IMG/VR virus record: IMGVR_UViG_2939702853_000004
Coordinates: 1 to 64,000 of that record
Source of the DNA: a virus
Taxonomy: Duplodnaviria; Caudoviricetes
Length of the DNA stretch: 64,000 nucleotides
Strand: one strand, 5' to 3'
Shown: one piece after another, positions 1 through 64,000 of the stretch
How positions within the stretch are numbered: position 1 is the first letter of the stretch
How the letters are laid out: every line of letters begins with the position of its first letter
Translations under genes and position numbers: made by a program
The notes under the pieces: model-generated
The model's database searches: none
What the model saw: the letters and a program-made list of their open reading frames with translations, nothing else
What the model was told of the DNA's origin: nothing

Positions 1-1287
1 TTAACCTTCTGTGAAGTCCTTGAGGGCATGACCATATTTTTCATATTCACCTCGCTGAACTTCTACCTCATAAATGACATCATTACCATCATACTCGGTC
101 AGGAGTACATCCCCGATCCGGTAAAGTACCGATGTCAGGTCCCCACGTTCCGCAGGAATGCGGAATCTCAGCGTATCTCCGCTCAGATGCTCCTGAATCA
201 GCTCACGAAGACGCAACAGATCACTTTCGTCGAATGAGCTGATTTTCAAATAGCCCTCGCCGGAAGGAAGCATTTCCAGTTGCTCAGGAGTACAAGCGTC
301 TTTTTTATTAAACAGTACGATCTGAGGCTTGTCCGCAGCCCCCAGTTGCTCCAAAATCGTTTCCACGACTTTCATCTGTTCGTCACGCATATCCGAAGAA
401 GCGTCTACCACATGCAAAATAAGATGGGCCTCATTAGCTTCCTCCAGAGTAGCGCGGAAAGAAGCAACCAAATCATGAGGCAGATTTTGAATAAAACCAA
501 CTGTATCTGTAAGAATAATCTCTTTGCCGCTCGGCAGTTCCATCGTTCTGGAGGTAGGGTCCAGTGTCGCAAACAGTTGGTTCTCAATATATACATCAGC
601 CGCCGTCAGTTGCTTTAACAGCGTTGATTTCCCCGCATTGGTGTAACCGACAAGCGCTACCTGCACAATACCACTCTTTTGTCTACGCTCTCTATGTAAA
701 TACCGATGACGGGTGACTTCTTCCAACTGACGCTTCAAATCGCTGATACGATCACGGATGTGACGGCGATCTGTCTCCAGCTTGCTTTCACCGGGACCAC
801 GTGTTCCGATACCGCCGCCGAGTCGCGACAGATTTTTGCCGTGTCCAGACAAACGGGGCAACAAATAGGACAGCTGTGCCAGCTCAACTTGAATAATACC
901 TTCCCGTGTTTTCGCACGTTGGGCAAAAATGTCCAGAATGAGCTGCGTACGGTCGATAATTTTGAGATCCAGACTTTCTTCCAGATTTCGCACCTGAGCC
1001 CCCGACAGTTCCTGATCAAAAATAGCCGTATTCGCTCCCAATTCCTGGGCAGCCGCACGCAGTTCTTCTACCTTACCTTTGCCGATAAACCATTTGGAAT
1101 CCTTTACTTCCTTGTTCTGGGTCAAAACGCTAAGCACTTCAACACCAGCCGTCTCAGCCAGCTTCACAAGTTCATTCAGAGAGTATTCTGTATTGATGCC
1201 AGAACGCTTGACTTCATCCGTAATTAGACTGACCAGTACTGCCTTATCCTGCATTTCGGTTTGTGTATCATAAGTGGAGTTCGCCAT
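1..1287 (-). CDS. hflX: GTPase HflX (host)
   Basis: Motifs GYTNAGKST, LFATLDPT, DTVGFI and NKKD, plus the HflX signature GGGIGTRGPGE. AAGGAG RBS precedes the ATG at 1287. Host-like GC content. Confidence 0.97.
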   Translation of the reverse strand: MANSTYDTQTEMQDKAVLVSLITDEVKRSGINTEYSLNELVKLAETAGVEVLSVLTQNKEVKDSKWFIGKGKVEELRAAAQELGANTAIFDQELSGAQVRNLEESLDLKIIDRTQLILDIFAQRAKTREGIIQVELAQLSYLLPRLSGHGKNLSRLGGGIGTRGPGESKLETDRRHIRDRISDLKRQLEEVTRHRYLHRERRQKSGIVQVALVGYTNAGKSTLLKQLTAADVYIENQLFATLDPTSRTMELPSGKEIILTDTVGFIQNLPHDLVASFRATLEEANEAHLILHVVDASSDMRDEQMKVVETILEQLGAADKPQIVLFNKKDACTPEQLEMLPSGEGYLKISSFDESDLLRLRELIQEHLSGDTLRFRIPAERGDLTSVLYRIGDVLLTEYDGNDVIYEVEVQRGEYEKYGHALKDFTEG

Positions 1288-1401
1288 ATTGTTTGCTCCT
1301 TTATTTTCCATGTTAACTCTCGCACAGAGACCGACCTGATATTCAGGCCGGCCCCCGTTTGATGTTATACAATTCGATGTGATTCAGATTTCTATTATCG
1401 C

Positions 1402-1803
1402 CTATCTTTTGTCCATTTTCAAATCCTCAGGACGCAGCGTCATCAGTTCCTGCTTTCCCGGCTGCCCGCTCCTGTATTGATTGAGCAGCCGGACAGCCTG
1501 ATGCCGAATCGCTTTTTCGATCACATTGCGGACATAACGCGCGTTGCTGAATGCATGAATACTGTCGTTGCGTTCATTCAACAGATGCTCTTTCATTTTG
1601 AGTATGGACTGGGGCATGAGAATATAATCCCGTTCTTTGGCCATCATTTCGGAAATTTGGATAAGCTGATCCACGGTATAGTCCGGAAAATCAAGCTGGA
1701 TGGGAAAACGGGAAGGCAAGCCTGGATTTGTACGCAAAAAGAAGTCCATCTCACCCGAGTATCCGGCAAGGATCAAAATAAATTGATTTTTCTGATCCTC
1801 CAT
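1402..1803 (-). pseudogene. spoVK: 3' half of host spoVK (AAA+ ATPase), interrupted by the prophage
   Basis: MEDQKNQFILILAGY...NPGLPSRF...FSNARYVRNVIEKAIRHQAVRLL is the C-terminal half of SpoVK. Walker A/B are missing. It lies upstream of hflX, as spoVK normally does. GC content drops right after 1805. Confidence 0.93.
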
Positions 1804-3463
1804 GGATTTGCCGAGAAATTGTGTTTAAGTGTGTATTTATCGATTCATTTCCTCCCCAATCAACAAAGTCTAAATGCAAATAGATGTTGATTTTATTGTC
1901 TTCTCCAAGTACAACCTTTTTAACAAACAATCGAGTAACGCTACGCTTAGTCTCCATATCTATATGGTCTTTATCAAGTAAATATTTAAAAGAACGTAAT
2001 GATTTTTGCACCAATTCAACATGATTTTGCTTATGCAATACCGATGATAAGTTTTGATCTATTGTTTTTAAATCTTCTTTTATATCTTTTGTCTGTACGT
2101 CAACCGCCGAAATCTTATCTTCCAAGTCTTTCATTTTAATTATTCCAGCGGCGTACATTTCAGTGTATCGTTCGCGCGTTGCCTCTTTTTCCTGCAAAGA
2201 CTTTTCTAGTTTCTTTTTTTGAGTAAGTAATTCATTAGAATTTGAATTTTCTGATTGTTGTTTAACTATACGCTCAAAAAAATCAGTTGGATTACTTATA
2301 ATATTTTTAACATATTCCCAAACAATCTTATCAACGTAATCGACTCTCCAATTACGACCTTTACAGATTGTATTGGGTAGTCCAGTTCCTACCTCAAAAG
2401 ATTTTATCGCTTTGTGTTGGCAAGTGTAATACTTCAAAATACCACTCTTAATTTTTGTCGTTATCCCTGATGAAACTGCTCCACCACATCTTCCACAACG
2501 ACAAATGCCACGCAGTAAATAATCGTCAGAGGGTCTACCAGATTTATGTTTGCTTAAGTTCTTAATTTTATTTTGGATTTTATTGTAAGTCTCGATTGTA
2601 ATATAGGACGGCACAGGAATACGTCTCCATTCCTCTCTTGGTTGTGGAACTTGTTTCTTTGTTCCATCAGCATTTCTTATCACCTTTGATTTACCAAAAT
2701 AAAAATTACCTGTGTAAGTTTCGTTTTTGAAAATTCTGCTTATTGTAGTCTGATACCATCTACTTCCTTTAGGAGCTGACACGTTACGTAAACACAATTC
2801 TTCAGCGATCCTCGAACAACTATAATCTTTATGTAGAAGCATATCTACCATTCTCAGAAAAATTTCTTTTTCCTCTGGATTTTCAATCAGTGTATCCAAT
2901 TCAGTGTCATAAGTATATCCATAAATTCTATTTAATCCGGGTATTAGCCCATTTTTAACCTTAGTAACTCTGCCACGCTTAGTATCTGCCAATATTTTAG
3001 CTTTATTATATTCGGCAATGGAACCCTGAATATTAAAGTTCAACATAGATTCAGGACTTGATTTGTCAAATTCAAACTCCACAAACCAAAAATCTTTGCC
3101 CATTCCCCAAATACGGTTAGAGAGCTGAGTCTGTAAATGCAGAAAACGACTCATTCTGTTTGGATGAAGGAATATCATATGATCTCCAATTCCATACTCT
3201 AGCAAAAACAAGGCATAATTAATCATTGGGCGATTAGGATTATCTCCACTTTCTCCGTCTTCTACTAAAACTACTACTTCGTCTTCATTTATGCCTTTTT
3301 GTTTAGCTAAATCCATGCATCGTTCAACTTGAGACTCTATTGAATAATTATCAACCTGTCCGTCAGTAGATACACGAGCATAAATAAGAGCCTTGATCTT
3401 TATGACCAAGGCTTCAAGCTCAGTTTTGGTGAATTTTTCTGATCCCGTTAAAGAAATGAGCAT
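1751..3463 (-). CDS. Large serine recombinase (prophage integrase)
   Basis: Catalytic YARVST motif, D-G-ESG, recombinase domain (YGY, W...TI..I..NETYTG), zinc ribbon CGRCG...YYTC, coiled coil. RBS AGGAGG. The ORF crosses the att junction. Confidence 0.96.
   Translation of the reverse strand: MLISLTGSEKFTKTELEALVIKIKALIYARVSTDGQVDNYSIESQVERCMDLAKQKGINEDEVVVLVEDGESGDNPNRPMINYALFLLEYGIGDHMIFLHPNRMSRFLHLQTQLSNRIWGMGKDFWFVEFEFDKSSPESMLNFNIQGSIAEYNKAKILADTKRGRVTKVKNGLIPGLNRIYGYTYDTELDTLIENPEEKEIFLRMVDMLLHKDYSCSRIAEELCLRNVSAPKGSRWYQTTISRIFKNETYTGNFYFGKSKVIRNADGTKKQVPQPREEWRRIPVPSYITIETYNKIQNKIKNLSKHKSGRPSDDYLLRGICRCGRCGGAVSSGITTKIKSGILKYYTCQHKAIKSFEVGTGLPNTICKGRNWRVDYVDKIVWEYVKNIISNPTDFFERIVKQQSENSNSNELLTQKKKLEKSLQEKEATRERYTEMYAAGIIKMKDLEDKISAVDVQTKDIKEDLKTIDQNLSSVLHKQNHVELVQKSLRSFKYLLDKDHIDMETKRSVTRLFVKKVVLGEDNKINIYLHLDFVDWGGNESINTHLNTISRQIHGGSEKSIYFDPCRILG
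1786..1819. other. Prophage attachment junction (attL or attR hybrid site)
   Basis: Host spoVK homology ends at the ATG at 1801-1803. Palindromic core TCCATGGA (1799-1806) is flanked by imperfect inverted arms (CAGAAAAAT vs CCGAGAAAT), as expected for a serine-integrase att site. Confidence 0.7.
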
Positions 3464-3754
3464 TTGACTCCTCCTGTATTTATTAATTATTTAATTATTT
3501 TTATGTATTTATTATATATCTTTTGGCACCAAATGAGAATACTTTTTCATTATATTTTCCAACCATATTGTAAATTCATTCTTTATTTCTTCGATTGGCT
3601 TAGTTTCCGCTTCGTCTACAATATGTACTACAACTTCAAAACTATTTATATTACTTCTTTTCATCTGCTAAGCTATCCTCTCTTGTTTTATTTATTGTTT
3701 TATTTGACCAGACAAAATATAAAAATATCTATAAAATACTACTTTTACGCACTC

Positions 3755-4327
3755 CTATTTCTTTGTCTGTTTATATTTGAAACATTTTCTTTCATCATCA
3801 ATTTCTTCTTGAACAAATCCCTCAGTTGCGGCTTTCAAAATCGAACAGTTTCTTTTATATCTGCTGCATGTTTTGCACTTTTCTAAAAATTTTATGTATG
3901 ATTTCTCGTTATCAAATATTCCTATGTACTCAACGGGTGTGAATGTAAGTTCAACTCTAGGGTTCTTCTTGTCATAAAGGATACGCTGTGTTCGAGTTAA
4001 CACTCTACTGTCGTTGTCATAAACAATCTTCTCTAGGGCATCATTGTTCAATTTATAAATATTATTATCATCTCTGCCCTTTCTGTTAAAATAAATTAGT
4101 GTGTCCATATAGAGATAATGTGTCTTTGTATACTCGTAATCCCAAGGCTGACTTTTTATTTGTTCTGAAGCCGCAACGGTAATTTGCTCTTTAACCTTCT
4201 CTCCTTCTTTGCTTAAAATTCTTTTTCCTGTAGGGACTCTTTTTCTGATTCTTACATCCCACACATATTGGTTTATGTATAAATCATTGATTGAAACAGG
4301 AAGAGGTAACGTTAAATTTAACTTCAT
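3755..4327 (-). CDS. RusA-family Holliday junction resolvase
   Basis: LPLPVSIN N-terminus, DDNNIYKLNNDAL...YDNDSRV acidic motif, NPRVEL, C-terminal Cys cluster. Confidence 0.8.
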   Translation of the reverse strand: MKLNLTLPLPVSINDLYINQYVWDVRIRKRVPTGKRILSKEGEKVKEQITVAASEQIKSQPWDYEYTKTHYLYMDTLIYFNRKGRDDNNIYKLNNDALEKIVYDNDSRVLTRTQRILYDKKNPRVELTFTPVEYIGIFDNEKSYIKFLEKCKTCSRYKRNCSILKAATEGFVQEEIDDERKCFKYKQTKK

Positions 4328-4839
4328 AGAAAACTCTCCATCGTTCTAATTCTACTGTCTATGTAATCAGTTTCTAACTTCACTAATTCATCATATTTTT
4401 CATCAACAATAAACCCTAACTTTTTATATATCTTAAGTCTGTTCAATGTGTGTGTTTTAAGCTCTTTAATCAACTCGATATTGTGTCCTACTAAATTCAA
4501 TACTATTCATCTCCTGCTACGATATTTTTTGCTCCATTAGCCTTCTTTAGACATTCATAATTTGTCGTGTACATTTAGTCCATCAAATAAGATTAGTATT
4601 TCATCTCCAGTTAATATAGATTTGTTGCACCCCGCACAAGTTGAAAAATCATCCACCTCCTTATCCTGTGCGTCAGAGAAAACGATATTTATGATGCTGA
4701 GTTTCGAATCTATCGAAACTATTTCTCATTATTGTTTTCCTTAAGCAGTTTGTTGAGGACGAAAGACACAATCTCCTTATATTCATCATCGCTAAGTTTT
4801 CTATTTAAGATAGACTCAATCTTTCGCTTATTCATTTTG

Positions 4840-7800
4840 TTATCCATGTAATTGCTCCTTATCTGTGTATTTTGAATAACCAGTAATCCATATATCCGTT
4901 TGGTCAGTCGGTTTAAATCCGCCATTTCCATCAGGAACTTGTCTAGTCTTCTTTTTATGGTTAGTTATTTCAATAAGATCACCTTTGTTAATTTTTAGAG
5001 TTGTATCTTTTGTGTTAAAAGTTTTTTTGTCCATCTTAAATATTCGCTCTTCTCCACGTCTTAGATTGTATAAGGTAAGCTTGGGAGAATATTTAGTGTC
5101 CAAGTCAGTTACAACACACCAACTCGCGTTTGCATTGGGATATTTTGCATCAGAATAACCTAACATTTCTTTTTGGAACATGACTATTTCATTTGGTAAC
5201 AGCTCTTGGATTTCATTATTTGATCTTAGTTCTGACTCTATTAGTCTTAATTCTTCCAATCTCTTATTTTTAGTTTTTTCAACATACGTCTTTTTGTATT
5301 GATTTTTACCACTAGAAAATTCATTATATATAGCCATCAATAAACCGTTGTTGCCATACTCAGAAAAGAAGTTTAGTTTAAGTAATATATCCAACTGCCT
5401 TGTATTTACTGAAGTTTTTTCAGTAACATCCACCAACAAATCTATAAAACTATCATATGTATTTTGGCTTAACTCCAATAATTCAGAAGCAATTTTTGCA
5501 TTCAAAAACTTAATTGATTCCAAGCCTTTATATATCGTGTTTTCTTTTTCATTGTAAGAATAATCTGCATTCGACTTACCGAACTTAATTGACGATACCT
5601 CTATACCTCTAGACTTAGCATATACAATTATTTGCCCAGTCTTATCGATATTATCGTTATTTATGTTCAACATGACTGTTAAAAAAGCTAAGGGATAATA
5701 ATATCTCAAATAACCGTTACCATAACCAATATGAGAGTATGGGTTTGAATGATTGTCGGAGAAACCATATCTCTGTGCATCGTCAATTACTTGTAAGAAT
5801 GGTTCGAGTACTGCCAAAGCTAAATCTTCAGTTTCTCCATAATCTTTTTGCATTTTTGCTATGAACCTTTTTCGTATTTCTGGTAGGAATTTTTCAGTGC
5901 CCTCTTTTTTACTAAGCCCTCGACGTACACTATCGCTTTCTGCCATCGTAAAATCACAAAACTCAACAAGAAAATTCATGATTTGTTCTTGATAAACTAG
6001 ATAACCAATTGTACTTTTCAGAAAACTATTCAACGCTTTATGTCCGTGATCTTTGAATACCCCATTCGCCAAAGCTTGCCTGTAAGAATCTCCAGATGGT
6101 CGAATTGCTCCATTTCCAATTGAAAATAATTCAATATAACTAAAGTTCGGATTCTGCTTCTTTATTTTATGTATTGTTTCAGGACTTAGTAAATCTTTGA
6201 GATATGCCTGAGCGGAATTGCTTTCCCATTGGAAAATACCAAGTCCAGATTCTCTTATTGAATTCCAGACACTCTCGTCATCAACATCCATATTGTCAGG
6301 AGTCAATCTATTTATTCCTGCTAATTTGCACGCTTCATTGATAATTTCATTATTATCTAGACCAAGTATATCTAATTTTACATAATTGAGACCGTCAAGT
6401 TCCTTCATATTAATTTGACTAACTGGATACTTACTCTCTTTTGTATAGCAAAGCCCAATATTGTCGTCTAAGCTAATCGGTGAAACTATATATCCAGAAG
6501 GGTGAGAACCAATACTTAGTATTACTCCTTGAACTAGATCGACGTATTTAAAAAGATCTGGATATCTTTCGATATATTTGGAATCAACCTTGTCCTTTTT
6601 ATCATCGTCCTTGTATACAGACTTTGCGATTTCATCCACTATTGAAAGCTCCATATTTAATGCTCTACCAATTTCTCTGATTGCCCCTTTTAATGCAACT
6701 GTATTAAAGGTTATAATTTCAGAGAAATAGATGCCGGGAATAGTTGCTACGTAGTCAATCACATCTTGTCTCTTAGAAGGAGGCCAATCTAGATCTATAT
6801 CGGCTAGTGAAATGCGCTCTGGATTCAGGAAACGAAAGAAATTTAGTTTATGCTTAATGCTATCCATCTCTGTAATCTTCAAAAGATAAGCAATCAAACT
6901 TCCGTTTACTGAACCTCGTCCATATCCTTGATATATCTCATTTTTGTGCGCCCAATCCACCACATCTTTTTGAAGCAACATATAATCAATTGCTCCAACT
7001 TTCTTATATGTATCAAACTCTTCTCTGATTCTTTCGAAGTAACTCCGTTTCTTTTCTGCATCAAACCTATTTATTCCTCTTTCAACTACACCTACATTTA
7101 TCTTCTCTTTAAAAACTTTCTCTGGATCGTGATACAATTTTGGGTATTTAGGAGACGAATCGATTTTAAACTCTTCAATCATATTAGCCATAACATTTGT
7201 ATTATGAATCGCTTCAAGATAAGCGCTTCGTGGCATTGAATTTTGTTCCTCAAACATTTTTACTAATTCAGGATAGGTCTTGAATGTTAAGTCGAACGCA
7301 TCTTCGTCTCCATAAGTTGCCCCTTTCGCCTTCATAAGAATAGTTCTAGCAGATGCATGAGCTTGATTAAGTGCATGTGTATCTGTTCCAGCAATAAGCG
7401 GAATTCCAGTCTCTTTAGAAATGTTGTATAGATGCTGATTAAACAGTTTTTGTTCTGGATGAGTATGATACTGAATTTCAAAGAACATTCGATTTTTACT
7501 TTTCACGAAGAAATCCATTAGTCGGTTATACATCTGTTTGTTGTCATTCTTAATTGCTCTCCATAGTGGTGATGCTAAACAGGCAGATGTCATAATGATA
7601 TTGTCTGAAGTGTTAAATAACTCATCGAATGTTAATCTAGGGTTATAATAATAATGTCCATCTTCTTTGTTGTTGGATGTAGACGTCAATCGATTCAGCT
7701 CTTTTACTCCGTCCCAATTTTTAGCTATAAGCATGTAATGGAAATTGTCTCGAATTAATCCTCGTTCTCTATCGTTGTGTTCAGTTAGATACACTTCATT

Positions 7801-8013
7801 GGCATGGATATATTTCATACCTTTTTCTTCAATCGATTGTTTCTTTTTTACCCAGTTAAATACGTTGCCATGCTCTGAAAAACAAATTGTACTCATCTGC
7901 GCTTGCTCTGCTGCATCTATGTATTGTTTGAATTTTGTAACTGAGTCCACAGCCATCGATGTCGATGGATTGCTATTATCAGAATGCAAATGATAAATCA
8001 CATAGTTATCTAT
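4840..8013 (-). CDS. dnaE: Phage DNA polymerase III alpha subunit (DnaE type); probable ATA start at 8013
   Basis: PHP domain (HLHSD, EHG, TDTH), GRGS, FFRFLNPER..ADIDLD, HPSG, KLDILGL, YQEQIM. RBS GAGGT is 8 nt before an in-frame ATA. Confidence 0.93.
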   Translation of the reverse strand: MDNYVIYHLHSDNSNPSTSMAVDSVTKFKQYIDAAEQAQMSTICFSEHGNVFNWVKKKQSIEEKGMKYIHANEVYLTEHNDRERGLIRDNFHYMLIAKNWDGVKELNRLTSTSNNKEDGHYYYNPRLTFDELFNTSDNIIMTSACLASPLWRAIKNDNKQMYNRLMDFFVKSKNRMFFEIQYHTHPEQKLFNQHLYNISKETGIPLIAGTDTHALNQAHASARTILMKAKGATYGDEDAFDLTFKTYPELVKMFEEQNSMPRSAYLEAIHNTNVMANMIEEFKIDSSPKYPKLYHDPEKVFKEKINVGVVERGINRFDAEKKRSYFERIREEFDTYKKVGAIDYMLLQKDVVDWAHKNEIYQGYGRGSVNGSLIAYLLKITEMDSIKHKLNFFRFLNPERISLADIDLDWPPSKRQDVIDYVATIPGIYFSEIITFNTVALKGAIREIGRALNMELSIVDEIAKSVYKDDDKKDKVDSKYIERYPDLFKYVDLVQGVILSIGSHPSGYIVSPISLDDNIGLCYTKESKYPVSQINMKELDGLNYVKLDILGLDNNEIINEACKLAGINRLTPDNMDVDDESVWNSIRESGLGIFQWESNSAQAYLKDLLSPETIHKIKKQNPNFSYIELFSIGNGAIRPSGDSYRQALANGVFKDHGHKALNSFLKSTIGYLVYQEQIMNFLVEFCDFTMAESDSVRRGLSKKEGTEKFLPEIRKRFIAKMQKDYGETEDLALAVLEPFLQVIDDAQRYGFSDNHSNPYSHIGYGNGYLRYYYPLAFLTVMLNINNDNIDKTGQIIVYAKSRGIEVSSIKFGKSNADYSYNEKENTIYKGLESIKFLNAKIASELLELSQNTYDSFIDLLVDVTEKTSVNTRQLDILLKLNFFSEYGNNGLLMAIYNEFSSGKNQYKKTYVEKTKNKRLEELRLIESELRSNNEIQELLPNEIVMFQKEMLGYSDAKYPNANASWCVVTDLDTKYSPKLTLYNLRRGEERIFKMDKKTFNTKDTTLKINKGDLIEITNHKKKTRQVPDGNGGFKPTDQTDIWITGYSKYTDKEQLHG

Positions 8014-8090
8014 AGTTGGTTACCTCGCTTTCCTTTTAAAATATTGATTTTATTTAGACCGAACTTGCTTAACTTCACCTCCTTCAGCCC

Positions 8091-8159
8091 GTTACTTCAT
8101 AGAGAATAATCGACTCAATTATATAATGAAGTACATATAATTATTCTCTATGAAGTAAC
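8091..8159. repeat. Perfect 20-bp inverted repeat between phage spoVK and dnaE
   Basis: GTTACTTCATAGAGAATAAT (8091-8110) and ATTATTCTCTATGAAGTAAC (8140-8159). Confidence 0.9.
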
Positions 8160-8170
8160 ACAGTGCTCAA

Positions 8171-9148
8171 TTATTGTGATATGAAAATTTCATTCTTATC
8201 AATGTCTTTAATTGAATCTGTTGATATGTCTCTTGGTAAAATATCCATTAAATTTTGTTTTGATATTTTGACACGTCTGCTCATTATCCTGACAGCCTGA
8301 TGCCGAATCGCTTTTTCGATCACATTGCGGACATAACGCGCGTTGCTGAAATTTAATCTACTGTCCTTTTCAATCTGAATTATTTCCTTTAACTTAATCA
8401 TTGCGTCAGTGGTGAGATTGTAATCTTTTTCAACTGCCATTTTAACAGCAATTAGCATTAGCTCGTCTGTTGTGTAGTCCTTAAAATCAATCTGAATTGG
8501 AAATCTAGACGGAAGGCCAGTATTTGTCTTAAGAAACATCCCCATTTCATCGGGATATCCAGCAAGTATTATTATCAAATCGTCACTTCTATCCTCCATT
8601 ACTTTTACAAGACAATCTATCGCCTCCTTTCCAAAATCCTTATCGCCACCTCTCGCCAAGCTATAAGCTTCATCAATGAAAAGAATTCCCCCCATTGCTT
8701 TTTTGACCAGATCTCGTGTCTTTTGAGCCGTGTGCCCAATGTATTCTCCAACTAAGTCTGCTCGTTCTACTTCAATTAAATGACCTTTACTCAGAATCCC
8801 CATCTTGTTTAATAATTTTGATGCTATTCTTGCTACTGTCGTTTTCCCCGTACCGGGATTCCCCTTGAAAATCATATGGTAAACTTGGTTGTTACTTTTT
8901 AAACCTTCTTCATTTCTTAGTTTCTGAACCTGTATTAGCGCATAAATTTCAAAAATAAGATCTTTTACCTTTTCAAGTCCAATCATTTCCTCTAGTCCTC
9001 GGAAAATGTCTGCTGCTGTTTCGTAATGATTACTGGTTAATGCGACTTCTTCGTTTTGATCAGATATTGCATCATAGGCATCTTGACTTTTAAATACAAC
9101 ATTAATTCGTGATTCATTAACAGTAATTTTTCTGGAGCTTTCATCCAC
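8171..9148 (-). CDS. spoVK: Phage-encoded full-length SpoVK-like AAA+ ATPase
   Basis: HMIFKGNPGTGKTTVAR, GHLIEVERADLVGEYIGHTAQKTRDLVKKAMGGILFIDEAYSLARGG, FSNARYVRNVIEKAIRHQAVR. RBS GAGGTG 6 nt before GTG at 9148. Confidence 0.93.
   Translation of the reverse strand: MDESSRKITVNESRINVVFKSQDAYDAISDQNEEVALTSNHYETAADIFRGLEEMIGLEKVKDLIFEIYALIQVQKLRNEEGLKSNNQVYHMIFKGNPGTGKTTVARIASKLLNKMGILSKGHLIEVERADLVGEYIGHTAQKTRDLVKKAMGGILFIDEAYSLARGGDKDFGKEAIDCLVKVMEDRSDDLIIILAGYPDEMGMFLKTNTGLPSRFPIQIDFKDYTTDELMLIAVKMAVEKDYNLTTDAMIKLKEIIQIEKDSRLNFSNARYVRNVIEKAIRHQAVRIMSRRVKISKQNLMDILPRDISTDSIKDIDKNEIFISQ
8291..8350. repeat. 60-bp exact direct repeat shared with the host spoVK fragment (1492-1551)
   Basis: gacagcctgatgccgaatcgctttttcgatcacattgcggacataacgcgcgttgctgaa is identical at both loci; the flanks diverge immediately. 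Confidence 0.95.
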
Positions 9149-9168
9149 AGTAATCACCTCGTTGAGAC

Positions 9169-9198
9169 AGTATATGCCTTTACGTGACTACAACATGC
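9169..9198 (-). promoter_or_regulatory. Putative sporulation (sigma-E-type) promoter of phage spoVK
   Basis: Minus strand GCATGTT-N15-CATATACT resembles the sigma-E consensus (kCATAtt-N15-CATAcanT), about 20 nt upstream of the start codon. Confidence 0.6.
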
Positions 9199-9254
9199 AA
9201 ATAAGTTTGTTCAAATAGTTAATCTGATTAATTATTTATTTGTTTTATGTATTT

Positions 9255-9270
9255 GTAGGCCGAAGCCTAC
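9255..9270 (-). terminator. C(UUCG)G hairpin directly after the parM/RHH operon
   Basis: GTAGGC-TTCG-GCCTAC; lacks a strong U tract. Confidence 0.45.
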
Positions 9271-9542
9271 TATAAACCTATAAATTCATCTAAACTTTTA
9301 TCAAGCGCTTCTTCCGATGAATCAATTAACTCGAATTCTCCTGTTGTTTCATCTGACATATCTAATTCAATTTGGCTACCCAAAATCTCAGGCTTTCTAC
9401 CTTTATGGCTAAATAAAAATTGTCTTAATGCTTCTCTGACAATATCGCTTTCATCATAGTAAACGGGCAATAGAGATAACGCCTTTCTTATATCATCATC
9501 TTTTTTGTCTCTCAGTCTAGCGCTAACTATTCTCTTCCCCAT
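9270..9542 (-). CDS. Ribbon-helix-helix DNA-binding protein (ParR-like adaptor)
   Basis: IVSARL...DDDIRKAL...SDIVREALRQF pattern, acidic tail, overlaps the parM stop. Confidence 0.65.
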   Translation of the reverse strand: MGKRIVSARLRDKKDDDIRKALSLLPVYYDESDIVREALRQFLFSHKGRKPEILGSQIELDMSDETTGEFELIDSSEEALDKSLDEFIGL

Positions 9543-10492
9543 AGCCGCACCCCAACTTTTTCATATCCTCTTATTTGAGCCAGTTGGTCAAAGAGAATTT
9601 TATTATTGAAATTGAGTGTATCGAAAATATGATGTGCTGCACCTCCACCAATTAAATAATAATCAAAATTTATGTTTAATCCATCCGCCTCATTTTGAAT
9701 TTGAATTGCTAAGGATTTGAATGCTTTAGCTATTAGTGGCTTAATGTTAACCCCTTCGTAAATGCCGCTCATAACTATTTTATCCATCTCATAAATAGCT
9801 GGAGCTTGTCCTACTAGATTTTGTATATATTTTCTCAATAGTTTATATGCTTTTTCCACACCCAATAGTAAACTCGTAGATTCTTTCATGATTTCAAGTT
9901 TATCGAGTCCAAGTAGATTTAAGGTGTAAAATCCCAGATCAATCACTAGTATCTTCTTTTTGGCTATATGAACCTTTTCAATTTTACCTTTTATATTAAG
10001 CAGGTAATCCATTGCTATTCCATACCCTTGTGGCACAATCTTATATTTAATTATGTTTAGGCTAATTTCCGAATAACGTCCTCGTCCTTTTTTAATACTG
10101 TATGTACTATTGCTACTTATTTTATCGAGCATCTTTTCCATATCGCTTTTCTGATCGAAATAGAATGAAACAGGTAGTCCAGTAACCATCTTAAATGGGT
10201 TGTTCCCATTCAAATAACCAAGCCCAGTTTTCAATAGCACCTCTGATGTCATAGCCTCACTCTTATTGTTTTTAAGGGTAAAATATTTGATCTCGCTATG
10301 TCTGAGTGCAAGGTCGCCAATAAATAGCTGTTCATTGTAAAAGAAATCATTAGGCTTTATATTCTCATCAAACATCGGTTGTGTTTCACCTGATATTGAG
10401 GGTTGAAGATATAGCCTGTTTCCTCTTTTCCCTTTAGTCCAACTAAATCCTAAATCAAATACACTTAAGTCCTCAACAACAGTTGAAGCCAT
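9527..10492 (-). CDS. ParM/StbA-family actin-like ATPase
   Basis: Phosphate-1 DLGFSWTK, VTGLP, VPQGYG, phosphate-2 IDLGFYTLN, adenosine motif IGGGA. Confidence 0.88.
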   Translation of the reverse strand: MASTVVEDLSVFDLGFSWTKGKRGNRLYLQPSISGETQPMFDENIKPNDFFYNEQLFIGDLALRHSEIKYFTLKNNKSEAMTSEVLLKTGLGYLNGNNPFKMVTGLPVSFYFDQKSDMEKMLDKISSNSTYSIKKGRGRYSEISLNIIKYKIVPQGYGIAMDYLLNIKGKIEKVHIAKKKILVIDLGFYTLNLLGLDKLEIMKESTSLLLGVEKAYKLLRKYIQNLVGQAPAIYEMDKIVMSGIYEGVNIKPLIAKAFKSLAIQIQNEADGLNINFDYYLIGGGAAHHIFDTLNFNNKILFDQLAQIRGYEKVGVRLWGRE

Positions 10493-10714
10493 GATATAAC
10501 CTCCTCATACAATTAACATCATACGACGACATTAGCATACAGTGTCATAAGATGTAATACATTTGATAAATTCATTATATCACACCTTCTAACTATTGTA
10601 TATATTTTAATTATTTTTGTATATAAAATCAGGATTTTACGTAGAAATCACTATCATAAAATCCCTATAAACATTAAGTTTTTTGATTTTCTTATATTGA
10701 TTTATCGGACAAAT

Positions 10715-11107
10715 CTATATCCATCTTATTTTTTCTGTATTTTCGATCCTAAAAAACGAAGGCTCATAACCGAACTCCCTCATCCACTCCCGAACAACTT
10801 GAGTTAGCCTTTCATCTAAAATCTCTCTTTCTTCCCGCTTCACATAATACAGGTAGTCTTCTGCTGCTTCACCAACTTCATCATAAATAGATGACGCAAT
10901 ATCATCCAAAACTCCCTCAGAATCAACAGTAATGCTATTACTAATTTCGCAAAGTTGACCAACATAGAATTCTTTTTGTTCTTCTGGCGAATAGTATTCC
11001 TTTGCTGCTTCAATTGCTTGCGCTTTTAAATCAAAATACTCACCGATCCCCCAAACTCCGTCTGATACATCGTTAAACATCCACTACCCATTTTTAAAAG
11101 TCCTCAT
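10715..11107 (-). pseudogene. Phage hypothetical protein with a premature TAG at codon 8; paralog of 60799-61224
   Basis: ATG AGG ACT TTT AAA AAT GGG TAG TGG ATG; the paralog reads GKWMYN at this position. Confidence 0.6.
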
Positions 11108-11215
11108 GAATATTCTCCTTTTCTTAAATTAATTAGTAATGCAACAATTGTTCCAAGTATTGAAGACATCCCAAAATACATTAATGCTTCTAAAATGCTC
11201 ATTTATAGCTCCCTA

Positions 11216-11629
11216 TCAGATAATTTGTTCACTTGTAAACAATCTGTCAAACCAATTTGTATTCAAGTTAAATAGCATTTCTTTGGTATTTACAAGTGAT
11301 CTCCAAATAACATTTTGTTCATTTTTGCTAATTTCTTTAATTATGTAATAATCATAAAGTTCGTGCATCCACCCCCATGTGTTATCCACGTACTTACCAT
11401 CATGAGTTTGATTGATAAAGTGTACAATTACTACTGTATTATCATCTTTATCTATTGCTACACAAGAAAACACCTTTGAAGCTTTATCTTCTCTAACTTT
11501 CTGAACCGCATTCAGATGACATCTATGCGTGTAATTTATCTCACCCAAAACAAACTCATCAGGGCTTAATTTTTTATAGGTAGCCTTAACATAGGCCGTT
11601 ATTTTTCTTTTCACCCTGTCTTTAATCAT
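11216..11629 (-). CDS. Hypothetical phage protein
   Basis: 137-aa ORF with RBS AGGAG; 5' side bounded by the repeat at 11648. Confidence 0.7.
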   Translation of the reverse strand: MIKDRVKRKITAYVKATYKKLSPDEFVLGEINYTHRCHLNAVQKVREDKASKVFSCVAIDKDDNTVVIVHFINQTHDGKYVDNTWGWMHELYDYYIIKEISKNEQNVIWRSLVNTKEMLFNLNTNWFDRLFTSEQII

Positions 11630-11660
11630 TCGATACTCCTTTCCTGATCAAATTCATGTT

Positions 11661-12122
11661 TTATACGAACTGTTTATATGTATTTGATAACTCTATAAAC
11701 CACTCTTTGTCATTCATATCGATTGCCATGTCAATTAGAGTCATAATGCACTCTTTATCTAAATCAGGTTCTTCATTTATTACAGTGGCAATTAACACCG
11801 TATTCTTATTGTAGCTGCTGATATTCTCTTCAATCTGGTCAATCTCATTTATGTATGCTGTCACTTCTACTTTTCCACCAAGCTCTAATTCCAACATTCC
11901 TTTAATCTCTTTCAGTGTAAGCCTTCTTTTAAAAATCTCTTCTATATATTTGAACGAAACAATCTTTCCGTTAAAATTCAATTTTCTGATAATAAAATCA
12001 TAACTACTTGCCATTACATCTACATCGATTTGTATTTCAGGTTCACTCTTATATATAGCATAATGCTTCTTGAGCGACTTCTTCAGAATTTGAAAAATAT
12101 CATCTTGGTTTAAGAATTTCAT
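11661..12122 (-). CDS. IDEAL-domain protein
   Basis: C-terminal LIDMAIDMNDKEWFIELS. Confidence 0.7.
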   Translation of the reverse strand: MKFLNQDDIFQILKKSLKKHYAIYKSEPEIQIDVDVMASSYDFIIRKLNFNGKIVSFKYIEEIFKRRLTLKEIKGMLELELGGKVEVTAYINEIDQIEENISSYNKNTVLIATVINEEPDLDKECIMTLIDMAIDMNDKEWFIELSNTYKQFV

Positions 12123-13487
12123 GTGTATTATCGATCATCAAAAATGATCATCCTCCGCTTGATAATATTCTGTGGAACTGTTTATTTGCCATTGCCATAA
12201 CTTGCTTATGTATTTTGCGTATTGCTCATCTGTTATTTGTTTTGAATCTTTTTTATTGGTCATAATTTCCATGTATTCTTGAATTCTTATGCCCACGACC
12301 TCCCCATTCAAAACTCAAGTTCGCAACCACCAATACCAATATCTAAATATCTTTCTCCTTTGTCGTCTTCTATAATTGTAAATGAGGCTTTATCAAGATG
12401 GTACCCTTTACATTGATATCCATCGGTAATTCTAACTTCTAAATCATTCAAGCCATCAGTCCTTTGAAGAACCCTTATTAGATCTTTAATGTTCATCTGT
12501 TGCCACCTTTCTTGATCAAAGTCGCCTTTTATTGTGGTTCAAAATAACTTTCAACTTTTTTGGAATTGCCGCCTAGATACATTTTGATCTCATTTAATAT
12601 TCTTATAGTATCTCCAAATGGTTCCTTCATGTGTGGAGAATATTCTATGGCAGAATCCGTTGCTGCTAATGTACACAGTTTTTTATCTAATTCATTAAAC
12701 AAGTCACCCAATACACTACCTTCCATGTTTCTCTCTCCAATCTTCGTAAAATTCATCTCTTACACGATTATTTTGTACTTAATTCGATTTCACGCTGAAG
12801 AATGTTTCTCACTTCTTGTAACTCTTTCTGATCTTTTTTCAGATTAGCAATGTGATAAACCATTTTCTTTGTTTGTTCAAGAGTTTCATAGTCTTTGATT
12901 TTAAACTGAAGACTAAATAATTTATCTTCAATTGCTTGAAACGCTACCCATCTTTGACCAGTGGTTAAGTCCATATTCTGTCTCCTCTTTTTCGTAAAGT
13001 GCATCTTTTACTTACATAGCGCTTCGATTGACTTAATTAATTCCTGCTTATCAACACAGACTTCTCTGTCTCCTAGTTTTATTGTCAACTCCAAAGAATC
13101 ACGATAAGACTGAAAATCAATTGTTTCAGTTGAATATGAGTTGTAACTATCAGTTAGTAAATTGAGCGTTATTTTCATCTGCGCGCCCTCCGTAAAAATA
13201 CTCAGATTTGGCAAGTTCGACCCTATTGTCAGATAAACTTGGAAAAAGGTAATCCTTATTAAATACTGTTTTGTAGAATACCCAAAAAACTTTCATTTTT
13301 ATGTTTACGTTAAACTCAACAATAGCTCCAGCTCTTTCCCAATATGTTGTTTTATTCTTATGGATGATTTTATATTTCTTATTACCATGATCATAATAAT
13401 GAACTTCTTTCTGAAGACTCATCTAAACCCTCTTTCCTTATAAAATATGAGTTTCACTTATTTATTATAGTAAAAGATTTTGGACAG

Positions 13488-14258
13488 TTATTTTTCATTA
13501 GTGCGTTTCGGGACTCGATTCGTGTATTCTTTTGGAATTTGATTAAATTCATAATTATTCCCATATAGCTCTCTAGCCTTATAATTATGAGCAATTGCGG
13601 CATCTATTTTCTCATCGTATGTACCCAAGCAGATCGTTCTTTTATTTTTATCAACTATATATGCTGCCCACTTTTCACTTTTTGTTTTTCTTACTCCCAC
13701 AAAGCCAGAAGTTGTCTTTGACCTTAAATTGGTTTTGTGTTTTTCCCAATCTTCTCTGCTCATATATTCTACGTCTTCAATAATTGCAAATTCGCCATGA
13801 AATTCTTTCGCATAATAATTTCTGGAATTTATCGCTGCCTTTAAATTGTTGAAGCTACCTATATAAAAAGGCTTTCCTTTATCATCTCTTATTCTTGCTT
13901 GCCAACTCTCAGTCTTACTTTTGTTGTTGTTCTTAAAAATACCATGATATCCAGAGGAAACATTATTTTTCTTTACATTTCGTTCATTTTCAACTCTCAA
14001 ACACAATCTTAAATTTTCTTTTCGGTTATCTAGTCCCTTTCGGTTGATATGATCAACTTCAAAATTAATAATATCTATTCCTGAAGCCTTCATAATTAAG
14101 CGATGCATATATTCGCCTCTGCTGGTCTTTGCATAATTTTGTTCCTGACTGTTTCTGTATTTGGGATACCATTTATACGAATTTATCATTTCATAATCTT
14201 CATCATCCACAAGAGCATAGATATGCTTTTGGTTCCCACTCATAAATACTTTTTTCAC
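13488..14258 (-). CDS. HNH homing endonuclease with AP2 DNA-binding domains
   Basis: ALVDDEDY, MHRLIM, VDHINRKGLDNRKENLR, and two AP2 repeats (SGYHGI...W.A.I; SGFVGV...WAAYI...LGTY). Confidence 0.88.
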   Translation of the reverse strand: MKKVFMSGNQKHIYALVDDEDYEMINSYKWYPKYRNSQEQNYAKTSRGEYMHRLIMKASGIDIINFEVDHINRKGLDNRKENLRLCLRVENERNVKKNNVSSGYHGIFKNNNKSKTESWQARIRDDKGKPFYIGSFNNLKAAINSRNYYAKEFHGEFAIIEDVEYMSREDWEKHKTNLRSKTTSGFVGVRKTKSEKWAAYIVDKNKRTICLGTYDEKIDAAIAHNYKARELYGNNYEFNQIPKEYTNRVPKRTNEK

Positions 14259-14320
14259 ACTGAATCCCTCTCAATATTTAATAAAACAAGTGTTTTACCG
14301 TAATGCGTATTTATATTTAA

Positions 14321-16150
14321 TCAAGCCAACGCTAATCCATTAATTAGACAATCATACAGGTCTTTTGGTCTTTCGACTTTATCAAAATCCATTAGATTAA
14401 TGGCTCGAACAATCTCTTTTAGGTTGCATAGTAAGAATTTGTAGTCATTGATATCTAAATTCTCATCGTTGCTTTCTCTAAGTCTACTGTTATCAATTAC
14501 TGTTCTATCTATATATACTTTATTATTCAGGTAATCGTGTACGGCTACAAATTCATCCTCGATCTTTTCAATTGTATGGTTTAGAACATTGATTTGTGTT
14601 TGTTTGAGTACCATAACGTCACCGATAGAAAACACATTCCTATTGAACCCAATCATCCGACTAACCATATCTAGCAACATCAAAGCTCTGCTTTCTTTTT
14701 GACTCAACTCGGTGTTGGAAATCGATGCTTTAATCAATGTATTCTCAGTTAATTCTGAGATATGCACAATGTTTTGCTCTTTCCCTAGAGCCTCTAATAT
14801 GCTACTTTCCAGTTTGTTTCTTGATACAATTACCTTTAATTTGTAATGCTCTGCAATTTTAAATTTCTGTTCTTGTTCAACAATTTGATCAAATGATAGC
14901 CAGAATACTGGTTCAGAATTAAAGTCAATTTGTTGACCCTTTCTTTCTTCGATCTTATCATCGTCAATTTCCGGTTCACTTCGTCCACCAGCAGATCCTT
15001 CTCTCCCACCCCAAGTCGAAACTCCTTCAGCTTTAGGCGCCTTGCGTTTTACTTGTTGAACAAATTCTATCTCTTTATGATTTGACTCAGATTGCTTAGC
15101 CGCTTCTGATTTAATAAAGACTTCATATTGATTGACACTTCTGATTTCTGGATTCTTTCTTTTAGTCAAAGCGATCTTATTGAGGTATTCGGAGTCATTT
15201 TGATTCTCAGTATCAAACACCAAAAAGGTCATCTCATTCTTCAATTTTTCCTTATCTACATTCCAAGAGATAGCATCAATATGATTTTCGATGTGCCTCT
15301 GTTCTCCATATAGGAAACTGTGATTGGCAAGCTCTTTAATGTATTTGGACACTTCTTTTAAAAACTCAAAATATTTATCATCTCTGATAATATCCTTACG
15401 GTCTGGAGAGGTAAGATTAAGCGTCTTATCATTGATGTGTAAATCGCCTTTTACATAATAGTAGCTATCAAGTTTCGTCACTAATCTACCCTTATAGAAT
15501 ACTTTCAAATCTTGGCTAAACCCTGAGTTCAAAGAAACCCAGCCTTTAATCTTGTCAGAATCAATTACTTTTGAGAACACACTACCATCAGTATCAGTCA
15601 AATTCATTTTTTGTTGAAGTTTACCATCGCAATATACATTTAGTTCATGTATGTATTTGCCCAACAATTCAATTCTTTCTCGAATCAGAGATGTCGAAAC
15701 CTCATTAAAATCAAAATTATTCAATATCAACTTGAAACCATTATATGTATTATCAGTCTCAGTTACTTCTATGTTTGTTTTGTTGTTTTGAATCATCTCG
15801 CCAACATTAAAGATGATATGTTTATTTCCAGTCAGCACTTCAATGTGATCGCTTACGGTTATGTTACTGAAAAACCCCATTCCAAACGGTGATTCTGATT
15901 TCTGAATGTCATCGTCCCATTCAGATTCTGCAATTGAGAAAAGAGCTTGTGGGTTTAATAATGTCTGACCATTATTTTCAATCGTAACCTTATCGTTGTG
16001 GGGGTCTACCGAAACCCTTACTTCCGTTGCCTTAGCCCTCTGTGCATTTTGAATATCCTCATCCAGAAAAGACAATTTATCTTTAAAAGTGCTTTGACGA
16101 AGCAGCTTGAGTTGATTGATTACATTTACTTTGATTTCAACGTTATTCAT
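14321..16150 (-). CDS. GHKL (HSP90/MORC-like) ATPase-domain protein
   Basis: N-box EDIQNAQRA, ENNG G1-like box, PFGMGFFS G2 box; long uncharacterised C-terminus. Confidence 0.75.
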   Translation of the reverse strand: MNNVEIKVNVINQLKLLRQSTFKDKLSFLDEDIQNAQRAKATEVRVSVDPHNDKVTIENNGQTLLNPQALFSIAESEWDDDIQKSESPFGMGFFSNITVSDHIEVLTGNKHIIFNVGEMIQNNKTNIEVTETDNTYNGFKLILNNFDFNEVSTSLIRERIELLGKYIHELNVYCDGKLQQKMNLTDTDGSVFSKVIDSDKIKGWVSLNSGFSQDLKVFYKGRLVTKLDSYYYVKGDLHINDKTLNLTSPDRKDIIRDDKYFEFLKEVSKYIKELANHSFLYGEQRHIENHIDAISWNVDKEKLKNEMTFLVFDTENQNDSEYLNKIALTKRKNPEIRSVNQYEVFIKSEAAKQSESNHKEIEFVQQVKRKAPKAEGVSTWGGREGSAGGRSEPEIDDDKIEERKGQQIDFNSEPVFWLSFDQIVEQEQKFKIAEHYKLKVIVSRNKLESSILEALGKEQNIVHISELTENTLIKASISNTELSQKESRALMLLDMVSRMIGFNRNVFSIGDVMVLKQTQINVLNHTIEKIEDEFVAVHDYLNNKVYIDRTVIDNSRLRESNDENLDINDYKFLLCNLKEIVRAINLMDFDKVERPKDLYDCLINGLALA

Positions 16151-16200
16151 TTATCCTCTTCCTTTCTTAGTAAAACAGGTATTTTAGAAGGTTACACTCA

Positions 16201-16380
16201 CTAATCCGTAATGCCTCCAATTTCCGCCTTACACGAAGGGCAAACGTGGGCAGCACAATCTCTATATTCGGGGTCAGAAATGCTCCCTATTTCGCCTTTA
16301 AACACTTCCATTGTCGCTTTATCCCAATCACGATTCCAATTCTTTTCTCCACACTCTGGACATTTTGCTTTGAGTTTCAT
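16201..16380 (-). CDS. Small zinc-ribbon protein (59 aa, absent from the ORF track)
   Basis: MKLKAKCPECG...HVCPSCKAEIGGITD with RBS AGGAGG; the only gene between repeats 16171 and 16425. Confidence 0.75.
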   Translation of the reverse strand: MKLKAKCPECGEKNWNRDWDKATMEVFKGEIGSISDPEYRDCAAHVCPSCKAEIGGITD

Positions 16381-17864
16381 TCTTTTACTCCTCCTACCTA
16401 CTTCATTATTAGTTCCAATCTTTATAAAACTAGACTTTTATGATCAATTGTAAGCTCATTAATCTTATTTTCTAAAATCTTTAATGTTGATATTCCCGCC
16501 TGCTTCATTATAGTCAGCAAGGGTTCGCTTAATGCTGTCCAACATGATATTACAGTTCTCTTTGCTTGGGTTTTGTGAAATGTTGTAGAGCATATTAGAT
16601 AATCCACGCATAGTAACTTCTAAGTAACTCATTGTTTGATATTCTCCTTCTCATATTCATCTGTATGTTGATAGCCGATCTGCACAAAAGATCCATCAAT
16701 ATATGTAGTAATTTTATATTCATTTAATAAAGCACATACTGCATTCTTCTTGCTGACTTCTTTAAACATAACTCTCTTACCTTTTTTAAGCTTTTTTATG
16801 ATTGTTAGAATTTCATTCATTGTCATTCCCCTCCTTTGAGATATCTTCTTCGATTACCTTTATGGAGATTTCAAATTTATACCTTTTTCCTGACTCAGTT
16901 AACCCATCTAACAAGTCATTTGGATAAACCATATACAATCCTTTGTTAAATACTGCCTTATTAAATTTATTGGGTCGTCTTCCGGTGATTTGTTTAAAAA
17001 CAATTTTGTCTACATCAAAACAAAATGCTTCGTGATCTCCACTTGGATAACCATTGAATATGAATTGCTTTTCTTTCATGTTCGTGCCTCCAATAATTCA
17101 GGATTATCGTGAATGTTACCAATTCATTTCTTCCAAACTAAATAGTTTTTTATCGCAGTTTTTGCAGTAGGCAACCTTTCCGTTCTTATGCTTTAAATGC
17201 TCATAATACTCGCCATTTTCTGCCTCTGTTCCATCAAAGTGATAACTATATCTTGTTTTACCAACAACGTAGTCTTTGGTGTAATATCCATCATCACTAT
17301 CGCAATAAGGACATTTTTCAATTGGTGCTTTACTCATAACTTTTTATTCTCCATTTCTATTAGCAGCCGCCGTTTTCGCAAGCGATTGTCTCCAAAGTAT
17401 CTTCAGCCTCCGCTAATTGATCAGCAGTTTCGTAAATAATCTCTAGTGCCTTAGCTACTGTAACTCGCATTGTACTGTGTTCAATTTCTTCTCCAATTGA
17501 ATATCGATACATTTTATTTATGATTAAATCCTTTTCAGACTTGGTCATGAGTCATTCCCCTTTTAATAGTCTTAATAAAATTAGATTTTTATCTCGTTCT
17601 TAATTTCTATTTTAATTTGTTCAAATAATTCTATTGCTTTTTGTTGAGTTCCTTTAGAGAACATTGACAGACTGATATATTCTGTTTCTGAACACTCCAA
17701 TGTTTTTCCAAATAATTTCCCCATCGAGATATCAACTTTAATTTTTGCACTTCCATTAAGTTCATTATCTTCGCCATAATAATTTTCACTACTAAGTGAA
17801 ACACTAATCAGTTCACAATCCACACTACTTTTCATTGAATCATCTCCTTATTTGTTTGCGTAGT

Positions 17865-18146
17865 TCACTTCAAATGGTCTGCAACTCTATCTTTAGGCAG
17901 TCTCATTAAAATAGATGCGCCAAAATCATTCAATGCGTCTTCACCCTTGATTGCATCTTCTGGAATCCAAACTTCAAGTTTGACTCGATAATAGCCCCTG
18001 TTCTTTCCTTTTTTAGATGGTGCATAAGTGTTGATTGTCCCTGAAGGTGGAGCTAAGACCATTAAACTGTCGTCATATTTCTCTAACACTTGATCTACAT
18101 ACATTCCAACCACTTCTTTAGTAGCTCCAAAAATCACTTTTCTCAT
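17865..18146 (-). CDS. Hypothetical phage protein
   Basis: 93-aa ORF with RBS GGAGG. Confidence 0.7.
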   Translation of the reverse strand: MRKVIFGATKEVVGMYVDQVLEKYDDSLMVLAPPSGTINTYAPSKKGKNRGYYRVKLEVWIPEDAIKGEDALNDFGASILMRLPKDRVADHLK

Positions 18147-18198
18147 TAAATTTATCCTCCAATATGTTATATTTAAATTATTTTCCTTTTATGTATTA

Positions 18199-18783
18199 CT
18201 AGAAATTGTTGGTGGCAATTGCGTAGGCAATATTTTTCTTTGCTATTTGTGCGTCTTTTATCTCATTGGTCATCAACAATATTTCATATTCCAAATTAGC
18301 AATTTTATCATCACACTCTTTTCTGACGTTTTCGGATCGTGTTCTTACTTTCTTATATTTAAGGGCTGCAACTTCTGCTTCATTTTTCGCCTTAGCGAGT
18401 TCTAATTTTTTGCGTCTTGAAAATTCAAATCGGTGTAACTTACGGAACTCTTTTTTGTAGATATCTTTTATTTTATCTCTGAATGGGATGTGTTCCCTGT
18501 TGTCTCTCTCAATTTCATAGACTGTTGCTACTAAATGAGTGTCAATATTTGTATGAATGGCAATAGAGTTATTATATACATACATATGAGCATCCCTTCC
18601 GCATTTATCAGGAAGTATTCCAATGTACTCAGAGCTTTTTAATAAACCCCTGATATAATCTGTAGCTGTTCTTTTGTTTTTACTAACCGCAGGAAATCTC
18701 TCTTGTATTCTCTCAAAAGCGTGGGTAGATAGTTCAATGTTCTTAGTTTCAATCATGTAAATCATCTCCTTTAGTATTATCAA
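18199..18783 (-). CDS. Hypothetical phage protein (HAFERIQER motif, C-terminal coiled coil)
   Basis: ORF track; an internal AAGGAG suggests the true start is near 18756. Confidence 0.65.
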   Translation of the reverse strand: MIILKEMIYMIETKNIELSTHAFERIQERFPAVSKNKRTATDYIRGLLKSSEYIGILPDKCGRDAHMYVYNNSIAIHTNIDTHLVATVYEIERDNREHIPFRDKIKDIYKKEFRKLHRFEFSRRKKLELAKAKNEAEVAALKYKKVRTRSENVRKECDDKIANLEYEILLMTNEIKDAQIAKKNIAYAIATNNF

Positions 18784-19572
18784 TACCTTGTTATATGTAT
18801 TGTGTATTTTGATAAAAGACGGCTTTTACGAAGAGCTACACTAGCAGTTTCCCTTCGAGTCGATCATATGCATTTTTAACGGTCTCACGAATTTCTATGT
18901 ATTTGTCATAGTTCTTAGTCAAATCAATCACTTTTCCGTTTTGAATTGTAAGCTGGAGGTGATAATACTGTATATATTTTTCGCCATCATGTTCAGCAAA
19001 CTTAGTCCCTAATGCAACTGCCCTTTTAATTTTATACTCAATATCAGTGATTGAATCACATTTTAGATAACTAACTGGGCAAAGCTCTTCATATTGTTCA
19101 ATAACCTTATTGCTAACTTTCATCCGATCATCTCCTATGTATTTATTTTGTTTTGTACCAAGTGTTTGCATAGAGCATATCAGTTTCTGAGAATTCTGTG
19201 TAGAATTGATTATGTTTATTTGATTGATCGTGTCCATCTTTAACACCCAATTCATAGCACATTCGCCTGTGACCTTCTCTGACCCCCTCAAATGCTTTGC
19301 TCCAAAATAGCTTATGTATAATTGACTCAAACACTTCTACTTCACCTTCCTTCCAGTTAGATTAACAAACTTACCGAACTTATCAATTTTATAAGGTCGA
19401 TTAGAATGTTGCTGAAATTCCACTAATTCATCATATGTCTCTTCCGTTGGTTTAAATTCGAAGCCATTGAAGCTAGTTTTTTCACCTACGAGAAATGTCG
19501 TTGATCTTGGCTCATCATCCACCCAACAGATATTTAATAGTATTTCAGCTTCTTTTGTTAACTTCATTTAAA

Positions 19573-20116
19573 TCATCCTCTCAAAGACATGAATAGAATA
19601 ACGAAATAATTGAATAATATGTGGCTTGATATCGGTACTAAGATGTTATCTGTCTTTTTATAATACCAACTCCATACGATGCCAATAAATACGTAGCTAA
19701 AAAAATTGATCATACTAAAATGTGGTATCGCGAATATTGTAGAGCTTATTATTGCTGAAGCCCAAAAGCCGAATCGTTGATTTAGTTTGGCGAATATGTA
19801 CTTCCTACAAATCAGCTCTTCAATGATAGGGCTGAAAACAATAGCATATATGTACATAATAGGTGTTTGAATAAGCGGCTTTGACATTGGATCAATAAAC
19901 AGTGACGACAATTTTGTTAGAGCGGCAAACCCCATTATAGCGAAGCAGAACGAGTTAAAAATTGATTCCCTATTTATCTTTGAGTTAATTTGTTCATAAT
20001 CTTCCTTAAGTAAATGTCTACCAAATCTCATTAATAATCCTAAGATTATTGTAGGTGCAATATTAAGCAGAAAGTAAATCGTACACTTTCACATCCTTCT
20101 TTAACAAATCATTCAT
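19573..20116 (-). pseudogene. CPBP (CAAX/Abi) intramembrane metalloprotease, frameshifted near the 5' end
   Basis: PIIEELICR, FAIPH and SHILFN motifs. RBS GGAGG plus ATG at 20116 is out of frame by one base. Confidence 0.7.
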
Positions 20117-20134
20117 AATTATCAACCTCCTAAT

Positions 20135-20166
20135 AAAAAAAGTACAGGCTTTGTTTAACCTGTACT
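20135..20166 (-). terminator. Rho-independent terminator of the nrd-thyX operon
   Basis: AGTACAGG/CCTGTACT stem followed by a T run on the minus strand. Confidence 0.75.
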
Positions 20167-20213
20167 CATATTATCATATTTAATTATTTTTGTATATAGG
20201 TGTTTCATTATTT

Positions 20214-20900
20214 TTATTTATTTAATTCGTCAATGCTAATAGGGAATTTTTCTTTTGCTAAATCAATAACCGCTTTGGCGTATTCTTGAATCTCCTTTTG
20301 AGCATCATGTTCGAGTCTCTGGTTTAAGAAGTGACAAACACCTTGAAGAGAAGTAGACCAATACCAACGCACATACATACCATATGCCGGGAGAAACAAC
20401 CTTGCTTGCTCTGCACAAATGCCTTTTTCGATAGCCCATTCATAATTAGTTTCTGCGTCTTCAATGGTCTTGAATAGTCTATGGGTAGCTTCTTCGCCAA
20501 GTTCAAACTTAACAATATCTCCGCTGCCTTGCTTTGAGTTTTCAGGTTTAGAACGCCACTCATTAAATGCTGGTACATGAAAATTTGGTTCTTCAGTGAT
20601 GTAGCGACGACTAGATTCATTCCAAGCATCCATTGTATGGTCAGAGCCAACGATGTATTTCCACCATTGTCGTGCTACCATAAGAGGAGCATATACCTCA
20701 AATTGTAGAAATGCATGTCTGAAAGGGCTTGAATGTCCTTCTCTTGCTAGAAATTTAATTAGCTTGATATCTTTTTCAGTTAGTTCTTTTGATTCTTTAG
20801 CATATGATGTTTTTGCAGCATTAACCACTGTAAGATCGGAACCCATTACATCTACAAGTCTAACATAACCCTGATCTAATACATCAATTTTATTAAGCAT
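20214..20900 (-). CDS. thyX: Flavin-dependent thymidylate synthase ThyX (in frame with the upstream HNH, own RBS)
   Basis: VLDQGYVRLVDVMGSDLTVVNAA, HSSPFRH, APLMVARQW, WNESSRRY, EQARLFLP, HDAQKEI. AAGGAG precedes the ATG at 20900. Confidence 0.93.
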   Translation of the reverse strand: MLNKIDVLDQGYVRLVDVMGSDLTVVNAAKTSYAKESKELTEKDIKLIKFLAREGHSSPFRHAFLQFEVYAPLMVARQWWKYIVGSDHTMDAWNESSRRYITEEPNFHVPAFNEWRSKPENSKQGSGDIVKFELGEEATHRLFKTIEDAETNYEWAIEKGICAEQARLFLPAYGMYVRWYWSTSLQGVCHFLNQRLEHDAQKEIQEYAKAVIDLAKEKFPISIDELNK

Positions 20901-21428
20901 TTTATAATTTTTCTCCTTTTTAATGTTATATATAGTTTCTTTTGTAACGTTATATTCAATAGCTAAATCATCAGCCTTAACACCACTTTTTAATTTTTTT
21001 CGTATATTTGTAATTTCATTGTCATTAAATAATGCGTTTTTTGGTCTTCCTTGTGATTTCCGAGCTATACTAGCGCAAAGATGTCTTATGTATTTTGGTT
21101 TATCCATATTATTTTCTGAGTGAGTTCCCATAACTATATTTTCGATTCGTATATTTTCTGTATTTGCATCTAAGTGACGAACAACCTTTCCATCTTCAAA
21201 AGATTTTTCTCCATAGAAACAATATGCAGCAAACTTATGAACAGGTACTCCATAAATACCAGATTGAGTAAAATCAACCTTAATAGAAAACGTTGGGTAT
21301 CTTTGCCTACCTCTCTTCTTTACTGCCAAGGGGCATCCTTTTAATCCGATTAATTTACCATCAACCGTAACTCTATATCCTTTTTCATAAGCTAGGATTA
21401 TTGCTTTTCGCATACTACCATTTTTCAT
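20901..21428 (-). CDS. HNH endonuclease with C-terminal HTH, with no stop codon before thyX
   Basis: VHKFAAYCFYG...VVRHLDANTENIRIENIVMGTHSEN; HTH LAIEYNVTKETIYNIK. Confidence 0.8.
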
Positions 21429-21497
21429 CTTTAATTTGGTACATCCTTTTATATTAGTCATTTTTAAAGGCAGTGGATTTACCACCGCCCATTCGTA

Positions 21498-22280
21498 TTA
21501 GTTAAAACGTTTAGCACCAAGTTCAATTTGTCGCTTTACTTCTTCTTCGATCTTAGGTTCTGGAGCTTCCCATCCTTCAGGCTTGATTACCTTACCTACT
21601 TCATTATAGTGTGGCTTCCCGTCGGGGAACAACTTACTTAAATTTGCATTATGTACAATATCAAAAATCTTGTCTGGAACAATAGAAGTCTCAACTAATC
21701 CACCTTCAGCAAAATACTTAATATCAATCAGTGCATCAATTTGTCCAATTAACCGATCTTCTGGAAAAGGCTTAGTGAGTTGTTTTTTGTATGTCTCTTC
21801 AGCATTCAAGATTAATTCAGCGAAAAATTTATCAAATCTCTCTTTGTTTCCTCCCGTTGCATACAAAAGCTCAATTACCTCCTCAAGCACAAAAGAGGCA
21901 CGGTTGATTGCCAATTTGTCCGACAGTACAGTTGGCACATCTGGAGCAGGGCAATTAAATGCCTTTTGGAATTCACGTACCTTGAAGAAATCGCTATCAT
22001 GGTTATAATATTGAATTTTCACATTTTTTAAATGAAGGTTTCCATTTAAATCAATCTTAATAAATCCATCATTGGTAGAAGTGTGTTTATCCTTATATTT
22101 TCTAAGCATTTGTGTTTCAAACTTATTTGTACGTCTTTTTTCTTTAATAAAGTATGTAACTACAGTCAAACCATCAAGGTGCCCTTTAACAACACCTTTG
22201 ACCTTTAGTGGCTTAATATAAACTTTATCACCAATTTTATAAAATGGTTGTTTTACTTCCTTATTATTTTTATCTGCCAT
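21498..22280 (-). CDS. MazG-like (PRA-PH type) nucleoside triphosphate pyrophosphohydrolase with an N-terminal SH3/KOW-like domain
   Basis: VREFQKAF, EEVIEL, DALIDIKYF, VHNANLSK, GKVIKPEGW. Confidence 0.8.
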   Translation of the reverse strand: MADKNNKEVKQPFYKIGDKVYIKPLKVKGVVKGHLDGLTVVTYFIKEKRRTNKFETQMLRKYKDKHTSTNDGFIKIDLNGNLHLKNVKIQYYNHDSDFFKVREFQKAFNCPAPDVPTVLSDKLAINRASFVLEEVIELLYATGGNKERFDKFFAELILNAEETYKKQLTKPFPEDRLIGQIDALIDIKYFAEGGLVETSIVPDKIFDIVHNANLSKLFPDGKPHYNEVGKVIKPEGWEAPEPKIEEEVKRQIELGAKRFN

Positions 22281-22322
22281 ATGTATTTTGGCTCCCTTAT
22301 ATCACTTTTTTAGTTCTACTTA

Positions 22323-23285
22323 TTAAAAATCAAACTTGAAATCTTCGTCTGTCATTCTTTCAATATTTGTTGTTCTGACATAGCCATTCCCTTTTTTCGA
22401 AAAGAAGTCATGTTGCTTGGTGTTTGTGCTAATTCCATTCTGAACAATTGGATTAATGTCTTCTTCAGGGAAATAATTATCAAATCCTAAGTTCTGTAGA
22501 GCGCGATTCGCATTATAACGTACATACTTCTTTACTTCTTCTTCAAGGCCAATGACAGTATACAATTCATCGGTATATTCCGCTTCATTCTTATAAAGTT
22601 CAGTAACCAAATCAAGGACTTCTTCTTTCGTTCGTTCTTTTTCACGTTTGTTCATGGTCTCGTACACTTCTTGAGCAATTTTACCTGTGTATAGGCCGTG
22701 TATGGCTTCGTCACGCAAAATAAGATCAATGATTTCTCCACTAGATGTTAATTTACCCTGTCCAGCTAAATACAGAGGATAAAAGAATCCACTGTAAAAC
22801 AAATAGCTTTCCAATAGAACAGAAGCAGCCAGTGCCATGTAAAAATCTCTTTTGGTTCTAATATTAATGTAGTATTGCTGTATTGTTTTAGCCTTTTGTT
22901 GAAGATGTTTATTTTGTTCCACCCATTCAAAAATTTCATCAATTTCTTCAGTGGTAGCCAATGTGGTAAAGATGCTGCTGTACGATTTGGCATGAATTTG
23001 CTCCATCATACCCATAAAACCAAATACTGCTTTTCGTTGAAGTCCTTCGACTCGCTCTAAAATTTGGGGCATTCCTACCCCTCCCTGTAGAGTATCAAGC
23101 AACGTCAAACCGCCCAATACCCTTTTATATACATCTTGTTCAGTCGGCATTAAATCGACCCAACTCATTTTATCGTCAGATAGCGGAATTTCATCATCGG
23201 TCCAAAACTGTTCAATATTTTGTTTCCAAAACGTTTGAGTAAACCCATCATCTTCTCTGTTCCAATTTACAGCTTTTAATGTCAT
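22323..23285 (-). CDS. nrdF: Class Ib ribonucleotide reductase beta subunit
   Basis: LTLLDT, EQIHAKSYS, LESYLFYSGF, RDEAIHG (all metal ligands present), HDFFS. Confidence 0.95.
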   Translation of the reverse strand: MTLKAVNWNREDDGFTQTFWKQNIEQFWTDDEIPLSDDKMSWVDLMPTEQDVYKRVLGGLTLLDTLQGGVGMPQILERVEGLQRKAVFGFMGMMEQIHAKSYSSIFTTLATTEEIDEIFEWVEQNKHLQQKAKTIQQYYINIRTKRDFYMALAASVLLESYLFYSGFFYPLYLAGQGKLTSSGEIIDLILRDEAIHGLYTGKIAQEVYETMNKREKERTKEEVLDLVTELYKNEAEYTDELYTVIGLEEEVKKYVRYNANRALQNLGFDNYFPEEDINPIVQNGISTNTKQHDFFSKKGNGYVRTTNIERMTDEDFKFDF

Positions 23286-23305
23286 CTAGTTACTCTCCTG
23301 TTCGT

Positions 23306-25381
23306 TTAAATAGCACAGCTTGTACATTCTTCCACAGATAATTTTTTAGTGCGTGTATAGTACAAAGATTTGAGCCCTTTTTTGTTGGCATATACGTAGT
23401 ATCTTCCCAATTCTTTGGTGGATACATCGCTATTAACATACAATATTGTTGATACACCTTGATCGATATGTCTCTGAATCTCTGAAATCAAATCAATCAT
23501 CTTAAACATATCCATATTGTATGCAGACTTATAAAAGAAGAAGTTGTCTCGTGCCAAAAACGGCATGGGATAATATGTTGTTGAATTGGCGTAGGTTCTT
23601 GTTTCGATTGGCTCAACGATTGGCATAACACTTGAAGTTGAATTTTGTACGTAGCTAATGGATTGCGTTGGAGCAATTGTGAGTCTGTATGCATTAGCCA
23701 AACCAAACTCAGCAACTTGCACTTTTAATTTAGTCCAGTCTTTTTTGGTTGGGAGATTGATCCCTTCAAATAGCTTCTTGATCTTATCACTGACTGGATT
23801 GAAACCTTCTTTTTCGTACATTGTAAAGTATTTTCCATTTGCATATTCGGAAAGTTCAAACCCCTTAAATGAGCCATACTTTTTAGAAAGTTCCATACTT
23901 GCTTCAAGAGAGTGAAAATTCATGGCAGCAAAAAACGCCCTAACGAATTCAATGGCTTCATTACTTTCATAAGCAATACGATTTTTCGCTAAAAAACCAT
24001 GCAGGTTCATTGCTCCAAGTCCAATTGAATGCAGTTCATCATTGGCTAATTTAACACCCGGAGCATTACCGATATTAGTCAATCGTGATACAGAATCAAT
24101 TGCATAAATTCCCGTGAATACAGATTCCTTGATGTTCTTAGACTCCATAACATTCACAATATTCAACGAAGCTAGATTGCAACTAATGTCTTTACGGATA
24201 ATATCCCCTACACCGTAGTCATTGATTTCTGACGTTTCTTGCAATTGAAAAATTTCTGTACACAAATTTGACATCTTAATGTTTCCAATTCTTTTTAATG
24301 CATGAGCAGAATTAGCGTTATCCCTATTAACAATATACGGATAACCAGACTCAAGCTGAGAAACAGCAATTTTAGTAATCATATCTCTTGCGTCTAAGCG
24401 CTTCTTCTTAACAGATTGATTGTTCAACAACTCTTCATACATCTCGTCCATATCCATATCATCTAGGTGAATCCCATAAGCCTTGTAGACTGAATATGGC
24501 GCAAACACATAAAATGGCTTATCCTGTTCAGCAAGTTCATAGAATTTTTGTGGAACAACAAGACCGATAGATAGAGTTTTAAGTCGAGACTTCTCATCTG
24601 CATTGATCTTTTTGCTATCTAGGAATTCTTGAACGTCCCATCCAAAAATATTGTAGTAACCAGCGCCAGATCCTTTGCGTTGCCCCATCTGATCCGCATA
24701 GGAAAAAGCATCTTCCATAAGCTTCAGCACAGGAGATATTCCCTTAGCGGCTCCTTCTACACCCTTAATCGGTTCACCACGTCCACGCAATTTTGAAAGA
24801 TTGACAGCAACTCCACCACCAATTTTAGAAAGTTGCATACATGTATTTAGAACATAATTGATAGAATTAAGGGAATCATCCGTTTCAAGAAGAAAGCAAG
24901 ATACCATTTCTCCTCTTCTGCTACGTCCAGCATTCAAATATGTGGGTGTACTTGGCTGAACTCGTTGTTCCATTAATCCTTTTAGAATATCTACTGCCAC
25001 ATGAAACTGTCCTTGTGCCAAGTACATTGCTACTATACAATTATGCTGCTCAATATCCTCCAGATAATTACTCTTATCATTTGTTTTCAATGCATAATCG
25101 TTATAAAACTTCTGAATAGCCATATATGAAGCGAATCTAAATTTATAGCTATAAGCAATTTCATGTAATCTACTGACTTCTTCTTTGCTGTAAAGCTCAT
25201 AAAAATCTATGTAATAGTCGTTCTCAATTAGACATTGCATCCGCTCTTCATTATCTTTGAAATGCATCGTATTTTTAATGACTTCTTTTTTAAATTCTTT
25301 TATGGCCTCAATGTCTTTTTCTAAGTCAAAGAATCCGTCCTTCTTTTTCATGATTAGGTTGTTCAGTTCTAAGTATTTCAA
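23306..25381 (-). CDS. nrdE: Class Ib ribonucleotide reductase alpha subunit (no intein)
   Basis: PSTPTYLNAG, VSCFLL, SNLCTEI, SCNLAS, APTQSISY, KSLYYTR, C-terminal CTSC. Confidence 0.96.
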   Translation of the reverse strand: MKYLELNNLIMKKKDGFFDLEKDIEAIKEFKKEVIKNTMHFKDNEERMQCLIENDYYIDFYELYSKEEVSRLHEIAYSYKFRFASYMAIQKFYNDYALKTNDKSNYLEDIEQHNCIVAMYLAQGQFHVAVDILKGLMEQRVQPSTPTYLNAGRSRRGEMVSCFLLETDDSLNSINYVLNTCMQLSKIGGGVAVNLSKLRGRGEPIKGVEGAAKGISPVLKLMEDAFSYADQMGQRKGSGAGYYNIFGWDVQEFLDSKKINADEKSRLKTLSIGLVVPQKFYELAEQDKPFYVFAPYSVYKAYGIHLDDMDMDEMYEELLNNQSVKKKRLDARDMITKIAVSQLESGYPYIVNRDNANSAHALKRIGNIKMSNLCTEIFQLQETSEINDYGVGDIIRKDISCNLASLNIVNVMESKNIKESVFTGIYAIDSVSRLTNIGNAPGVKLANDELHSIGLGAMNLHGFLAKNRIAYESNEAIEFVRAFFAAMNFHSLEASMELSKKYGSFKGFELSEYANGKYFTMYEKEGFNPVSDKIKKLFEGINLPTKKDWTKLKVQVAEFGLANAYRLTIAPTQSISYVQNSTSSVMPIVEPIETRTYANSTTYYPMPFLARDNFFFYKSAYNMDMFKMIDLISEIQRHIDQGVSTILYVNSDVSTKELGRYYVYANKKGLKSLYYTRTKKLSVEECTSCAI

Positions 25382-25728
25382 ATATTTTTAATCCTTTCGT
25401 TTATAATTTCAATATCTAGTTGATTCCCTGAGAGTTCAAATTTGTGGATTAAAGGAATGTAATATTCATGTGATATGATATCGGCTGCTCTACCAAACTT
25501 AAGCCCCCAGTTACGATTACCACTAGATACAACACCCTTCATAAAATATTCATTATTTCTAATAAACTCTGCAACTCTTTTTGGGACTTCTCCAAATCCA
25601 GTCGTATACGTAATTAAAACGAAAGGTTCATCAACGAGTAATCCATCATTGATCTTTATATTTCTCATTCTTAACTTATCAACGAATCTCTGTACATTGC
25701 CAGTTAATGAATCATATACAATTAACAT
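25378..25728 (-). CDS. nrdI: Flavodoxin NrdI
   Basis: YDSLTGNV.RF, TYTTGFGEVP, SGNRNWG, KFELSG. Confidence 0.95.
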   Translation of the reverse strand: MLIVYDSLTGNVQRFVDKLRMRNIKINDGLLVDEPFVLITYTTGFGEVPKRVAEFIRNNEYFMKGVVSSGNRNWGLKFGRAADIISHEYYIPLIHKFELSGNQLDIEIINERIKNI

Positions 25729-25786
25729 TTAAGTTCTCGCATTTCAACCTCCTTATGCCCTACCACCCACCCGTATTTATGCCTTC

Positions 25787-27742
25787 TTATTTATGTTTAA
25801 CTCGGTCTTTTTCTTCTGCTCTCTTTGCAGAATTGAAGCGATTCAGATTACCGACTAAATATCCTGTAACTCTGCGAATCCGTGAGATATTTTCTTCGTC
25901 ATTCTCTCCACAAATAGGGCATTCTTTATTTATTACTCCATCAAAATTACAAGATAAGCATTTGTCTATAGGATGATTGACGCTGAAATACCCCATGTTT
26001 TTGTTTAAAGCATATTGAACAATTCGTTTAAATGCTTGTAGGTTATTCCTTGCGTTTCCATCCAACTCAACATAAGATATGTGCCCTGCATTAGTTAATT
26101 TGTGGAAAGGGGCTTCACGCTCAATTTTTTCATATGCTTTAATCTCGTAATAGACTGGTACATGAAAAGAGTTAGTTAGATAATCTCTATCTGTTACGCC
26201 CTCAATTTTTCCATATTGATTCTGAAGTAGTTTCGCAAACTTACCCGCTAGGCTCTCTGCTGGAGTCGCAAAGCAGGTGATGTTCATATCATATTCATCT
26301 GACTTTCTATCACAAAAGTCCTTAATGTAACAGATAATATTATATCCAGCTTTCCATGCTTCTTGATTTTCACCGTGATGGACTCCATATAACGCCTTAA
26401 GACATTCTGCTAATCCTACAAATCCAATGCTAATTGAACCTGAACGAAGTAAGTCCCCTATTTTATCATTAGGCTTTAGTTTCTCGCCACCAATCCAAGA
26501 ACCGTTTTGCATCATAAAGTCACTTGCCTTTGCTGGCTGTTCACACTGGATATTGTAACGATGAATTAAGCCTTTAAGTGTTACATCAAGAACTTCGTCC
26601 AACTTATTCATGAGTCCGACAATATCTCTTTCTTTACGACCGTTGACTATCCCATACTCAATTCCAAGCTTCGTTAGGTTAATAGAGTTAAAAGATAGGT
26701 TTCCTCTACCAGATTGAGATGGTTCACCAAAACGATTAGATATTACACGGGTTCTACATCCCATTGTTGCTATTGCAGTATCCGGCTTGTTGGGATCGTA
26801 GTATTGAAGATTGAAATCGGCATCCACATTACAAAAGTTTGGAAATAGTCGTTTACTTGAACATTCAAGTGCTTTCATGAATAAATCATAATTAGGATCA
26901 GATTCGTTTTGATTTATTCCTTTTTTACATTGGAAAATAAGTTGAGGGAAAATTGCCGTCTCTGAGTGTCCCAATCCATTGATTGATGCTGTTAATAGTG
27001 AGTCTGAGATTAATCTTCCTTCAGTCGAAGTGCAGAGACCGAATGTAACACTTGTAAATGGTACTTGCCCTCCAGCACGAGATGCCATTGTATTAAGATT
27101 ATGAATCAAACTTTCAGATGCTTGATATGTTTCGATCTTTGTTTCTTCTTTTGCATATGCATAAGAATTCGGAAATACCTTGCTAAGTTCTGCATTGTCT
27201 AAATACAATTGATCATCTTCAACCTCTGAAAAAAGTTCATTAAAGTACTTTTGTCCTTTTCTAAAATGCTTTTTAAATGACTTAGTTACATATGGAGCTA
27301 AATCCCAGTCAAACTTTGAAGCCCCACATCCTCCATATTGGCTGTTCTGCTGACATTGAAAAATAATTGCTGCTTGAGCCATTGCAGTCATGATTGAGTT
27401 TGGCGACCTTACAGATCCTTTGTCACTAACCTCAAATCCATTTGCCAATAACTTATCAAAGGGAATAAATAAGCAGTTGTGCGTCCCAATTGCGTAATGA
27501 TCCAAATCATGCACATAGACATATCCTTCATCTATTGCCTTGACTAGCCGTTCTGGTAGTACTATATTTCGTGCATACATTTTACTGTATTCAGAACCAA
27601 ATCTATTCATCTTTCCACTATAAGACTCGCCGTTAAGATTAGCATTTTCTTTTGTTATGTCTTCATTTCTACCTGAAATAATTCCTTCTCCAACACTATA
27701 CAGATCGTTATCATTAAATTGTTGCGTATGTATCATCTCCAT
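25787..27742 (-). CDS. nrdD: Anaerobic class III ribonucleotide reductase (no ATP cone)
   Basis: ENAN, YVHDLD, HNLNTMASRAGGQVPFTS, MGCRT, GRGNLSF, TPAE, TNSFHVP, Zn site, glycyl-radical motif RRVTGYL. Confidence 0.95.
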   Translation of the reverse strand: MEMIHTQQFNDNDLYSVGEGIISGRNEDITKENANLNGESYSGKMNRFGSEYSKMYARNIVLPERLVKAIDEGYVYVHDLDHYAIGTHNCLFIPFDKLLANGFEVSDKGSVRSPNSIMTAMAQAAIIFQCQQNSQYGGCGASKFDWDLAPYVTKSFKKHFRKGQKYFNELFSEVEDDQLYLDNAELSKVFPNSYAYAKEETKIETYQASESLIHNLNTMASRAGGQVPFTSVTFGLCTSTEGRLISDSLLTASINGLGHSETAIFPQLIFQCKKGINQNESDPNYDLFMKALECSSKRLFPNFCNVDADFNLQYYDPNKPDTAIATMGCRTRVISNRFGEPSQSGRGNLSFNSINLTKLGIEYGIVNGRKERDIVGLMNKLDEVLDVTLKGLIHRYNIQCEQPAKASDFMMQNGSWIGGEKLKPNDKIGDLLRSGSISIGFVGLAECLKALYGVHHGENQEAWKAGYNIICYIKDFCDRKSDEYDMNITCFATPAESLAGKFAKLLQNQYGKIEGVTDRDYLTNSFHVPVYYEIKAYEKIEREAPFHKLTNAGHISYVELDGNARNNLQAFKRIVQYALNKNMGYFSVNHPIDKCLSCNFDGVINKECPICGENDEENISRIRRVTGYLVGNLNRFNSAKRAEEKDRVKHK

Positions 27743-28368
27743 TTGTCTCTGTAAAAGAACTGTTTTATCAACATCACTACATCTTATAACAATGTGTTGC
27801 TAATACTTCACTTGCACTGCATCATTTAAAAAGTTGTATAAATGATTTACAATACGACAATTTCGAAATTCCTCTACCTTATTTCCAAGTAAAGCTCTGA
27901 CGACTAGCCACCAACCATCCAAATACTCCCTGTCTTTGTCTCTCTTTAGATATAAAGAGTTTACAGCAATAATCAAAGCTTCGAATTCACGAGGTAACAT
28001 GTCCTCAATAATAAACCTCTTCAGTTCATCATTCATATTTAATTATCCTATTTTATGTATTTTTGTTTATCGCAATCTTATCAAACTGTTTCCATGCATC
28101 TTTCCATATCTGTTCCTTCAAAGCATCATACTTATCAAAATCTTTCTTGCCTAAATGCTGTCTCAACTTCTTTTTCACATATACATCTTCATGCAGTTTC
28201 TTTTCTTGCTCTGTATCTATGTCACACACAAAACAGGCAATTAGAATTTCAGCCAATTCATGGCTTGTGTCCATTCTTTTCTATCCACCTCCTTATGTTG
28301 ATATTGCCCATTCGACTGTTGATCAAATCCGTTCCGTCTTAATCACCTCTTTATATGTTATATATTTT

Positions 28369-28396
28369 ATTATATTCATTTTTTGAATATTGTCAA
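28369..28396 (-). promoter_or_regulatory. Sigma-A promoter upstream of the nrd block
   Basis: TTGACA-N16-TATAAT; an operator-like motif lies just upstream (28405-28420). Confidence 0.65.
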
Positions 28397-28517
28397 TTGT
28401 TTATTTAATTATATTTGTATTATTTTATTTCGTTTTCGTGTGAATTTTCACAAATTGCATTTTATTACTCATTTAACTCTCTCCTGTTCTTAGTTCATTC
28501 ATTGTAAAAGGTACATT

Positions 28518-29159
28518 TTAAAGCAATCTTTCAACCAATACGCCTTTCTTTTTTATTTGATAATTGCCGACATCCGAATCAATTGCTACCTTATACATTT
28601 TATTATTCTTATATGCATCAATGACAGGGTACATTTTTGTTCCACCAAAGAGGTTCAAAGCCAATCTGTTTGATTTGAATACATCCTTGTTTGTTTTGAT
28701 TTCAAAATCTGTTTTCAAGTATTGGTGTTCATTATAATCATAGAAGTCTGCCACATCCACTGATTCAAGCATAATATCTTCAAACTCGCCCATTCCTGCT
28801 TCTTTAAGTTTATTTGAAAGTTCTTCAATGGAAACTAAAATGAATTCTTTTGGCTTTTTAGCGTATTCATATTCCATTCTTCGTAATGCTTTATATTCGT
28901 CATCTTTTGCGACCGCCTTGGTTGAATACTCCTTCAAATGAAATTCTGTAGTTTTTGATGGAACAATGAAGCCATACACTTCAGCCAATAACACACTCAA
29001 CGCTTCGGGGCTGTCTACTTCGTTGTGTTTTTTGATGATTGTTTTACAAAATTCCTCAAATTCTTCTTCGGAATAATCTTGATCTGAAACTATGTAATAA
29101 TCTTCGTAATCAATATCCCAAAGCCCACTACTCACGCTATACAAGTATACCTCGGACAA
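28518..29159 (-). CDS. Hypothetical acidic phage protein
   Basis: 213-aa ORF between repeats 28505 and 29176. Confidence 0.7.
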   Translation of the reverse strand: MSEVYLYSVSSGLWDIDYEDYYIVSDQDYSEEEFEEFCKTIIKKHNEVDSPEALSVLLAEVYGFIVPSKTTEFHLKEYSTKAVAKDDEYKALRRMEYEYAKKPKEFILVSIEELSNKLKEAGMGEFEDIMLESVDVADFYDYNEHQYLKTDFEIKTNKDVFKSNRLALNLFGGTKMYPVIDAYKNNKMYKVAIDSDVGNYQIKKKGVLVERLL

Positions 29160-29199
29160 TTATTTCACCCTTTCTTAAAATGTGCATCTTATAGGAAGA

Positions 29200-29529
29200 C
29201 TAAATACTCACCAATTTATTAACTGTGGTTTCATTAATTTCGTTTGCTTCATAAGCATATTGAATTTTTTCTTGCATAATTACGTCAGGAACAAAAGTCA
29301 ATGCTTCAGCTACAGCATAACTTCCATCTGGATTACGTTGTTGTGTTGATACCTGAACCAAACAGCCGTTAGGCAAGTTGCACACCTTCGTTGATTTCAT
29401 CCACCCCTGAGACTCCGAACTTGCCTTGCACAGCAAAGCAAATGTATTACCATCTCCTACGACTTTGATATCAGATACCTTTTTCTTTGCGTCTTCAATA
29501 TTTTCAACTGACAGGTTCTTTTCTTCCAT
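29200..29529 (-). CDS. Hypothetical phage protein (GWMKSTK...CLVQVSTQQ)
   Basis: ORF with RBS AAGGAG between repeats 29176 and 29565. Confidence 0.75.
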   Translation of the reverse strand: MEEKNLSVENIEDAKKKVSDIKVVGDGNTFALLCKASSESQGWMKSTKVCNLPNGCLVQVSTQQRNPDGSYAVAEALTFVPDVIMQEKIQYAYEANEINETTVNKLVSI

Positions 29530-29586
29530 TATTAATTATTCTCCTTTTTAAATTAATTTCTTCATAAAATTTGACTTTTACATACT

Positions 29587-30108
29587 TTATTTAATAATCC
29601 CAACGCTTTTAATGATGAAGTACCCAATAAATTGCATGATAGTTTTAACAATAGCTTGACCAAGAATAGCATATAGTACTGCATTCCATGGAATAAATCC
29701 TGCTCCTAATGGAGACAGACCAACTATTACAAACAGTCCAGAATCAATAAGACCTCCGCCTGTTCCACTAACAAGGACTTTCTTTTGAAAAGATCCATTC
29801 AATCTGGTAAACACTTCTGTATCGAAAGCTTCAGAAAAAACAAATGTTACAGCACTTGCAGAAACGATCCACAAAGTATCACCAAAGAGCCATGAAGATA
29901 GCGCAGACAAAGCCAGTGCCAAAACAATAATTAGATAAGTCTTCTTCCTACCATATTTCTTTTGCACAAGGTCTCTAAATATAAATGTTGCTCCAATAAA
30001 GAGTGTTCCCATTGGAACAATAAATTTCCATAGAGTGATTGGAGTGAAACTAGCAGTTACTACGTTTGCAATAATAATTCCTGTAATATAAAGAAAAATT
30101 CTAATCAT
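29587..30108 (-). CDS. VUT/YhhQ-family queuosine-precursor (preQ0/preQ1) transporter
   Basis: Multi-TM; IANV.T, G..F..RDLVQ..YG, SE..DT..F and DS.LF motifs; adjacent to a TGT-fold gene. Confidence 0.8.
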   Translation of the reverse strand: MIRIFLYITGIIIANVVTASFTPITLWKFIVPMGTLFIGATFIFRDLVQKKYGRKKTYLIIVLALALSALSSWLFGDTLWIVSASAVTFVFSEAFDTEVFTRLNGSFQKKVLVSGTGGGLIDSGLFVIVGLSPLGAGFIPWNAVLYAILGQAIVKTIMQFIGYFIIKSVGIIK

Positions 30109-30117
30109 AATTCCCCC

Positions 30118-30930
30118 CTAGATTTTCCCGATAATTTTTGCAGCCTTACGACTGTTGCTCTGCATCAAATCTACTGGATGATAGTCTATATATTTTTGCT
30201 CTTTTTTGAACACTTTAATCCATTTTTCTTGCTCTTCGTCTACTACGTTCCCCATTGTAGACATCAATTCAAAAGCTGAGGTATCGCAGCTTATATTTAA
30301 TCCTTCGACTGTGATTCCTGTTAGTTGTAACAACTCTTTAATGTTTGCTATTTCTTTTAGCACACTAAATGTTCCCACTCCAAAAATATGTATGTCCTTA
30401 ATATTGCTATTATAAATAACTGGCAACCCGATCTTAATTGTATCGAGTAGTTTGTATTTGGTTTCATTTATTCTTCCTGACATCGCTACTCCTCCAAGTC
30501 CAATACAATCTTCTGGAGCTGCGATTTTCAGTGTTTCTGTAAGACAATGGATGTAATCTCTTGTTGTAATTCCTTGAACCATAAGTACAAGTTGTCTTGG
30601 TTTTAATTTTTCTCGCATTGAGACGAGATACTGGTTAGCTTTAATAGTTTCTTCGACGTTGCCTATATGATCATAAGATACGATTCGCTCACTAACCATC
30701 CCGACTTTCTTTTCAAGGTTCAACTGCCGTTCAAGTGCTTTCTCAAAACTAACTCGACTATTTTTATCGGTGTCTTGGAATGCTCCACTATCCATAAGTA
30801 TCTTTGTGGATGGATTTTTAATACTAATGCTTCTATATTTGGGATTAAGACACACACATTCTGTAATAAACTCTGTATTTAGTTCCTTGGTATTTAACTT
30901 ATCATGACACTTCGATAAATAAAGTTTCAA
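30118..30930 (-). CDS. TGT-fold guanine transglycosylase, DpdA-like
   Basis: MDSGAFQ, SYD, MVQG, IGLGG, IHIFGVG and SCDTS occur in TGT catalytic-motif order. Confidence 0.75.
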   Translation of the reverse strand: MKLYLSKCHDKLNTKELNTEFITECVCLNPKYRSISIKNPSTKILMDSGAFQDTDKNSRVSFEKALERQLNLEKKVGMVSERIVSYDHIGNVEETIKANQYLVSMREKLKPRQLVLMVQGITTRDYIHCLTETLKIAAPEDCIGLGGVAMSGRINETKYKLLDTIKIGLPVIYNSNIKDIHIFGVGTFSVLKEIANIKELLQLTGITVEGLNISCDTSAFELMSTMGNVVDEEQEKWIKVFKKEQKYIDYHPVDLMQSNSRKAAKIIGKI

Positions 30931-31061
30931 CTATTCACTCTCCAATGATGTTTTAATTGTATCAAAGCGGTTTTACAATATTCAAAATTTTTTATCACTT
31001 CCATAAACTTATAATCAAGATTGTCCGATATATATAATGATTATAGAAAGGGAGATGTTAT

Positions 31062-31685
31062 ATGAATCTATCAATTGACTGGGGAACTTTAATTGTATCA
31101 GTCCCAGTTATTGCTGCGACATGTTTTGGAGCAATAAGATTTATTGGTAAGGCTTATTTAAAGGAGTATTTTGACCAAAGGTTAGAAGCATTTAAGGCCG
31201 AACTACAAAAGGATAACGAAAAGTATAAATCTGAACTGGAGAAAGAGAAGAATATTTACATAAATAAACTTGAGCTTCAAGCATCTAAGAATAAACAAAT
31301 ATTCGATCTGTATTCAAAGGATAAATATCCAAGGTCAATAGAGGTTAGAGATCTAGTAAAAGAATTTTTAAAAGCCTATAACTCCAATTCATCCAACAAG
31401 AGTGAATGTCTGCGTATAGTAGATTGCTTTAGAGATACCCTAGAATTGAACAGAGTTTTTATTTCTGATCAGCTATATGAATTGTCTAAGGAGATTTATA
31501 AAATTTCTAGTGATTCAATATCTGCCAAATCCAGTTATTATTATTTAAGAAGTCAAGACGATTATGCAAGAGACGAACGAACCAATCAAGCTTTTATGCG
31601 TTATGATTCGTATTCAAACAAAATACAAGAAATTCACGACAACATTGAAAATCTTTTACGCAATGAATTCGAGGGATGTGCATAA
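31062..31685 (+). CDS. Counter-oriented moron-like protein: N-terminal TM helix plus coiled coil
   Basis: RBS AAGGGAG, upstream TATAAT, own terminator. Confidence 0.8.
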   Translation: MNLSIDWGTLIVSVPVIAATCFGAIRFIGKAYLKEYFDQRLEAFKAELQKDNEKYKSELEKEKNIYINKLELQASKNKQIFDLYSKDKYPRSIEVRDLVKEFLKAYNSNSSNKSECLRIVDCFRDTLELNRVFISDQLYELSKEIYKISSDSISAKSSYYYLRSQDDYARDERTNQAFMRYDSYSNKIQEIHDNIENLLRNEFEGCA

Positions 31686-31695
31686 ATTTAATTTT

Positions 31696-31718
31696 AGAGA
31701 CCTTAAGGTCTCTTTTTT
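31696..31718 (+). terminator. Rho-independent terminator
   Basis: AGAGACC-TTAA-GGTCTCT followed by a T run. Confidence 0.8.
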
Positions 31719-31735
31719 ATAATATGTGGCTTTTA

Positions 31736-32158
31736 TTACAACAAAGCCAACATCTCCTTGTTTATCTCGTCAATCTTCTTATCATAATATTTGACCTTAC
31801 TGATCTTGGCTTGCTCAAACTGCTTCAGATTTTCCATACACTGATTTAGATAATGCTGTTTACATTCTTCCTCCGTGTAGAAAATATTTAGTGATACCCC
31901 TGTATAGGCTCTATATCCGGTGTTGTCGTATGGAGCAATTACTTGCGAGAGCATTTTCCCTTTCTCATTAACTGATCTAAAGTGAAAATCAGAATAGTAG
32001 ACACGCTTATTTTTAGGCAAATTATCATTACTCAAAACGACGACTTTTCTAGGAGTAATGTGACGGATTGGTTGATTGTCTATATCATTGAATCTATAGT
32101 CACAGATCCACACTTCGTCCCCCAATTTTGCTTTTGGAGCATACTCCTTATGATTCAA
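31736..32158 (-). CDS. Hypothetical phage protein
   Basis: 140-aa ORF coupled to 32155-32562. Confidence 0.7.
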   Translation of the reverse strand: MNHKEYAPKAKLGDEVWICDYRFNDIDNQPIRHITPRKVVVLSNDNLPKNKRVYYSDFHFRSVNEKGKMLSQVIAPYDNTGYRAYTGVSLNIFYTEEECKQHYLNQCMENLKQFEQAKISKVKYYDKKIDEINKEMLALL

Positions 32159-32562
32159 TTAGATCCCCCCGATTCAACATTGACTCCCAATTCCCTCATT
32201 ATTTTTATGTCATCGGAACCTATATTTTCTTTTACTAAAATCCATCCATACAGCGTTGCTCCGTAATACAAATCACTTAGCTCTACCTCTTCATCGTACA
32301 TATCTCCGTTTAATCTAATCATCCTATCTCTGAAACTCTCTTGATCAACAATGCTAAAGTCATTGTCATAAACATCAAATACTTCATTGTCTTTTTCTTT
32401 GTATTCGTAGTTATTGTAGATACTTCCCCAGTCTTCAGAAGATGGTTCTGATTTTAACCATTCATACACTTCGCTGTCGGAATTTGCAACAAGATAAGTA
32501 AGGATACCCTTCTGGCTATCTTTTTGTGAAAAATGCTCAAACATGATTTTATACAGATTCAT
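32155..32562 (-). CDS. Hypothetical phage protein
   Basis: 135-aa ORF with RBS AAGGAG downstream of repeat 32584. Confidence 0.7.
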   Translation of the reverse strand: MNLYKIMFEHFSQKDSQKGILTYLVANSDSEVYEWLKSEPSSEDWGSIYNNYEYKEKDNEVFDVYDNDFSIVDQESFRDRMIRLNGDMYDEEVELSDLYYGATLYGWILVKENIGSDDIKIMRELGVNVESGGSN

Positions 32563-33210
32563 TTTTCTGCTCCTTTATCTATGTAAAATACGCCTTTTAT
32601 TTGAATGAAATTTGATTTAGTGGAACAATTATTGTGTTTCTCTCATTAGCAATTACTACTCTTGTTAAAGGGAACAGTTTTTGGATTTCCAATTCTAGAA
32701 GAAATTAATAGTTGATCTGTAATAGCTTCTATTGATTTTACAATACCGCAACTCCACTGAACTCTCCTTCTGCTACAATCGCATGATTTCCAAGAAGAGA
32801 AAGTTTTTCGTCCATTCACATATCTCTTTTTTTGAGATGTCAATTTTATTCCAGTGTTAATTTAATACTTGACCATCCATCATAATTAATAGCAATTATC
32901 TTTTTGTTTAGAAGTAGCCTTTTTACTTCATCTGAAGCACTGTTGTTATTTACTAAAGAATAATAAATATCATCTATCACTAAATCCATACCATCTGCAA
33001 GAATTTGCATTTTCATTAACATCGCCTCGTTAATTGATAAAATCTCACTTTTACCATCATTTCTTATCACGTTACTCACAAAATGCAATTTGTACTCATA
33101 AAAATGAAAGCTATCTACGAATTTGCTATGTGTCTACAAAATAAAACTGCGTGATTTTTTCATCTAAAAAAGTACTGTAGGTGGGAATTTATTTAGAGAG
33201 AGGTTTTTTA

Positions 33211-33360
33211 ATGAAAACACCTACTACTGGCAACAATGTCTATCTTTCAATTTGTACGTATATGTATTTACTAACTAAACAAAATAAGTTTTTTAGATTC
33301 CTTTGGAACTGGCGCAAAGTGATTCGGGCGATTTTGAACTGTTTTTTGTTTAATAACTAA
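33211..33360 (+). CDS. Small counter-oriented basic/hydrophobic peptide (49 aa, absent from the ORF track)
   Basis: RBS GAGAGG 7 nt before ATG; MKTPTTGNNVYLSICTYMYLLTKQNKFFRFLWNWRKVIRAILNCFLFNN; terminator directly after the stop. Confidence 0.55.
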   Translation: MKTPTTGNNVYLSICTYMYLLTKQNKFFRFLWNWRKVIRAILNCFLFNN

Positions 33361-33365
33361 TTTCT

Positions 33366-33395
33366 CTCCCTGTCTACCCACAACGGGGAGTTTTT
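33366..33395 (+). terminator. Rho-independent terminator
   Basis: CTCCCTG...CGGGGAG stem followed by TTTTT. Confidence 0.6.
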
Positions 33396-33425
33396 ATTCT
33401 TATCAAATATATCTTTCTTGGAGAT

Positions 33426-33887
33426 TTACATCCCCAAGAAGACCAGGCAGTATAACATGTAAACATAATAAATAACATCAACAAGGTTTATAAGCGTACT
33501 CTTCAATGATCTTCGTTTGGTACTGTAAAGTTCCTTACGGTATTCATTTCGTTTTTCTTCAGTAGAAAGGTCTCTTTTCTGATTACTTGTCTTCTTGAAC
33601 CTTACAAAACCAATAATATTCATTGCGATCATAATAAGGGTTGGGAATTTAAAAAAGTCATTATCTGTTGCTGTGAATAGATAAATCAGTTCAATAATAA
33701 CAATAGGAATCAACAACAGTGTTGGAGCTAAATTCTTAAGCATTTCTAGTTGTACTTTTGTTTGTACTCCTTCTGTTGCTGTTTTAATCTCCAATTCTCC
33801 ATTTCTAATTGTAGTATCTCGTAGAACATTACCTTTAACGAGTAGAATGAAGTGAAGCGCAATAAACACAATTGTCCAAAAAATCAT
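33426..33887 (-). CDS. Membrane protein
   Basis: Several hydrophobic segments; RBS AAGGAG. Confidence 0.7.
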   Translation of the reverse strand: MIFWTIVFIALHFILLVKGNVLRDTTIRNGELEIKTATEGVQTKVQLEMLKNLAPTLLLIPIVIIELIYLFTATDNDFFKFPTLIMIAMNIIGFVRFKKTSNQKRDLSTEEKRNEYRKELYSTKRRSLKSTLINLVDVIYYVYMLYCLVFLGM

Positions 33888-33911
33888 TCAACATTCTCCT
33901 TTATGTATGTA

Positions 33912-34588
33912 TTAAACTTGAACTTGTTTATGTTTCAATTTGCTAAACAATACAGTAAGCAGCAGGATTCCAAAAATAATTGAGAAGAATAATACTTCGT
34001 GAATATGAAACCCAAATGAAGAGCCGATCATCTTCAGTGAAATAATTGCGATAAGTACATAAGCAGTGGTTTCGAGTTCAGGCATTTTCTCGATCAATTT
34101 AACGAATTGTTTTGATACACCGCGCATCATTAAAATACCTAAACATCCCCCAGTAAACAAAACCCAAATTTTCTCTGACACTCCGAACGATGCCAAGACA
34201 CTATCAATAGAGAACGCCATATCCACCAACTCAACGGATACCACAGTTGCCCAAAATCCCTTTTGTAATGTATCTTAACTCCATCATTATTCTTATCTTT
34301 TTAGTTATTTTTATCGATAAAGTATTTAACAACAAGCCACATAAGATAAGCTCCACCAACGAGTTTAATCCACCAAATTTTCACTAGTAAAGTACCTAAA
34401 AGGATTGCGATAAATCGAAATGCATATGCTCCGATCAATCCATAGAACAGTGCTTTTTTCTGCTGTTCTTTGGGTAAATGACCAACCATTACGGCTAGCA
34501 CCAGTGCATTATCTACCGACAGTAGACCTTCCATAATAACCAACATTACAATAATTGCGATTGATGATACCATTTGATTAAATTCCAC
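33912..34588 (-). pseudogene. terC: TerC/Alx-family membrane protein with a nonsense codon and a frameshift
   Basis: EGLLSVDNALVLA...KKALFYG..GAY.FR in 34301-34588 and VELVDMAFSIDSV in 33912-34244. Premature TAA at 34301-34303, then a 1-nt loss before (K)GFWATVV. Confidence 0.85.
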
Positions 34589-34853
34589 CCCATATTTTAT
34601 TTTTATTTATCTTTTAGAAAAAAGAACATTTCAACTAATGCAGCAGTATCAAATTTGGATTTCGCAAATAGTCTGATACTAAAGATAATGTTAAGAACAG
34701 GAACGACAGCCATTAGAATCATAATAATTACATCTTCAAGTGCTAGAGAGGTAGACTCACTTACTTGCCGTTTAACTCTCTCGCGAATCAATACATACGA
34801 AATTACAACAGTGATAAGATACAATAGAACAAGTCCCATTTCATATTCTCCTC

Positions 34854-35600
34854 TTATTTAATCAAATTTTTATTTTTCGCTTCTTTTAACCATTCAGGGA
34901 ATTCGCCAAGCAGCCTACTAAACAATTCGTTTTCATCTACAGAACCAATATCATTAAATTTAATAAAATCTGCGTTATCAATAAATCTAACATTCATATC
35001 ATCAAGTTTTTGCAGAAAATCAAAACTCGAATATCCAATGCCTACAAATTGCCAGAACACTCCATGCTTTGATGCTTCTTTAATAACTGCTTCAGTTTCT
35101 CTCTTATCGTTGTTGTCTCCGTCAGTGATGAAAATTACGAATACAGGTTCATCAAGAATAGTGTTTGTGAGAGGCGAGGAAAGTAGCTTGTTAAATAGTC
35201 GCTTTTTGACAAGTTGTTCACCAGCCGAAGTATATTTCTTTAAGATACGGCTCATTACACCAGCATAATTGGTAGAGCCTTCGAGTGGATAACTGGGTCT
35301 AATTTTATTGTTCACATATTGATAGAAATCTTCTTCTTTGAGTTCTCCAACATCATAATTGTTGCTTCCAAACAGAAAGATATCGATGGCTTGGTTATCA
35401 TCAAATTTGATTCCGAGTGCAAGCAAGTTCTCAACAACTTTTTGTACTGTTCCATTACTGAAGAGAGAACCCATAGATCCTGAAATATCTAGCACCAATG
35501 CTACTTTTGCTTTTTGGTTGCCCAAACCAACTTTTTCAACCGCATCATTCGCCTTCTTTTTGAGGTCGATAAAATTCTTTTTCGCTAATTCGATGTTCAT
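34854..35600 (-). CDS. vWA-domain protein, TerF-like
   Basis: MIDAS DISGSM, TNYA.VM, FITDG, FWQFVGIG, FLQKLDD...RFIDNA. Confidence 0.85.
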   Translation of the reverse strand: MNIELAKKNFIDLKKKANDAVEKVGLGNQKAKVALVLDISGSMGSLFSNGTVQKVVENLLALGIKFDDNQAIDIFLFGSNNYDVGELKEEDFYQYVNNKIRPSYPLEGSTNYAGVMSRILKKYTSAGEQLVKKRLFNKLLSSPLTNTILDEPVFVIFITDGDNNDKRETEAVIKEASKHGVFWQFVGIGYSSFDFLQKLDDMNVRFIDNADFIKFNDIGSVDENELFSRLLGEFPEWLKEAKNKNLIK

Positions 35601-36944
35601 TTAATACACTCCTCAATATATATTTTTTATTTTAATATCTCACTACAGGTCTATCACCCAAATCGCGCCAGTCTTTTTCATTTGTATAATATCCCTTGAA
35701 CTCTTCAGACAGTTTACGATTCTTCATATTTTCAAACGTGTCAATTTGATTGTCAATCTTAGCCCACTCTTTTCTCAGTTTGTCGAGTTTTTGATTAATA
35801 TCATAAACACTCATATCTTGTAGCATAATTAGTTTTTCTCCTTTCTTTAATTCATCTTTTATTCTCTTCATCATCATATTTGACTTTCCTGATCCTCTCG
35901 GAAGGTAGACATACTTCAAAGCAATCTCTTCCTTTCTTGATAAAAGCATTATTTTAAAAGGTATGTTTTTTTCTACTCCTAAGTGGTCTAATATTATCTT
36001 TGTAAATAACCCAGTACTTTAGGTCAAGCAATTCGGATTGTTTTGCAAGAAACGCCTCTCTCTTTTGTTTATGGTCGTTTGAGTCACTATAAAAAACTCG
36101 TTCCTTGTAATATTCGCAGTCCTCAATCATATCATCAATTTGTTGAAGCAGTTTCTTTTTTTTAATGAATAGCATCTGCTCAATCCTTTCTCAGTCAAAC
36201 CGTTTTTATTTAAACGTGTCCCTTTACTCCACCATATTTCCCAATCTCATGACCTTCAGGTAAATCGACGATATCCCAATGTTTAAAAATAGTATCTAAT
36301 CGACTACCTAATCCCTTGCTCAATACTCCTTTTTCATCAATCCAATGTACACTTCCACCAAACCTAGAATATTCTAGTGTCCCATATTCACCAGTGATTT
36401 TATGTTTAATTGCTGTTGCCAAACTTATCACTCTTCCTCATATGTATTAAAACGTTCTGCAACCTTTATGATATTGCTTGCCTTTATACTTATATTTAGC
36501 TATAAACGTTTTAATCAAAATTAATCCTTCATGCACTCGCTCCAATACAATAACCCCATAGTTAGTCATCCATCTGATCTTGCCTTGTACATTCGGAATG
36601 GAAGCCACCTCTTTAATGAGGCGACTCACTCCAATATTACTTTGTTCACATCTGGTTCGCGCATGTTCGCTCAGTTTAATACGCATAAAATCACCGTTTT
36701 ACAGACTTACGAGCCTTGCGTACTTTTGCAAATTTCGTGAGTGTAGCCCCTTCTTTTTGTCCATTTACGGCTGGTTTAACAAATTGAAACTTCATTCCTT
36801 GTTTAGCTGCGATACGTTTTGCTTCAATAACTGCTTTAAGATAGTCAGTTGGCAGATTGTTAATTACCACGTTTTTGTTTTGTGTGTTTACTGCGATTCC
36901 GTAAAATTTCATATGTATATTTCTCCATTCATATATGTATTATT

Positions 36945-38591
36945 TTATTTTGTTTGATTTGCTTCTTTATAATCCTCAATGAATAATTGGCAGGTTTTAA
37001 TCACCTTATACTTGGGCCTGTATTGAGTCCAATAGTTCATATTTAACGATCCTATTGCTTCAACCTGAGCAAAGACTGGAACCCTGTTATAGTATTCCAG
37101 ATCAGTTTTAAACTTCATTAATTCTAAATTGCCGCAATAGACCTTAACAGTGTTTTTGGTTTTACCCAATGGTTTTTTATCTTCAACAAATATATCTACG
37201 ATTTTAAAATTGCCTTGTTCAAAATCTTTGCCTGTGACTTTATAAAATTCTTGCACTTGTAAAATTAATCTCTCGTTTATTTCTGTTTTGTTGAACTCCA
37301 AATCATAGAAAAGCGAGTCGTCAAAGACATAATGTATTAATTTTTCATTAAGCTCCTCTTTCAGTAGGAGCATTTCATCCTTCCTTACGGATGTGCCTCC
37401 AGCTCCGTTGTGTCCTGCACCATATTTCGCGTATTCACATGCATTTAGTAGGTCCATCATCGAAAATTCGGCATCGTTCCATCTATAACTTCCTGCAAAA
37501 TATTCACTGTCTTCCGAATCACCAAGTATGATTGTGGGTCTATTATTATCCTGAGAAATATCTTGCGCTACAAGCCCGTTATACCCTTTTCCGATATTTG
37601 GATCATAAAGAACTATACATTTGTCTGATTTGTCTATCAGAGGCTTAAGCCTTTCAACTGCTTTTGCCTGAATCTCCTTGCGTCTGTCATTCTCATTAAC
37701 TAACTGCTTAACCAATCTCTTAGTTTCATCTTCATCTTCACAAAGCATAAAGTTCAATGCTAGTTTCATTTTGTCTGCTCTAGTGGCTGCGGTAATACAT
37801 GGAGCCACACCATAGGAGAAATCTGTTCCATTAAGTTTATTTAGATCTTTTCCTAGTTCCTTAAACAACAACTGTAGGCCGCGATGCTGAACGTTTTCCA
37901 ATGCGTTTTTGTAATAAAACCTATTCTCCATTTCTTTCATTGACATCATATCCGCAGCTACTGCAAATCCAGCAAGATCAATGTATTGATTAGAGTAGTC
38001 TGTAGCCATGTAATCGTCCAATACGGAACATACTTTCCAAACTAGCAATCCACCCGAAACATTCTTATTGGGATATCCACATCCCTCTTGCCGAGGATTC
38101 ACTAAGATACAATATGGATTGTCTCCGTTTACTGTATGATGGTCAATGACGAGACAATCAATTCCTTTATCGATCAATATTTTCAATGGCTCTAAATCAT
38201 TACTACTACTGTCTACTGCTATGTATAAATCTGTATTGTCGTCAATTTGATCGACTATAAACTCCGATCCGTGACCAACAGAACGTTCCACATGTTTGAT
38301 AGAAACATTGCCAGTGAAATTAACTAGCCATTTATATAAAATGACTGCGGAAGAAATTCCGTCATAATCTACATCTGCATAAATTATAATTTTTTCGTGA
38401 TTCTTTATCGCTTTAATGATTCTATTAGCCATTGCGTCTATGTTTTTCAATAGATAGGGACTATGTGTGTGACTTGGTGATGGATTCAGAAATTGATTGA
38501 AGTCTTCGATTCCGTTGATCTTTGCTAACTTCTCATGCAATGTGTCGTAAGTCTCAAATGGTATTTTAGGTTGTTTCTGTTTCCAATCTAT
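36945..38591 (-). CDS. recJ: RecJ-like DHH ssDNA exonuclease; probable ATA start at 38591
   Basis: YADVDYDG, VIDHH, LVNP, ADMM, GAGH..AGG. The frame stays open upstream to an ATA 8 nt after GGAGTG. Confidence 0.9.
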   Translation of the reverse strand: MDWKQKQPKIPFETYDTLHEKLAKINGIEDFNQFLNPSPSHTHSPYLLKNIDAMANRIIKAIKNHEKIIIYADVDYDGISSAVILYKWLVNFTGNVSIKHVERSVGHGSEFIVDQIDDNTDLYIAVDSSSNDLEPLKILIDKGIDCLVIDHHTVNGDNPYCILVNPRQEGCGYPNKNVSGGLLVWKVCSVLDDYMATDYSNQYIDLAGFAVAADMMSMKEMENRFYYKNALENVQHRGLQLLFKELGKDLNKLNGTDFSYGVAPCITAATRADKMKLALNFMLCEDEDETKRLVKQLVNENDRRKEIQAKAVERLKPLIDKSDKCIVLYDPNIGKGYNGLVAQDISQDNNRPTIILGDSEDSEYFAGSYRWNDAEFSMMDLLNACEYAKYGAGHNGAGGTSVRKDEMLLLKEELNEKLIHYVFDDSLFYDLEFNKTEINERLILQVQEFYKVTGKDFEQGNFKIVDIFVEDKKPLGKTKNTVKVYCGNLELMKFKTDLEYYNRVPVFAQVEAIGSLNMNYWTQYRPKYKVIKTCQLFIEDYKEANQTK

Positions 38592-41500
38592 AGCAAAATC
38601 ACTCCCTTAAACAGATTATTGTATGCTTATTTTGAATTTTTCAGGTAGTGTAATTTTAAGATCATTGTTTATTGCTTTCATAAAACTATAAGTGAGATAC
38701 CTATTTTCTTTTCCTGTCTGTTTGTTGACGATCTTGATATTCGCTTCTCGTTTCATATCTAATCACTCCTCAGTCCAGGTTAGTTTAATGCCATGCAATT
38801 CAACATCTCTACCTTTTCGGTGTCACTGAATCCCTTCCATGCAACTTGCATCTCCAGTAAAATCGAACCAAATTCACGCCAATTGCCCTCACTGTTTCTT
38901 GTGACAATCCCGTATCCATTAATCATTTCTTCTAAAACATCCATCCTGATCGCCTCCTTAGTTTGGTGCTGCCATAACATGAGGAATTCCTCTTCGCTTA
39001 TCCTTAATAAAGACTTCATTTGTGTCCAAGTTAACAATTCGATAATTCCTGTGCATATCCACGTACTACCACAATACATAGGCAACGTGTTCCATTGAAC
39101 TCCAAACTGTTGCTTCTTCAGCAGTGTTAACATCCTCATAAGGATGATCTAAACCCGAGTCCATATGCAAAAGATATTTTATTTTCCTGTGGCTGTAGCT
39201 TGAATAACAAATCTAGAAGCCTTATTAGTCATTGTTGTTGCTCCCCAAAGCCTTTTCACACGCTTTCTTTACTTCACTGGCAGAGAAAAAGACATGCACT
39301 GCACTACCTTTATAGCCATATATCTCACCATCAAATTCGGCTGTAATTCTTCCTATTGGCCCACCCGGAATGAGACGCTTTGTATCCTTCTTACCCCATT
39401 TACCCGGCATAACAAGACCAACTTGAGCATCTTTGCCCAACATATTAATTTGGGTATTGCATCTATCTAGTAATTGTTGTACTTGCATACTTTTACTCCT
39501 TATAAAATAGTAGTTTTACTCATCATTTTATTGTTTTTCCATCCGTGCCTCTGCTTCATCAATAAGCGATTCGAATGAATCTTTAATTGTTTTTGCATAT
39601 TTCAACCATCCTTCAATTTCCCAAGGTGACATTTCTGCATTACTATCTCGAAACTTAGTAGACAGACCCTGAATCTCTTGTTGAAGATATAAAAAGCGTT
39701 TATAAAATCCCATATCCGTTCTGATTGGATGTTTTCGTGTATCAGGTTCATGATAAACTGAATTTACGTCAGTCCAGAAAATCTCCCCATTCTCTACTTC
39801 CACATACAAACTATCTCCATCTACTTCTTTTACTAATGCTTGCAAACCAATATTAAAATCATAATCACTTCTCTCGATTTCAACATATGTATCTTTTAAA
39901 TAGCAATAATCCTTTGTTTTAATTTTCATTTTCATTCCCCCTTGTTTTTTAATGACAAAATCTTGTTTTTACCGAACATCTATTTGTTCAATTTCCAGTA
40001 CCCTCTATTAATCCACTCTTTTACTGCATCAATAGGATAATGACGAATAATGAAAGGGTATGAAACTGAATTGACAATATAGTCATTATTAGTTTTGACT
40101 GCAAAGAATTTCTCGCCTACTACATTTTCAAAATAAAATGAATCTTCTAGTTTAATCTCATTCTTGTCATTATTCATTACTTCATCAAGTTCTTTGAGCA
40201 ATGAGTGCATTTCTTCATTTTCTCTTGAAATCAAAAAATTGATGTCGTTTTGGCTATATTTATTTTTAATCAAATCAATTCTTTCGTTAATTCGACGAAT
40301 GCGTTTTTCTTTCACGATCTTTTTAAGTACTCGGTTTTCATGATTTCTCATATCAACTTTCGCTACAATCCATTTCGTAGCTACGCAATCAGACTCTTCC
40401 ACTTTAACCACTCTTGCTGTCTCAAATCCTCTAGATGTATCGCAAACTACCCAATCATCTTTTTTAAGTTCAATATCTGTTTTGAATGCATATAGTGCTG
40501 GGTTTCCATTGTGTTTCACAAAAGCGATTTTGGTCATATGTATTATTCTCCTTTATCTATGTAAAAGTATATTTTTATAAAAAAACTATAGTGTCGTACG
40601 AAGTTCGTTTAGGGATACCGCTCCACCAAATGTACACTTGAGGTTAAACACACCCTTCATGTCGCTCTTCTTAATAATGTAAATATCTGACCCATCGTAG
40701 AAAGCTTTGTTGTGTAAATCTTCATCGGTTCTCCCAAGTTCTAATTGTTTTGAGATCCATTCGCTTATTAGCGCAGAGTTAGACTTCATTTGCTATTCTC
40801 CTTTCTTTGTAAAACTCTTCTTTTATGATCTTAGTTATATCTCCAAGCAACCAAAGGAATATCAGCATCTACTGACTTAAAATTTTTATTAACGAGTTTA
40901 TCAATTCCTATACTGTGCTTAAAAGCCAACTCCCTAACATATCTAAATGCACTACGTTAGAATATAATGTTGCGGGTCCTTCTGCATTTAGAAATTCAAG
41001 GATTGTCTTTGTGGTACTTCCGTTACCAACATTTTGCATCTACAATCTCTCCTTTTGTTTATAATTACTTGACTTGTTTAATTTTATATTCACTAATAAA
41101 ATGCTCTAGGCTGCGCTTTTGATCTTCAGTCAACATCAGTGAGTAATTTACCAATGTCTTTTCTTTCGGTGAAGGTTTATTAATTTCTTTGTATGTAACG
41201 CTTGAAATCTCATCAATCCAATAAAGTCTATCTCCAACATCTTGTTTGGCACTTGCTATATCTGCATGAATACTGACACTATAAAATTTGTCTGCTACTT
41301 TACAAATAAGTGACGCTTCATCCTCGTAATACCCTTGTCCACAATCTAAGTAATCTCTACCGATATCTTTAAAGTGCTCTACGATATCATTTTCTTTGGT
41401 TAAATATACTTCGTCTTCAATTACACCATATTCATCAATTAGATATTGCTCCATGTTAGTGATCTCCTCTTTGTATATTTATTTTGGTAAAATTCAAATT

Positions 41501-41850
41501 TTATAGGCTCACATGTGCAAGTTTGAGAGGTTGTTGGCTATGAACGACCTATGATCAACCTCTACTATGTATTATTATTTATTTTTGTATATAAAACTTT
41601 GCCTTACAATAATACATGAACCCTGTTGAATCTTTTCCTTCATCGTCAACTATATATGCTTCTGCTACACCGCATGAACTCGCGTTTGCCTCCCATCTGT
41701 GTAATTTGTAATACTTACCGACTGTGGTTTTAATATTGAATTTCTTATCTACTATAAAAACATGAGTTGCTTCATCTATATTCTCAGTGGGAATTAGATT
41801 TGCAGGTTGCTCTTCGTGCATGGAACCACACCTCTCTGTTTCGTATTTTA

Positions 41851-41879
41851 ATTATATTTGTATATCGGATTACTGTCAA
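41851..41879 (-). promoter_or_regulatory. Perfect-consensus sigma-A promoter overlapped by the operator-like motif
   Basis: TTGACA-N17-TATAAT. Confidence 0.8.
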
Positions 41880-41914
41880 CTGATATTTTAATCTGTGTAA
41901 AAACTATATTTTAC

Positions 41915-42952
41915 TCAAACTGGTATCTTGTATTTTTCTTCATTCATTAATGTCATAAAAAATTCTATCCCTTTATCAATTGGCGCATCCTTTTCTCCCA
42001 GTACATTTCTATTCCTATGTGCCAATATACAATAAACATTATCTCTAATAATAAATTTACTTGCTTCCTCTTTTAGATCGCTGGCGCTTATGTTATTATC
42101 GAAGGCCAATATCACATCTACCCCTAAACGCTCAAGCTTCAACACCTGTGTTTTGCTTAATTCATGCCCACCAACACTCACAGTATGCTTAATACCATAA
42201 CTCCACGCCTTCTGGACGCTCTTCTCGGCTTCCCATACAATCACTCTGCCAGCCTTTTTTATATGATCATATGTCTTATCTAAACCGTATAGGATTTGGC
42301 TCTTTGGGGTAGGTATAGGGAACCAATATTTAGATGTTTTTAATTTTTTATAATCAAGTGTAGTTCTTCCTTTGACTCCAACTAGCGCTCCTAGTTCGTC
42401 TCTAATCGGTATTGTTATACAGCTATCCCTAAGAGAATATCCAACTTCAAATAATCTCTGCGCATCACAACCTATTCCTTCATCAAGAAATAGTTTATTA
42501 GGGAAAGATATGTACGAATTCAGAATAGACTCATCCACTTTTCTTAGTGGTACTTCATCGTAGACTTCGGTCTTTGGTTCAATCAAATCTAAAAAATGAA
42601 GACACGGATCGATTTCTTCTTTTGTATATTTATAGTCAGCGTAGTAGCTATAACCGCAAACCTCACAAATATAATACATAGCTTTTGAAAATGAGATATC
42701 TTTATAATGTTGAACAAGTGTTATGATATCTGGATGTCCACTACCCAGCTTTGGAAGCGGATTTGTGTAGCAGTTTACAAGTAAAGTATCAGTGAAAACC
42801 TGAAGGCTAGAAGGGTTATCTCCTCCCGGCCTTGTTGATCTTATTTCCCCATAGCTAGACATCCTATCATTGATATGACAACCGAGAGATGTTAAAATAT
42901 CCGCAACTTTATTGTCTCTTATTATGTATTCTTTTAAAGTTTGAGCATCAAT
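41915..42952 (-). CDS. DnaG-like primase (TOPRIM); probable ATT start at 42952
   Basis: ITIPIRD..G.LVGVKGR, KSQILYGL, WEAEKSV, LAFDND. The frame is open 30 codons upstream of the track start, to an ATT 7 nt after GAGGTG. Confidence 0.88.
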   Translation of the reverse strand: MDAQTLKEYIIRDNKVADILTSLGCHINDRMSSYGEIRSTRPGGDNPSSLQVFTDTLLVNCYTNPLPKLGSGHPDIITLVQHYKDISFSKAMYYICEVCGYSYYADYKYTKEEIDPCLHFLDLIEPKTEVYDEVPLRKVDESILNSYISFPNKLFLDEGIGCDAQRLFEVGYSLRDSCITIPIRDELGALVGVKGRTTLDYKKLKTSKYWFPIPTPKSQILYGLDKTYDHIKKAGRVIVWEAEKSVQKAWSYGIKHTVSVGGHELSKTQVLKLERLGVDVILAFDNNISASDLKEEASKFIIRDNVYCILAHRNRNVLGEKDAPIDKGIEFFMTLMNEEKYKIPV

Positions 42953-42970
42953 TTTATATCACCTCTCAAG

Positions 42971-44503
42971 TCATTCTTCTTTGTTAAGTGCCTTTTTCAA
43001 ATCCTTAACTTGTTTTTCTGTTTTAAGCTTCTTGCTTTCTTTTTTGAGTTGCTTTAATTCCTTCTCGTTTTCAGAAGGTACAAGATATCCTCTCTCAATC
43101 CATATATTTTTACCTTTATCAACCTCAAAACATAAAATATCCTTATCTTTACCACCACGGTTTTTATCAATAACAACCATATAATAGTTTGTATGTATAT
43201 CTAATTTAGTTGTAGATTCTCCAACAAACGGGTCATTAGGATTGAATATAACAAACTTATCGTATTGATCTTTAGATATTGGTTTAGCCATCATTAGTGC
43301 ATCGGCTACGTGCTTAATATGTTTACCGTTAGCAATGGCTTGGCTTGTCAGCATATCATTAAACAAACTATCATCCGTCAATTGGAATGTAGACCATACT
43401 GGGATATCCTCAGTGCTTGCCACTTCCTTCAACATATCGGCAGTCCTAACAAATGTCATCCAATCATGATCAGGCGCTTTCATTGTGTCATATATAATTA
43501 ACTGACAATTTCTTAATTTGTGTCTTTTAATTTGTCGCTTAAGAGTGTTTTCGTCATACTTATTGAGTTCTAAGAAATAAATCTTACTGTTCTCTTTTAT
43601 GTATCGAGCCGCTTCCTTAACGATCTCTTCTTCGTCTTCAGTCAAAGTTCCAGTTACAATTTTCGTTTCATCGATTCCGTCTATACCTTTTCTTTTCATT
43701 TGAATATCGAATCCAAATTCGGGATTGTTTAGGACGCTACTGATCTGCATACCCAACCATTCATTTTCATCCTGTTCATTCACAAGTACCAGCACAGGGA
43801 TTTTCAGCTTAATTCCAAGATAACATGCTATTTTACTTGTAGTACGACTTTTACCACATCCACTATGCATCCCAAAAAGGTTGAATTTCTTACCCCTAAG
43901 TCCACGCAATAGAGAATTGATTATCTCAAATGGAATTGGTATTCCTACGTCTGGAGTTAACTTCCATTCTTCAATCTTTTCAGGCATGTTATGTCCTAAA
44001 ATAACACTGTCTTCTACTCCACCAATCACTGTACCAATAGTATTGATCTGGTACTCCATCCCTTTTATGATGTCTTCGGTTCCAATCTTATCGAAATCAT
44101 TTCTATCCATTAACTTTTGAACCGGGAAACCTTTTCGTTCAAATTCTCTAAGCAGAGAAAACTTTTTAAGCTTCTCATAATAGCCGGGGAAATCATCTAA
44201 ATCAACTATTCTTGTAATTCTATCTATGTATGAGTAGCCCTTCAGATAATCATACTTCTTTTTTCGTTCATCATTCGAATTCATATAGATGTTTATTTTC
44301 ACTTCATTTATTTCTGTTCCTGCATGTTGACTATATAAATCAAGTAATGAATCGTACATAAACCTAGCCGATGGCTGATTAAAATCATATTTAGATTTAA
44401 TCACTTCGCTATAATCCAAAAGTAGATCGGGGTTTAAATAAAAACTTCCCACCACTAACATTTCAGTTGAAATGTCTTCGATTGTAGATGTTACGTCAGA
44501 AAT
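42971..44503 (-). CDS. DnaB-like replicative helicase; probable ATT start at 44503
   Basis: Walker A-like GMHSGCGKS, IIYDT, STFQL, IDKNRGG. RBS GAGGAGGG 7 nt before ATT. Confidence 0.88.
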   Translation of the reverse strand: MSDVTSTIEDISTEMLVVGSFYLNPDLLLDYSEVIKSKYDFNQPSARFMYDSLLDLYSQHAGTEINEVKINIYMNSNDERKKKYDYLKGYSYIDRITRIVDLDDFPGYYEKLKKFSLLREFERKGFPVQKLMDRNDFDKIGTEDIIKGMEYQINTIGTVIGGVEDSVILGHNMPEKIEEWKLTPDVGIPIPFEIINSLLRGLRGKKFNLFGMHSGCGKSRTTSKIACYLGIKLKIPVLVLVNEQDENEWLGMQISSVLNNPEFGFDIQMKRKGIDGIDETKIVTGTLTEDEEEIVKEAARYIKENSKIYFLELNKYDENTLKRQIKRHKLRNCQLIIYDTMKAPDHDWMTFVRTADMLKEVASTEDIPVWSTFQLTDDSLFNDMLTSQAIANGKHIKHVADALMMAKPISKDQYDKFVIFNPNDPFVGESTTKLDIHTNYYMVVIDKNRGGKDKDILCFEVDKGKNIWIERGYLVPSENEKELKQLKKESKKLKTEKQVKDLKKALNKEE

Positions 44504-44516
44504 GTTATCGCCCTCC

Positions 44517-45122
44517 TCAGTCAAACAGTGTTGTAACATCAATCTGGTCAGGCTCATCTTTTGATGCTACTTTGTTAATTTGAATCTGGTTAATCCTCTC
44601 GCGGACATTGCTCATTGATTCTACATGCTTACTCAAAGCTTCAGATTCAACTTGATTTCGCTTAGTTTGTCTATTCGCTCTAATGGAGTTTTCAATGTTG
44701 CTTTTTACTATTGCAAAACAATATTTTAGCTCAGCCATTATGGTTTTGAATTCTTTATTGCCTCTGGCCCATTCTATTTTTTCAAAGCAATAATTATATG
44801 TATCTTCAATAACTTTATACGATACTCCTTGCTTGTACCTTTTATTTATCTTCCCAAATAAAACCGAATCATTTCTAACGTCTTGTATAAATGGGAAGAA
44901 AGAATGAGGAATAGATGCTCTACCTTGCAATCTGTGTATTTTTACTATTTTATCTGTTAGAGAATCTTTTTCTTCTTGTTCTGATTGCTTAAAAGCTCTT
45001 TCTCTCTTCCATCTTTCATGACAGTATTCTTTGTGATAATGCCGTTTATCTGTTTCTCTAACCATATCTGCTTTATGACCGTATTGTCCACACACTGGAC
45101 ATTTCAATAATCGTTCTGCCAA
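44517..45122 (-). CDS. Zinc-finger replication protein upstream of the helicase (putative loader)
   Basis: CPVC...H..C motif; position upstream of helicase and primase; RBS AGGAGGTG. Confidence 0.55.
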   Translation of the reverse strand: MAERLLKCPVCGQYGHKADMVRETDKRHYHKEYCHERWKRERAFKQSEQEEKDSLTDKIVKIHRLQGRASIPHSFFPFIQDVRNDSVLFGKINKRYKQGVSYKVIEDTYNYCFEKIEWARGNKEFKTIMAELKYCFAIVKSNIENSIRANRQTKRNQVESEALSKHVESMSNVRERINQIQINKVASKDEPDQIDVTTLFD

Positions 45123-45135
45123 CTTATCACCTCCT

Positions 45136-45972
45136 TTAAATTACAAATTTATCGAACACAGGTAGTCTCAACATGTTGTTTTTGGTATAACCTCTATGTT
45201 TAACAACGCATTTTATAAGAGGCTGAAGATATACCATATCGTTCGTCTCTTTAGTTTTGAGTTGCTGAAATATCTTGAATCCTGCTTGTCTCTCTGGTTT
45301 GCCCACTCCTAACTCCATTACGCCTAATATACGCTCTCCATCTGACAGCAGCCATCCGAAATCTTCTTTTCTGTATCCAGCAATAAAGAATTCGTCAACT
45401 TCATAAGCAATTACTTTTCTCCATGCGGAAGACCTTTTGCCTATTTCATACTTAGAACCAATCAATTTTTGAACGGTTCCTTCTAGCCCTTGCTGTTTCA
45501 CTAAATTAAAGTACTCAATGCCTTTGCCAACAAGAAACTTGGATTTTGTATAGTGAGTATTTACAATGAATGATTCCTCAAGTAACTCCTTACGTTCAAG
45601 CAGGGGCAGCATAGTTACATCTTTATATTTATATTTAATGATGTCAAACGCACATGCAGTAACTTTATGTTTACTCTTATTTGATTTAAATCTCTCCATT
45701 ACAGCCGAAAAGTTTGGCTTGCCATCAGTATCAGAGACGATCAGTTCACAATCAATTACGCTGCCATCAGGAATAGGTAAAAAATCAATCAACTCAGGAA
45801 AGTTTGCTGTAATTTCATTATTATGTCGTGTATACAATCTTGGACGGTCGATATTACTGACAATCAACCTTATTCCATCTAATTTTAACTCTGTTATATA
45901 ATTATCATCGTTAAACGGTTTATTGTCCTTTGCGTACTCTAGAAGCATTGGAGACACAAACATTTTCATCAC
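45136..45972 (-). CDS. ATP-dependent DNA ligase
   Basis: SPMLL, ELKLDGIR (KxDG), FDII, R.ELL, LEG.V.K..S.Y..GKRS..W.K, LRLP.F. Confidence 0.92.
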   Translation of the reverse strand: MMKMFVSPMLLEYAKDNKPFNDDNYITELKLDGIRLIVSNIDRPRLYTRHNNEITANFPELIDFLPIPDGSVIDCELIVSDTDGKPNFSAVMERFKSNKSKHKVTACAFDIIKYKYKDVTMLPLLERKELLEESFIVNTHYTKSKFLVGKGIEYFNLVKQQGLEGTVQKLIGSKYEIGKRSSAWRKVIAYEVDEFFIAGYRKEDFGWLLSDGERILGVMELGVGKPERQAGFKIFQQLKTKETNDMVYLQPLIKCVVKHRGYTKNNMLRLPVFDKFVI

Positions 45973-46325
45973 CCATTTAACAGTATATCAAATGGGTATA
46001 TACTATTTTAGCGGTAAGATATGTATATCGTTTAAAATGAAGACTTTATACGAACTCATGATACAGTTGGATAACATTAACATTGTCGATCAATTGGTCA
46101 TGCTCGTTTAAAACCATAATACATGATTCGTTTATTGGTACATATACGCCAGTTTCGTTGAGATGTTTTACAATGATTTGTTTAACCTCATCCAAACTTA
46201 AAGTATATCCCACTGTCACAGAATACCCTCCTCCTTTCTTTGGTATTAAGTCGCAGTTCTAAAATCTTTACTTCTGCCTTCCTACCTAGTACCATAAACA
46301 TATTACTTTTAAGGAGCGACCTTGA

Positions 46326-46709
46326 ATGACATTGAATGAGCAAATTGCCTTCCTTTATTATGATAAACTGTACAGCACTAGACAGGTGGCTAAGGAGCTT
46401 AATATATCTACATCGGCTGTGTCTAAAGTCTTAAAAGAACATTATACTGGCTGTCGAAATAGAAGTGCGGCATGTAACTTACGGACAACCAGCAATTATT
46501 GCACCAAGTTATCCGTTTCTCAACAAGGCGATAACAACAATCAAAGAAAGCTTAGCTCTGAAGAAGTTATTGAAATCAGAGAGTTATATGAAGAAATGAT
46601 TAAATCAAATACTAAACTCCAGTCTCAATATATGCTTGCTCAAAAGTTTGGTGTAAGAAGACCGACAATATCAGATATTGTTTTACGAAGAACATGGAAG
46701 CATATATAA
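46326..46709 (+). CDS. Counter-oriented double-HTH DNA-binding protein (homing-endonuclease-type HTH, no nuclease domain)
   Basis: STRQVAKELNISTSAV and LAQKFGV.RPTISDIV.RRTWKHI; RBS AAGGAG. Confidence 0.65.
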   Translation: MTLNEQIAFLYYDKLYSTRQVAKELNISTSAVSKVLKEHYTGCRNRSAACNLRTTSNYCTKLSVSQQGDNNNQRKLSSEEVIEIRELYEEMIKSNTKLQSQYMLAQKFGVRRPTISDIVLRRTWKHI

Positions 46710-46741
46710 TTGATCAAATTGAACTTTTACTCAAAAGGATC

Positions 46742-47905
46742 TTAGTTATCTATCCATGCTTCATATTCTTCTTCTGGTACTTCACGTACTACAAAGCACT
46801 TCTTAGCAAAAATCTTATAATCTTCTTTGTGGCTAAAGTCTTCGTATGGAATAATGGCTTCAATTAAAACACCTTGATACGCATAATTAGACTCTTCTAT
46901 CTCTGAACGCTCATTAAAATACAAATATTCATTATTTGGAGTTGCCATTTGAGCAATTTTATATTCATAATTCTTGTCCCAGTGACTAAAATAACGACCA
47001 TCACGTTTACACACAAACTTATAAAACTTACGAGATTCTATGTATTGTTTACCGTCAAATTCTTCTACTTCTTCATAGTCTCTATTGAACTTTTTGAGTG
47101 CTCCTTTTGCAGAAAGCTTGTATGTATAACCGTTAATTCTTGTAATTTTAGGCGTTTCCTCTTCAATTAGGTCTATAATATCATCTACGCTATTAAAGAT
47201 TATTTCTTCAGGTTTTTTGAAATATTCTTCACTTTGCGACAAGTCCGCAATTTTATCAATCACATTAGAAAGGCTAAACTCTTCTCCTTCATCCAAACTA
47301 ATCAGCTTATCGTAATTAATCCCGTACATTCCACCTAAATGCTCTTTTAATTTCTCGATACTGTCAATTTCTAAGTCCATGCAGCGCAGGGCTATTCGTA
47401 AGAATTCAGGTTTCGAAATGTAATATCCCTTATCTTTATATTTTTGAACTCTCAACAACGATACAATTGGAAATGCTGTATCTTTATTAAATCTAAGCTG
47501 TCTCTGTGCATTATGCTTTAGGAAATCATTATGTAGGATAAATTCTTCTGTTTTAAAATCAAATGCTCCCATGCAGATCGTAAAGTCAAAGCTATCAAAT
47601 ATCTGTTCAGCATTCTCGAAGTACTTAAAATGAATCAATTGAACTTCTTTATCGTCCACTTTTACAAGTAACGCCTTTTTAGTTAATGCATGTACCCAAT
47701 CACCACCGTCTTCATAAATCTTCTCCACTAATTCAACTAACGAGGCTTCACTACGGAAGTACAAATCAATATCGTTGATTGGATTTCCACTAAATAAACT
47801 TGTAATAGTTCCTCCGGCAATAAATACCTCATGTTCCTTCAGTGTTTTTACAAGATGGGTTCCTAAGATATCGTACAACTTATTCTTTTCAAAAATATGG
47901 CTCAT
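46742..47905 (-). CDS. Pol-beta-superfamily nucleotidyltransferase-like protein
   Basis: FIAGG...NDIDLYF and FDFTIC, similar to the head domain of CCA-adding/poly(A) polymerases. Confidence 0.7.
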   Translation of the reverse strand: MSHIFEKNKLYDILGTHLVKTLKEHEVFIAGGTITSLFSGNPINDIDLYFRSEASLVELVEKIYEDGGDWVHALTKKALLVKVDDKEVQLIHFKYFENAEQIFDSFDFTICMGAFDFKTEEFILHNDFLKHNAQRQLRFNKDTAFPIVSLLRVQKYKDKGYYISKPEFLRIALRCMDLEIDSIEKLKEHLGGMYGINYDKLISLDEGEEFSLSNVIDKIADLSQSEEYFKKPEEIIFNSVDDIIDLIEEETPKITRINGYTYKLSAKGALKKFNRDYEEVEEFDGKQYIESRKFYKFVCKRDGRYFSHWDKNYEYKIAQMATPNNEYLYFNERSEIEESNYAYQGVLIEAIIPYEDFSHKEDYKIFAKKCFVVREVPEEEYEAWIDN

Positions 47906-50763
47906 TCAATATCTCCTCTATGTATTGATTTGTCTTACAAATATATAATAACACATTTCATTATTTTTGTATATTAAATTTAGTTTATTTTCACTTCTAT
48001 ATTCAAAGCAACAACTAGTTTCATCAGAAAGATCCAGTTGTTTAGTATATATCACCTCCTCATATTGATAAAATCAACCTTTGATCAAAAGTTATTCTTT
48101 TAGATGAATAACTAGATTTCCATCTTGAATATAGCACTGAACCAATCTTTCTTCTGCATTATCAATATCCTCTGTGTTCTTCGCAACCAAATTAATAATG
48201 TCAATCAGATCTGCCTTAATCTCAATTCTTCCGTCTTCTAGTCTTTGGGTATTAGTGTACATATAGACCTTCCCCTTCTTAATTAATGTAAGTCTTCCTC
48301 TTTATTGCTCACTTTCTCTTTTTGGCTCGATTTAAATTTTATCCAATCGAGAAAATGTCGGGACTGCTTTAAGGTGTAGTTTTCTAAAAATTCATTCACA
48401 CTAATTTTTAGAGTTTCATCCAGATATTCTTGTAACTCTTCTCGTGTCGTGTAAAAATAAAACTTGCTGTATTGGTTATCAGCGATTAATTGTATACTAT
48501 ATGTTTGTTCATTCACGTTGCAATCTCCTCTTGTTGTCATATAATATAATATTATGATATCTCATAGTCCATCCAAATCAAAGTAAACTTTTATTCAAAT
48601 TAGCCCATTATCTTTACTTCTTCATAGATTTCTCGAAGCTCTTTGATGGCAGATTTTATCTTTCTTTTATCTACTTTTTCAGGATAGTATTCAATGTCAT
48701 CTATCAATTGCTCTTTGAGTTGCTCGTCAGTCATTTCAAACAGCTCTAATCCACTCCATTCATCCGACCAAATTGACCCAATACACTGACGGGTCGAAGA
48801 GGTGTCATCATCAATTTCACAGTAAAGTTCCCAATAGTTGTACTTTTTATTGATTTTCATTTTCCTGCCTCCATTATCGTAAAAGAAAGATTTTATCCTA
48901 TATTGAATTGATCCATTAAATAATCTCTATAATTAACCCGACCAAAGAATATCAACTGTTCGTGAGCTGCCAACTCATTTTGAATAAGATGTCGAACTAA
49001 ATAATCTCTATATTTGATTCTTAAATCTGTACTATCAATTCCAGAATACCGAGCAACCCTTTCTAATATCTCAAGAATCATTCTTTTATCATCATGAGCT
49101 AAATTCAAATATGCTATGCGCTTATTCTCTTTCCTTTTGTAATACGTTTTTACTAATGGCTCAAGTGCTTTGAAAAGTTCACTGCCTTGAGTTTGCTTTC
49201 TTAAAAAGTGGTATGTTCCCAGATTGGCAGTAAACGGAATTTCGATATTATATATTTCCTTTGCGATTCTACACAATGATCTTGATATTGGGGATAAATC
49301 CGACTCTATCTCTTTTACAGCCAGTGCAAGTTCCTCTCCAAATGCACCATTAGATAATAAAAACAGTACATAGGCTCCTCCTTGAACCTTCTTCATTACA
49401 ACCCTCCCTCTTGTTAAAAGGAAAATTTGATCGTATTATAAATTCCGGTCATATGCTCCTACTACAGTCAACCCAGTAATTTCTACTAAATTATACTGAT
49501 AAAAATCCCTTTTTTCATCAACCATATCATTAATAGAGTTAGCTGCTTCTTGAAGTAAATCATCAATTGTGATTTTTTCTTCTGAAGTAATGATTAGGTC
49601 ACGAGTAATGTCTTCTTCTTCATCGCTGTTTTCGACATGAATATTTATTATTACCTCATAATAATACCGTGTTTGGATAAAACTCTTTGTTGCCTTTTTA
49701 TATTTCATCTAGCCAACCTCTTCCTTTGCGATAAAATGTACGCTTTATCGGATCTTAATGTCTGATACTTTACGAACTAAATCTCCGATAAAAATCATCA
49801 AATCTCTCTCAACAAGCTTGCCCTCATCAGATTGCACCTTAAGAATATTTTGGATACATTCATTCATCAATTCTTCTCTATATGTACTCTGTGCAGCCCG
49901 TAAGTTATCCATTGCATCACCTAATTCATATTCTGCCTTAGACATTTGACTAAATGCACTCATTCTCTTCTCGTTTATCATAGTAATACATCTCCTATAA
50001 AATATTTGTTTTACTTACAGTAATCTATCCGATGATTCATAGCGTCTCGTGAAGTAAAGCACCAATGCCCCGATAAGGAAGAATGTAGTTCCAGTTAAAA
50101 AACCTCTTAGACTGTTTATGTTAAAAGCCATCAATATTGCTGGAACTCCCAATCCACAAGGAAAATACCCGAAAACACCTCTTATCAAAGCCATGATAAA
50201 AGATTTCCGATTCATAAATCCCCCTCCTCTCTAATATGTAATTTATTATACAAACGAACAAATATGCAATTCGGTTTCATAATGTGTTTTTTCAATATTG
50301 GTGTATAGGAGCCTTAACGCAGTCTTTTTAGTCATTTGTTTTTGCTGTGAGAAGTTCCTTGTGTTTAGACACTAATTGTTCCATGTATATCGCCCATTAT
50401 GTAGGTCATACTTTCACCCGATAATCTGTATGTCTTACGAACCAATGTTCTCCACCTTCGATTGGGACTGCTTCGACACCGTATTCTCCGTCTTCTTCCC
50501 CATCAAACTCATCCCACTCAACAACAATACATTCTTGTCCAATTTCAAATTCATGTGAGTTTGTCTTTCCAGTTATAATGATGTGTTGCCCTAACTTTAA
50601 GTCCTGAAAATTGTTGTTGAGTTTACGAATTTCCTCAATACATTCGAGCAACACCTGTTGAACCACTGACTTATCGACATCTTGACTATTTACAATATTA
50701 TTTTCGATTTCGTCCAGTCTTTCTTTATCCATTATTCAATCTCCTTTATGTAAAAGTCATATT

Positions 50764-51219
50764 TTATCGCCTTATTAAAGTACCATCTTTTAATTTTTCT
50801 CTTACAATTTCAATCGTGCGATTGCAACTGACATGTACAGTAGTCAACCTATTTACACACTCTTTAAACAAATCAAGCCTATTGGTATGACAGGATTCGC
50901 AATCTGCAACTTCATATGTGCGATCAGGCCTCTTTTCTGTAGGATTAGGAACTTTAATAAGTTTCCCGTAATTACATTCATGATCATAATCAGTATGATG
51001 AATTTGAAATCCGTGTAGAGGATAGGACTTGTTACACCAAGAACATCTATTGTCTTCTCTTAATCTTAAATATTCCTTTAGAAATGGATTCTTTGTTGTC
51101 TTGCTAACAAAAATCTTCCATGATAACTTTGACCCGTATTTGGCTCTTACTTCCTCTATTCCAAGCAGAGGAACAATTTTGTAGTTCATCGCTTCTTGTT
51201 TCCTTCCTTGTGAGTCCAC
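50764..51219 (-). CDS. HNH-like zinc-binding protein
   Basis: CSWC...QIHHTDYDH...CESC...HVSCN; only gene between repeats 50751 and 51236. Confidence 0.5.
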   Translation of the reverse strand: MDSQGRKQEAMNYKIVPLLGIEEVRAKYGSKLSWKIFVSKTTKNPFLKEYLRLREDNRCSWCNKSYPLHGFQIHHTDYDHECNYGKLIKVPNPTEKRPDRTYEVADCESCHTNRLDLFKECVNRLTTVHVSCNRTIEIVREKLKDGTLIRR

Positions 51220-51690
51220 TGTTTTATCAACCTTTTAAAAGAATTGTTTCATCAAATCATTATTAATTAAAAATTATTCCTACAAGTTCCATGTAAAGCG
51301 AAAATATTAATAACATACCTGAAAGACCAATACCCCAAACTAAAATAATTACAATAAGATATAAAAAAGATATTTTCAAATCAAAATTTTTCGGATTCGA
51401 TGCAAAGATCATTCCACCAATAATGAGCAATGAAAATACCATTAAAAGTGTTGTTAGTAAAAACAGGACGGACAACTGAAAAAGATTTAGATCTAGTATC
51501 TTCCCTAGCGAAAGATTCGAATAAAAGTAAACTCCAGATACACCGAGTATAGTAAAAAGACTACTTACGATCCCTAACTTTTCCGATGCACTTCCCTTAG
51601 AAAATTCTAGCCACAACTGTTCAAAAAATTTTTCTTTTAATTTAACTTCCTCATTCATTCCTTGTACTCATTCCTCATAAAAGTGTTATT

Positions 51691-52410
51691 TTACATTTTG
51701 TAGGTTGTGTGAGTTATAATCTTGCGGATTGCACTAGGCGTAACATCAAATTTTTCAGCAATTGTTTTGGTGGGCACTCCTTGTTTGTCTAAATTTCTTA
51801 TTTCTATTATTTCGTCATCATTAAATTTTTTCCCGAATTTATATTGCCTTTCGTACCATTTATTTAAATGTGCAAAATCATCGGGTTTAAAATTAAATTC
51901 GGGGATGCAATACGAAATTAATTCATATATTTCTCCTGTTTCATTGTACTCACGGTATTTAGTTAAAGCTCCAATTAATCCGTTTTCCTCCATTACTTTT
52001 AAATTAAAATCGGCACAAATTTGTTCTTTGTTCCATTTCATTTTATCGAAAACAAGCCAGCGGATAGCCTGTTTAATATCTTCTTTTTTTGTCCAAGTGT
52101 TATTACCTGCCCGAGTTAGTTCCCAAGGTTTAATATCCCAGTCAGGATATACATATCTTAAAATATCATAGGGGCTGTCATTAAATAGTTTTTGAGTACC
52201 ACCGCGTAATTTCCATTTAACAAAAAAATGTTTATTGAAATTCTGCAATACATCTTGTTTTGTCCAAACCAGTCTCTCTTCAAAAAGATAAAGCAGCAAA
52301 GATTTCAAATTTTCTTTCCCATATTCTACTGGATTCCAAGTGCCATCTGGGAATTTCTTTCTTTTCCCGTCAAGAATATCAACGTATATTGACAATAAAA
52401 ACACACTCAC
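51691..52410 (-). CDS. DUF4046-like protein with C-terminal HTH
   Basis: IY..IL.GKRKKFP.GTW and F..SPY......YP...KPWE repeats; only gene between repeats 51678 and 52435. Confidence 0.6.
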   Translation of the reverse strand: MSVFLLSIYVDILDGKRKKFPDGTWNPVEYGKENLKSLLLYLFEERLVWTKQDVLQNFNKHFFVKWKLRGGTQKLFNDSPYDILRYVYPDWDIKPWELTRAGNNTWTKKEDIKQAIRWLVFDKMKWNKEQICADFNLKVMEENGLIGALTKYREYNETGEIYELISYCIPEFNFKPDDFAHLNKWYERQYKFGKKFNDDEIIEIRNLDKQGVPTKTIAEKFDVTPSAIRKIITHTTYKM

Positions 52411-52759
52411 TTTTATGTTAGCCCTCCTCTTATATAAAATTATCTTTTTACTTATCGTCTATTATGCAGCAACTCAATTTTATCAATTTTTGATTTTAAC
52501 TCAACCCAACATTCAGGAACCCAATTGCTAACTTCTAATCCTCTGTAAGCGCTAATCTCTTTATTTCCTTTTTTCTTCATTACCACCGAACCCGAACCGA
52601 TAAATGGACATGTCCAACCTTTGTAGTCACCAATATTTTTATAGATAAGATCAATCTCTTCTTGTCTCATCTGTGCTCCTCCTTGCTAACTTATGATAAC
52701 AATATTATACAACATTTCCCTATGTATTTCTCTCTAATATCTCACTCTTTATATAATAC

Positions 52760-52788
52760 ATTTTATTATTTTTGTATGTTAAAGTCAA
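52760..52788 (-). promoter_or_regulatory. Sigma-A promoter containing the operator-like motif
   Basis: TTGACT-N17-TAAAAT with ATACAAAAATAATAAA across the spacer and -10. Confidence 0.6.
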
Positions 52789-52794
52789 GCTGAA

Positions 52795-53178
52795 TTATTC
52801 CAGCCTGACATATTTATCCAAATCAACATTCATGTATTCAGCAATACGTATTTCAACGTCAAATCGTACCTTAGACCACAAAAAGTATATTTTGTGAGTG
52901 TATCCACGACATAAATACTCTGTAATCAAACTCTTATCTGACTTTACTCCATCAAAAACTTTTATGCCTCTCTGTCTCATTTTTTGACGCACTATTTTTA
53001 AATCCATCAACACTCTACTTTGCAATCCCTCTAGATACAAAACAAATAATTCCTTCATTTTCAAGTCAGATTTCTTGATCTTGCTAATGTTAAGTTCTAA
53101 TACATCCAACACATAAGGTAATTGTATAAAATCAATTACAAGTTGAGTGTCTTCATTAGATGTTATACGATTGCTCAT
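52795..53178 (-). CDS. YhjD-like protein, probably SOS-regulated
   Basis: LPYVLDVLE...RGIKV...YLCRGY; LexA box immediately upstream. Confidence 0.55.
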   Translation of the reverse strand: MSNRITSNEDTQLVIDFIQLPYVLDVLELNISKIKKSDLKMKELFVLYLEGLQSRVLMDLKIVRQKMRQRGIKVFDGVKSDKSLITEYLCRGYTHKIYFLWSKVRFDVEIRIAEYMNVDLDKYVRLE

Positions 53179-53192
53179 AGCTGCACACTCCT

Positions 53193-53206
53193 AGAACGTT
53201 TGTTCT
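53193..53206. promoter_or_regulatory. LexA/SOS (Cheo) box
   Basis: AGAAC-GTTT-GTTCT next to the RBS; matches Firmicute GAAC-N4-GTTC. Confidence 0.7.
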
Positions 53207-53725
53207 TATAGTGTACAAGAATTGAATTAACTATTCAACACTAGAGTACTTGAACATGCTCCCATCTGCATCGATTAATACTTTTAGTCCAACATATTCG
53301 TTATCTATGTATAATTCAAACTCAGTGCCTTTGTAATCGGTTAGAAGCGCATATGAAGGAATATTACCATAGTTCCTCGTGTACGCTTCTCCTGTAGGCA
53401 ATTCCAAACGTAGAACAATGTGATTCCCCATGTGGTTAGTCTTCATGTAAATACGAAATACATTGTCTGTTTTAGGCGGGAATTGATATTGTATATTGGT
53501 TTTCTGTTTTGCCATTATGTATTATCCTCTCTTGGTAAAACGATGCTTTTACTTTAACTTACTTAGGAACAATTATTTCATGATGCAATACAACACAGTC
53601 AGCATACTCATTAACTCCTATCATCTCATCTAAAGGAGTAAAACTATCAAGGCTTCCATTCACACAGTAACCTACACTAGAGTCAGGGTTGCACTTTTAA
53701 AGAACTTTGATTAGATCTCTTACTT

Positions 53726-54190
53726 TCATTTAATCATTAACTCCTTTAGTGCCTTTCCATATTTTCTGTTGCGTTTCACATCTTCTTCGGTTGGATCTTC
53801 AATTCTGCTCAGGTCCATGTTATCTTTAATATCTGCAATTTTTACCTTTCGAGCTAATTCATTTTGCTTACAACGACGAATGAATTCCATATATGATTCA
53901 TCTTTCTTTCTGGTAATTGCCTTAAGTGCCCCAATTACTTCGTCGCTAAACTCACTTTCTTCCGCATCGGCATCATGAATAGAAAAGTGAGTATCTTCCA
54001 AAACGTCATGCAGTACAGCTACAACCATAGAAGTATTATCGTCCATTTTCAACATTACTCTAAGAGGATGGAGAATGTATGGATTCCCTCCCTTGTCAAG
54101 TTGTCCTGCGTGTAGATTAGCAGCAATACTAATTGCTTTGGACAGTTCATTACTTAGTGCTGCCTTATTCAAGTAATTATCTAGTTCCAT
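53726..54190 (-). CDS. HD-domain protein of the RelA/SpoT hydrolase (small alarmone hydrolase-like) type
   Basis: H.GQ.DKGG.PYI.HP.RV, AVLHDVLEDT, VKIAD..DN. Confidence 0.8.
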   Translation of the reverse strand: MELDNYLNKAALSNELSKAISIAANLHAGQLDKGGNPYILHPLRVMLKMDDNTSMVVAVLHDVLEDTHFSIHDADAEESEFSDEVIGALKAITRKKDESYMEFIRRCKQNELARKVKIADIKDNMDLSRIEDPTEEDVKRNRKYGKALKELMIK

Positions 54191-54341
54191 ATCATTACAT
54201 CTCCTCTAATCCATTTATTTAGCAAGCTAATGTTCTCACATGCTCAATTATTCTCATTGTAATTCATCGTAAAAGCCCAATTTTATCTTCCCTTAAACAT
54301 ATATAGTCTTACTTTCTTTACGTAATTAGAGGGGTCAATCT

Positions 54342-55721
54342 CTATTCGATTAACCCCAATTTAATTGCAGCATATCTGGCTCTTATTGATAATTTTTCTG
54401 CCGAGTCTTTTTCAATTAATTCAACTTTTTGATCGTCTCTGTCTATGAAGTCCATGATTGCATGATCGACATGTGAGGTGCAGACTATTACAATATCCGA
54501 TCTTCTCACTTTGCCTTCAACTATATGATAAGATTCTTCGAAAGGATTGTGCGTCTCTACATTGAAGCCATGAGAGCTTAGTCTATGAGAGTATTCAGAA
54601 ATGTTCCTTGATCCAACAACTAAGATATTTAGACCTTTGCCAAATTTTAAATATTCTTTCTTGTTTGTTGAGCTGTCTTTTTTCTCGATAGTGATGGTTT
54701 CATTGTTTTTTTCAAAAGAATCATAATACACGTAAAATACATAAGCAGTTCCATCTTCATATATTGCTGCACTTGCTGGTAAGTCGGGAATAAGTTTAGT
54801 CTTTGACGATGTTATTAGATATACCTTATTGTTTAAGTCATAAAAATACCATTGATCTTCCTCTTTTACTATAAATCCATAGTCCTTGTAGCTTGAGTCT
54901 GCAATCTTATTCTTATGAGCAATTTGTTGAATTCGTTTTTGTCTCTCTTCTTTTTCTTGTATTTCGGCTAAGTGTTTAATGCGAAGATATTTAGTATACA
55001 TTTTATTTAATGGATAGAACGAAAATACGCTTTTATAAACAAGCCTCTCATCCAATAATGAAAATAGCTTAGCTAGGGAGATACTGTCGTATAGATTATC
55101 AACAATTTGCGAGTTCTTTTTTAGTTCTTTCTCCATCTGCCTGTTCTTAAATTTAAGTCGTCCAAATTCTCCCATTAGGAGATTGTACTTTTTTTCTTGA
55201 ATCTTTCTGTTAGTCTCATTTCTAGCAATGACATCATTAAGATGGCCCATCTTTTTTTGTTCAATTTCAAGTTGCGTTTCTAGGGTTTCTTTTTCGTGTA
55301 ATAATTCCGATGAAGACAACCTTTTTAATTCTTTCGACAGCTTTTGGTTATTAATTTTTTCTTTTTCAAATAATAAAGATTGATTTCTTAATTCTTCTAG
55401 CAAGATAGATTGATTATAAATCGTTAATTTTAATGATTTTATAGTATTTTTTACTTTTATTCTTTCATTCTCTTCTATCGAATTCTCCTTACTAAATGCT
55501 TTGATATTTTCATTGCCCTTTTTTAGCTTTCTATTATCTCTTTTCAGCTTGGTGAATTTATTTAACAATTCCTCATATTCTTTTTTATAATCAACAGGCT
55601 GCTTTGCTTCTTGTTTAACTGTCTGTGTCTCCCTAACTTTTTTAAGAAGGAGATCATTTTTTCTTTTTTGTGCCACTTTATTTTTTTCATTCGCAACCTT
55701 TTTAAGTCTATTCTCAAACAT
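54342..55721 (-). CDS. Long coiled-coil protein with a C-terminal DUF2325-like domain
   Basis: K/E-rich coil; ILVVG...SDIVIVCTSHVDH C-terminus. Confidence 0.6.
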   Translation of the reverse strand: MFENRLKKVANEKNKVAQKRKNDLLLKKVRETQTVKQEAKQPVDYKKEYEELLNKFTKLKRDNRKLKKGNENIKAFSKENSIEENERIKVKNTIKSLKLTIYNQSILLEELRNQSLLFEKEKINNQKLSKELKRLSSSELLHEKETLETQLEIEQKKMGHLNDVIARNETNRKIQEKKYNLLMGEFGRLKFKNRQMEKELKKNSQIVDNLYDSISLAKLFSLLDERLVYKSVFSFYPLNKMYTKYLRIKHLAEIQEKEERQKRIQQIAHKNKIADSSYKDYGFIVKEEDQWYFYDLNNKVYLITSSKTKLIPDLPASAAIYEDGTAYVFYVYYDSFEKNNETITIEKKDSSTNKKEYLKFGKGLNILVVGSRNISEYSHRLSSHGFNVETHNPFEESYHIVEGKVRRSDIVIVCTSHVDHAIMDFIDRDDQKVELIEKDSAEKLSIRARYAAIKLGLIE

Positions 55722-55782
55722 TTTAACTCACACCCTTCTATGGTATTATACACGAAAGGCATGAAACAATTAAATAGGATGC

Positions 55783-56187
55783 TCATTGTGTCTCTAATTT
55801 AAAGTCGTATTGTGGCTTTAATGCTTTGCCCACCTTTCTTGCATCTCTACAACAGTTACCAGTACCACCCTTCGTCCCATCCCAAGCAGCAACAACAATT
55901 CGTGATTTATCTACCATGTATTCATTTCTTTTTTGCATTTCGCTACATGATACTCGCCAATTGGTACTCCCTCTACACCATACAGTGGCAGCTCGTCTAG
56001 ATAAACGACTTCATCTGCTGTATCTAGCATCTTCTTATACCACAGATGAGTTTCCCTGTCTGTCCACTTTATTGGCTGATTTTTAAATGGTGCAGCAACA
56101 ATATTGATTATGTGGGGAAGCACTTTTTCTTCATTCCTTGTACTGTCCAAAAGGCTATCTGGTCAAACCCGATTGCACCACCTGATA
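55783..56187 (-). pseudogene. 5'-truncated, frameshifted YspA/DUF1273 (SLOG) gene
   Basis: FISGGAIGFDQ, APFKNQPIKW, QKRNEYMVD and WDGTKGGTGNC are spread over different frames; the remnant starts exactly at repeat 56188. Confidence 0.8.
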
Positions 56188-56195
56188 TAAAATGT

Positions 56196-56735
56196 TCATT
56201 TTATCAACTTCATAATATCAACTGATGTGTCTATGTATGTTTTGTTGTCATAAATTAAAAAGTCTCTCCATTTATTCGCAAAGCCTTTTGCCTCATTTAA
56301 GGTATCAAAACCCTTGATATGAGTAGAATACGTAACTCCCGATTTTTCATATTCAATGAAGTCTTGATGATATCTGTATTTCTTTCCTGCAAACCAAGGA
56401 TCAATATAAGTACTTGTTCTATAGTCCCAAGGTTCCTTATATTGCTCCCACGTCTCAATTGGAAGTGGGACTTCACATTCTGCCCCTGCTACTATGACAG
56501 AATACTTTTTTCTGAAATAGTCTGATTTTGCATTTTGTCTTTTGCTTTCTGCGTGTTTTCTAATTGCTATTTGAAAATAAACAATAGGAGTTCGATACAG
56601 GAACTGTCTCCAGTAAGTAAAGTTCTTATAATGCTGCGGCTTGTCTTTGTTTAAAACCCAATCACTATCCATATGATATGTTAGATCTTTTTGAAGCCAC
56701 CAAGATTTACTGTCTATAATTTCATTGATATCCAT
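56196..56735 (-). CDS. Hypothetical phage protein
   Basis: 179 aa; only gene between repeats 56188 and 56754; RBS GGAGG. Confidence 0.75.
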   Translation of the reverse strand: MDINEIIDSKSWWLQKDLTYHMDSDWVLNKDKPQHYKNFTYWRQFLYRTPIVYFQIAIRKHAESKRQNAKSDYFRKKYSVIVAGAECEVPLPIETWEQYKEPWDYRTSTYIDPWFAGKKYRYHQDFIEYEKSGVTYSTHIKGFDTLNEAKGFANKWRDFLIYDNKTYIDTSVDIMKLIK

Positions 56736-58449
56736 AGTACCTCCAGCTTTCTATAAAATATGTATTTTAAAGACTTTGCCTTATAGTTTTCTTCCGCATA
56801 CGGGACAAAAATATATTTTAACTCCAAATAATGAACACTTAATACTGCGATTTCCAACTTCACTATCCTCTAAATAATTGCAACTATTAATAAAAACCGT
56901 ATAATCGCCTTTACCGTTGCTCATTAGTGGCTCCCTGTCTTCCGTCGGCCTTCCGGTACAGTGCTTACAAATATATTTTTCTTTAATCATTATCTTTCAC
57001 CGCGTAAGTATTCAAAATATTCTTGTATTATGTTTTCTATGCAAGGAAGTCCACCTTCTAAGTTGCCCAGATTAGAGCTGATCCCTCCAAGAAAATATTC
57101 CTGCAAGGCACATCTCGCTCTCATGTTTTTTAGTTCGTTTAATGCTCTACTAATCAACATATCATCATCTTCAGGAGTTGCAGGAATCTTAAGTGCGCTA
57201 CTTCTATTAATCAGTCTACTTAACGCTGATTGCGCTTCTACCAGATTAACCGGGTCATTATACTGTTTGTCAAACTCTTCTTGCGTCATTCCTATCACTC
57301 CCCATATATATCATTCTTAATCAAACACGCATTTTATAATGATTGTTTCTTCTGATTTATATATTCTTGATATATATCTTCAAAAGCTTCATCTTCTTGC
57401 TTCCACAAAGTTTCTGAGACATCTATTCCATATCCAGCGTTACATCCTTGTCGAAAAAAATAGTAACACAACTGCCTGAATTCATCGTTTTTTTTATGTA
57501 GGGCATGATTTATGGCTCCCACTTATATAATTCGTGGTTATCTTCTACCAACCTGTAAAAGTAAGAACTGTCATCGCCAGAATATTTTTGGTTAAGGAAA
57601 TCGACAATTGCTTTTCCATAGTAATCGCTCACATTCTTACACACTAAAGTATCACTTGCGTTTTCTCTGTTGAAATTATCGCGACTTTAATTATCTTTAT
57701 TTTTTTGCTCTTCTCCTCTTCCTTATAAAACAGACCTTTTATCTACATCCACCAGTATCGTCTCCACCAAAATAATCGGGGTAAGCAACTGTTATATCTA
57801 CTTCTTCGGCAATTCGATAAACTTTAAAGTTTCCAAATTTAGCATTCTTCACTTGTTGAACTCGCGTTACAACAGATTCAGCATCAACTATTTCACAAAC
57901 CTTAGTTACGCCAATATCACCAACAATAATAAATTTCATTTTTCATTGCTCTCCAATCTATGTAATCTTAATAAAAGAACTCATTTAGCTAATTTCTATG
58001 ATCGATTGTCCAAACAACTTCCTTGTGGTTATTACTTTGAGATTGAAATTTCCATCCATTGTTCGTCATCTCTAGAGCATGATTAAGATATTCTTCATAA
58101 TTCTCATATTCATAACTTTTAATTTCATACAAAAGTTTTGGCAAAATACCTTCCTCCTCTATACTTTCATATTTTAATTGTGCAACTTCACAATGATTAG
58201 CTTCTTTGTTGACCATCGACTCTGGAACTAAGTATCCCCTGCAAATCGGACATTTGTCATAATCAACTACCCATTTCTCTCCACAGCCTTCATAGTGAGA
58301 TAGATGAAATAAATGTCTCTTGGGTACTCCAATACATTGATACATTTTACTCACCTCTTTTCTGAATTGTTATGTATCTTTCCATAAATCAATTATAGCA
58401 TCCATCTTATTATATATCAATTAATTTAATTATTTTTGTTTATTAAAAT

Positions 58450-58471
58450 AAAAAACCTCCATTATAGGAGG
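58450..58471 (-). terminator. Rho-independent terminator after gp157
   Basis: CCTCC/GGAGG stem followed by a T run on the minus strand. Confidence 0.65.
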
Positions 58472-58477
58472 CTTGCA

Positions 58478-58990
58478 CTAACTTATACGCAAATGCTTTT
58501 TATCTGTTACTAATTCAACACCGTCAATAACTTCACCCTGTTTTACAGCAGCCAATAATCCCTTGGTGTCAATCTTATCGGGTTGTGGGATTCTATATAT
58601 ATTTGGAATAGCTTTTTCATTCACAATATTAATGGATGGAGGATTCTTTTGTAATCTAACCTTAAATAGACCTGCGTCTATCTTGTCAATCTTATTTACT
58701 TCTAATACAGCTTGAGTATAGCTCTTTAATCCTTCTACTTTGTTCTGAAGGTATTTGCGTTTTTTAGCTAAACGATCCTCTTCTTCTTTTAAGGCTTTGA
58801 TATCTCCCTCGATGTTTTTCATGAACTTAGCGATATTCTCTGCCTTATTACTAATCTCGTCTTCAATAGATTCTAGTGTCTCAATGTACAATTGCAAATC
58901 ATCTTCCGTTAAATCGTCGTTATCCCAAGCGGAATCTACAAAATTGTTAAATACTCTATATTGTTTCCCAAGCTCATATAACTTACTCAT
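58478..58990 (-). CDS. Siphovirus Gp157-family protein
   Basis: MSKLYEL...TLESIE...KAENIA...LKEEEDRL...QKNPPS...IP..Y...KID...K.G..I.G..L....LRI. Confidence 0.88.
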   Translation of the reverse strand: MSKLYELGKQYRVFNNFVDSAWDNDDLTEDDLQLYIETLESIEDEISNKAENIAKFMKNIEGDIKALKEEEDRLAKKRKYLQNKVEGLKSYTQAVLEVNKIDKIDAGLFKVRLQKNPPSINIVNEKAIPNIYRIPQPDKIDTKGLLAAVKQGEVIDGVELVTDKKHLRIS

Positions 58991-60798
58991 TCTATCTCAT
59001 CCTTCTATATGTATTATGGTAAAATCTATGTTTTACTCAGACCATTCAATCTTATTATTTTTATACTTCTGCATCTCGTCATTTAATTCCCATGCCACAT
59101 CTTTTACGATGCCTTTAATGTTGTATACATTTGTCATTCTTTCAATCCTCAGCATTTGATAGTGACACATACTAATCAATTTCTCTAAATGTGCTACTTT
59201 ATCTTCAAATTTAAAACCATGAGAGAAAAATCGTTTATCTTTAGCAATAGTCCATTCACCATCATCTTCATCAAAATAAATTAAGATTTCCGTGTTAGGA
59301 TGGTATTCATTTTGAAGGATATCCTTCACGATATTGCTTACCTCTTCCTTGTCACTGGTGCATGTTTGATAGCTCATTTATTTTCTCCTCTAAGTAAAGT
59401 TTACATTTTATCTCGTCTTAATGCTATCCAGAATAGAATTAATCCAATCAAAGCAAGCACATATCCTATGGGAAAGAACAAAATCGTAACAATTTTCTCT
59501 CCTCTGCTGAGACCATCAAAGATTGATTTAAACAATAACACATTTTTGCAACTATCAAACATGTCCTGTTCAGTAAATATCAAACACTATTCCTCCCATT
59601 CTAGAGCAATACATCCATATTGACTGCTTTCTTTAAGTACACAACCTTCAGGTGTGCAGGTCATTAGTTTATTGATGTGATCTTGTTTGTCGTGTAGTCT
59701 GATTGATTTGTCTTTGACACTAAAATGTACCGTTCTCTTTGATGGCTTACTGTCTTCGACTCCTAGAAATCCGATCCTCTCGCAACTAAGGGAATAATAG
59801 CTTCTGTCACCATATTTCTTGATACCATCGAATAGACTTCCTTTATACGTTCCTAAGTCCTTCGAACTGCGACCCTCACAATCCCCTTCAGTTGAGAACT
59901 TCCAAATGCCATGAACATCAAAATGTTCTTGTTCCATAGAACTGAGGAGCGCTGTCTTTTCTTCGATTTCTTTACGCAGTCTATCCATTTCACTAAATAC
60001 ACTCATTAACTCGCCTCACTTTAATCTTTGTAAAAGTCCTCTTTTACTTACTTCTATATGTAATCTCAACTGTCTTTTTGTATTCATCCACTCTTTGCCA
60101 CTTAAAGTCTTCAACAAACTCTCTTACATTCACATATTTATTTTGCTTCAGCATGTCAACAATCTTCTCTTGAACTTCTAGTGTCTTTTCAAACTTATAA
60201 AATGCCATCTTAGTCTTACTTCTCTTGAGAAAATAGGGAGCTGTCCCAGTTAAATAACAGTCCCTCCAGAAATGATCGTCATTTGCATATGTACAAACCA
60301 AAAACTCTACGTCACTTTTTTTATTTTGAATCAAATACCTTGCAATATCTTCCGCAATCCATCTAACCATTTGCTCTCTGGTCATCTTACTTTTTCTTCT
60401 CTCAAACCTTTTGTTGACTTTCTCCTTTGTAAAAAAGTAGGCCAAAGGAGTCATTAGCCAATACCAAAAACTCTCCAATTTTCTTTCAAAAAATACTTTG
60501 ATCTGATAAATCTTCACCTGTTCTATTTTCTCCTTTGATCAATGATTTCAAATGTATCTCATCCACCGAAATGAGCACTTTCTAAGTAAAGTTGCGATTT
60601 GATCAGAATTTAATCTTCTCGTATGTGTTCAATCTCTACATCATTTACTTCTTTTAATTCCCACTCTATAATTCCATCGGCATTAAATAACTCATGGTCA
60701 ATCTGACCAATGATATCATCACCATGATTCAATTCTTCTTCGTCGAAAACTATGTATCCTTTAATCTCTACTTTTCTCATATTTTCTCCCTCCCTACT

Positions 60799-61224
60799 TC
60801 ACAATCTTATCGTTTCTACATTCTTAATTGCAAAGAATTCGGGTTGATTATTTGTCTCTTCTGTCCATCTCCAAAAAGTATCTGTTAACATTTTGCCAAG
60901 CAGCCTTTTATCTTCATCTTTAAGTTTATCAAACCAGCCATCAGCAACTTCCCCAACTTGATCATACGTTTGCTCTAATACTTCATCAAGAACGCTATGA
61001 GGTGATAAATTGATTTCTGGATTACTCAACTGCCCAACATCAAATTCACATGCCGTATAATCTTATCAGTCAATATCCATGTTGTCTAAATATTCATCTG
61101 ATGGGTTCTTAAAGAATTCTTTTCCAGCTTCGATAGCTTGCTTCTTGGTATCGTACTCTCCATCTTCGCAGTCCCAATGCTCTTTATCACCAGTGTTATA
61201 CATCCACTTTCCTTTATTGCTCAT
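60799..61224 (-). pseudogene. Hypothetical phage protein with tandem in-frame stops (TGA TAA); paralog of 10715-11107
   Basis: ATG at 61224 with RBS AAGGAG is in frame with the 60799-61029 ORF, interrupted by GAC TGA TAA GAT. Confidence 0.65.
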
Positions 61225-61409
61225 AATCTTCTCCTTTTAATTGCTCAACTTTTGTTGCTATCATCCGGGTTCCGCTGGCTAATATGTAGAATATTTCTTC
61301 CAAATCTTCAAGCGAGTCACTAAAGCCTTCAGCTTCTAAGCTGACCCGATCATTTCCATCAATATTGAGAACAATTTTCTTCAATTGATCACTCCTTTGC
61401 TCCGTAAAA

Positions 61410-62099
61410 TCACGATTCTATAGCAACTGGACTGTTTGGGTAAATTCTATAATAATAATCTTCTAATATTTTTTTGCGTCCAGATATATCTTTAATTGAT
61501 GCCACTAATCCAACATCTACTTGTTGTAATTTAACAATCGCTTCCACTTGTTGATGACTCATAAAATCTCTGATTCCTTGATGTTTCTTTAGGCTATGTT
61601 TCTCTTTAAATTTTTTTGAAGTCATACCGAGCACAATCTTATTTATCATATCTGCTTCGTTGCTGTAATGAAACGGATTCGGATCTTCGTGAGACATTTT
61701 AATCATCGATGTTAATGCTGGATATTCAATTCGTGCCAATTGTCGTTCTTGAATAAACTTTTTCATTTCGTTGAATTTCTCTATGTATTTTATTTTAAAC
61801 TTTATTGCATTCTCACCTGTAAATCCCATTGCTAAAAGTGTAAATCCTTTTTCAGTCAACAAAAATTCAGGGTACTCCTTTCCTCGATCATTTTTATAGG
61901 ATGATTTTATAAAATTAATGTCCCAATCTGACTCCCCAATTTTGGGGAGTGAACTTTGAATATTGGAAATGTCTCTAAGTACATGATCGTGTCGTTTTGC
62001 AAATATTTCACCAACCTTTCTACTACTTACTACTGGAATACCATCAATTGCAGTGATTCCAAATTCGTCTCCCATAATGGTTTTTAATTTTTTACTCAA
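61410..62099 (-). CDS. Rha-family phage regulatory protein
   Basis: VSSRKV...F.KRHDHVLRDI, SYK..RGK.YP...LTEKGFTLLAMGFTG..A.KFK.KYI..FNEM. Confidence 0.92.
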   Translation of the reverse strand: MSKKLKTIMGDEFGITAIDGIPVVSSRKVGEIFAKRHDHVLRDISNIQSSLPKIGESDWDINFIKSSYKNDRGKEYPEFLLTEKGFTLLAMGFTGENAIKFKIKYIEKFNEMKKFIQERQLARIEYPALTSMIKMSHEDPNPFHYSNEADMINKIVLGMTSKKFKEKHSLKKHQGIRDFMSHQQVEAIVKLQQVDVGLVASIKDISGRKKILEDYYYRIYPNSPVAIES

Positions 62100-63683
62100 A
62101 TTCTATTTCCTTTCTATGTAAAATTCTTATTTTATAAAGTTATATGATTGGATCTCCACATTAAATCCATGTATCCGTCTTGACTATCAATTCCCCAATC
62201 TTCAAAAAACGACTCTACTGTTTCTTCCTTGGATATGACTATGAATAAATCCCCAAGCTTACTTATGTATGTTTTTTGAGCTTCGTTTAAGTAGTCGCTT
62301 TTACCTTCCCACCGGACATAGATTTCATCCTTTGAATCATCATCATACACAATATCAATAACGACAATATCGCCATTAGTAAGACGATCAAAAGTGTTTT
62401 GTTTATAGTTATTATCTTCTATAACAGATACTTGATAGTCTGTATTTGCATTTCTATTAACAACAATTGAAAAAGTGTCGCAGGTATCCATAAATCTAAT
62501 GTCGCCATAATGTCGAATAATGCTTTTTTTAATATTGGTGACGCTAAAATTTCCTATGTGGTTAGCCTCAACCGATAAAGATTCACAATTTTCAAAACCA
62601 AATACGATCTCTTTTAATTTTTTCAATTAATCACTCCTTACTTTTATTGGCTCTTGCATTAGCCATCCTATTAGCAGCGGCCTGTCTCTGTTCGGGCGTC
62701 CAGTTACGTCCACTGCTTTTCTTTCGGAATGAAACCTGTTCATAATCTACTTTGTAGTATTTGTTGCCTTCTGCGTCAACCTTGTAAGCTTCAAATCCTG
62801 CTTTCTCCATTTTATTTTGAAGTTTACTTGAAGCAGAGAATATCTCCCACTCATTAGTTTCGTCATTACAAACACACACCGTTTCACGCTCAATCGCCGT
62901 ATAACTCAATAAATATCAACTCCTTCGTTTTTATTTCAACTTCGTCTTACCCTGTTCTGCCAGTATGTAAATTTCATTGCCTACTGGATCGTATCCATAT
63001 ATGACTTTTATCTCTTCATTCTGTTCAACACGAATGATCAAACTTTTACCATCTAAGTCGTCCCATTCAAAGATGGGGACATTTTTAAATAATTTCATTA
63101 TTCACCTCTAGAAAAGGTTAATTTTATTAGTCTCATTTTGTTTTAAAATTGCTTTCTTAAGTGTATTAAAAGCTTTTCGTGCCTTCTTTGAAGTAGGGAC
63201 TTCTTCGTGCAGTGCCGATACTACATGTTCAGTATTTATCAGCTTAACTTTTTCACTTTCCGTTTTTCTACCTTCAAGAAATGCTCCTCTTAATTCAATT
63301 TCTTTCAATGCCTCATCTCTGCTCTTCTCATCATCATATTCAACATCTACCCAATATTCCATTATCCCATCGACTCTATGGACAACCTCTACTATTTCAT
63401 GTTGATTTCCACTAATACTTATAGTTTCACCCTTGTCTAGTAACCTATGGAATTGGTCTGTTTCTTTAAGTGTAGCGAGTTCTGAGTCTTTGACTTTTTT
63501 ATACCCCAAACGCCCATCATTATTCGATTTGTCATTGTATTTAAACTCTTCGTTATCTATGGAGCAACCCCACCAACTTAAAGGTTGATTTCTCTCCATA
63601 TAATAAATTTTCTTAGTGATTCTAGCCTTTATAATACTCTTCATTTAATATGTACCTCCTAGTAAAAGTTTCATTTTACTCAA

Positions 63684-64000
63684 TTAATCTTTTACATACA
63701 TCTTCAATCTCTCATCAATAATTTCTATGTATTCTTCTGAAATCTCAAATCCTATGTATTTTCTATCGTTCAATAAAGCCATTTTAGCTACAGTACCGCT
63801 TCCCATGAAGGGGTCTAAGATAACATCTCCTTCATTGCTCCAACTAAGAATGTGATCTTCTGCCAACTTTTCAGGAAAAATTGCTGGATGCTTGAATGCC
63901 ACTTTATCTAAAGTTGATTTTTGATGTCCATTTGCTATTCTCCATATGTTATATCTGACTCCGTATTCCTTAAGCAAGTTTTGTTTATTATGTCTGACCT
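63684..64000 (-). CDS. DNA N4-cytosine/N6-adenine methyltransferase (beta class), C-terminal part; 5' end lies outside the window
   Basis: HPAIFPEKL...SNEGDVILDPFMGSGT...IGFEIS; frame open to the window edge. Confidence 0.9.
   Translation of the reverse strand, partial: VRHNKQNLLKEYGVRYNIWRIANGHQKSTLDKVAFKHPAIFPEKLAEDHILSWSNEGDVILDPFMGSGTVAKMALLNDRKYIGFEISEEYIEIIDERLKMYVKD

Follow-up and report, generated by a model that had tools for sequence, protein, structure and literature searches.

On balance, the evidence favors the view that a mobile spoVK cassette, made up of a promoter and the gene, travels with giant temperate Paenibacillus phages, substitutes for the host spoVK interrupted by the prophage and has repeatedly and permanently displaced chromosomal spoVK, at least twice in the host genus and at least twice in a second one. 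The window analyzed here, a 64,000 nt stretch (positions 1 to 64,000 of IMG/VR record IMGVR_UViG_2939702853_000004), holds the right end of a ~175 kb temperate siphophage with a Goe14-type large serine integrase, inserted in spoVK. The location of this temperate prophage within spoVK of a Paenibacillus polymyxa-group bacterium was confirmed; the HflX of the window is 95–99% identical to that of strains of the group. The explanation that we consider best, and quite probable as a whole, is that the integrated siphophage supplies SpoVK from a self-contained cassette.

The host locus has the anatomy expected of a split gene. hflX, encoding a GTPase and the native downstream neighbor of spoVK, occupies positions 1–1311 (minus strand). 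It is followed by the 3′ part of host spoVK (1402–1809, minus strand; from K/SMEDQKNQF to the stop codon), which matches TIGR02881 positions 137–261 in a profile search. The original prediction placed the break just before MEDQKNQF, and the ORF itself (1402–1803) does begin with these residues. The GC content shifts from 0.43–0.48 to 0.32–0.36 at ~1.8 kb, marking the junction, and the likely attR crossover dinucleotide is AA at 1808–1809. The split falls at the Lys codon of LVK/SMED (full context ...EAIDTLVK/SMED..., the slash marking the break); uninterrupted P. polymyxa SpoVK reads LVK(S/A)MEDQ at the crossover. The 5′ part of the gene, which was expected at the far end of the prophage, was found there on a separate contig (G000:C11:69159-69701, plus strand), 3′ of DUF402 and DUF218 genes and terminating in ...EAIDTLVK/TKV and a stop codon. 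The two halves flank at least 177 kb of DNA of 33–36% GC that encodes a portal protein, a large terminase, a 2330-aa tape measure protein and minor tail proteins; in the complete genome of a relative, the prophage measures 174 kb.

The large serine recombinase (integrase) gene crosses the junction (1751–3463, minus strand). In the prophage form it encodes 570 aa, the last 17 of them from host DNA. Close homologues have Resolvase, Recombinase and Zn_ribbon_recom domains, and the protein is 42.6% identical to the Goe14/SPR/BUCT082 integrase over 97% of its length. When the attP form was reconstructed in silico, the enzyme had 680 aa, and its residues 2–675 aligned with residues 1–679 of the 693-aa Goe14 integrase. 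The attP site lies within the integrase gene, such that integration removes ~127 C-terminal residues. In three lysogens (G000, G002 and G021), attL and attR both map to the LVK Lys codon (AAG/AAA) of spoVK, and Bacillus prophages interrupt spoVK at the identical codon. Both SPbeta-like phage vB_BsuS-Goe14 and the prophage of B. subtilis BS155 have been reported to integrate in spoVK (Kohm et al., bioRxiv 10.1101/2021.11.22.469490). Their integrases are homologous to the one described here (41–43% identical end to end) and use the same LVK Lys codon. The position of attP in the 3′ coding part of the integrase gene, with a loss of ~130 residues upon integration, is also shared with Goe14 and fits the account of Kohm et al. 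In contrast to those phages, the phage described here has a Paenibacillus host, a backbone that appears different and a genome of ~175 kb.

Joining the host halves in silico gave an in-frame gene of 327 aa with LVKSMEDQ at the joint, as in natural alleles. Both halves are intact, and precise excision would rebuild a natural-looking allele. This raises a second explanation, to which we give a minor but real share of the probability: that programmed mother-cell excision restores host spoVK, as happens with SPbeta in spsM and skin in sigK. The phage spoVK would then not be required for complementation and would serve the phage, perhaps by assembling together with host SpoVK or by adjusting when spore maturation takes place or how much it yields. 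Elements of this kind are known, as a rule, to restore the gene by excising (PMC4191935). This explanation is also favored by the intact integrase and by a conserved small ORF that precedes it: a 50-aa ORF directly upstream (3512–3664, minus strand), which may encode a recombination directionality factor, is kept in 10 related prophages. However, the prophage form of the integrase lacks the ~127 C-terminal residues, and the sigma-E-type motif pattern that we scanned for was found neither 5′ of the integrase or the 50-aa ORF nor elsewhere in the prophage.

An intact spoVK with both Walker motifs had been predicted ~6.4 kb inside the phage, and is present on the minus strand. The mechanical ORF spans 8171–9157 (328 aa), but translation more likely starts at the GTG at 9148, downstream of the ribosome-binding site, giving a gene at 8171–9148 that encodes 325 aa, as in database entry P0001. 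The protein contains Walker A (GNPGTGKT), Walker B (ILFIDEAY), AGY and NxGLPSRF motifs. All of the signatures listed for the SpoVK clade (PMC11513918) were found in the translation: Walker A and B, GY in sensor 1, the Arg finger in N-x-G-L-x-S-R-F, the sensor-2 Arg (NAR) and the short N-terminal strand domain. Identity is 62% to the N half and 56% to the C half of the host protein. Against TIGR02881 the phage protein scores 405 bits, compared with 412 for native vertical-type Paenibacillus SpoVK and 395 for the mobile-type allele at the native locus of G128 (P0024); the curated equivalog cut-off is 423 bits, and native Paenibacillus SpoVK also falls below it.

The genes around phage spoVK, all on the minus strand, include a RusA-like resolvase (3755–4327; Pfam PF05866), a DnaE-type DNA polymerase III alpha subunit identified by an NCBIfam match (4840–8001) and a ParM/ALP-like, actin-type segregation protein (9527–10492, within an ORF pair at 9270–10492). 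The best matches of DnaE, at 53–55% identity, are to the 160–169 kb Bacillus siphoviruses vB_BcoS-136, FADO, PJN02 and PBC2, and not to SPbeta. The upstream neighbors had been described as parM and RHH genes; the ParM-like assignment held, whereas the 90-aa “RHH” ORF of the pair matched no family in Pfam or NCBIfam. The placement of spoVK in a replication/partition block, between ParM and DnaE, is one argument for a third explanation, in which the protein is a SpoVK/CbbX/EccA-clade AAA+ chaperone that acts in the phage's own cycle (assembly, replication or counter-defence) and is unrelated to sporulation, as may be the case for the genes of phage G, Emery and mycobacteriophage Adler. Phages with no spoVK integration also encode SpoVK-like ATPases, and the TIGR02881 score is below the cut-off. 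We nevertheless consider this very improbable. The native Paenibacillus protein is below the same cut-off, and phage SpoVK is 60–70% identical to chromosomal SpoVK versus 35–44% to the ATPases of those other phages. A role confined to the phage cycle is also at odds with the sporulation-type promoter candidate of the gene and its insulation by hairpins, and with very strong constraint on a gene that is the sole native-locus spoVK of several species.

In order, the cassette comprises a first hairpin, a sigma-E-type promoter candidate, a strong ribosome-binding site, spoVK and a second, downstream hairpin, all on the minus strand. The UUCG-tetraloop hairpin GTAGGCTTCGGCCTAC (9255–9270; −10.1 kcal/mol, z −5.3) follows the upstream ORF and separates it from spoVK, in agreement with the original prediction. 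It is kept in 9/9 intact prophage copies that were aligned, is degenerate in the broken G021 copy and is absent from native-locus alleles. The predicted promoter GCATGTT-N15-CATATACT (9169–9198) and ribosome-binding site GAGGTGAT (9153–9160) are likewise both present and conserved among copies, the latter being invariant in all copies and in the native-locus cassette of G128 (P0024). In an alignment of 14 copies, the −35 element GCATnTT, the −10 element CATATACT and the following GTCTyAAC and ribosome-binding site are conserved, while the 15-nt spacer is variable; the motif is retained among copies that are just 70–90% identical. Matching promoter architecture occurs 5′ of the sole spoVK in the G025-group species and in G128. 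The bare sigma-E-like pattern occurs four times in the prophage versus 2.7 expected, which is not above chance, so the weight of the promoter candidate comes from its position and conservation. Vertical-type host spoVK has a sigma-E-like promoter candidate of its own, TAATATT-N14-AATACATT, unlike that of the phage, and in B. subtilis both sigma-E and sigma-K direct transcription of spoVK (PMC517825). Just 3′ of phage spoVK is a long terminator-like hairpin with no U tract (8088–8160; −32.7 kcal/mol, z −5.5); in G081 a hairpin of different sequence occupies the equivalent place. Like a moron, the gene has its own promoter candidate and terminator-like hairpins on both sides, inside a prophage.

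Additional evidence came from a survey of related prophages. Each of the 13 Paenibacillus prophage loci examined with integration in spoVK has a phage copy of the gene, although the lysogens are related and the counts are non-independent. In one, G021, a premature stop breaks this copy, such that this lysogen should depend on excision, a point in favor of host gene restoration. Both relatives that are integrated in ytfJ also carry spoVK; host spoVK is intact there, and the phage gene remains under purifying selection, which likewise counts for the excision-based explanation. In contrast, spoVK homologues are absent from all five Bacillus phages that have this integrase type and insert at the same codon, whereas this phage lineage always carries the gene. 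Because the two ytfJ-integrated relatives carry it, phage spoVK is lineage cargo that is not strictly tied to the insertion site. The proposal that the phage complements its own insertion in trans therefore stands in part: the prophage does interrupt spoVK and does bear an intact, expressible-looking copy, but the gene does not look like a specific adaptation to the site. Co-occurrence of the gene with spoVK integration was complete, while its presence in the ytfJ-integrated relatives weakens an insertion-complementing purpose.

Phage spoVK lies 1–7 kb from attP in both gene orders seen (G000 type and G021 type), where captured host DNA would be expected. A neutral passenger acquired by aberrant excision and not yet lost would fit this position, but is strongly disfavored, and is the least probable of the explanations considered. 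Among phage copies, dN/dS is 0.03–0.06 at dS of 0.16–1.6, indicating strong purifying selection over synonymous divergence that reaches saturation; the gene has been retained while the neighboring DnaE ranges from 35 to 90% identity, and the promoter candidate is conserved.

Most informative is the repeated replacement of chromosomal spoVK by the phage-type cassette. Five of 93 species of the host genus (G025, G023, G089, G093 and G069) have only a phage-type cassette, located between DUF402 and hflX, and in at least two species of a second genus (G128 and G254) such a cassette is likewise the only spoVK at the native locus. In the first genus, the last 22–30 nt of the old spoVK persist beside the cassette; in G254 a 58-nt relic is kept, and in G128 flanking homology shows a like replacement. 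HflX groups the five replaced species among vertical-type species. Approximately unbiased (AU) tests rejected both vertical descent of the replaced alleles (p 5e-12) and a prophage-only clade that excludes them (p 0.001). The alleles of the G025 group have dN/dS of 0.007–0.014 at dS up to 0.37. For the gene type, as distinct from the copy in this strain, the sole native-locus gene in each of these species is the one that acts as the organism's spoVK. Together with purifying selection and the conserved promoter, this comparative evidence indicates that phage-type spoVK works as SpoVK. That the cassette suffices as the only spoVK in several species argues for an ordinary SpoVK and not a specialized modulator, and the replacements, taken as a natural experiment, support the idea that SpoVK is supplied in trans. 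In B. subtilis, a spoVK deletion is complemented by a single ectopic copy (PMC11513918).

The cassette also appears to exchange sequence with host gene fragments. A 60-bp tract within phage spoVK (8291–8350, minus strand; 52% GC) is identical to host spoVK at 1492–1551 and is a putative gene-conversion patch; the exact tract is specific to this phage/host pair. In another lysogen, phage spoVK shares a 53-bp exact match with a host N half.

Alongside the observed anatomy, homology, selection, conservation and native-locus replacement, we infer when the cassette is transcribed, that it complements in this strain and that replacement proceeded by deletion. The host mother-cell RNA polymerase, with sigma-E and possibly also sigma-K, would transcribe the cassette during sporulation while the prophage stays repressed. 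The product would be a working SpoVK, which as an AAA+ chaperone promotes the activity of MurG at the surface of the forespore. With these two steps in place, the lysogen would stay sporulation-capable with or without prophage excision in the mother cell. Loss of the remaining prophage and the old gene would then leave the cassette as the sole chromosomal spoVK. Restoration by excision is compatible with this explanation; both routes may operate, with excision perhaps the main one.

Other mobile elements compensate for the damage caused by their own insertion. Lambdoid phage 21 and e14, which insert in icd, and many tRNA-integrating elements rebuild the target gene with a duplicate 3′ end. They act in cis, through duplication of a short gene end at attP, whereas the gene carried by this phage is complete, lies several kilobases from the junction and would act in trans. 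Elements that intervene in sporulation genes include SPbeta in spsM, skin in sigK, vfbin, vrin and gin (PMC4191935, PMC5595907). As in elements of the SPbeta/skin type, a serine-recombinase element here splits a mother-cell sporulation gene that precise excision would rebuild. However, those elements have no spare copy and rely on developmentally timed excision, whereas this phage has a complete replacement gene aboard with its own sporulation-type promoter candidate. Phage-encoded homologues of host sporulation genes are also known, including sporulation-like sigma factors (PMC9429907), genes of gut phages (bioRxiv 10.1101/2023.01.19.524802) and spoVK (gp596) of phage G (bioRxiv 10.1101/2024.12.16.628780). 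In contrast to the present case, these are mostly lytic phages or genes with no link to an insertion site, and the homology is distant (43% identity for phage G). Here, a close xenologue with a promoter is carried by a prophage that breaks the host copy, and in some species the host copy has been replaced. If this interpretation is correct, lysogens can sporulate without excision, and a core sporulation gene has undergone orthologous replacement with a prophage as the vehicle.

Prophages inside sporulation genes are textbook cases of "active lysogeny", where the interrupted gene is switched on again by timed excision. The original prediction was that the prophage in the window, which breaks the host spoVK, may complement its own insertion in trans and so need not excise, or may substitute a phage-tuned SpoVK. 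The left 1.8 kb of the window is host DNA with a GC content of 43-48%, while the other 62 kb has a GC content of 31-38% and carries almost all of its long ORFs on the minus strand. The host DNA includes hflX (1-1311) and the last 133 codons of the host spoVK (1402-1803). The reading frame of a 570-aa large serine recombinase (1751-3463) spans the junction; beyond it lie a 50-aa ORF directly upstream of the integrase (3512-3664), a RusA-like gene, a gene for a DnaE-type polymerase (4840-8001), a full-length phage spoVK (8171-9157), a 90-aa ORF with no family match, and a ParM-like gene, with all of these features, host and phage, on the minus strand. As expected for the other prophage end, contig C11 carries the remaining 5′ part of the host spoVK (69159-69701), preceded by DUF402 and DUF218 genes; its coding sequence runs to ...EAIDTLVK, after which the phage supplies three more codons. 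The window corresponds to C10:54412-118411 in the 5.1-Mb assembly of the source lysogen, G000, and apart from the copies in the window, this 5′ part is the sole SpoVK-like sequence there. The host falls in the Paenibacillus polymyxa group, judging by the names given to near-identical proteins and flanking sequences. Since low-GC DNA reaches the contig end from both junctions (99.4 kb on C10, the contig of the window, and 77.5 kb on C11), and the C11 phage arm codes for a portal, a large terminase, a 2330-aa tape measure and minor tail proteins, the element is a genuine prophage of siphovirus type, spanning at least 177 kb. The same insertion is 174 kb in the complete genome of the sister species G081. 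Separately, contigs C18, C42, C52, C54, C56-C58 and C64 of the assembly have a GC content of 54-59%, versus 46-47% for the genome, and could derive from contamination (reported at 1.14%) or from a foreign replicon.

The junctions bear on whether the host gene could be restored by excision. The attL and attR sequences are GTA-AAG-ACG and GGC-AAA-TCC-ATG, respectively, and recombining them in silico at the AA dinucleotide yields GTA AAA TCC ATG as attB, which encodes LVKSMED. Since this fits the LVK(S/A)MEDQ found at the same place in uninterrupted P. polymyxa SpoVK, precise excision would rebuild a natural 327-aa spoVK allele. In two related lysogens, G002 and G021, 10-bp cores are common to both junctions. 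The integrase shares 42.6% identity with its counterparts in the SPbeta-like Bacillus phage Goe14 and its kin. Kohm et al. (bioRxiv 10.1101/2021.11.22.469490) reported that the insertion site of Goe14 in B. subtilis is an AAG Lys codon of spoVK, and that the phage attP lies inside the integrase gene, such that integration shortens the enzyme. The same LVK codon is the exact end point of Bacillus-type prophages in IMG/VR. When the phage arms are joined in silico (window 1751-1830 plus L002:2026-2415), the integrase is 680 aa rather than the 570 aa of the integrated form; it aligns end to end with the 693-aa Goe14 enzyme, and its extra 127 residues align with the Goe14 C-terminus. These alignments indicate that ~127 C-terminal integrase residues are lost on integration, as in Goe14. 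By its integrase and att sites, the element can thus be placed in the Goe14 family. It differs in its backbone, with the DnaE being closest to those of 160-169 kb Bacillus siphoviruses. Used alone as a query against genome contigs, the integrase yielded no confirmed relative; relatives came from whole-genome searches. Two integrase lineages, ~48% identical to each other, share the spoVK target site. The 50-aa ORF is kept in ten related prophages, with a conserved motif, GTAAAAGTAGTATTTTA, ~70 nt ahead of it, and its product is a possible directionality factor. No convincing sporulation promoter was found upstream of either the integrase or the 50-aa ORF. A serine recombinase 30% identical to that in the window is the sole recognisable gene of a 3.2-kb element that splits spoVK in the same region in G060, a genome from another family of the order with a GC content of 0.55-0.6 (L022:5900-10200); this is a minimal gene-intervening element.

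The phage-borne gene has the features expected of a working spoVK. All AAA+ and SpoVK-clade signatures are present in the protein, which is ~60% identical to the lysogen's own SpoVK. Its TIGR02881 score of 405 bits does not reach the cut-off of 423, and neither do those of a native vertical-type Paenibacillus SpoVK (412) and of the mobile-type G128/P0024 allele at a native locus (395). The likely start is the GTG at 9148, behind GAGGTGAT, and a candidate promoter, GCATGTT-N15-CATATACT, lies upstream, with transcription predicted to start near 9161. The cassette is flanked by a UUCG hairpin further upstream of this promoter and a −32.7 kcal/mol hairpin downstream of the gene. In an alignment of 15 copies from prophages and native loci, with G069 set aside, the 13 intact copies retain the −35 block, the RBS, and the −10 block together with the GTCTyAAC after it, while the spacer and all sequence further upstream are variable; the G128 allele is preceded by the same promoter architecture. 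The G069 copy has a variant promoter, GAATTAT-N15-CATATAAT, and the broken phage copy of G021 lacks the motif. Vertical-type host spoVK has a different sigma-E-like promoter, TAATATT-N14-AATACATT, and B. subtilis spoVK is read by both sigma-E and sigma-K (PMC517825). A scan of the prophage for the sigma-E-like pattern gave four matches versus 2.7 expected, the other three being on the non-coding strand. Because the bare pattern is not enriched, the argument for the promoter rests on its position and conservation. A scan of 7900-9700 for sigma-70 promoters and terminators found nothing above shuffled sequences. Between phage spoVK copies, dN/dS is 0.03-0.06.

A survey of 93 species representatives of the host genus addressed whether the gene is carried because of the insertion site, as the original prediction implied. 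Five species (G000, G081, G002, G096 and G021) have spoVK split by a 154-177 kb prophage, and all five prophages carry a phage-type spoVK; in G021, this gene sits at the opposite end of the prophage and is interrupted by one stop codon. Phage-type spoVK is the only type in 5 of the 93 species, and 81 have only the vertical type. In the remaining two, G007 and G066, the host spoVK is intact and the phage-type gene sits in a related prophage. Here, the prophage encodes a different large serine recombinase and sits inside ytfJ, another sporulation gene, after approximately codon 32 (L019:3400-5437 and L031:3729-5654); the interrupted fragment starts at TPDGTVILPISK, and the intact YtfJ of G002 is 161 aa. 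No spare ytfJ was found in these prophages, and no second ytfJ in the G007 and G066 genomes. Conversely, five isolated Bacillus phages with a Goe14-type integrase have no spoVK homologue. Since relatives in ytfJ carry the gene and Goe14-type Bacillus phages do not, phage spoVK is a constant cargo of the Paenibacillus phage lineage rather than a gene that strictly follows the insertion site. With the phage DnaE as query (E ≤ 1e-150), such prophages turned up solely in genomes that also have phage-type spoVK, and another eight loci of the P. polymyxa group, from NCBI, ENA and IMG/VR, have the same architecture (ParM, small ORF, spoVK, DnaE, integrase, host C-terminal half, hflX). In the SpoVK tree, copies from ytfJ-integrated prophages nest among those from spoVK-integrated ones, suggesting a recent swap of the integrase module. 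The DnaE beside spoVK is 35% to 90% identical to that in the window, while the adjacent spoVK is 77-90% identical (L024-L029, L045-L050), indicating strong mosaicism around a constant spoVK. In the wider family survey, 21 of 21 sampled genomes of the Paenibacillaceae genus g26 (4.3-6.1 Mb, 99-100% complete) lacked any SpoVK match at E ≤ 1e-30; all other genera had one.

Additional evidence that the phage-type gene works came from chromosomes where it has taken the place of the native gene. In G025, G023, G089, G093 and G069, it is at the native spot between the DUF402 gene and hflX, with no other spoVK copy and no related prophage in these genomes. In G025, host homology ends 184 nt ahead of the start codon, phage-type homology runs from −43, promoter included, to near the stop, and host homology returns for the final ~22 nt of the former spoVK and continues through its terminator; G069 has the same kind of relic ~350 nt further downstream. 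In an HflX tree, the replaced-allele species share a fully supported clade with G002, G096, G007 and G066, all four of which have a vertical-type chromosomal spoVK. With the tested groups chosen once a first tree had been seen, AU tests rejected both vertical descent of the replaced alleles (p = 4.6e-12) and a prophage-copy clade without them (p = 0.001). Because dS among the four G025-group species reaches 0.37, at a dN/dS of 0.007-0.014, this replacement is old, with stronger constraint on the gene there than in the phages. In a second genus, g32, 3 of 20 sampled genomes have the mobile type. Around the G128 allele, homology to a vertical-type neighbour ends 237 nt ahead of the gene and resumes ~220 nt past it, and a 58-nt relic of the old spoVK is still present in G254. 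In G254, the replaced spoVK and hflX are separated by a 1.7-kb insert (L064:700-2430) holding two ORFs of unknown function (235 and 186 aa), and the relic follows this insert. The P0024-type allele, at a miaA-hfq-...-DUF218-spoVK-hflX locus, was considered as an ancestral chromosomal donor; this was ruled out, as it is the minority type in its own genus and flanking homology shows in situ replacement there too.

The lysogens suggest how such replacement could arise. Window positions 8291-8350, in the phage spoVK, are identical over 60 bp to window positions 1492-1551, in the host 3′ half, with host-like GC, where background nucleotide identity is 55-65%. This exact match is specific to the phage/host pair of the window and looks like a gene-conversion tract. 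In another lysogen, the phage copy has a 53-bp exact match to a host N-terminal half. The two tracts indicate that phage and host copies recombine. Recombination between the 60-bp direct repeats, 6.8 kb apart, could delete the integrase, DnaE and the junction. Conversion tracts and deletions together offer a plausible, if inferred, way in which the replaced loci could have formed.

Most simply, the cassette would be a working spoVK expressed from its own mother-cell promoter, and this expression would keep lysogens able to sporulate. SpoVK is a mother-cell chaperone for MurG, and an ectopic copy complements in B. subtilis (PMC11513918). The conserved promoter, selection on the gene and replaced native loci support complementation in trans in substance. 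They do not establish that the insertion site is the reason for the gene's presence, or that excision is dispensable. Prophage excision may still occur. The host halves are intact, and the G021 lysogen, whose phage copy is broken, should rely on it.

Previous studies have described spoVK as a phage integration site (bioRxiv 10.1101/2021.11.22.469490), elements interrupting sporulation genes (PMC4191935), and phage-carried sporulation genes (PMC9429907; bioRxiv 10.1101/2023.01.19.524802; bioRxiv 10.1101/2024.12.16.628780). A literature search found no report of a prophage carrying a full replacement of the sporulation gene that it splits, or of chromosomal spoVK displaced by a phage-type spoVK. 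A prophage that brings a working copy of the gene it breaks represents a second solution to the insertion conflict, one that uncouples spore formation from excision. It also provides a concrete, datable case in which a core developmental gene gave way to a phage-borne allele, the old gene still being visible as relics and current lysogens showing gene-conversion tracts. Being common in the P. polymyxa group, the system is open to simple knock-out tests, and it bears on the purpose of phage-encoded sporulation genes and on the ability of a truncated Goe14-type integrase to excise.

Follow-up and report, generated by a model that had tools for sequence, protein, structure and literature searches.

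The window analysed here, a 64-kb stretch of viral DNA, carries on the minus strand of a Paenibacillus prophage four replication genes that appear to start on ATA or ATT: those for a DnaE-type polymerase (dnaE), a RecJ-like exonuclease (recJ), a primase and a DnaB-like helicase (Table 1). The original prediction had placed the starts of these genes at such codons, and all four sites match as written when re-read in the sequence. The reading frames continue with GAT AAC TAT in dnaE, GAT TGG in recJ, GAT GCT in the primase gene and TCT GAC in the helicase gene. A zinc-finger gene heads the helicase-primase block.

Table 1. Features of the window, with Shine-Dalgarno (SD) energies in kcal/mol and spacings in nt
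Feature	Position	Strand	Codons	Proposed start	Leader	Upstream stop	SD energy; spacing	Competing canonical codon (SD energy; spacing)	Identity
dnaE, DnaE-type DNA polymerase III alpha	4840..8013	-	1057	ATA 8013-8011	GAGGT (8026-8022), 8 nt	in-frame TAA 8022-8020	-13.9; 9	GTG 8001 (-7.0; 21)	Pfam PHP, DNA_pol3_alpha, finger, HHH_6
Rce1-like (CAAX protease/Abi) membrane protein	19573..20082	-		ACG 20082 or ATT 20079 (candidates)			-11.9; 9	ATG 20031 (first ATG)	
nrdD, anaerobic ribonucleotide reductase	25787..27742	-		ACG 27727 (candidate)	GGAGATGATACAT			ATG 27742, ATG 27736 (no usable SD)	Pfam NRDD
recJ, RecJ-like DHH exonuclease	36945..38591	-	548	ATA 38591-38589	GGGAGTGA (38606-38599)	in-frame TAA 38609-38607	-12.2; 9	TTG 38540 (-2.7; 11)	Pfam DHH, RecJ_OB
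DNA primase	41915..42952	-	345	ATT 42952-42950	GAGAGGTGA (42967-42959)	in-frame TGA 42961-42959; helicase stop 42973-42971, 18 nt ahead	-13.1; 9	ATG 42862 (-6.4; 18)	PHROG 47, DNA primase, 7.5e-30
DnaB-like replicative helicase	42971..44503	-	510	ATT 44503-44501	GAGGAGGG (44518-44511), 7 nt	stop of upstream gene 44519-44517, 13 nt ahead	-13.4; 7	ATG 44461 (-1.8; 10)	Pfam DnaB, DnaB_C
Zinc-finger protein, YorH position	44517..45122	-		TTG 45122	perfect extended SD		-19.3; 7		PHROG 6344

Ribosome-binding sites and competing start codons

The SD energies were computed with an assumed anti-SD sequence, since the 3' end of the 16S rRNA is absent from the assembly. On this basis the four near-cognate codons are well served, as had been proposed, with energies of -12.2 to -13.9 kcal/mol and aligned spacings of 7 to 9 nt; among the 143 canonical-start genes of the prophage, 113 have an SD at a spacing of 6 to 10, and the median energy is -10.1. 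The frames are also closed upstream in the manner expected: an in-frame stop lies 2 to 5 codons before the near-cognate codon in dnaE, recJ and the primase gene, and the stop of the previous gene just precedes that of the helicase. The helicase frame itself stays open upstream in the window, where two ATGs (44557 and 44539), both inside the zinc-finger gene, lack an SD (-3.0 and -3.7 kcal/mol). Relatives close this frame shortly before the ATT, by a stop that overlaps the SD or directly precedes it (at a distance from the ATT of 4 codons in G391, L146, L148 and L193, and of 7 in G289), and the upstream ATGs are therefore ruled out there.

A conventional annotation would read these genes differently. 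A listing of ORFs with canonical starts gives GTG 8001, TTG 38540, ATG 42862 and ATG 44557, which gene callers would pick, and the real starts might be the nearest downstream canonical codons, the N-termini being shorter and the ATA and ATT being chance triplets behind an SD-like sequence. However, the SDs of the competing codons are weak or mis-spaced at all four genes, in agreement with the original prediction, and the codons are not conserved: TTG 38540 is TAT in relatives, and G344 and G089 have GTA in place of GTG 8001, which therefore cannot be the conserved start of dnaE. In these two genomes the next in-frame canonical codon falls within the H-x-H motif of the PHP domain. Moreover, the stretches between the near-cognate and the first canonical codons evolve like coding sequence. 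Counting by eye, we found 8 synonymous and 2 non-synonymous changes in the 30 primase codons preceding the first ATG, as compared with G289, and 6 and 3 respectively in the corresponding stretch of recJ; in the helicase extension the two kinds of change are about equally frequent. These extensions also align with the N-termini of orthologs having canonical starts. In dnaE and recJ, the ATG or GTG starts of phages vB_BcoS-136, FADO, PBC2 and pCD1602_4 coincide with the aligned codon (for dnaE, MDNYV in four phage orthologs and (I)DNYV here), and the primase and helicase N-termini agree with the same orthologs to within a few residues. We therefore consider a downstream start quite unlikely.

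Another scenario is that ribosomes initiate out of frame, at a canonical codon near the SD, and then shift into the frame of the gene. Candidate codons exist, namely a TTG in recJ (TTG CTA TAG) and A-TTG-ATG in the primase gene, tiny out-of-frame ORFs overlap both starts, and a TAG overlaps the ATA of dnaE and recJ, giving CTATAG. However, no slippery sequence is present, dnaE and the helicase gene have no mini-ORF, and that of recJ is lost where ATA is retained behind a different spacer (relatives G421, L073, L075 and L077-L081), which makes this scenario extremely improbable.

All four sites, by comparison, resemble the infC type of near-cognate start: the codon stands 5 to 10 nt behind a strong SD, no in-frame canonical start is usable, the codon is conserved in diverged relatives, and, judging from the alignments with canonical-start orthologs, the residues that follow it belong to the conserved protein. 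These comparisons go beyond coincidence and support the near-cognate positions as probable orthologous starts.

Conservation among relatives and the question of decay

The original prediction left it to related prophages to tell a conserved feature from a local accident. Near and mid-distance Paenibacillus-type relatives keep ATA, ATT, ATC or ACG at the four positions, in counts that overstate the number of independent events, the relatives being kin. For recJ, ATA is kept in six of the seven other Paenibacillus genomes found (G089, G344, G289, G391, G279 and G421), the proteins of these six being only 54 to 62% identical. A near-cognate codon is also found in 13 of 20 IMG/VR contigs (ATA in 12, ATC in one), with at least five different spacers between SD and codon. 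The recJ tree places ATA as the deep state of a clade of 27 rows, and distant orthologs have ATG or TTG at the aligned codon. The primase gene starts near-cognate in all 12 close relatives, with ATT in 11 (2 genomes and 9 IMG/VR contigs) and ATC in the remaining one, a relative of 54% identity. The helicase gene does so in 12 of 12 as well (ATT in 2 genomes and 8 IMG/VR contigs, ATC in two), and two distant helicase relatives (43-44% identity) have ATT and ATC. Most variable is dnaE, where 11 relatives have ACG (4), ATA (3), ATT (3) or ATC (1).

Such codons could have arisen by decay, if point mutations had destroyed the starts of an element that was defective and domesticated. Distant orthologs do have ATG at these codons, and some related prophages carry lesions, such as a 1-nt insertion in recJ of G421. 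Nevertheless, the weak codons recur in dozens of relatives with heavily diverged synonymous sites. All four ORFs are intact, and the codons occur in a complete genome with terminal repeats: G438, an IMG/VR record of 174.5 kb with direct terminal repeats, has ATT in both the primase and helicase genes. Four third-base changes in four starts, with no further damage, are also unlike neutral decay. ATG at the aligned positions, which would have pointed to strain-specific decay, is confined to distant Bacillus and Clostridioides phages, and we regard decay as very improbable. Weak codons kept in dozens of related phages look like a selected brake rather than damage.

The strength of the start codon and that of the SD are found to trade off. 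In dnaE, the median SD energy is about -13.3 kcal/mol for near-cognate variants, versus about -8.6 for variants with ATG or GTG at the aligned codon; in recJ, the ATG-bearing variants have an SD spacing of 12.

Among recJ relatives, though not in the window, genes with canonical starts contain a conserved insert of 9 to 10 nt that includes a stop. We consider it a candidate translational hop, comparable to that of T4 gene 60, as a take-off codon, a stop and a matching landing codon downstream are all present: GAT TAG TTAG GAT in L084, L086, L087 and L047, GAT TAG TTAA GAT in L085, and GAT TAG CTA GAC in L088, the landing on GGC in L082 being a near match only. On both sides of the insert pN/pS is about 0.02 to 0.10, with pS of up to 0.3 to 0.9, the 470 downstream codons are open in all six relatives, and the hop would restore a D-x-D-x-D-G motif; the two sides of the gap thus appear to be kept as one functional protein. 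A possible stem of 3 to 5 bp was seen by eye only. Should the hop be real, it would be a second natural case of short translational bypassing in a bacterial virus. Together with the SD data, the insert supports a putative wider relation in which a stronger start codon is offset by a weaker or less well spaced SD or, in recJ, by a recoding barrier within the gene.

Other near-cognate candidates, host IF3 and the prophage tRNA

Avoidance of ATG is a property of the whole replication module: none of its five genes starts on ATG in the G000 prophage, versus 107 of the 143 canonical starts (about 75%). The zinc-finger gene has TTG in the window, and G289 and G089 have CTG at the aligned codon behind AAGGAGGTGAT. 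Near-cognate candidates occur elsewhere too. An ACG start had also been suggested for nrdD; the codon is present, and it is conserved with its leader in four relatives, in three of which it yields the usual ATP-cone N-terminus (M-x-V-x-KRDG), but in-frame ATGs lie within the SD, so that the start is ambiguous. In the gene for the Rce1-like membrane protein, the first ATG lies 17 codons in, past a hydrophobic helix. CTG, ACG and ATT candidates are found in further genes of the phage group, including non-replication ones, and the specificity for replication is therefore a tendency and no rule. Of the coordinated throttle that had been postulated, shared down-tuning of the replisome remains the best fit (no ATG in five genes here, and TTG in four of five in phage SPbeta); the restriction to four genes does not hold.

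In the host, ATA and ATT starts are rare: a strict genome-wide scan returned about 13 ATT candidates, infC among them, and three of the ATA/ATT matches lie inside the window. Looser enrichment statistics, genome-wide or prophage-wide, were noisy. Of the sequencing runs compared, none contained more than about a tenth (0.11 or less) of the words sampled from the window. The host infC has ATT as its start codon, so that this host shows the classical hallmark of IF3 autoregulation.

This hallmark would suit a scenario in which the codons become efficient during infection, through a phage factor acting on IF3, the ribosome or tRNA, so that they form an infection-specific switch. Many prophage genes have no known function, and the prophage encodes a single tRNA(CAU). 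However, with a G1-C72 pair, and lacking three consecutive G-C pairs in its anticodon stem, this tRNA is of the elongator type, not an initiator. The best explanation is a tRNA-Ile2 that reads AUA, since ATA is commoner in the prophage (24 per 1000 codons) than in the host (8.8). Furthermore, no IF3-like gene was found in the prophage contig C10, the only two IF3_C matches of the genome being on contig C5, and the SD and recoding trade-offs suit a low-output set-point better. An infection-specific switch therefore seems unlikely.

Related phages and the possible role of weak starts

By protein, the closest annotated relatives are the large Bacillus siphoviruses vB_BcoS-136, FADO and PBC2 (DnaE about 55% identical), which have orthologous DnaE, RecJ, primase and helicase; in contrast, their 12 starts in these genes are ATG in 11 cases and GTG in one. 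The likeness to SPbeta lies in the set and order of genes, yorH-yorI-yorJ-yorK-yorL, encoding a zinc-finger protein, a DnaB-like helicase, a primase, a RecJ-like nuclease and a DnaE-like polymerase. Four of the five module proteins have detectable homologs (blastp against YorI, YorJ, YorK and YorL: 1e-35, 2e-19, 7e-44 and 1e-33, with 21-27% identity). SPbeta also avoids ATG, with yorH, yorI, yorJ and yorL on TTG, but its codons are all canonical. In the window, unlike SPbeta, other genes part recJ and dnaE from the helicase-primase pair, and the polymerase has 1057 aa versus 1305 aa for YorL. Membership of the genus Spbetavirus is not indicated, as megablast of the dnaE region matched no phage record and the best protein matches, of about 55%, were to other large Bacillus phages. 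An SPbeta-like phage integrates in spoVK (bioRxiv 10.1101/2021.11.22.469490), and the lytic phage SPP1 uses AUG on 90% of its ORFs (PMC6316719).

The best-known near-cognate start is the AUU of infC, through which IF3 autoregulates its own synthesis; the AUU of E. coli pcnB and the GTC of Streptomyces sigR, repressed by IF3, are related cases (PMC5472188). The sites described here share with this type a near-cognate codon behind a good SD, and their output would be expected to vary inversely with IF3 discrimination. They differ in concerning four to six enzymes of one phage module, not a single regulator gene, in the interchange of ATA, ATT, ATC, ACG and CTG among relatives, and in that no feedback loop is evident. 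The label 'weak' for ATA and ATT is taken by analogy from other species. In Listeria, rsbW start mutants rank ATG > ATA > ATT in output (PMC13068326), which makes ATA and ATT working but less efficient starts in Bacillales, with altered protein stoichiometry; the Listeria mutations arose recently, as adaptations of individual isolates, whereas the present codons are an old, conserved trait of a phage lineage. With an optimised initiation region, an AUA mRNA behaved like AUG in a cell-free system of E. coli (PMC5499595).

We favor, with a probability of about 0.7, the reading that initiation at the four near-cognate codons is genuine, and that they are kept by selection as weak starts of the replisome genes. 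The ordinary initiator tRNA would read AUA (dnaE and recJ) and AUU (primase and helicase) on strong, well-spaced SDs, and purifying selection would maintain the codons in a low-GC lineage of temperate Paenibacillus phages of about 130 to 200 kb, whose replication module appears to be distantly homologous to that of SPbeta (YorH/I/J/K/L). Weak, fidelity-sensitive initiation may then set a low level of the polymerase, nuclease, primase and helicase, and replisome output would depend on changes in start-codon discrimination, such as those brought about by IF3 level, nutrient state or ppGpp.

More speculatively, the near-cognate starts might form a translational regulon that ties phage replication to the initiation fidelity of the host (IF3, ppGpp, nutrients, entry into sporulation), a proposal that we regard as rather doubtful. 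If it were true, the replisome would be built only in cells fit for a burst, and a weak start codon, a poor SD and a hop within recJ would be interchangeable routes to its set-point. Relatives combine a weak codon with a strong SD, an ATG with a poor one, or a canonical start with an insert containing a stop, which suggests a measurable constraint on replisome dosage.

To our knowledge, only a few near-cognate starts have been confirmed in bacteria, usually in isolated genes. Here, they would extend to an entire functional module of a virus, with conservation over deep divergence. In this phage group, standard gene callers will shorten the four genes or place them wrongly, as they probably will others. 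The module may offer a natural test system for the relation between start-codon strength and enzyme level, and for the question whether a phage reads the initiation fidelity of its host.

Probable start sites and coding extensions of four replication genes

Four minus-strand genes of the prophage, dnaE, recJ, primase and helicase, carry a strong Shine-Dalgarno (SD) sequence before an ATA or ATT codon, and re-reading the sequence found all four sites as described in the original prediction. The nearest canonical codons (ATG, GTG or TTG) had been said to lack a well-placed SD, and this holds: with the Bacillales consensus anti-SD (an assumption; the host 16S 3' end is absent from the assembly), they score -1.8 to -7.0 kcal/mol, versus -12.2 to -13.9 at the ATA and ATT codons. 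Prophage genes with a canonical start (n = 143) have a median SD energy of -10.1, and 113 of them a spacing of 6 to 10. An in-frame stop or the previous gene had been said to lie just upstream of each: dnaE, recJ and primase have an in-frame stop, and helicase has none nearby, the stop of the upstream gene lying 13 nt before its ATT. The primase ATT follows the helicase stop by 18 nt.

Coordinates of the features discussed (window positions unless a contig or genome is named; SD energies in kcal/mol / aligned spacing, anti-SD assumed to be the Bacillales consensus)
Feature	Position	Strand	SD or motif	Energy/spacing	Remarks
dnaE, ATA	8013	minus	GAGGT, then 8 nt	-13.9/9	in-frame TAA 8022-8020
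dnaE rival, GTG	8001			-7.0/21	
recJ, ATA	38591	minus	GGGAGTGA	-12.2/9	in-frame TAA 38609-38607
recJ rival, TTG	38540			-2.7/11	
primase, ATT	42952	minus	GAGAGGTGA	-13.1/9	in-frame TGA 42961-42959
primase rival, ATG	42862			-6.4/18	
helicase, ATT	44503	minus	GAGGAGGG, then 7 nt	-13.4/7	no in-frame stop nearby
helicase rival, ATG	44557			-3.0/9	
helicase rival, ATG	44539			-3.7/10	
helicase rival, ATG	44461			-1.8/10	
Hairpin and SD-like region upstream of dnaE	8073-8150	minus	ttacttcatagagaataat ... attattctctatgaagtaa		19 bp, perfect
SpoVK-like fragment and integrase ORF	1402-3463				prophage left end
Phage-borne SpoVK-like gene	8171-9148				AAA and AAA_lid_6
Rce1-like membrane protein, ACG or ATT	20082				candidate start
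HNH-ThyX frame	20214-21485	minus	GGGCGGTGGT, then CTG 21473		ThyX ATG 20900
nrdD leader	27742-27725	minus	GGAGATGAT(N)CAT-ACG		candidate ACG 27727
161-codon ORF, ATT	G000:C10:132156	minus	GAGGTG, TTAGCA, then ATT	-14.1	outside window
tRNA(CAU)	C10:125742-125818	minus			outside window
Host infC, ATT	C5:116173-116676				
Second host IF3_C ORF	G000:C5:10763-11008	plus			212 aa, 45.5 bits
nrdD of G438	156703-159720				1103-aa frame

The true starts could lie at the downstream canonical codons, a reading that we consider unlikely. Those codons are weak or mis-spaced in SD and are not conserved: the dnaE GTG is GTA in two other Paenibacillus genomes (G344 and G089), where the next in-frame canonical codon sits within the PHP H-x-H motif. 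The ortholog start codons of dnaE and recJ, from phages vB_BcoS-136, FADO and PBC2 and a Clostridioides phage, fall exactly at the aligned weak codon (dnaE: M-DNYV, with ATG in three and GTG in one, versus (ATA)-DNYV; recJ: M-KW versus (ATA)-DW), and the primase and helicase N-termini match these orthologs within a few residues, with similar length and character. Judged by substitutions (by-eye counts), the stretch from the weak codon to the first canonical one behaves as coding sequence, with 8 synonymous and 2 non-synonymous changes in primase against genome G289, and 6 and 3 in recJ against G089. In helicase relatives, the ATT is preceded at a distance of a few codons by an in-frame stop, which overlaps the SD or sits immediately before it, so that the upstream ATGs of the window's helicase are excluded in them.

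Initiation at a mini-ORF followed by a frameshift is the least probable alternative, and we discount it. As a common mechanism, mini-ORFs, frameshifting or reinitiation were rejected, since TTG/TAG mini-ORFs are not present in all four genes and are unconserved in relatives. Translational coupling was likewise set aside as a general cause, dnaE lying 158 nt after the preceding gene. The region upstream of dnaE contains a perfect hairpin and, after it, a strong SD-like GAAGGAGGTGAAG that lacks a start codon at a workable distance; a frame of 23 codons beginning there closes with a TAG overlapping the dnaE ATA (CTATAG). The conserved motif AAATCAATATTTTA there was considered as a repeated promoter and dropped, only one exact copy occurring within the window.

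Persistence of the weak codons among relatives

Are these codons merely decayed ATGs? Orthologs with ATG at these positions had been proposed as a sign of strain-specific decay, and ATG or GTG is indeed found at the aligned dnaE and recJ codons of the distant Bacillus and Clostridioides phages, but near-cognate codons are kept in nearer relatives. Six further Paenibacillus genomes (G089, G344, G289, G391, G279 and G421) share the recJ ATA, with proteins only 54 to 62% identical to the window's; the start is TTG in G413 and Chengkuizengella, and GTG in G292. Among 20 IMG/VR contigs, 12 have ATA and one ATC, and these 13 recJ ORFs are intact (545 to 548 codons), with SDs of -11.6 to -20.1 at spacings of 7 to 9. 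Several of their spacers differ, and therefore the codon has been kept rather than the flanking sequence. A tree built from the C-terminal 460 residues shows ATA as the deep state of a 27-row clade with good support.

The primase ATT recurs in G289, G391 and nine IMG/VR contigs (74 to 94% identity), with ATC in one 54%-identical relative. Close helicase relatives have ATT (10) or ATC (2), and both codons are found in two relatives at 43 to 44% identity. The dnaE start is the most variable: ATA in the window and loci L098, L099 and L101; ACG in G344 (also L100), G089 and L112; ATT in G391, L102 and L119; ATC in L125; TTG in G289 and G292; and ATG in the majority of distant metagenomic relatives. 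Genome G438 (IMGVR_UViG_3300013102_000002, 174.5 kb, classed by IMG/VR as having direct terminal repeats) carries ATT at primase and helicase, so the feature belongs to complete phage genomes and not only to possibly defective prophages. Decay is thus very improbable, the weak codons recurring across diverged relatives that include this complete genome.

Candidate near-cognate starts in the module, prophage and host

The window corresponds to G000:C10:54412-118411, in a 5.1-Mb draft genome (GC 46.5%) placed in Paenibacillus via its named relatives P. barcinonensis, P. illinoisensis and Paenibacillus sp. QZ-Y1. GC falls to 31-36% between about C10:55,000 and 155,605, where the contig ends; an integrated prophage, at least 100 kb long, makes up this block, with nearly all genes on the minus strand. 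Pfam and PHROG matches in the window comprise RusA, a DnaE-type polymerase, a SpoVK-like AAA protein, a ParM-like actin, NrdE, NrdF, NrdI, NrdD, an HNH-ThyX ORF, a RecJ-like DHH nuclease, primase, a DnaB-like helicase and an ATP-dependent ligase. A megablast search with the dnaE region gave no match in the phage collection; by protein, the closest annotated relatives are the large Bacillus phages and the Clostridioides phage already named. A SpoVK-like fragment (MEDQKNQF...) and an integrase ORF adjoin the prophage left end, and a SpoVK-like gene is also phage-borne; an SPbeta-like phage integrated in spoVK has been described (bioRxiv 10.1101/2021.11.22.469490).

Most neighboring genes had been said to start normally; in the prophage, ATG accounts for 107 of the 143 canonical starts (75%). 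Within the replisome module, the starts are TTG (Zn-finger protein), ATT (helicase), ATT (primase), ATA (RecJ) and ATA (DnaE). The Zn-finger gene of G289 and G089 has a CTG start behind a perfect AAGGAGGTGAT, and the divergent G089 helicase appears to start on ATA. SPbeta has a homologous module at 21 to 27% identity, but its starts are canonical, TTG for four genes (yorH, yorI, yorJ, yorL), with yorK alone on ATG. In SPP1, a lytic B. subtilis phage, AUG is used at 90% of ORFs (PMC6316719).

Loose counts of an SD plus a codon over all ORFs are too noisy alone, and the signal comes from the strict version only: the strict host scan gave about 13 ATT candidates, infC among them, versus a mean of about 2.4 per codon, and three ATA/ATT hits fall within the 64-kb window. 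Near-cognate candidates extend beyond replication genes, to nrdD and an Rce1-like membrane protein, with several more in G089 and G289. Beyond the window, an ATT candidate was also found in a 161-codon ORF with no SD-bearing canonical start. An ATA start for a DndB-like gene of G289 is probably wrong, the family match starting after a good downstream ATG.

The GGAGATGAT leader of nrdD is shared with nrdD of four relatives (loci L207-L210) and with dnaE of G344 and G089 (leaders L019/L020); it could mark a boundary of recombination or be an initiation cassette that moves between genes. NrdD has an N-terminal ATP-cone in three relatives (two only 33 to 34% identical), and none in the window. In G438, nrdD (loci L208, L211) is one open frame; about 1 kb separates the two parts of its match to the window NrdD, suggestive of an intein-like insert. 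The window also has HNH_3, HTH_7 and ThyX domains in a single open frame with no SD-bearing canonical start at its head, ThyX having its own SD and ATG.

Proposed initiation, recoding and output

Most likely, the ordinary initiator tRNA would initiate at AUA and AUU, stabilized by strong SD pairing, with low output. In Listeria, ATA and ATT serve as starts but are weaker (PMC13068326); nutrient limitation and ppGpp preferentially impaired non-AUG starts in E. coli extracts, although AUA could match AUG given an optimized context (PMC5499595). In a screen for expression data, no run contained more than about a tenth of the words sampled from this stretch. A phage factor rendering AUA and AUU efficient during infection is a possibility to which we give a low probability. 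A phage-encoded IF3 was sought and none was found, both IF3_C matches in the genome being on host contig C5 (the second, above cut-off, in a 212-aa ORF). The original prediction envisaged a throttle on replication genes; given that host infC starts on ATT, that a non-canonical start of Streptomyces sigR is repressed via IF3 (PMC5472188) and that non-AUG starts were ppGpp-sensitive in E. coli extracts, gating of these genes by initiation fidelity is a plausible hypothesis.

A special initiator tRNA was rejected: a tRNA search of the window found none, and the sole prophage tRNA, with anticodon CAU, is of the elongator type, having a G1-C72 pair and an anticodon stem rich in A and U. It probably serves as a tRNA-Ile2 that reads AUA, because ATA is 2.7 times as frequent in prophage genes as in host genes (24 versus 8.8 per 1000 codons).

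Start codon and SD strength trade off in dnaE relatives, with a median SD of about -13.3 at near-cognate starts versus about -8.6 where the aligned codon is ATG or GTG; in the three recJ ATG variants, the SD is 12 nt distant. Where the aligned recJ codon is a canonical start in the IMG/VR set (ATG in three, TTG in three), all six genes are interrupted within DHH motif I. At codon 75, these loci (L082, L084-L088) and L047 of G413, identical to L086 over the C-terminal part of the protein, have a conserved 9-10 nt insert starting with TAG (GAT TAG TTAG GAT|TAT or GAT TAG CTA GAC|TAT). Purifying selection on both halves is strong (pN/pS about 0.02-0.10, with pS up to 0.3-0.9), and the 470 downstream codons are open. 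The insert looks like programmed recoding, a candidate short hop that would leave at GAT, pass the stop and resume at the following Asp codon, restoring D-x-D-x-D-G; it recalls T4 gene 60. In that case, a stronger start codon would accompany a recoding step of low yield. Start and insert, about 225 nt apart, seem to move together by recombination, and their association may go back to no more than one or two independent events. DHH motif I of the G421 recJ (L046) includes an RF2-like +1 site, CCC TGA C.

Near-cognate starts and start-codon tuning are already known; our literature searches did not find a conserved near-cognate set spanning a whole viral replisome module. The SD and recoding trade-offs point to selection for low output, and ATA, ATT, ATC, ACG and CTG interchange within this viral replisome set, with compensating SD and recoding states.

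Follow-up and report, generated by a model that had tools for sequence, protein, structure and literature searches.

Palindromic 16-mers with position-specific cores, probable crossover joints at the gene junctions of an SPbeta-like prophage

The window analyzed here (64,000 nucleotides, positions 1 to 64,000 of IMG/VR record IMGVR_UViG_2939702853_000004) belongs to a low-GC, SPbeta-like prophage of 176 kb, delimited as the parts of contigs C10 and C11 that run from 56 kb and 72 kb, respectively, to the contig ends. The genes of the window lie on the minus strand. At the prophage end, where the GC content breaks at ~2 kb, stands the gene of a large serine recombinase, the presumed integrase. 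A preliminary description of this DNA had reckoned with a recombinase encoded elsewhere in the phage, and the rest of the prophage does contain two apparently intact tyrosine recombinases, YR1 (tail module) and YR2 (YopP-like), both keeping the R..HxxR..H/W..Y pattern as judged by eye. Since the integrase is presumably the serine enzyme, these two are left without an assigned job. The prophage also encodes a homologue of MrpR. A 16-base palindrome, TAAAA-N6-TTTTA in its perfect form, occurs at ~45 gene junctions of the prophage (Table 1), and no recombinase gene lies beside this array.

Table 1. Recombinase gene, pseudogene and palindromic sites, in window coordinates; relatives are given by their handles
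Feature	Coordinates	Strand	Relatives and remarks
Large serine recombinase, prophage end	1751..3463	-	Resolvase, Recombinase, Zn_ribbon_recom domains
Perfect site, core TACTAC (+ strand)	3732..3747		Same core, syntenic place, in G033, G058, G069
Perfect site, core TATTGA	8037..8052		Common to G033, G066, G069; both 70-bp flanks unrelated in G033
Perfect site, core TCAGGA	10624..10639		G033 flanks: 35/40 one side, 15/40 other
Degenerate site TAAAG-TGCATC-TTTTA	12995..13010		Arm = stop, ORF 13008-13214; perfect same-core copy in G033
Wobble site (TTTCA arm), core TATGAG	13441..13456		Core common to G033
Perfect site, core CAAGTG	14282..14297		Core in G033, G069; interval 14282-16425 has no blastn/tblastx match to G033 interval
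Perfect site, core CAGGTA	16171..16186		G058; G033 and G066 with one arm mismatch
Perfect site, core CTAGAC	16425..16440		Core in 5/5 genus relatives
Perfect site, core TTAGAT	17576..17591		G033 flanks 10/40 vs 39/40
Perfect site, core GACGGC	18813..18828		G033, G058, G066
Perfect site, core TGGTTG, nrdF/MazG-like junction	22240..22255		G033 core 6/6, flank-defined orthology
Perfect site, core GAACTG, upstream of nrdD	27752..27767		Motif scan
Perfect site, core GGTACA	28505..28520		Arm = stop, ORF 28518-29159; G033, G016, G069
Perfect site, core TTTGAC	29565..29580		G033, G058, G066, G069
Perfect site, core TACGCC	32584..32599		Motif scan; interval 32584-33038 unrelated in G033 and G066
Perfect site, core TCTCAC	33038..33053		Motif scan; interval 33038-35941 unrelated in G033
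Perfect site, core GCATTA	35941..35956		Arm = stop, ORF 35954-36175
Perfect site, core TCACCG	36686..36701		Motif scan; core contains upstream gene's TGA, arm overlaps next gene's ATG
Perfect site, core TAGTAG	39503..39518		Motif scan
Perfect site, core GTATAT	40562..40577		G033, G016, G058
Perfect site, core CTCTTC	40810..40825		G058, G066; also G009
Perfect site, core TTCAAA	41488..41503		G033, G058, G066, G069
Perfect site, core ACTATA	41898..41913		G033, G058, G066, G069
Wobble site TCAAA-TTGAAC-TTTTA	46714..46729		G033
Wobble site, core TCAACC	48069..48084		G016
Wobble site TCAAA-GTAAAC-TTTTA	48578..48593		G033, G058, G066
Perfect site, core GAAAGA	48880..48895		Arm = stop, ORF 48893-49396; four relatives keeping both addresses show 0.00 coverage of interval 48880 to 49415
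Wobble site (TTTGA), core GGAAAA	49415..49430		Core in 5/5 relatives; identity with L084 ends at wobble base
Perfect site, core TATTTG	49998..50013		Motif scan
Perfect site, core GTCATA	50751..50766		Arm = stop, ORF 50764-51219
Perfect site, core GTGTTA	51678..51693		Arm = stop, ORF 51691-52410
Perfect site, core TTATCT	52435..52450		Common to IMG/VR relatives L080, L082, L084
Perfect site, core CGATGC	53536..53551		Homology ends here recurrently
Perfect site, core GCCCAA	54270..54285		Motif scan
YspA/SLOG pseudogene, beheaded, twice frameshifted	55760..56197	-	Intact 221-aa PF06908 gene in G033
Perfect site, core TGTTCA	56188..56203		YspA/SLOG remnant begins within site
Perfect site, core TATGTA	56754..56769		G033, G058, G069
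Wobble site TCAAA-CACGCA-TTTTA	57321..57336		Arm = stop, ORF 57334-57522; G033, G016, G058
Perfect site, core CAGACC	57726..57741		One border of one-gene cassette
Degenerate site (ATTTA arm), core GAACTC	57972..57987		Opposite border of 57726 cassette
Perfect site, core TCTATG	59020..59035		Arm = stop, ORF 59033-59377; core in 5/5 relatives; homology ends here recurrently; interval 59020-60031 unrelated in G033
Degenerate site TAAAG-TTTACA-TTTTA	59395..59410		L082
Perfect site, core GTCCTC	60031..60046		Arm = stop, ORF 60044-60517; interval 60031-62119 unrelated in G033
Perfect site, core TTCTTA	62119..62134		Arm = stop, ORF 62132-62626
Perfect site, core GTTTCA	63663..63678		G033, G016, G066

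The window contains 35 perfect copies, 34 of them within 8037-63678 and one further copy at 3732, whereas dinucleotide shuffles gave 0.85 on average and 4 at most, which confirms the enrichment claimed at first. Allowing one mismatch raised the matches to 64 against 20.2 expected, so that one-mismatch copies are real only in part; the wobble of the real ones is mostly at arm position 2 or 15 (TCAAA, TTTCA, TTTGA). The wider arm form common to all copies is T-N-AAA/TTT-N-A, here mostly TAAAA/TTTTA. Spacer length is fixed at 6 bp (35 copies, versus 0-2 for each other spacer from N2 to N10), and the everted form of the motif occurs 0-2 times. Junction DNA alone (7.9 kb) held 27 copies versus 0.13 expected. 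In the whole 5.14-Mb genome, we counted 86 perfect copies, 62 of them within the prophage. A Shine-Dalgarno sequence and a start codon lie within 60 nt downstream of 24 of the 35 sites (median 21 nt), compared with 18% of random positions. The 14 cases in which an arm had been said to supply the upstream stop codon, and the six inter-site units said to hold a single ORF, all agree with the ORF coordinates. The nrd-thyX and primase-helicase-ligase blocks, described as free of sites, are nearly so, the exceptions being a perfect site inside the former (22240) and a degenerate but conserved one in the latter (46714). We found no paper that describes the motif.

The half-sites are symmetric, with R at -1 and Y at +16, and not-A at position 5 and not-T at position 10. 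Read by eye, positions 5 and 10 neither pair nor co-vary as pairs, and the RNA forms only weak hairpins (0 to -4.3 kcal/mol, with four of the eight tested at 0 to -0.2). Together, these features point to recognition of duplex DNA. A function of the sites as sigma-A promoters or terminators was rejected, since neither promoter-like matches (73 versus 77.9, with no sigma-A promoter signal) nor terminator-like matches (8 versus 5.9) are enriched at them.

Within a genome, the 6-bp cores vary between sites, as had been noted, but each core is conserved between phages. In G033, a syntenic prophage of another species, 38 of the 62 perfect cores recur unchanged and in the same order (0 in a reverse-complement control); the wider motif T-N-AAA-N6-TTT-N-A brings the matches to 65 versus 2 in the control. 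Across five species, the wider motif gave collinear chains of 65, 27, 37, 30, and 29 (controls, 2, 1, 1, 1, and 1), and 65/67, 27/29, 37/39, 30/31, and 29/30 of the same-core pairs were collinear; the phages compared (six to fifteen) are kin, so the counts are not independent. Off-diagonal matches between genomes were few and small. Nine IMG/VR relatives yielded 82 shared cores versus 0 in the control. When orthology was taken from one flank only, with sites masked during the search, 134 of 138 core bases (97%) were identical while the flanking HSPs were 71-93% identical. Repeated cores within one genome are rare (3 versus 14.3 expected in six phages). Single-base core changes are spread evenly across the six positions and thus give no hint of cleavage points.

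Identity often falls to background (~0.30) just outside the 16-mer, and both flanks are non-homologous in 467 of 583 same-core pairs. Some 21 of the 64 intervals bounded by shared cores show neither blastn nor tblastx similarity. Genes are replaced in place, with no reordering. Homology ends fall in sites in 17 of 148 cases versus 1.9 expected, and in 23 of 118 versus 3.0, i.e., 8-9 times more commonly than at random. Many homology ends lie elsewhere. In 197 one-sided junctions, only the arm by the non-homologous flank differed in 59 and only the near arm in 17, an asymmetry that places the homology edge or exchange point inside the 16-mer. The one-gene cassette 57726-57987 is 98.2% identical to that of the IMG/VR relative L080 (blastn), with identity beginning inside site 57972 and stopping 1 nt past site 57726.

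One site carries the footprint of a deletion. The YspA/SLOG pseudogene lacks its first ~450 bp, has two 1-bp deletions, and is cut exactly at site 56188, its homology to the intact G033 gene running from the TGAAC of the core. In the intact gene, a sequence resembling the site, TGAAC-G-TTTTA, lies 449 bp downstream of the true same-core copy; a deletion running from one to the other would leave such a truncation. This footprint, like the exact junctions, would also fit recombination via 11-16 bp of microhomology.

Since the cores keep the same order while the genes between them swap, the sites are most likely fixed, matched crossover points. We thus favor, as the probable explanation, that the 16-mers are position-specific ("addressed") crossover joints rather than an integron-like shuffling array. 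The likeness to recombinase sites seen at the outset holds, in that constant inverted arms surround a partner-specific 6-bp core and the sites behave as cassette joints. That the sites cause the crossovers and that the partners must match in their cores is what we infer from these patterns. On this view, a single dimeric phage protein would probably bind duplex DNA at the arms, and every junction has an asymmetric 6-bp core of its own. Related phages would meet via coinfection or infection of a lysogen, and strands would be exchanged within the 16-mer, between same-core copies. A single crossover would generate two full-length chimeras in register, a double crossover would replace the cassette between the joints, and exchange would work even without homology in the flanking genes. 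As cores are unique within a genome, joints could not recombine mutually, so gene order would be kept and deletions avoided.

Speculatively, the exchange might be catalyzed by a tyrosine recombinase of the phage acting with a 6-bp overlap, and we tentatively propose the YopP-like YR2 and the tail-module YR1 as candidates. YR2 is represented by homologues in SPbeta (yopP), FADO, and each of the five genus relatives, but it is only 43.5% identical between our prophage and G033, the pair with the largest number of shared addresses. Known tyrosine recombinase binding elements are longer than the 5-6 bp conserved per arm here. Perfect copies were also found in SPbeta (38, our own count of forward-strand rows), FADO (33), vB_BcoS-136 (23), PBC2 (23), phiCD211 (26), and Perkons (17). 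Each of these phages has at least two PF00589-type genes, detected by a PF00589 search or, for SPbeta, by the annotation of yomM, yopP, and yopR; as every relative tested carries both motif and tyrosine recombinases, their co-occurrence has no negative control.

Alternatively, the 16-mers could be linkers for general recombination, joined by single-strand annealing, microhomology joining, or template switching with no dedicated site-specific enzyme, their arms being shared through stop/ribosome-site context or protein docking. We consider this unlikely, since 16 bases are established to be far under the efficient length for RecA or phage annealing proteins, and since neither the dyad-symmetric arms with a strict 6-bp spacer at all joints nor the 97% core identity amid drifting or replaced flanks is explained. 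Still, the exact junctions and the YspA deletion require just 11-16 bp of identity, and the arms often supply the stop codon. Moreover, homologous recombination is the main source of laboratory hybrids between SPbeta and phi3T, which formed mostly where there is long homology (bioRxiv 10.1101/2020.05.06.055103).

The sites might instead serve as docking points for a phage protein that binds DNA as a dimer and acts in regulation or architecture (as a stoperator-like roadblock, in the layout of a 434-type operator, or by ParB/KorB-like loading), mosaic boundaries coinciding with the sites only because these lie at gene ends. Such a protein would suit the dyad symmetry with half-sites one helical turn apart, the ~100 copies at gene junctions, and the conservation of the motif over a wide phage family; in the SPbeta lysogeny operon, an Xre-type HTH protein and a ParB-N-domain protein adjoin YopP (PMC8612738). 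However, gene ends with a site have 3.5 times the density of homology ends found at site-free gene ends (9.2 versus 2.6 per kb), repeated cores are avoided, and a protein that reads nothing but the arms gives no reason for unique, 97% conserved cores amid unrelated flanks. We therefore regard docking by itself as improbable, while a double role as joint and docking site is possible. The more specific idea of operators for an MrpR-type repressor is not supported: ChAP-seq in SPbeta revealed only ten MrpR peaks, none of which was assigned to the junctions of small genes that carry the palindromes (PMC10516654), versus 38 perfect palindromes in that phage, and the sequence common to the named MrpR-bound promoters is AAAAATATGTATATA-like, unlike our 16-mer. 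The SPBRE/MrpR (YopR) system resembles ours in belonging to the same phage family and in pairing a repeated element with a bound protein of tyrosine recombinase fold, but its ~ten copies lie in promoters.

The integron-like array initially proposed, in which a recombinase would excise single-gene circles and re-insert or reorder them among equivalent sites, is very improbable. Many inter-site units do hold one ORF, tyrosine recombinases are present, and neighboring cores resemble each other slightly more than distant ones do (Hamming distance of at most 2 in 11% versus 6%), which could reflect site duplication upon insertion. Yet gene order is fixed and collinear in all comparisons with almost no off-diagonal matches, unique cores make the sites non-interchangeable, 16-bp sites with weak hairpins are unlike attC, and no excess of leftover half-sites was seen around true sites (99 versus 77 in the control). 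An RNA-level element (an operator of translation, a processing site, or a terminator) placed just before each ribosome-binding site would agree with the short distance from site end to start codon but hardly with the weak hairpins, the missing co-variation, the flat terminator and promoter counts, or the conserved unique cores, and has next to no likelihood.

The crossover joints that we favor can be set beside several known systems. In laboratory practice, heterospecific lox and FRT sites serve recombinase-mediated cassette exchange with Cre and Flp; they too have inverted arms for one protein and a spacer that must match its partner, so that exchange between two sites is in register and different spacers on one molecule do not cross-react. 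They are, however, engineered, with 13-bp arms and an 8-bp spacer, whereas the ~100 sites here, whose arms measure 5-6 bp and whose core measures 6 bp, would form a natural grid. The pdif (Xer/dif) sites of Acinetobacter plasmids are likewise short and numerous, with a 6-bp center, A-rich/T-rich inner arm bases, and flanking modules that vary between replicons, but dif arms are 11 bp long and pdif sites lie on plasmids served by the host XerC/XerD, in contrast to a phage with its own recombinases; to our knowledge, cores that are position-specific and preserve order have not been reported for pdif. The PeSLs (promoter-early stem-loops) of T4-type phages and the linkers of Botstein's modular theory offer another parallel, as short conserved borders of small early genes in hyperplastic regions, for which cassette exchange between phages has been proposed. 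PeSLs combine a promoter with a stable hairpin, resemble one another at every border, and work by homologous recombination, while our sites have a unique core per border. Integron attC/attI sites with IntI share tyrosine recombinase logic and inverted repeats bounding gene cassettes, but attC sites span 57-141 bp, recombine as folded single strands, and are interchangeable, with cassettes inserted at attI and reordered, unlike 16-bp sites in fixed order. Finally, the stoperators of cluster A mycobacteriophages (L5 gp71) also number dozens of short sites in small intergenic gaps, often touching stop codons; these are asymmetric 13-mers of one sequence, in one orientation to transcription and bound by the immunity repressor, whereas the sites described here have palindromic arms and unique conserved cores.

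The window contains 35 copies of the 16-bp site TAAAA-N6-TTTTA, compared with 0.85 in dinucleotide shuffles, which bears out the enrichment claimed in the preliminary description. Its spacer, hereafter the core, is strictly 6 bp long (35 copies, versus 0-2 for N2-N10 and the everted form), so the proposed layout of a 6-bp core between inverted arms held as well. Gene-junction DNA alone contained 27 copies for 0.13 expected, and the whole genome 86, 62 of them in the prophage. On the coding strand, the consensus is R-TAAAA-B-N4-V-TTTTA-Y; the conserved unit spans 16-18 bp, and information content is about zero past -1 and +16, ribosome-site context excepted. The first arm is often the stop codon of the preceding gene (all 14 cases listed beforehand agreed with our ORF table), and the median distance from the site end to the next start codon is 21 nt. 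Since our gene calls were crude and over-extend 5' ends, counts of sites "inside a gene" were left unused. The base preferences of the two site halves mirror each other and positions 5 and 10 are non-complementary within a site (pairing read by eye), features that would fit a protein with two-fold symmetry bound to duplex DNA rather than a hairpin.

The prophage carrying these sites is ~176 kb long, with 33-35% G+C versus 46-47% in the host, and extends from ~1.7 kb of the window to the end of contig C10, resuming on contig C11. Nearly all of its ORFs lie on the minus strand. After its first gene, a large serine recombinase, come genes for DnaE, an AAA protein, an actin-like protein, nrdEF, nrdD, thyX, RecJ-like and DnaB-like proteins, a ligase and many small ORFs; an exact-protein look-up with one window protein returned no match. 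By DnaE, its closest named relatives are the Bacillus siphophages vB_BcoS-136, FADO, PBC2, Kirov and Thrax (160-170 kb; ~55% amino-acid identity), and homologues of both MrpR/YopR and YopP of SPbeta are present. The motif itself is family-wide, being found in SPbeta, FADO, vB_BcoS-136, PBC2, phiCD211 and Perkons.

In order to follow individual cores, we turned to a complete genome from a congeneric species (G033), in which the prophage is syntenic and mosaic and occupies the same attachment site. The 62 perfect sites of our prophage have 62 different cores, and those of G033, likewise 62, include no repeat. Repeated cores numbered 0 versus 2.9 expected in our prophage, and 3 versus 14.3 across six phages, a figure that is suggestive only as these phages are kin. 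Between the two prophages, 38 perfect cores are identical, all in the same order, with none in the reverse-complement control. The early statement that cores differ from site to site is right within a genome, but each core is conserved between phages. In four more distant prophages of the genus (G016, G058, G066 and G069; loci L024-L063), the arms wobble at positions 2 and 15, being mostly TGAAA or TCAAA and TTTCA or TTTGA instead of TAAAA and TTTTA, and the cores persist; this shift in arm preference may track a change in the putative binding protein. With the wider motif T-N-AAA-N6-TTT-N-A, collinear chains of same-core sites against the five relatives reached 65, 27, 37, 30 and 29 members (controls 2, 1, 1, 1 and 1), and nine IMG/VR sequences related to the 48-69 kb stretch added 82 shared cores (control 0). 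When orthology was defined by one homologous flank only, and sites were masked during the search, the expected position contained a site in 23 cases. Their cores agreed at 134 of 138 bases (97%), compared with 71-93% identity in the flanking HSPs. The core thus evolves far more slowly than the adjoining genes, and also more slowly than arm position 2. Single-base core changes are spread evenly across the six positions and so give no clue to cleavage points.

Among named phages, FADO has no exact core in common with the window sites (by eye). As raw recurrence, some cores of vB_BcoS-136, PBC2, FADO and phiCD211 recur among these phages and a few match our own, and some whole 16-mers recur in phages from different host genera; TAAAATTAAGATTTTA, for example, is found in vB_BcoS-136 (record W03), PBC2 (W04), FADO (W01) and phiCD211 (W06). 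The order of three neighboring sites is shared by vB_BcoS-136 and PBC2.

The DNA between conserved cores proved replaceable. Identity drops immediately to background outside the 16-mer: among 583 same-core pairs from 15 phage pairs, both 40-bp flanks were non-homologous in 467, one was in 77, and both were homologous in 39. Compared with G033, about 21 of the 64 intervals between consecutive shared cores lack blastn or tblastx similarity, including those in the window that are listed in the table below; the 519-bp interval starting at 48880 is unrelated in four relatives that retain both of its cores. Gene borders at which DNA is swapped carry a dedicated mark, in which common arms enclose a six-base address that is specific to the junction and persists longer than the genes to either side.

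Coordinates of prophage features (window positions unless a contig or locus is named)
Feature	Position	Strand	Remark
Large serine recombinase	1751-3463		First gene of prophage
Interval dissimilar to G033	13441-14282
Interval dissimilar to G033	14282-16425
Interval dissimilar to G033	32584-33038
Interval dissimilar to G033	33038-35941
Interval dissimilar to G033	48880-49415
Interval dissimilar to G033	59020-60031
Interval dissimilar to G033	60031-62119
YR3, MrpR/YopR homologue	G000:C10:128503-129501 (L067:10095-11090)	minus	~10 kb beyond window

As judged from alignments, crossovers probably map to the sites. Blastn homology ended inside a site (±3 bp) in 17 of 148 cases versus 1.9 expected, in line with the earlier expectation that breakpoints between relatives coincide with sites, and in 23 of 118 versus 3.0 in the IMG/VR set. 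Homology ends were found at 9.2 per kb at gene ends with a site and at 2.6 per kb at those without. A one-gene cassette (ORF 57739-57939) shares 98.2% identity by blastn with an IMG/VR locus (L080), starting inside site 57972-57987 and ending 1 nt past site 57726-57741, and the DNA on either side is unrelated. In the comparison with another IMG/VR relative (L084), identity continues across arm, core and TTT at site 49415, then is lost at the wobble base. Of 197 distinct one-sided junctions, 59 differed solely in the arm next to the non-homologous flank and 17 solely in the near arm; this bias indicates that the far arm travels with the far flank, which places the edge of homology inside the 16-mer. 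Leftover half-sites were not enriched around true sites (99 versus 77 in the control).

A further trace was seen at site 56188-56203. In G033, a site with the same core precedes an intact 221-aa YspA/SLOG gene (PF06908, E = 2e-22), whose coding sequence contains GGAGT-TGAACG-TTTTA 449 bp further on. In the window, homology to this gene begins exactly at TGAAC of the site core (mean column identity 87%), and the remnant lacks the N-terminal part and has two 1-bp deletions. Such a footprint would be left by a deletion running from the true site to a look-alike within the gene that matches it in core and arm, and it shows why core repeats within one genome would be harmful.

The search of the rest of the prophage for tyrosine recombinases, suggested at the outset, recovered three genes with this fold (YR1, YR2 and YR3), all outside the window. 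YR1 and YR2 match PF00589 and phrog_1 and retain the arginine, HxxR, H/W and C-terminal tyrosine pattern (by eye), and a PDB sequence search with either gave no match. YR1 is located in the late-gene part on contig C11; its FADO match (locus L064) adjoins the tape-measure gene, and SPbeta yomM occupies the same tail-module position, without BLAST similarity between YR1 and yomM. YR2 is the YopP homologue, also found in all five genus relatives, FADO and SPbeta, and YR3 is the homologue of MrpR, the SPbeta master repressor (E = 1e-22 to PDB 8a0a and 1e-28 to 9rd5); the two are in separate operons, ~40 kb apart. SPbeta is integrated by its serine recombinase (PMC8612738), and by analogy our prophage presumably is too, which leaves YR1 and YR2 without an assigned role. 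Their sequences make them candidates for recombinases that would bind the arms and cleave at the core edges. Every motif-bearing phage tested has at least two tyrosine-recombinase genes (SPbeta by annotation); since none of these phages carried the motif without them, there is no negative control and the co-occurrence is uninformative. Short-homology recombination without a dedicated enzyme is a live rival to an enzyme-driven exchange.

Among known systems, the sites resemble Cre/Flp-type heterospecific sites in combining the same arms with differing spacers in one molecule (62 sites, 62 cores). They share with Xer/dif and pdif a 6-bp central region between inverted arms. In Xer/dif, however, where host XerC/XerD carry out the recombination, 11-bp XerC and XerD arms are conserved among sites; these are absent here, where conservation stops at -1/+16. 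The integron-like shuffling array first proposed had to be abandoned, since the sites are 16 bp long, non-interchangeable and fixed in order. Integron attC sites are imperfect inverted repeats of 57-141 bp that fold as single strands, whereas the unit here is 16-18 bp with hairpins of 0 to -4.3 kcal/mol; and integron cassettes are inserted at one attI beside intI and reordered or excised, whereas sites and genes were collinear in all our comparisons, with the recombinase genes 40-75 kb from the window. IntI-type tyrosine recombinases are further marked by an additional insertion that binds attC.

The other initial suggestion, operators for a dimeric phage regulator, failed in its MrpR form. 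SPbeta MrpR has its 15-bp SPBRE element in about ten promoters, with ten ChAP-seq peaks (PMC10516654). The 11-mers common to the named MrpR-bound promoters are AAAAATATGTATATA-like and not the palindrome, of which SPbeta has 38 perfect copies elsewhere. Stoperators of the L5 type are asymmetric, of one sequence and in one orientation relative to transcription, whereas here the arms show dyad symmetry and the core differs from copy to copy. T4-type PeSL elements place an early sigma-70 promoter and a stable stem-loop at each cassette border; here promoter-like matches were 73 versus 77.9 in shuffles, none on sites, and hairpins are weak. A sigma-A promoter was rejected as no -35 signal lay upstream and promoter-like matches were not enriched, a YonO promoter because YonO uses a single late promoter (PMC5467207), and an RNA hairpin or terminator on the weak folds and on terminator-like matches at 8 versus 5.9 expected.

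Our tests favor position-specific crossover joints, as the more probable reading, over sites that merely dock a protein. The mosaicism of phage genomes is commonly put down to rare illegitimate recombination and subsequent selection, or to homologous exchange within conserved genes. We suggest, as a tentative proposal that we hold somewhat less probable than not, that the genomes of SPbeta-like and related large siphophages of Bacillota are spanned by a natural grid of ~100 heterospecific sites, at which a phage-encoded recombinase, perhaps of the conserved YopP type, catalyzes crossovers between matching cores at gene borders. Phages that infect the same cell would then reassort single genes in register, with no need for flanking homology. 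If such a grid exists, phage "sex" at gene resolution would be built in. If it is enzyme-driven, it would represent a new natural use of site-specific recombination, would explain accessory-gene turnover, including that of defense and counter-defense genes, in very large phages with gene order unbroken, would supply a role for conserved recombinase genes that lack an assigned one in the model phage SPbeta, and would offer ready-made orthogonal sites for genome engineering. Literature searches for the motif found no paper describing it.

Several minor features were recorded along the prophage. By flank homology, our prophage and that of G033 occupy the same host site, beside the large serine recombinase (window 1-3663). 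RusA-like resolvase and actin-like (ALP/ParM-type) segregation genes lie near the prophage end (3755-4327 and 9527-10492, respectively), and a phage-borne AAA+ gene at 8171-9157 (region 8097-9217). Short off-diagonal matches link positions 1492-1551 to the AAA region of the G033 phage and 8288-8350 to the G033 host flank, and point to a 60-bp patch that the phage AAA gene has in common with the host gene. The thyX ORF (20214-21485) has HNH_3 and HTH_7 domains fused N-terminally, possibly through an insertion or fusion of the homing-endonuclease type. At 33912-35600, a 110-aa TerC fragment adjoins a vWA-TerF-like gene; these tellurite-resistance-type accessory genes sit in an interval wholly different in G033. 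Across 46-64 kb there is a single strong sigma-A-type promoter (58392-58474, minus strand, TTGATA-17-TATAAT with TG); it lies right after a terminator-like hairpin and upstream of ORF 57989-58354, and not at a palindrome.
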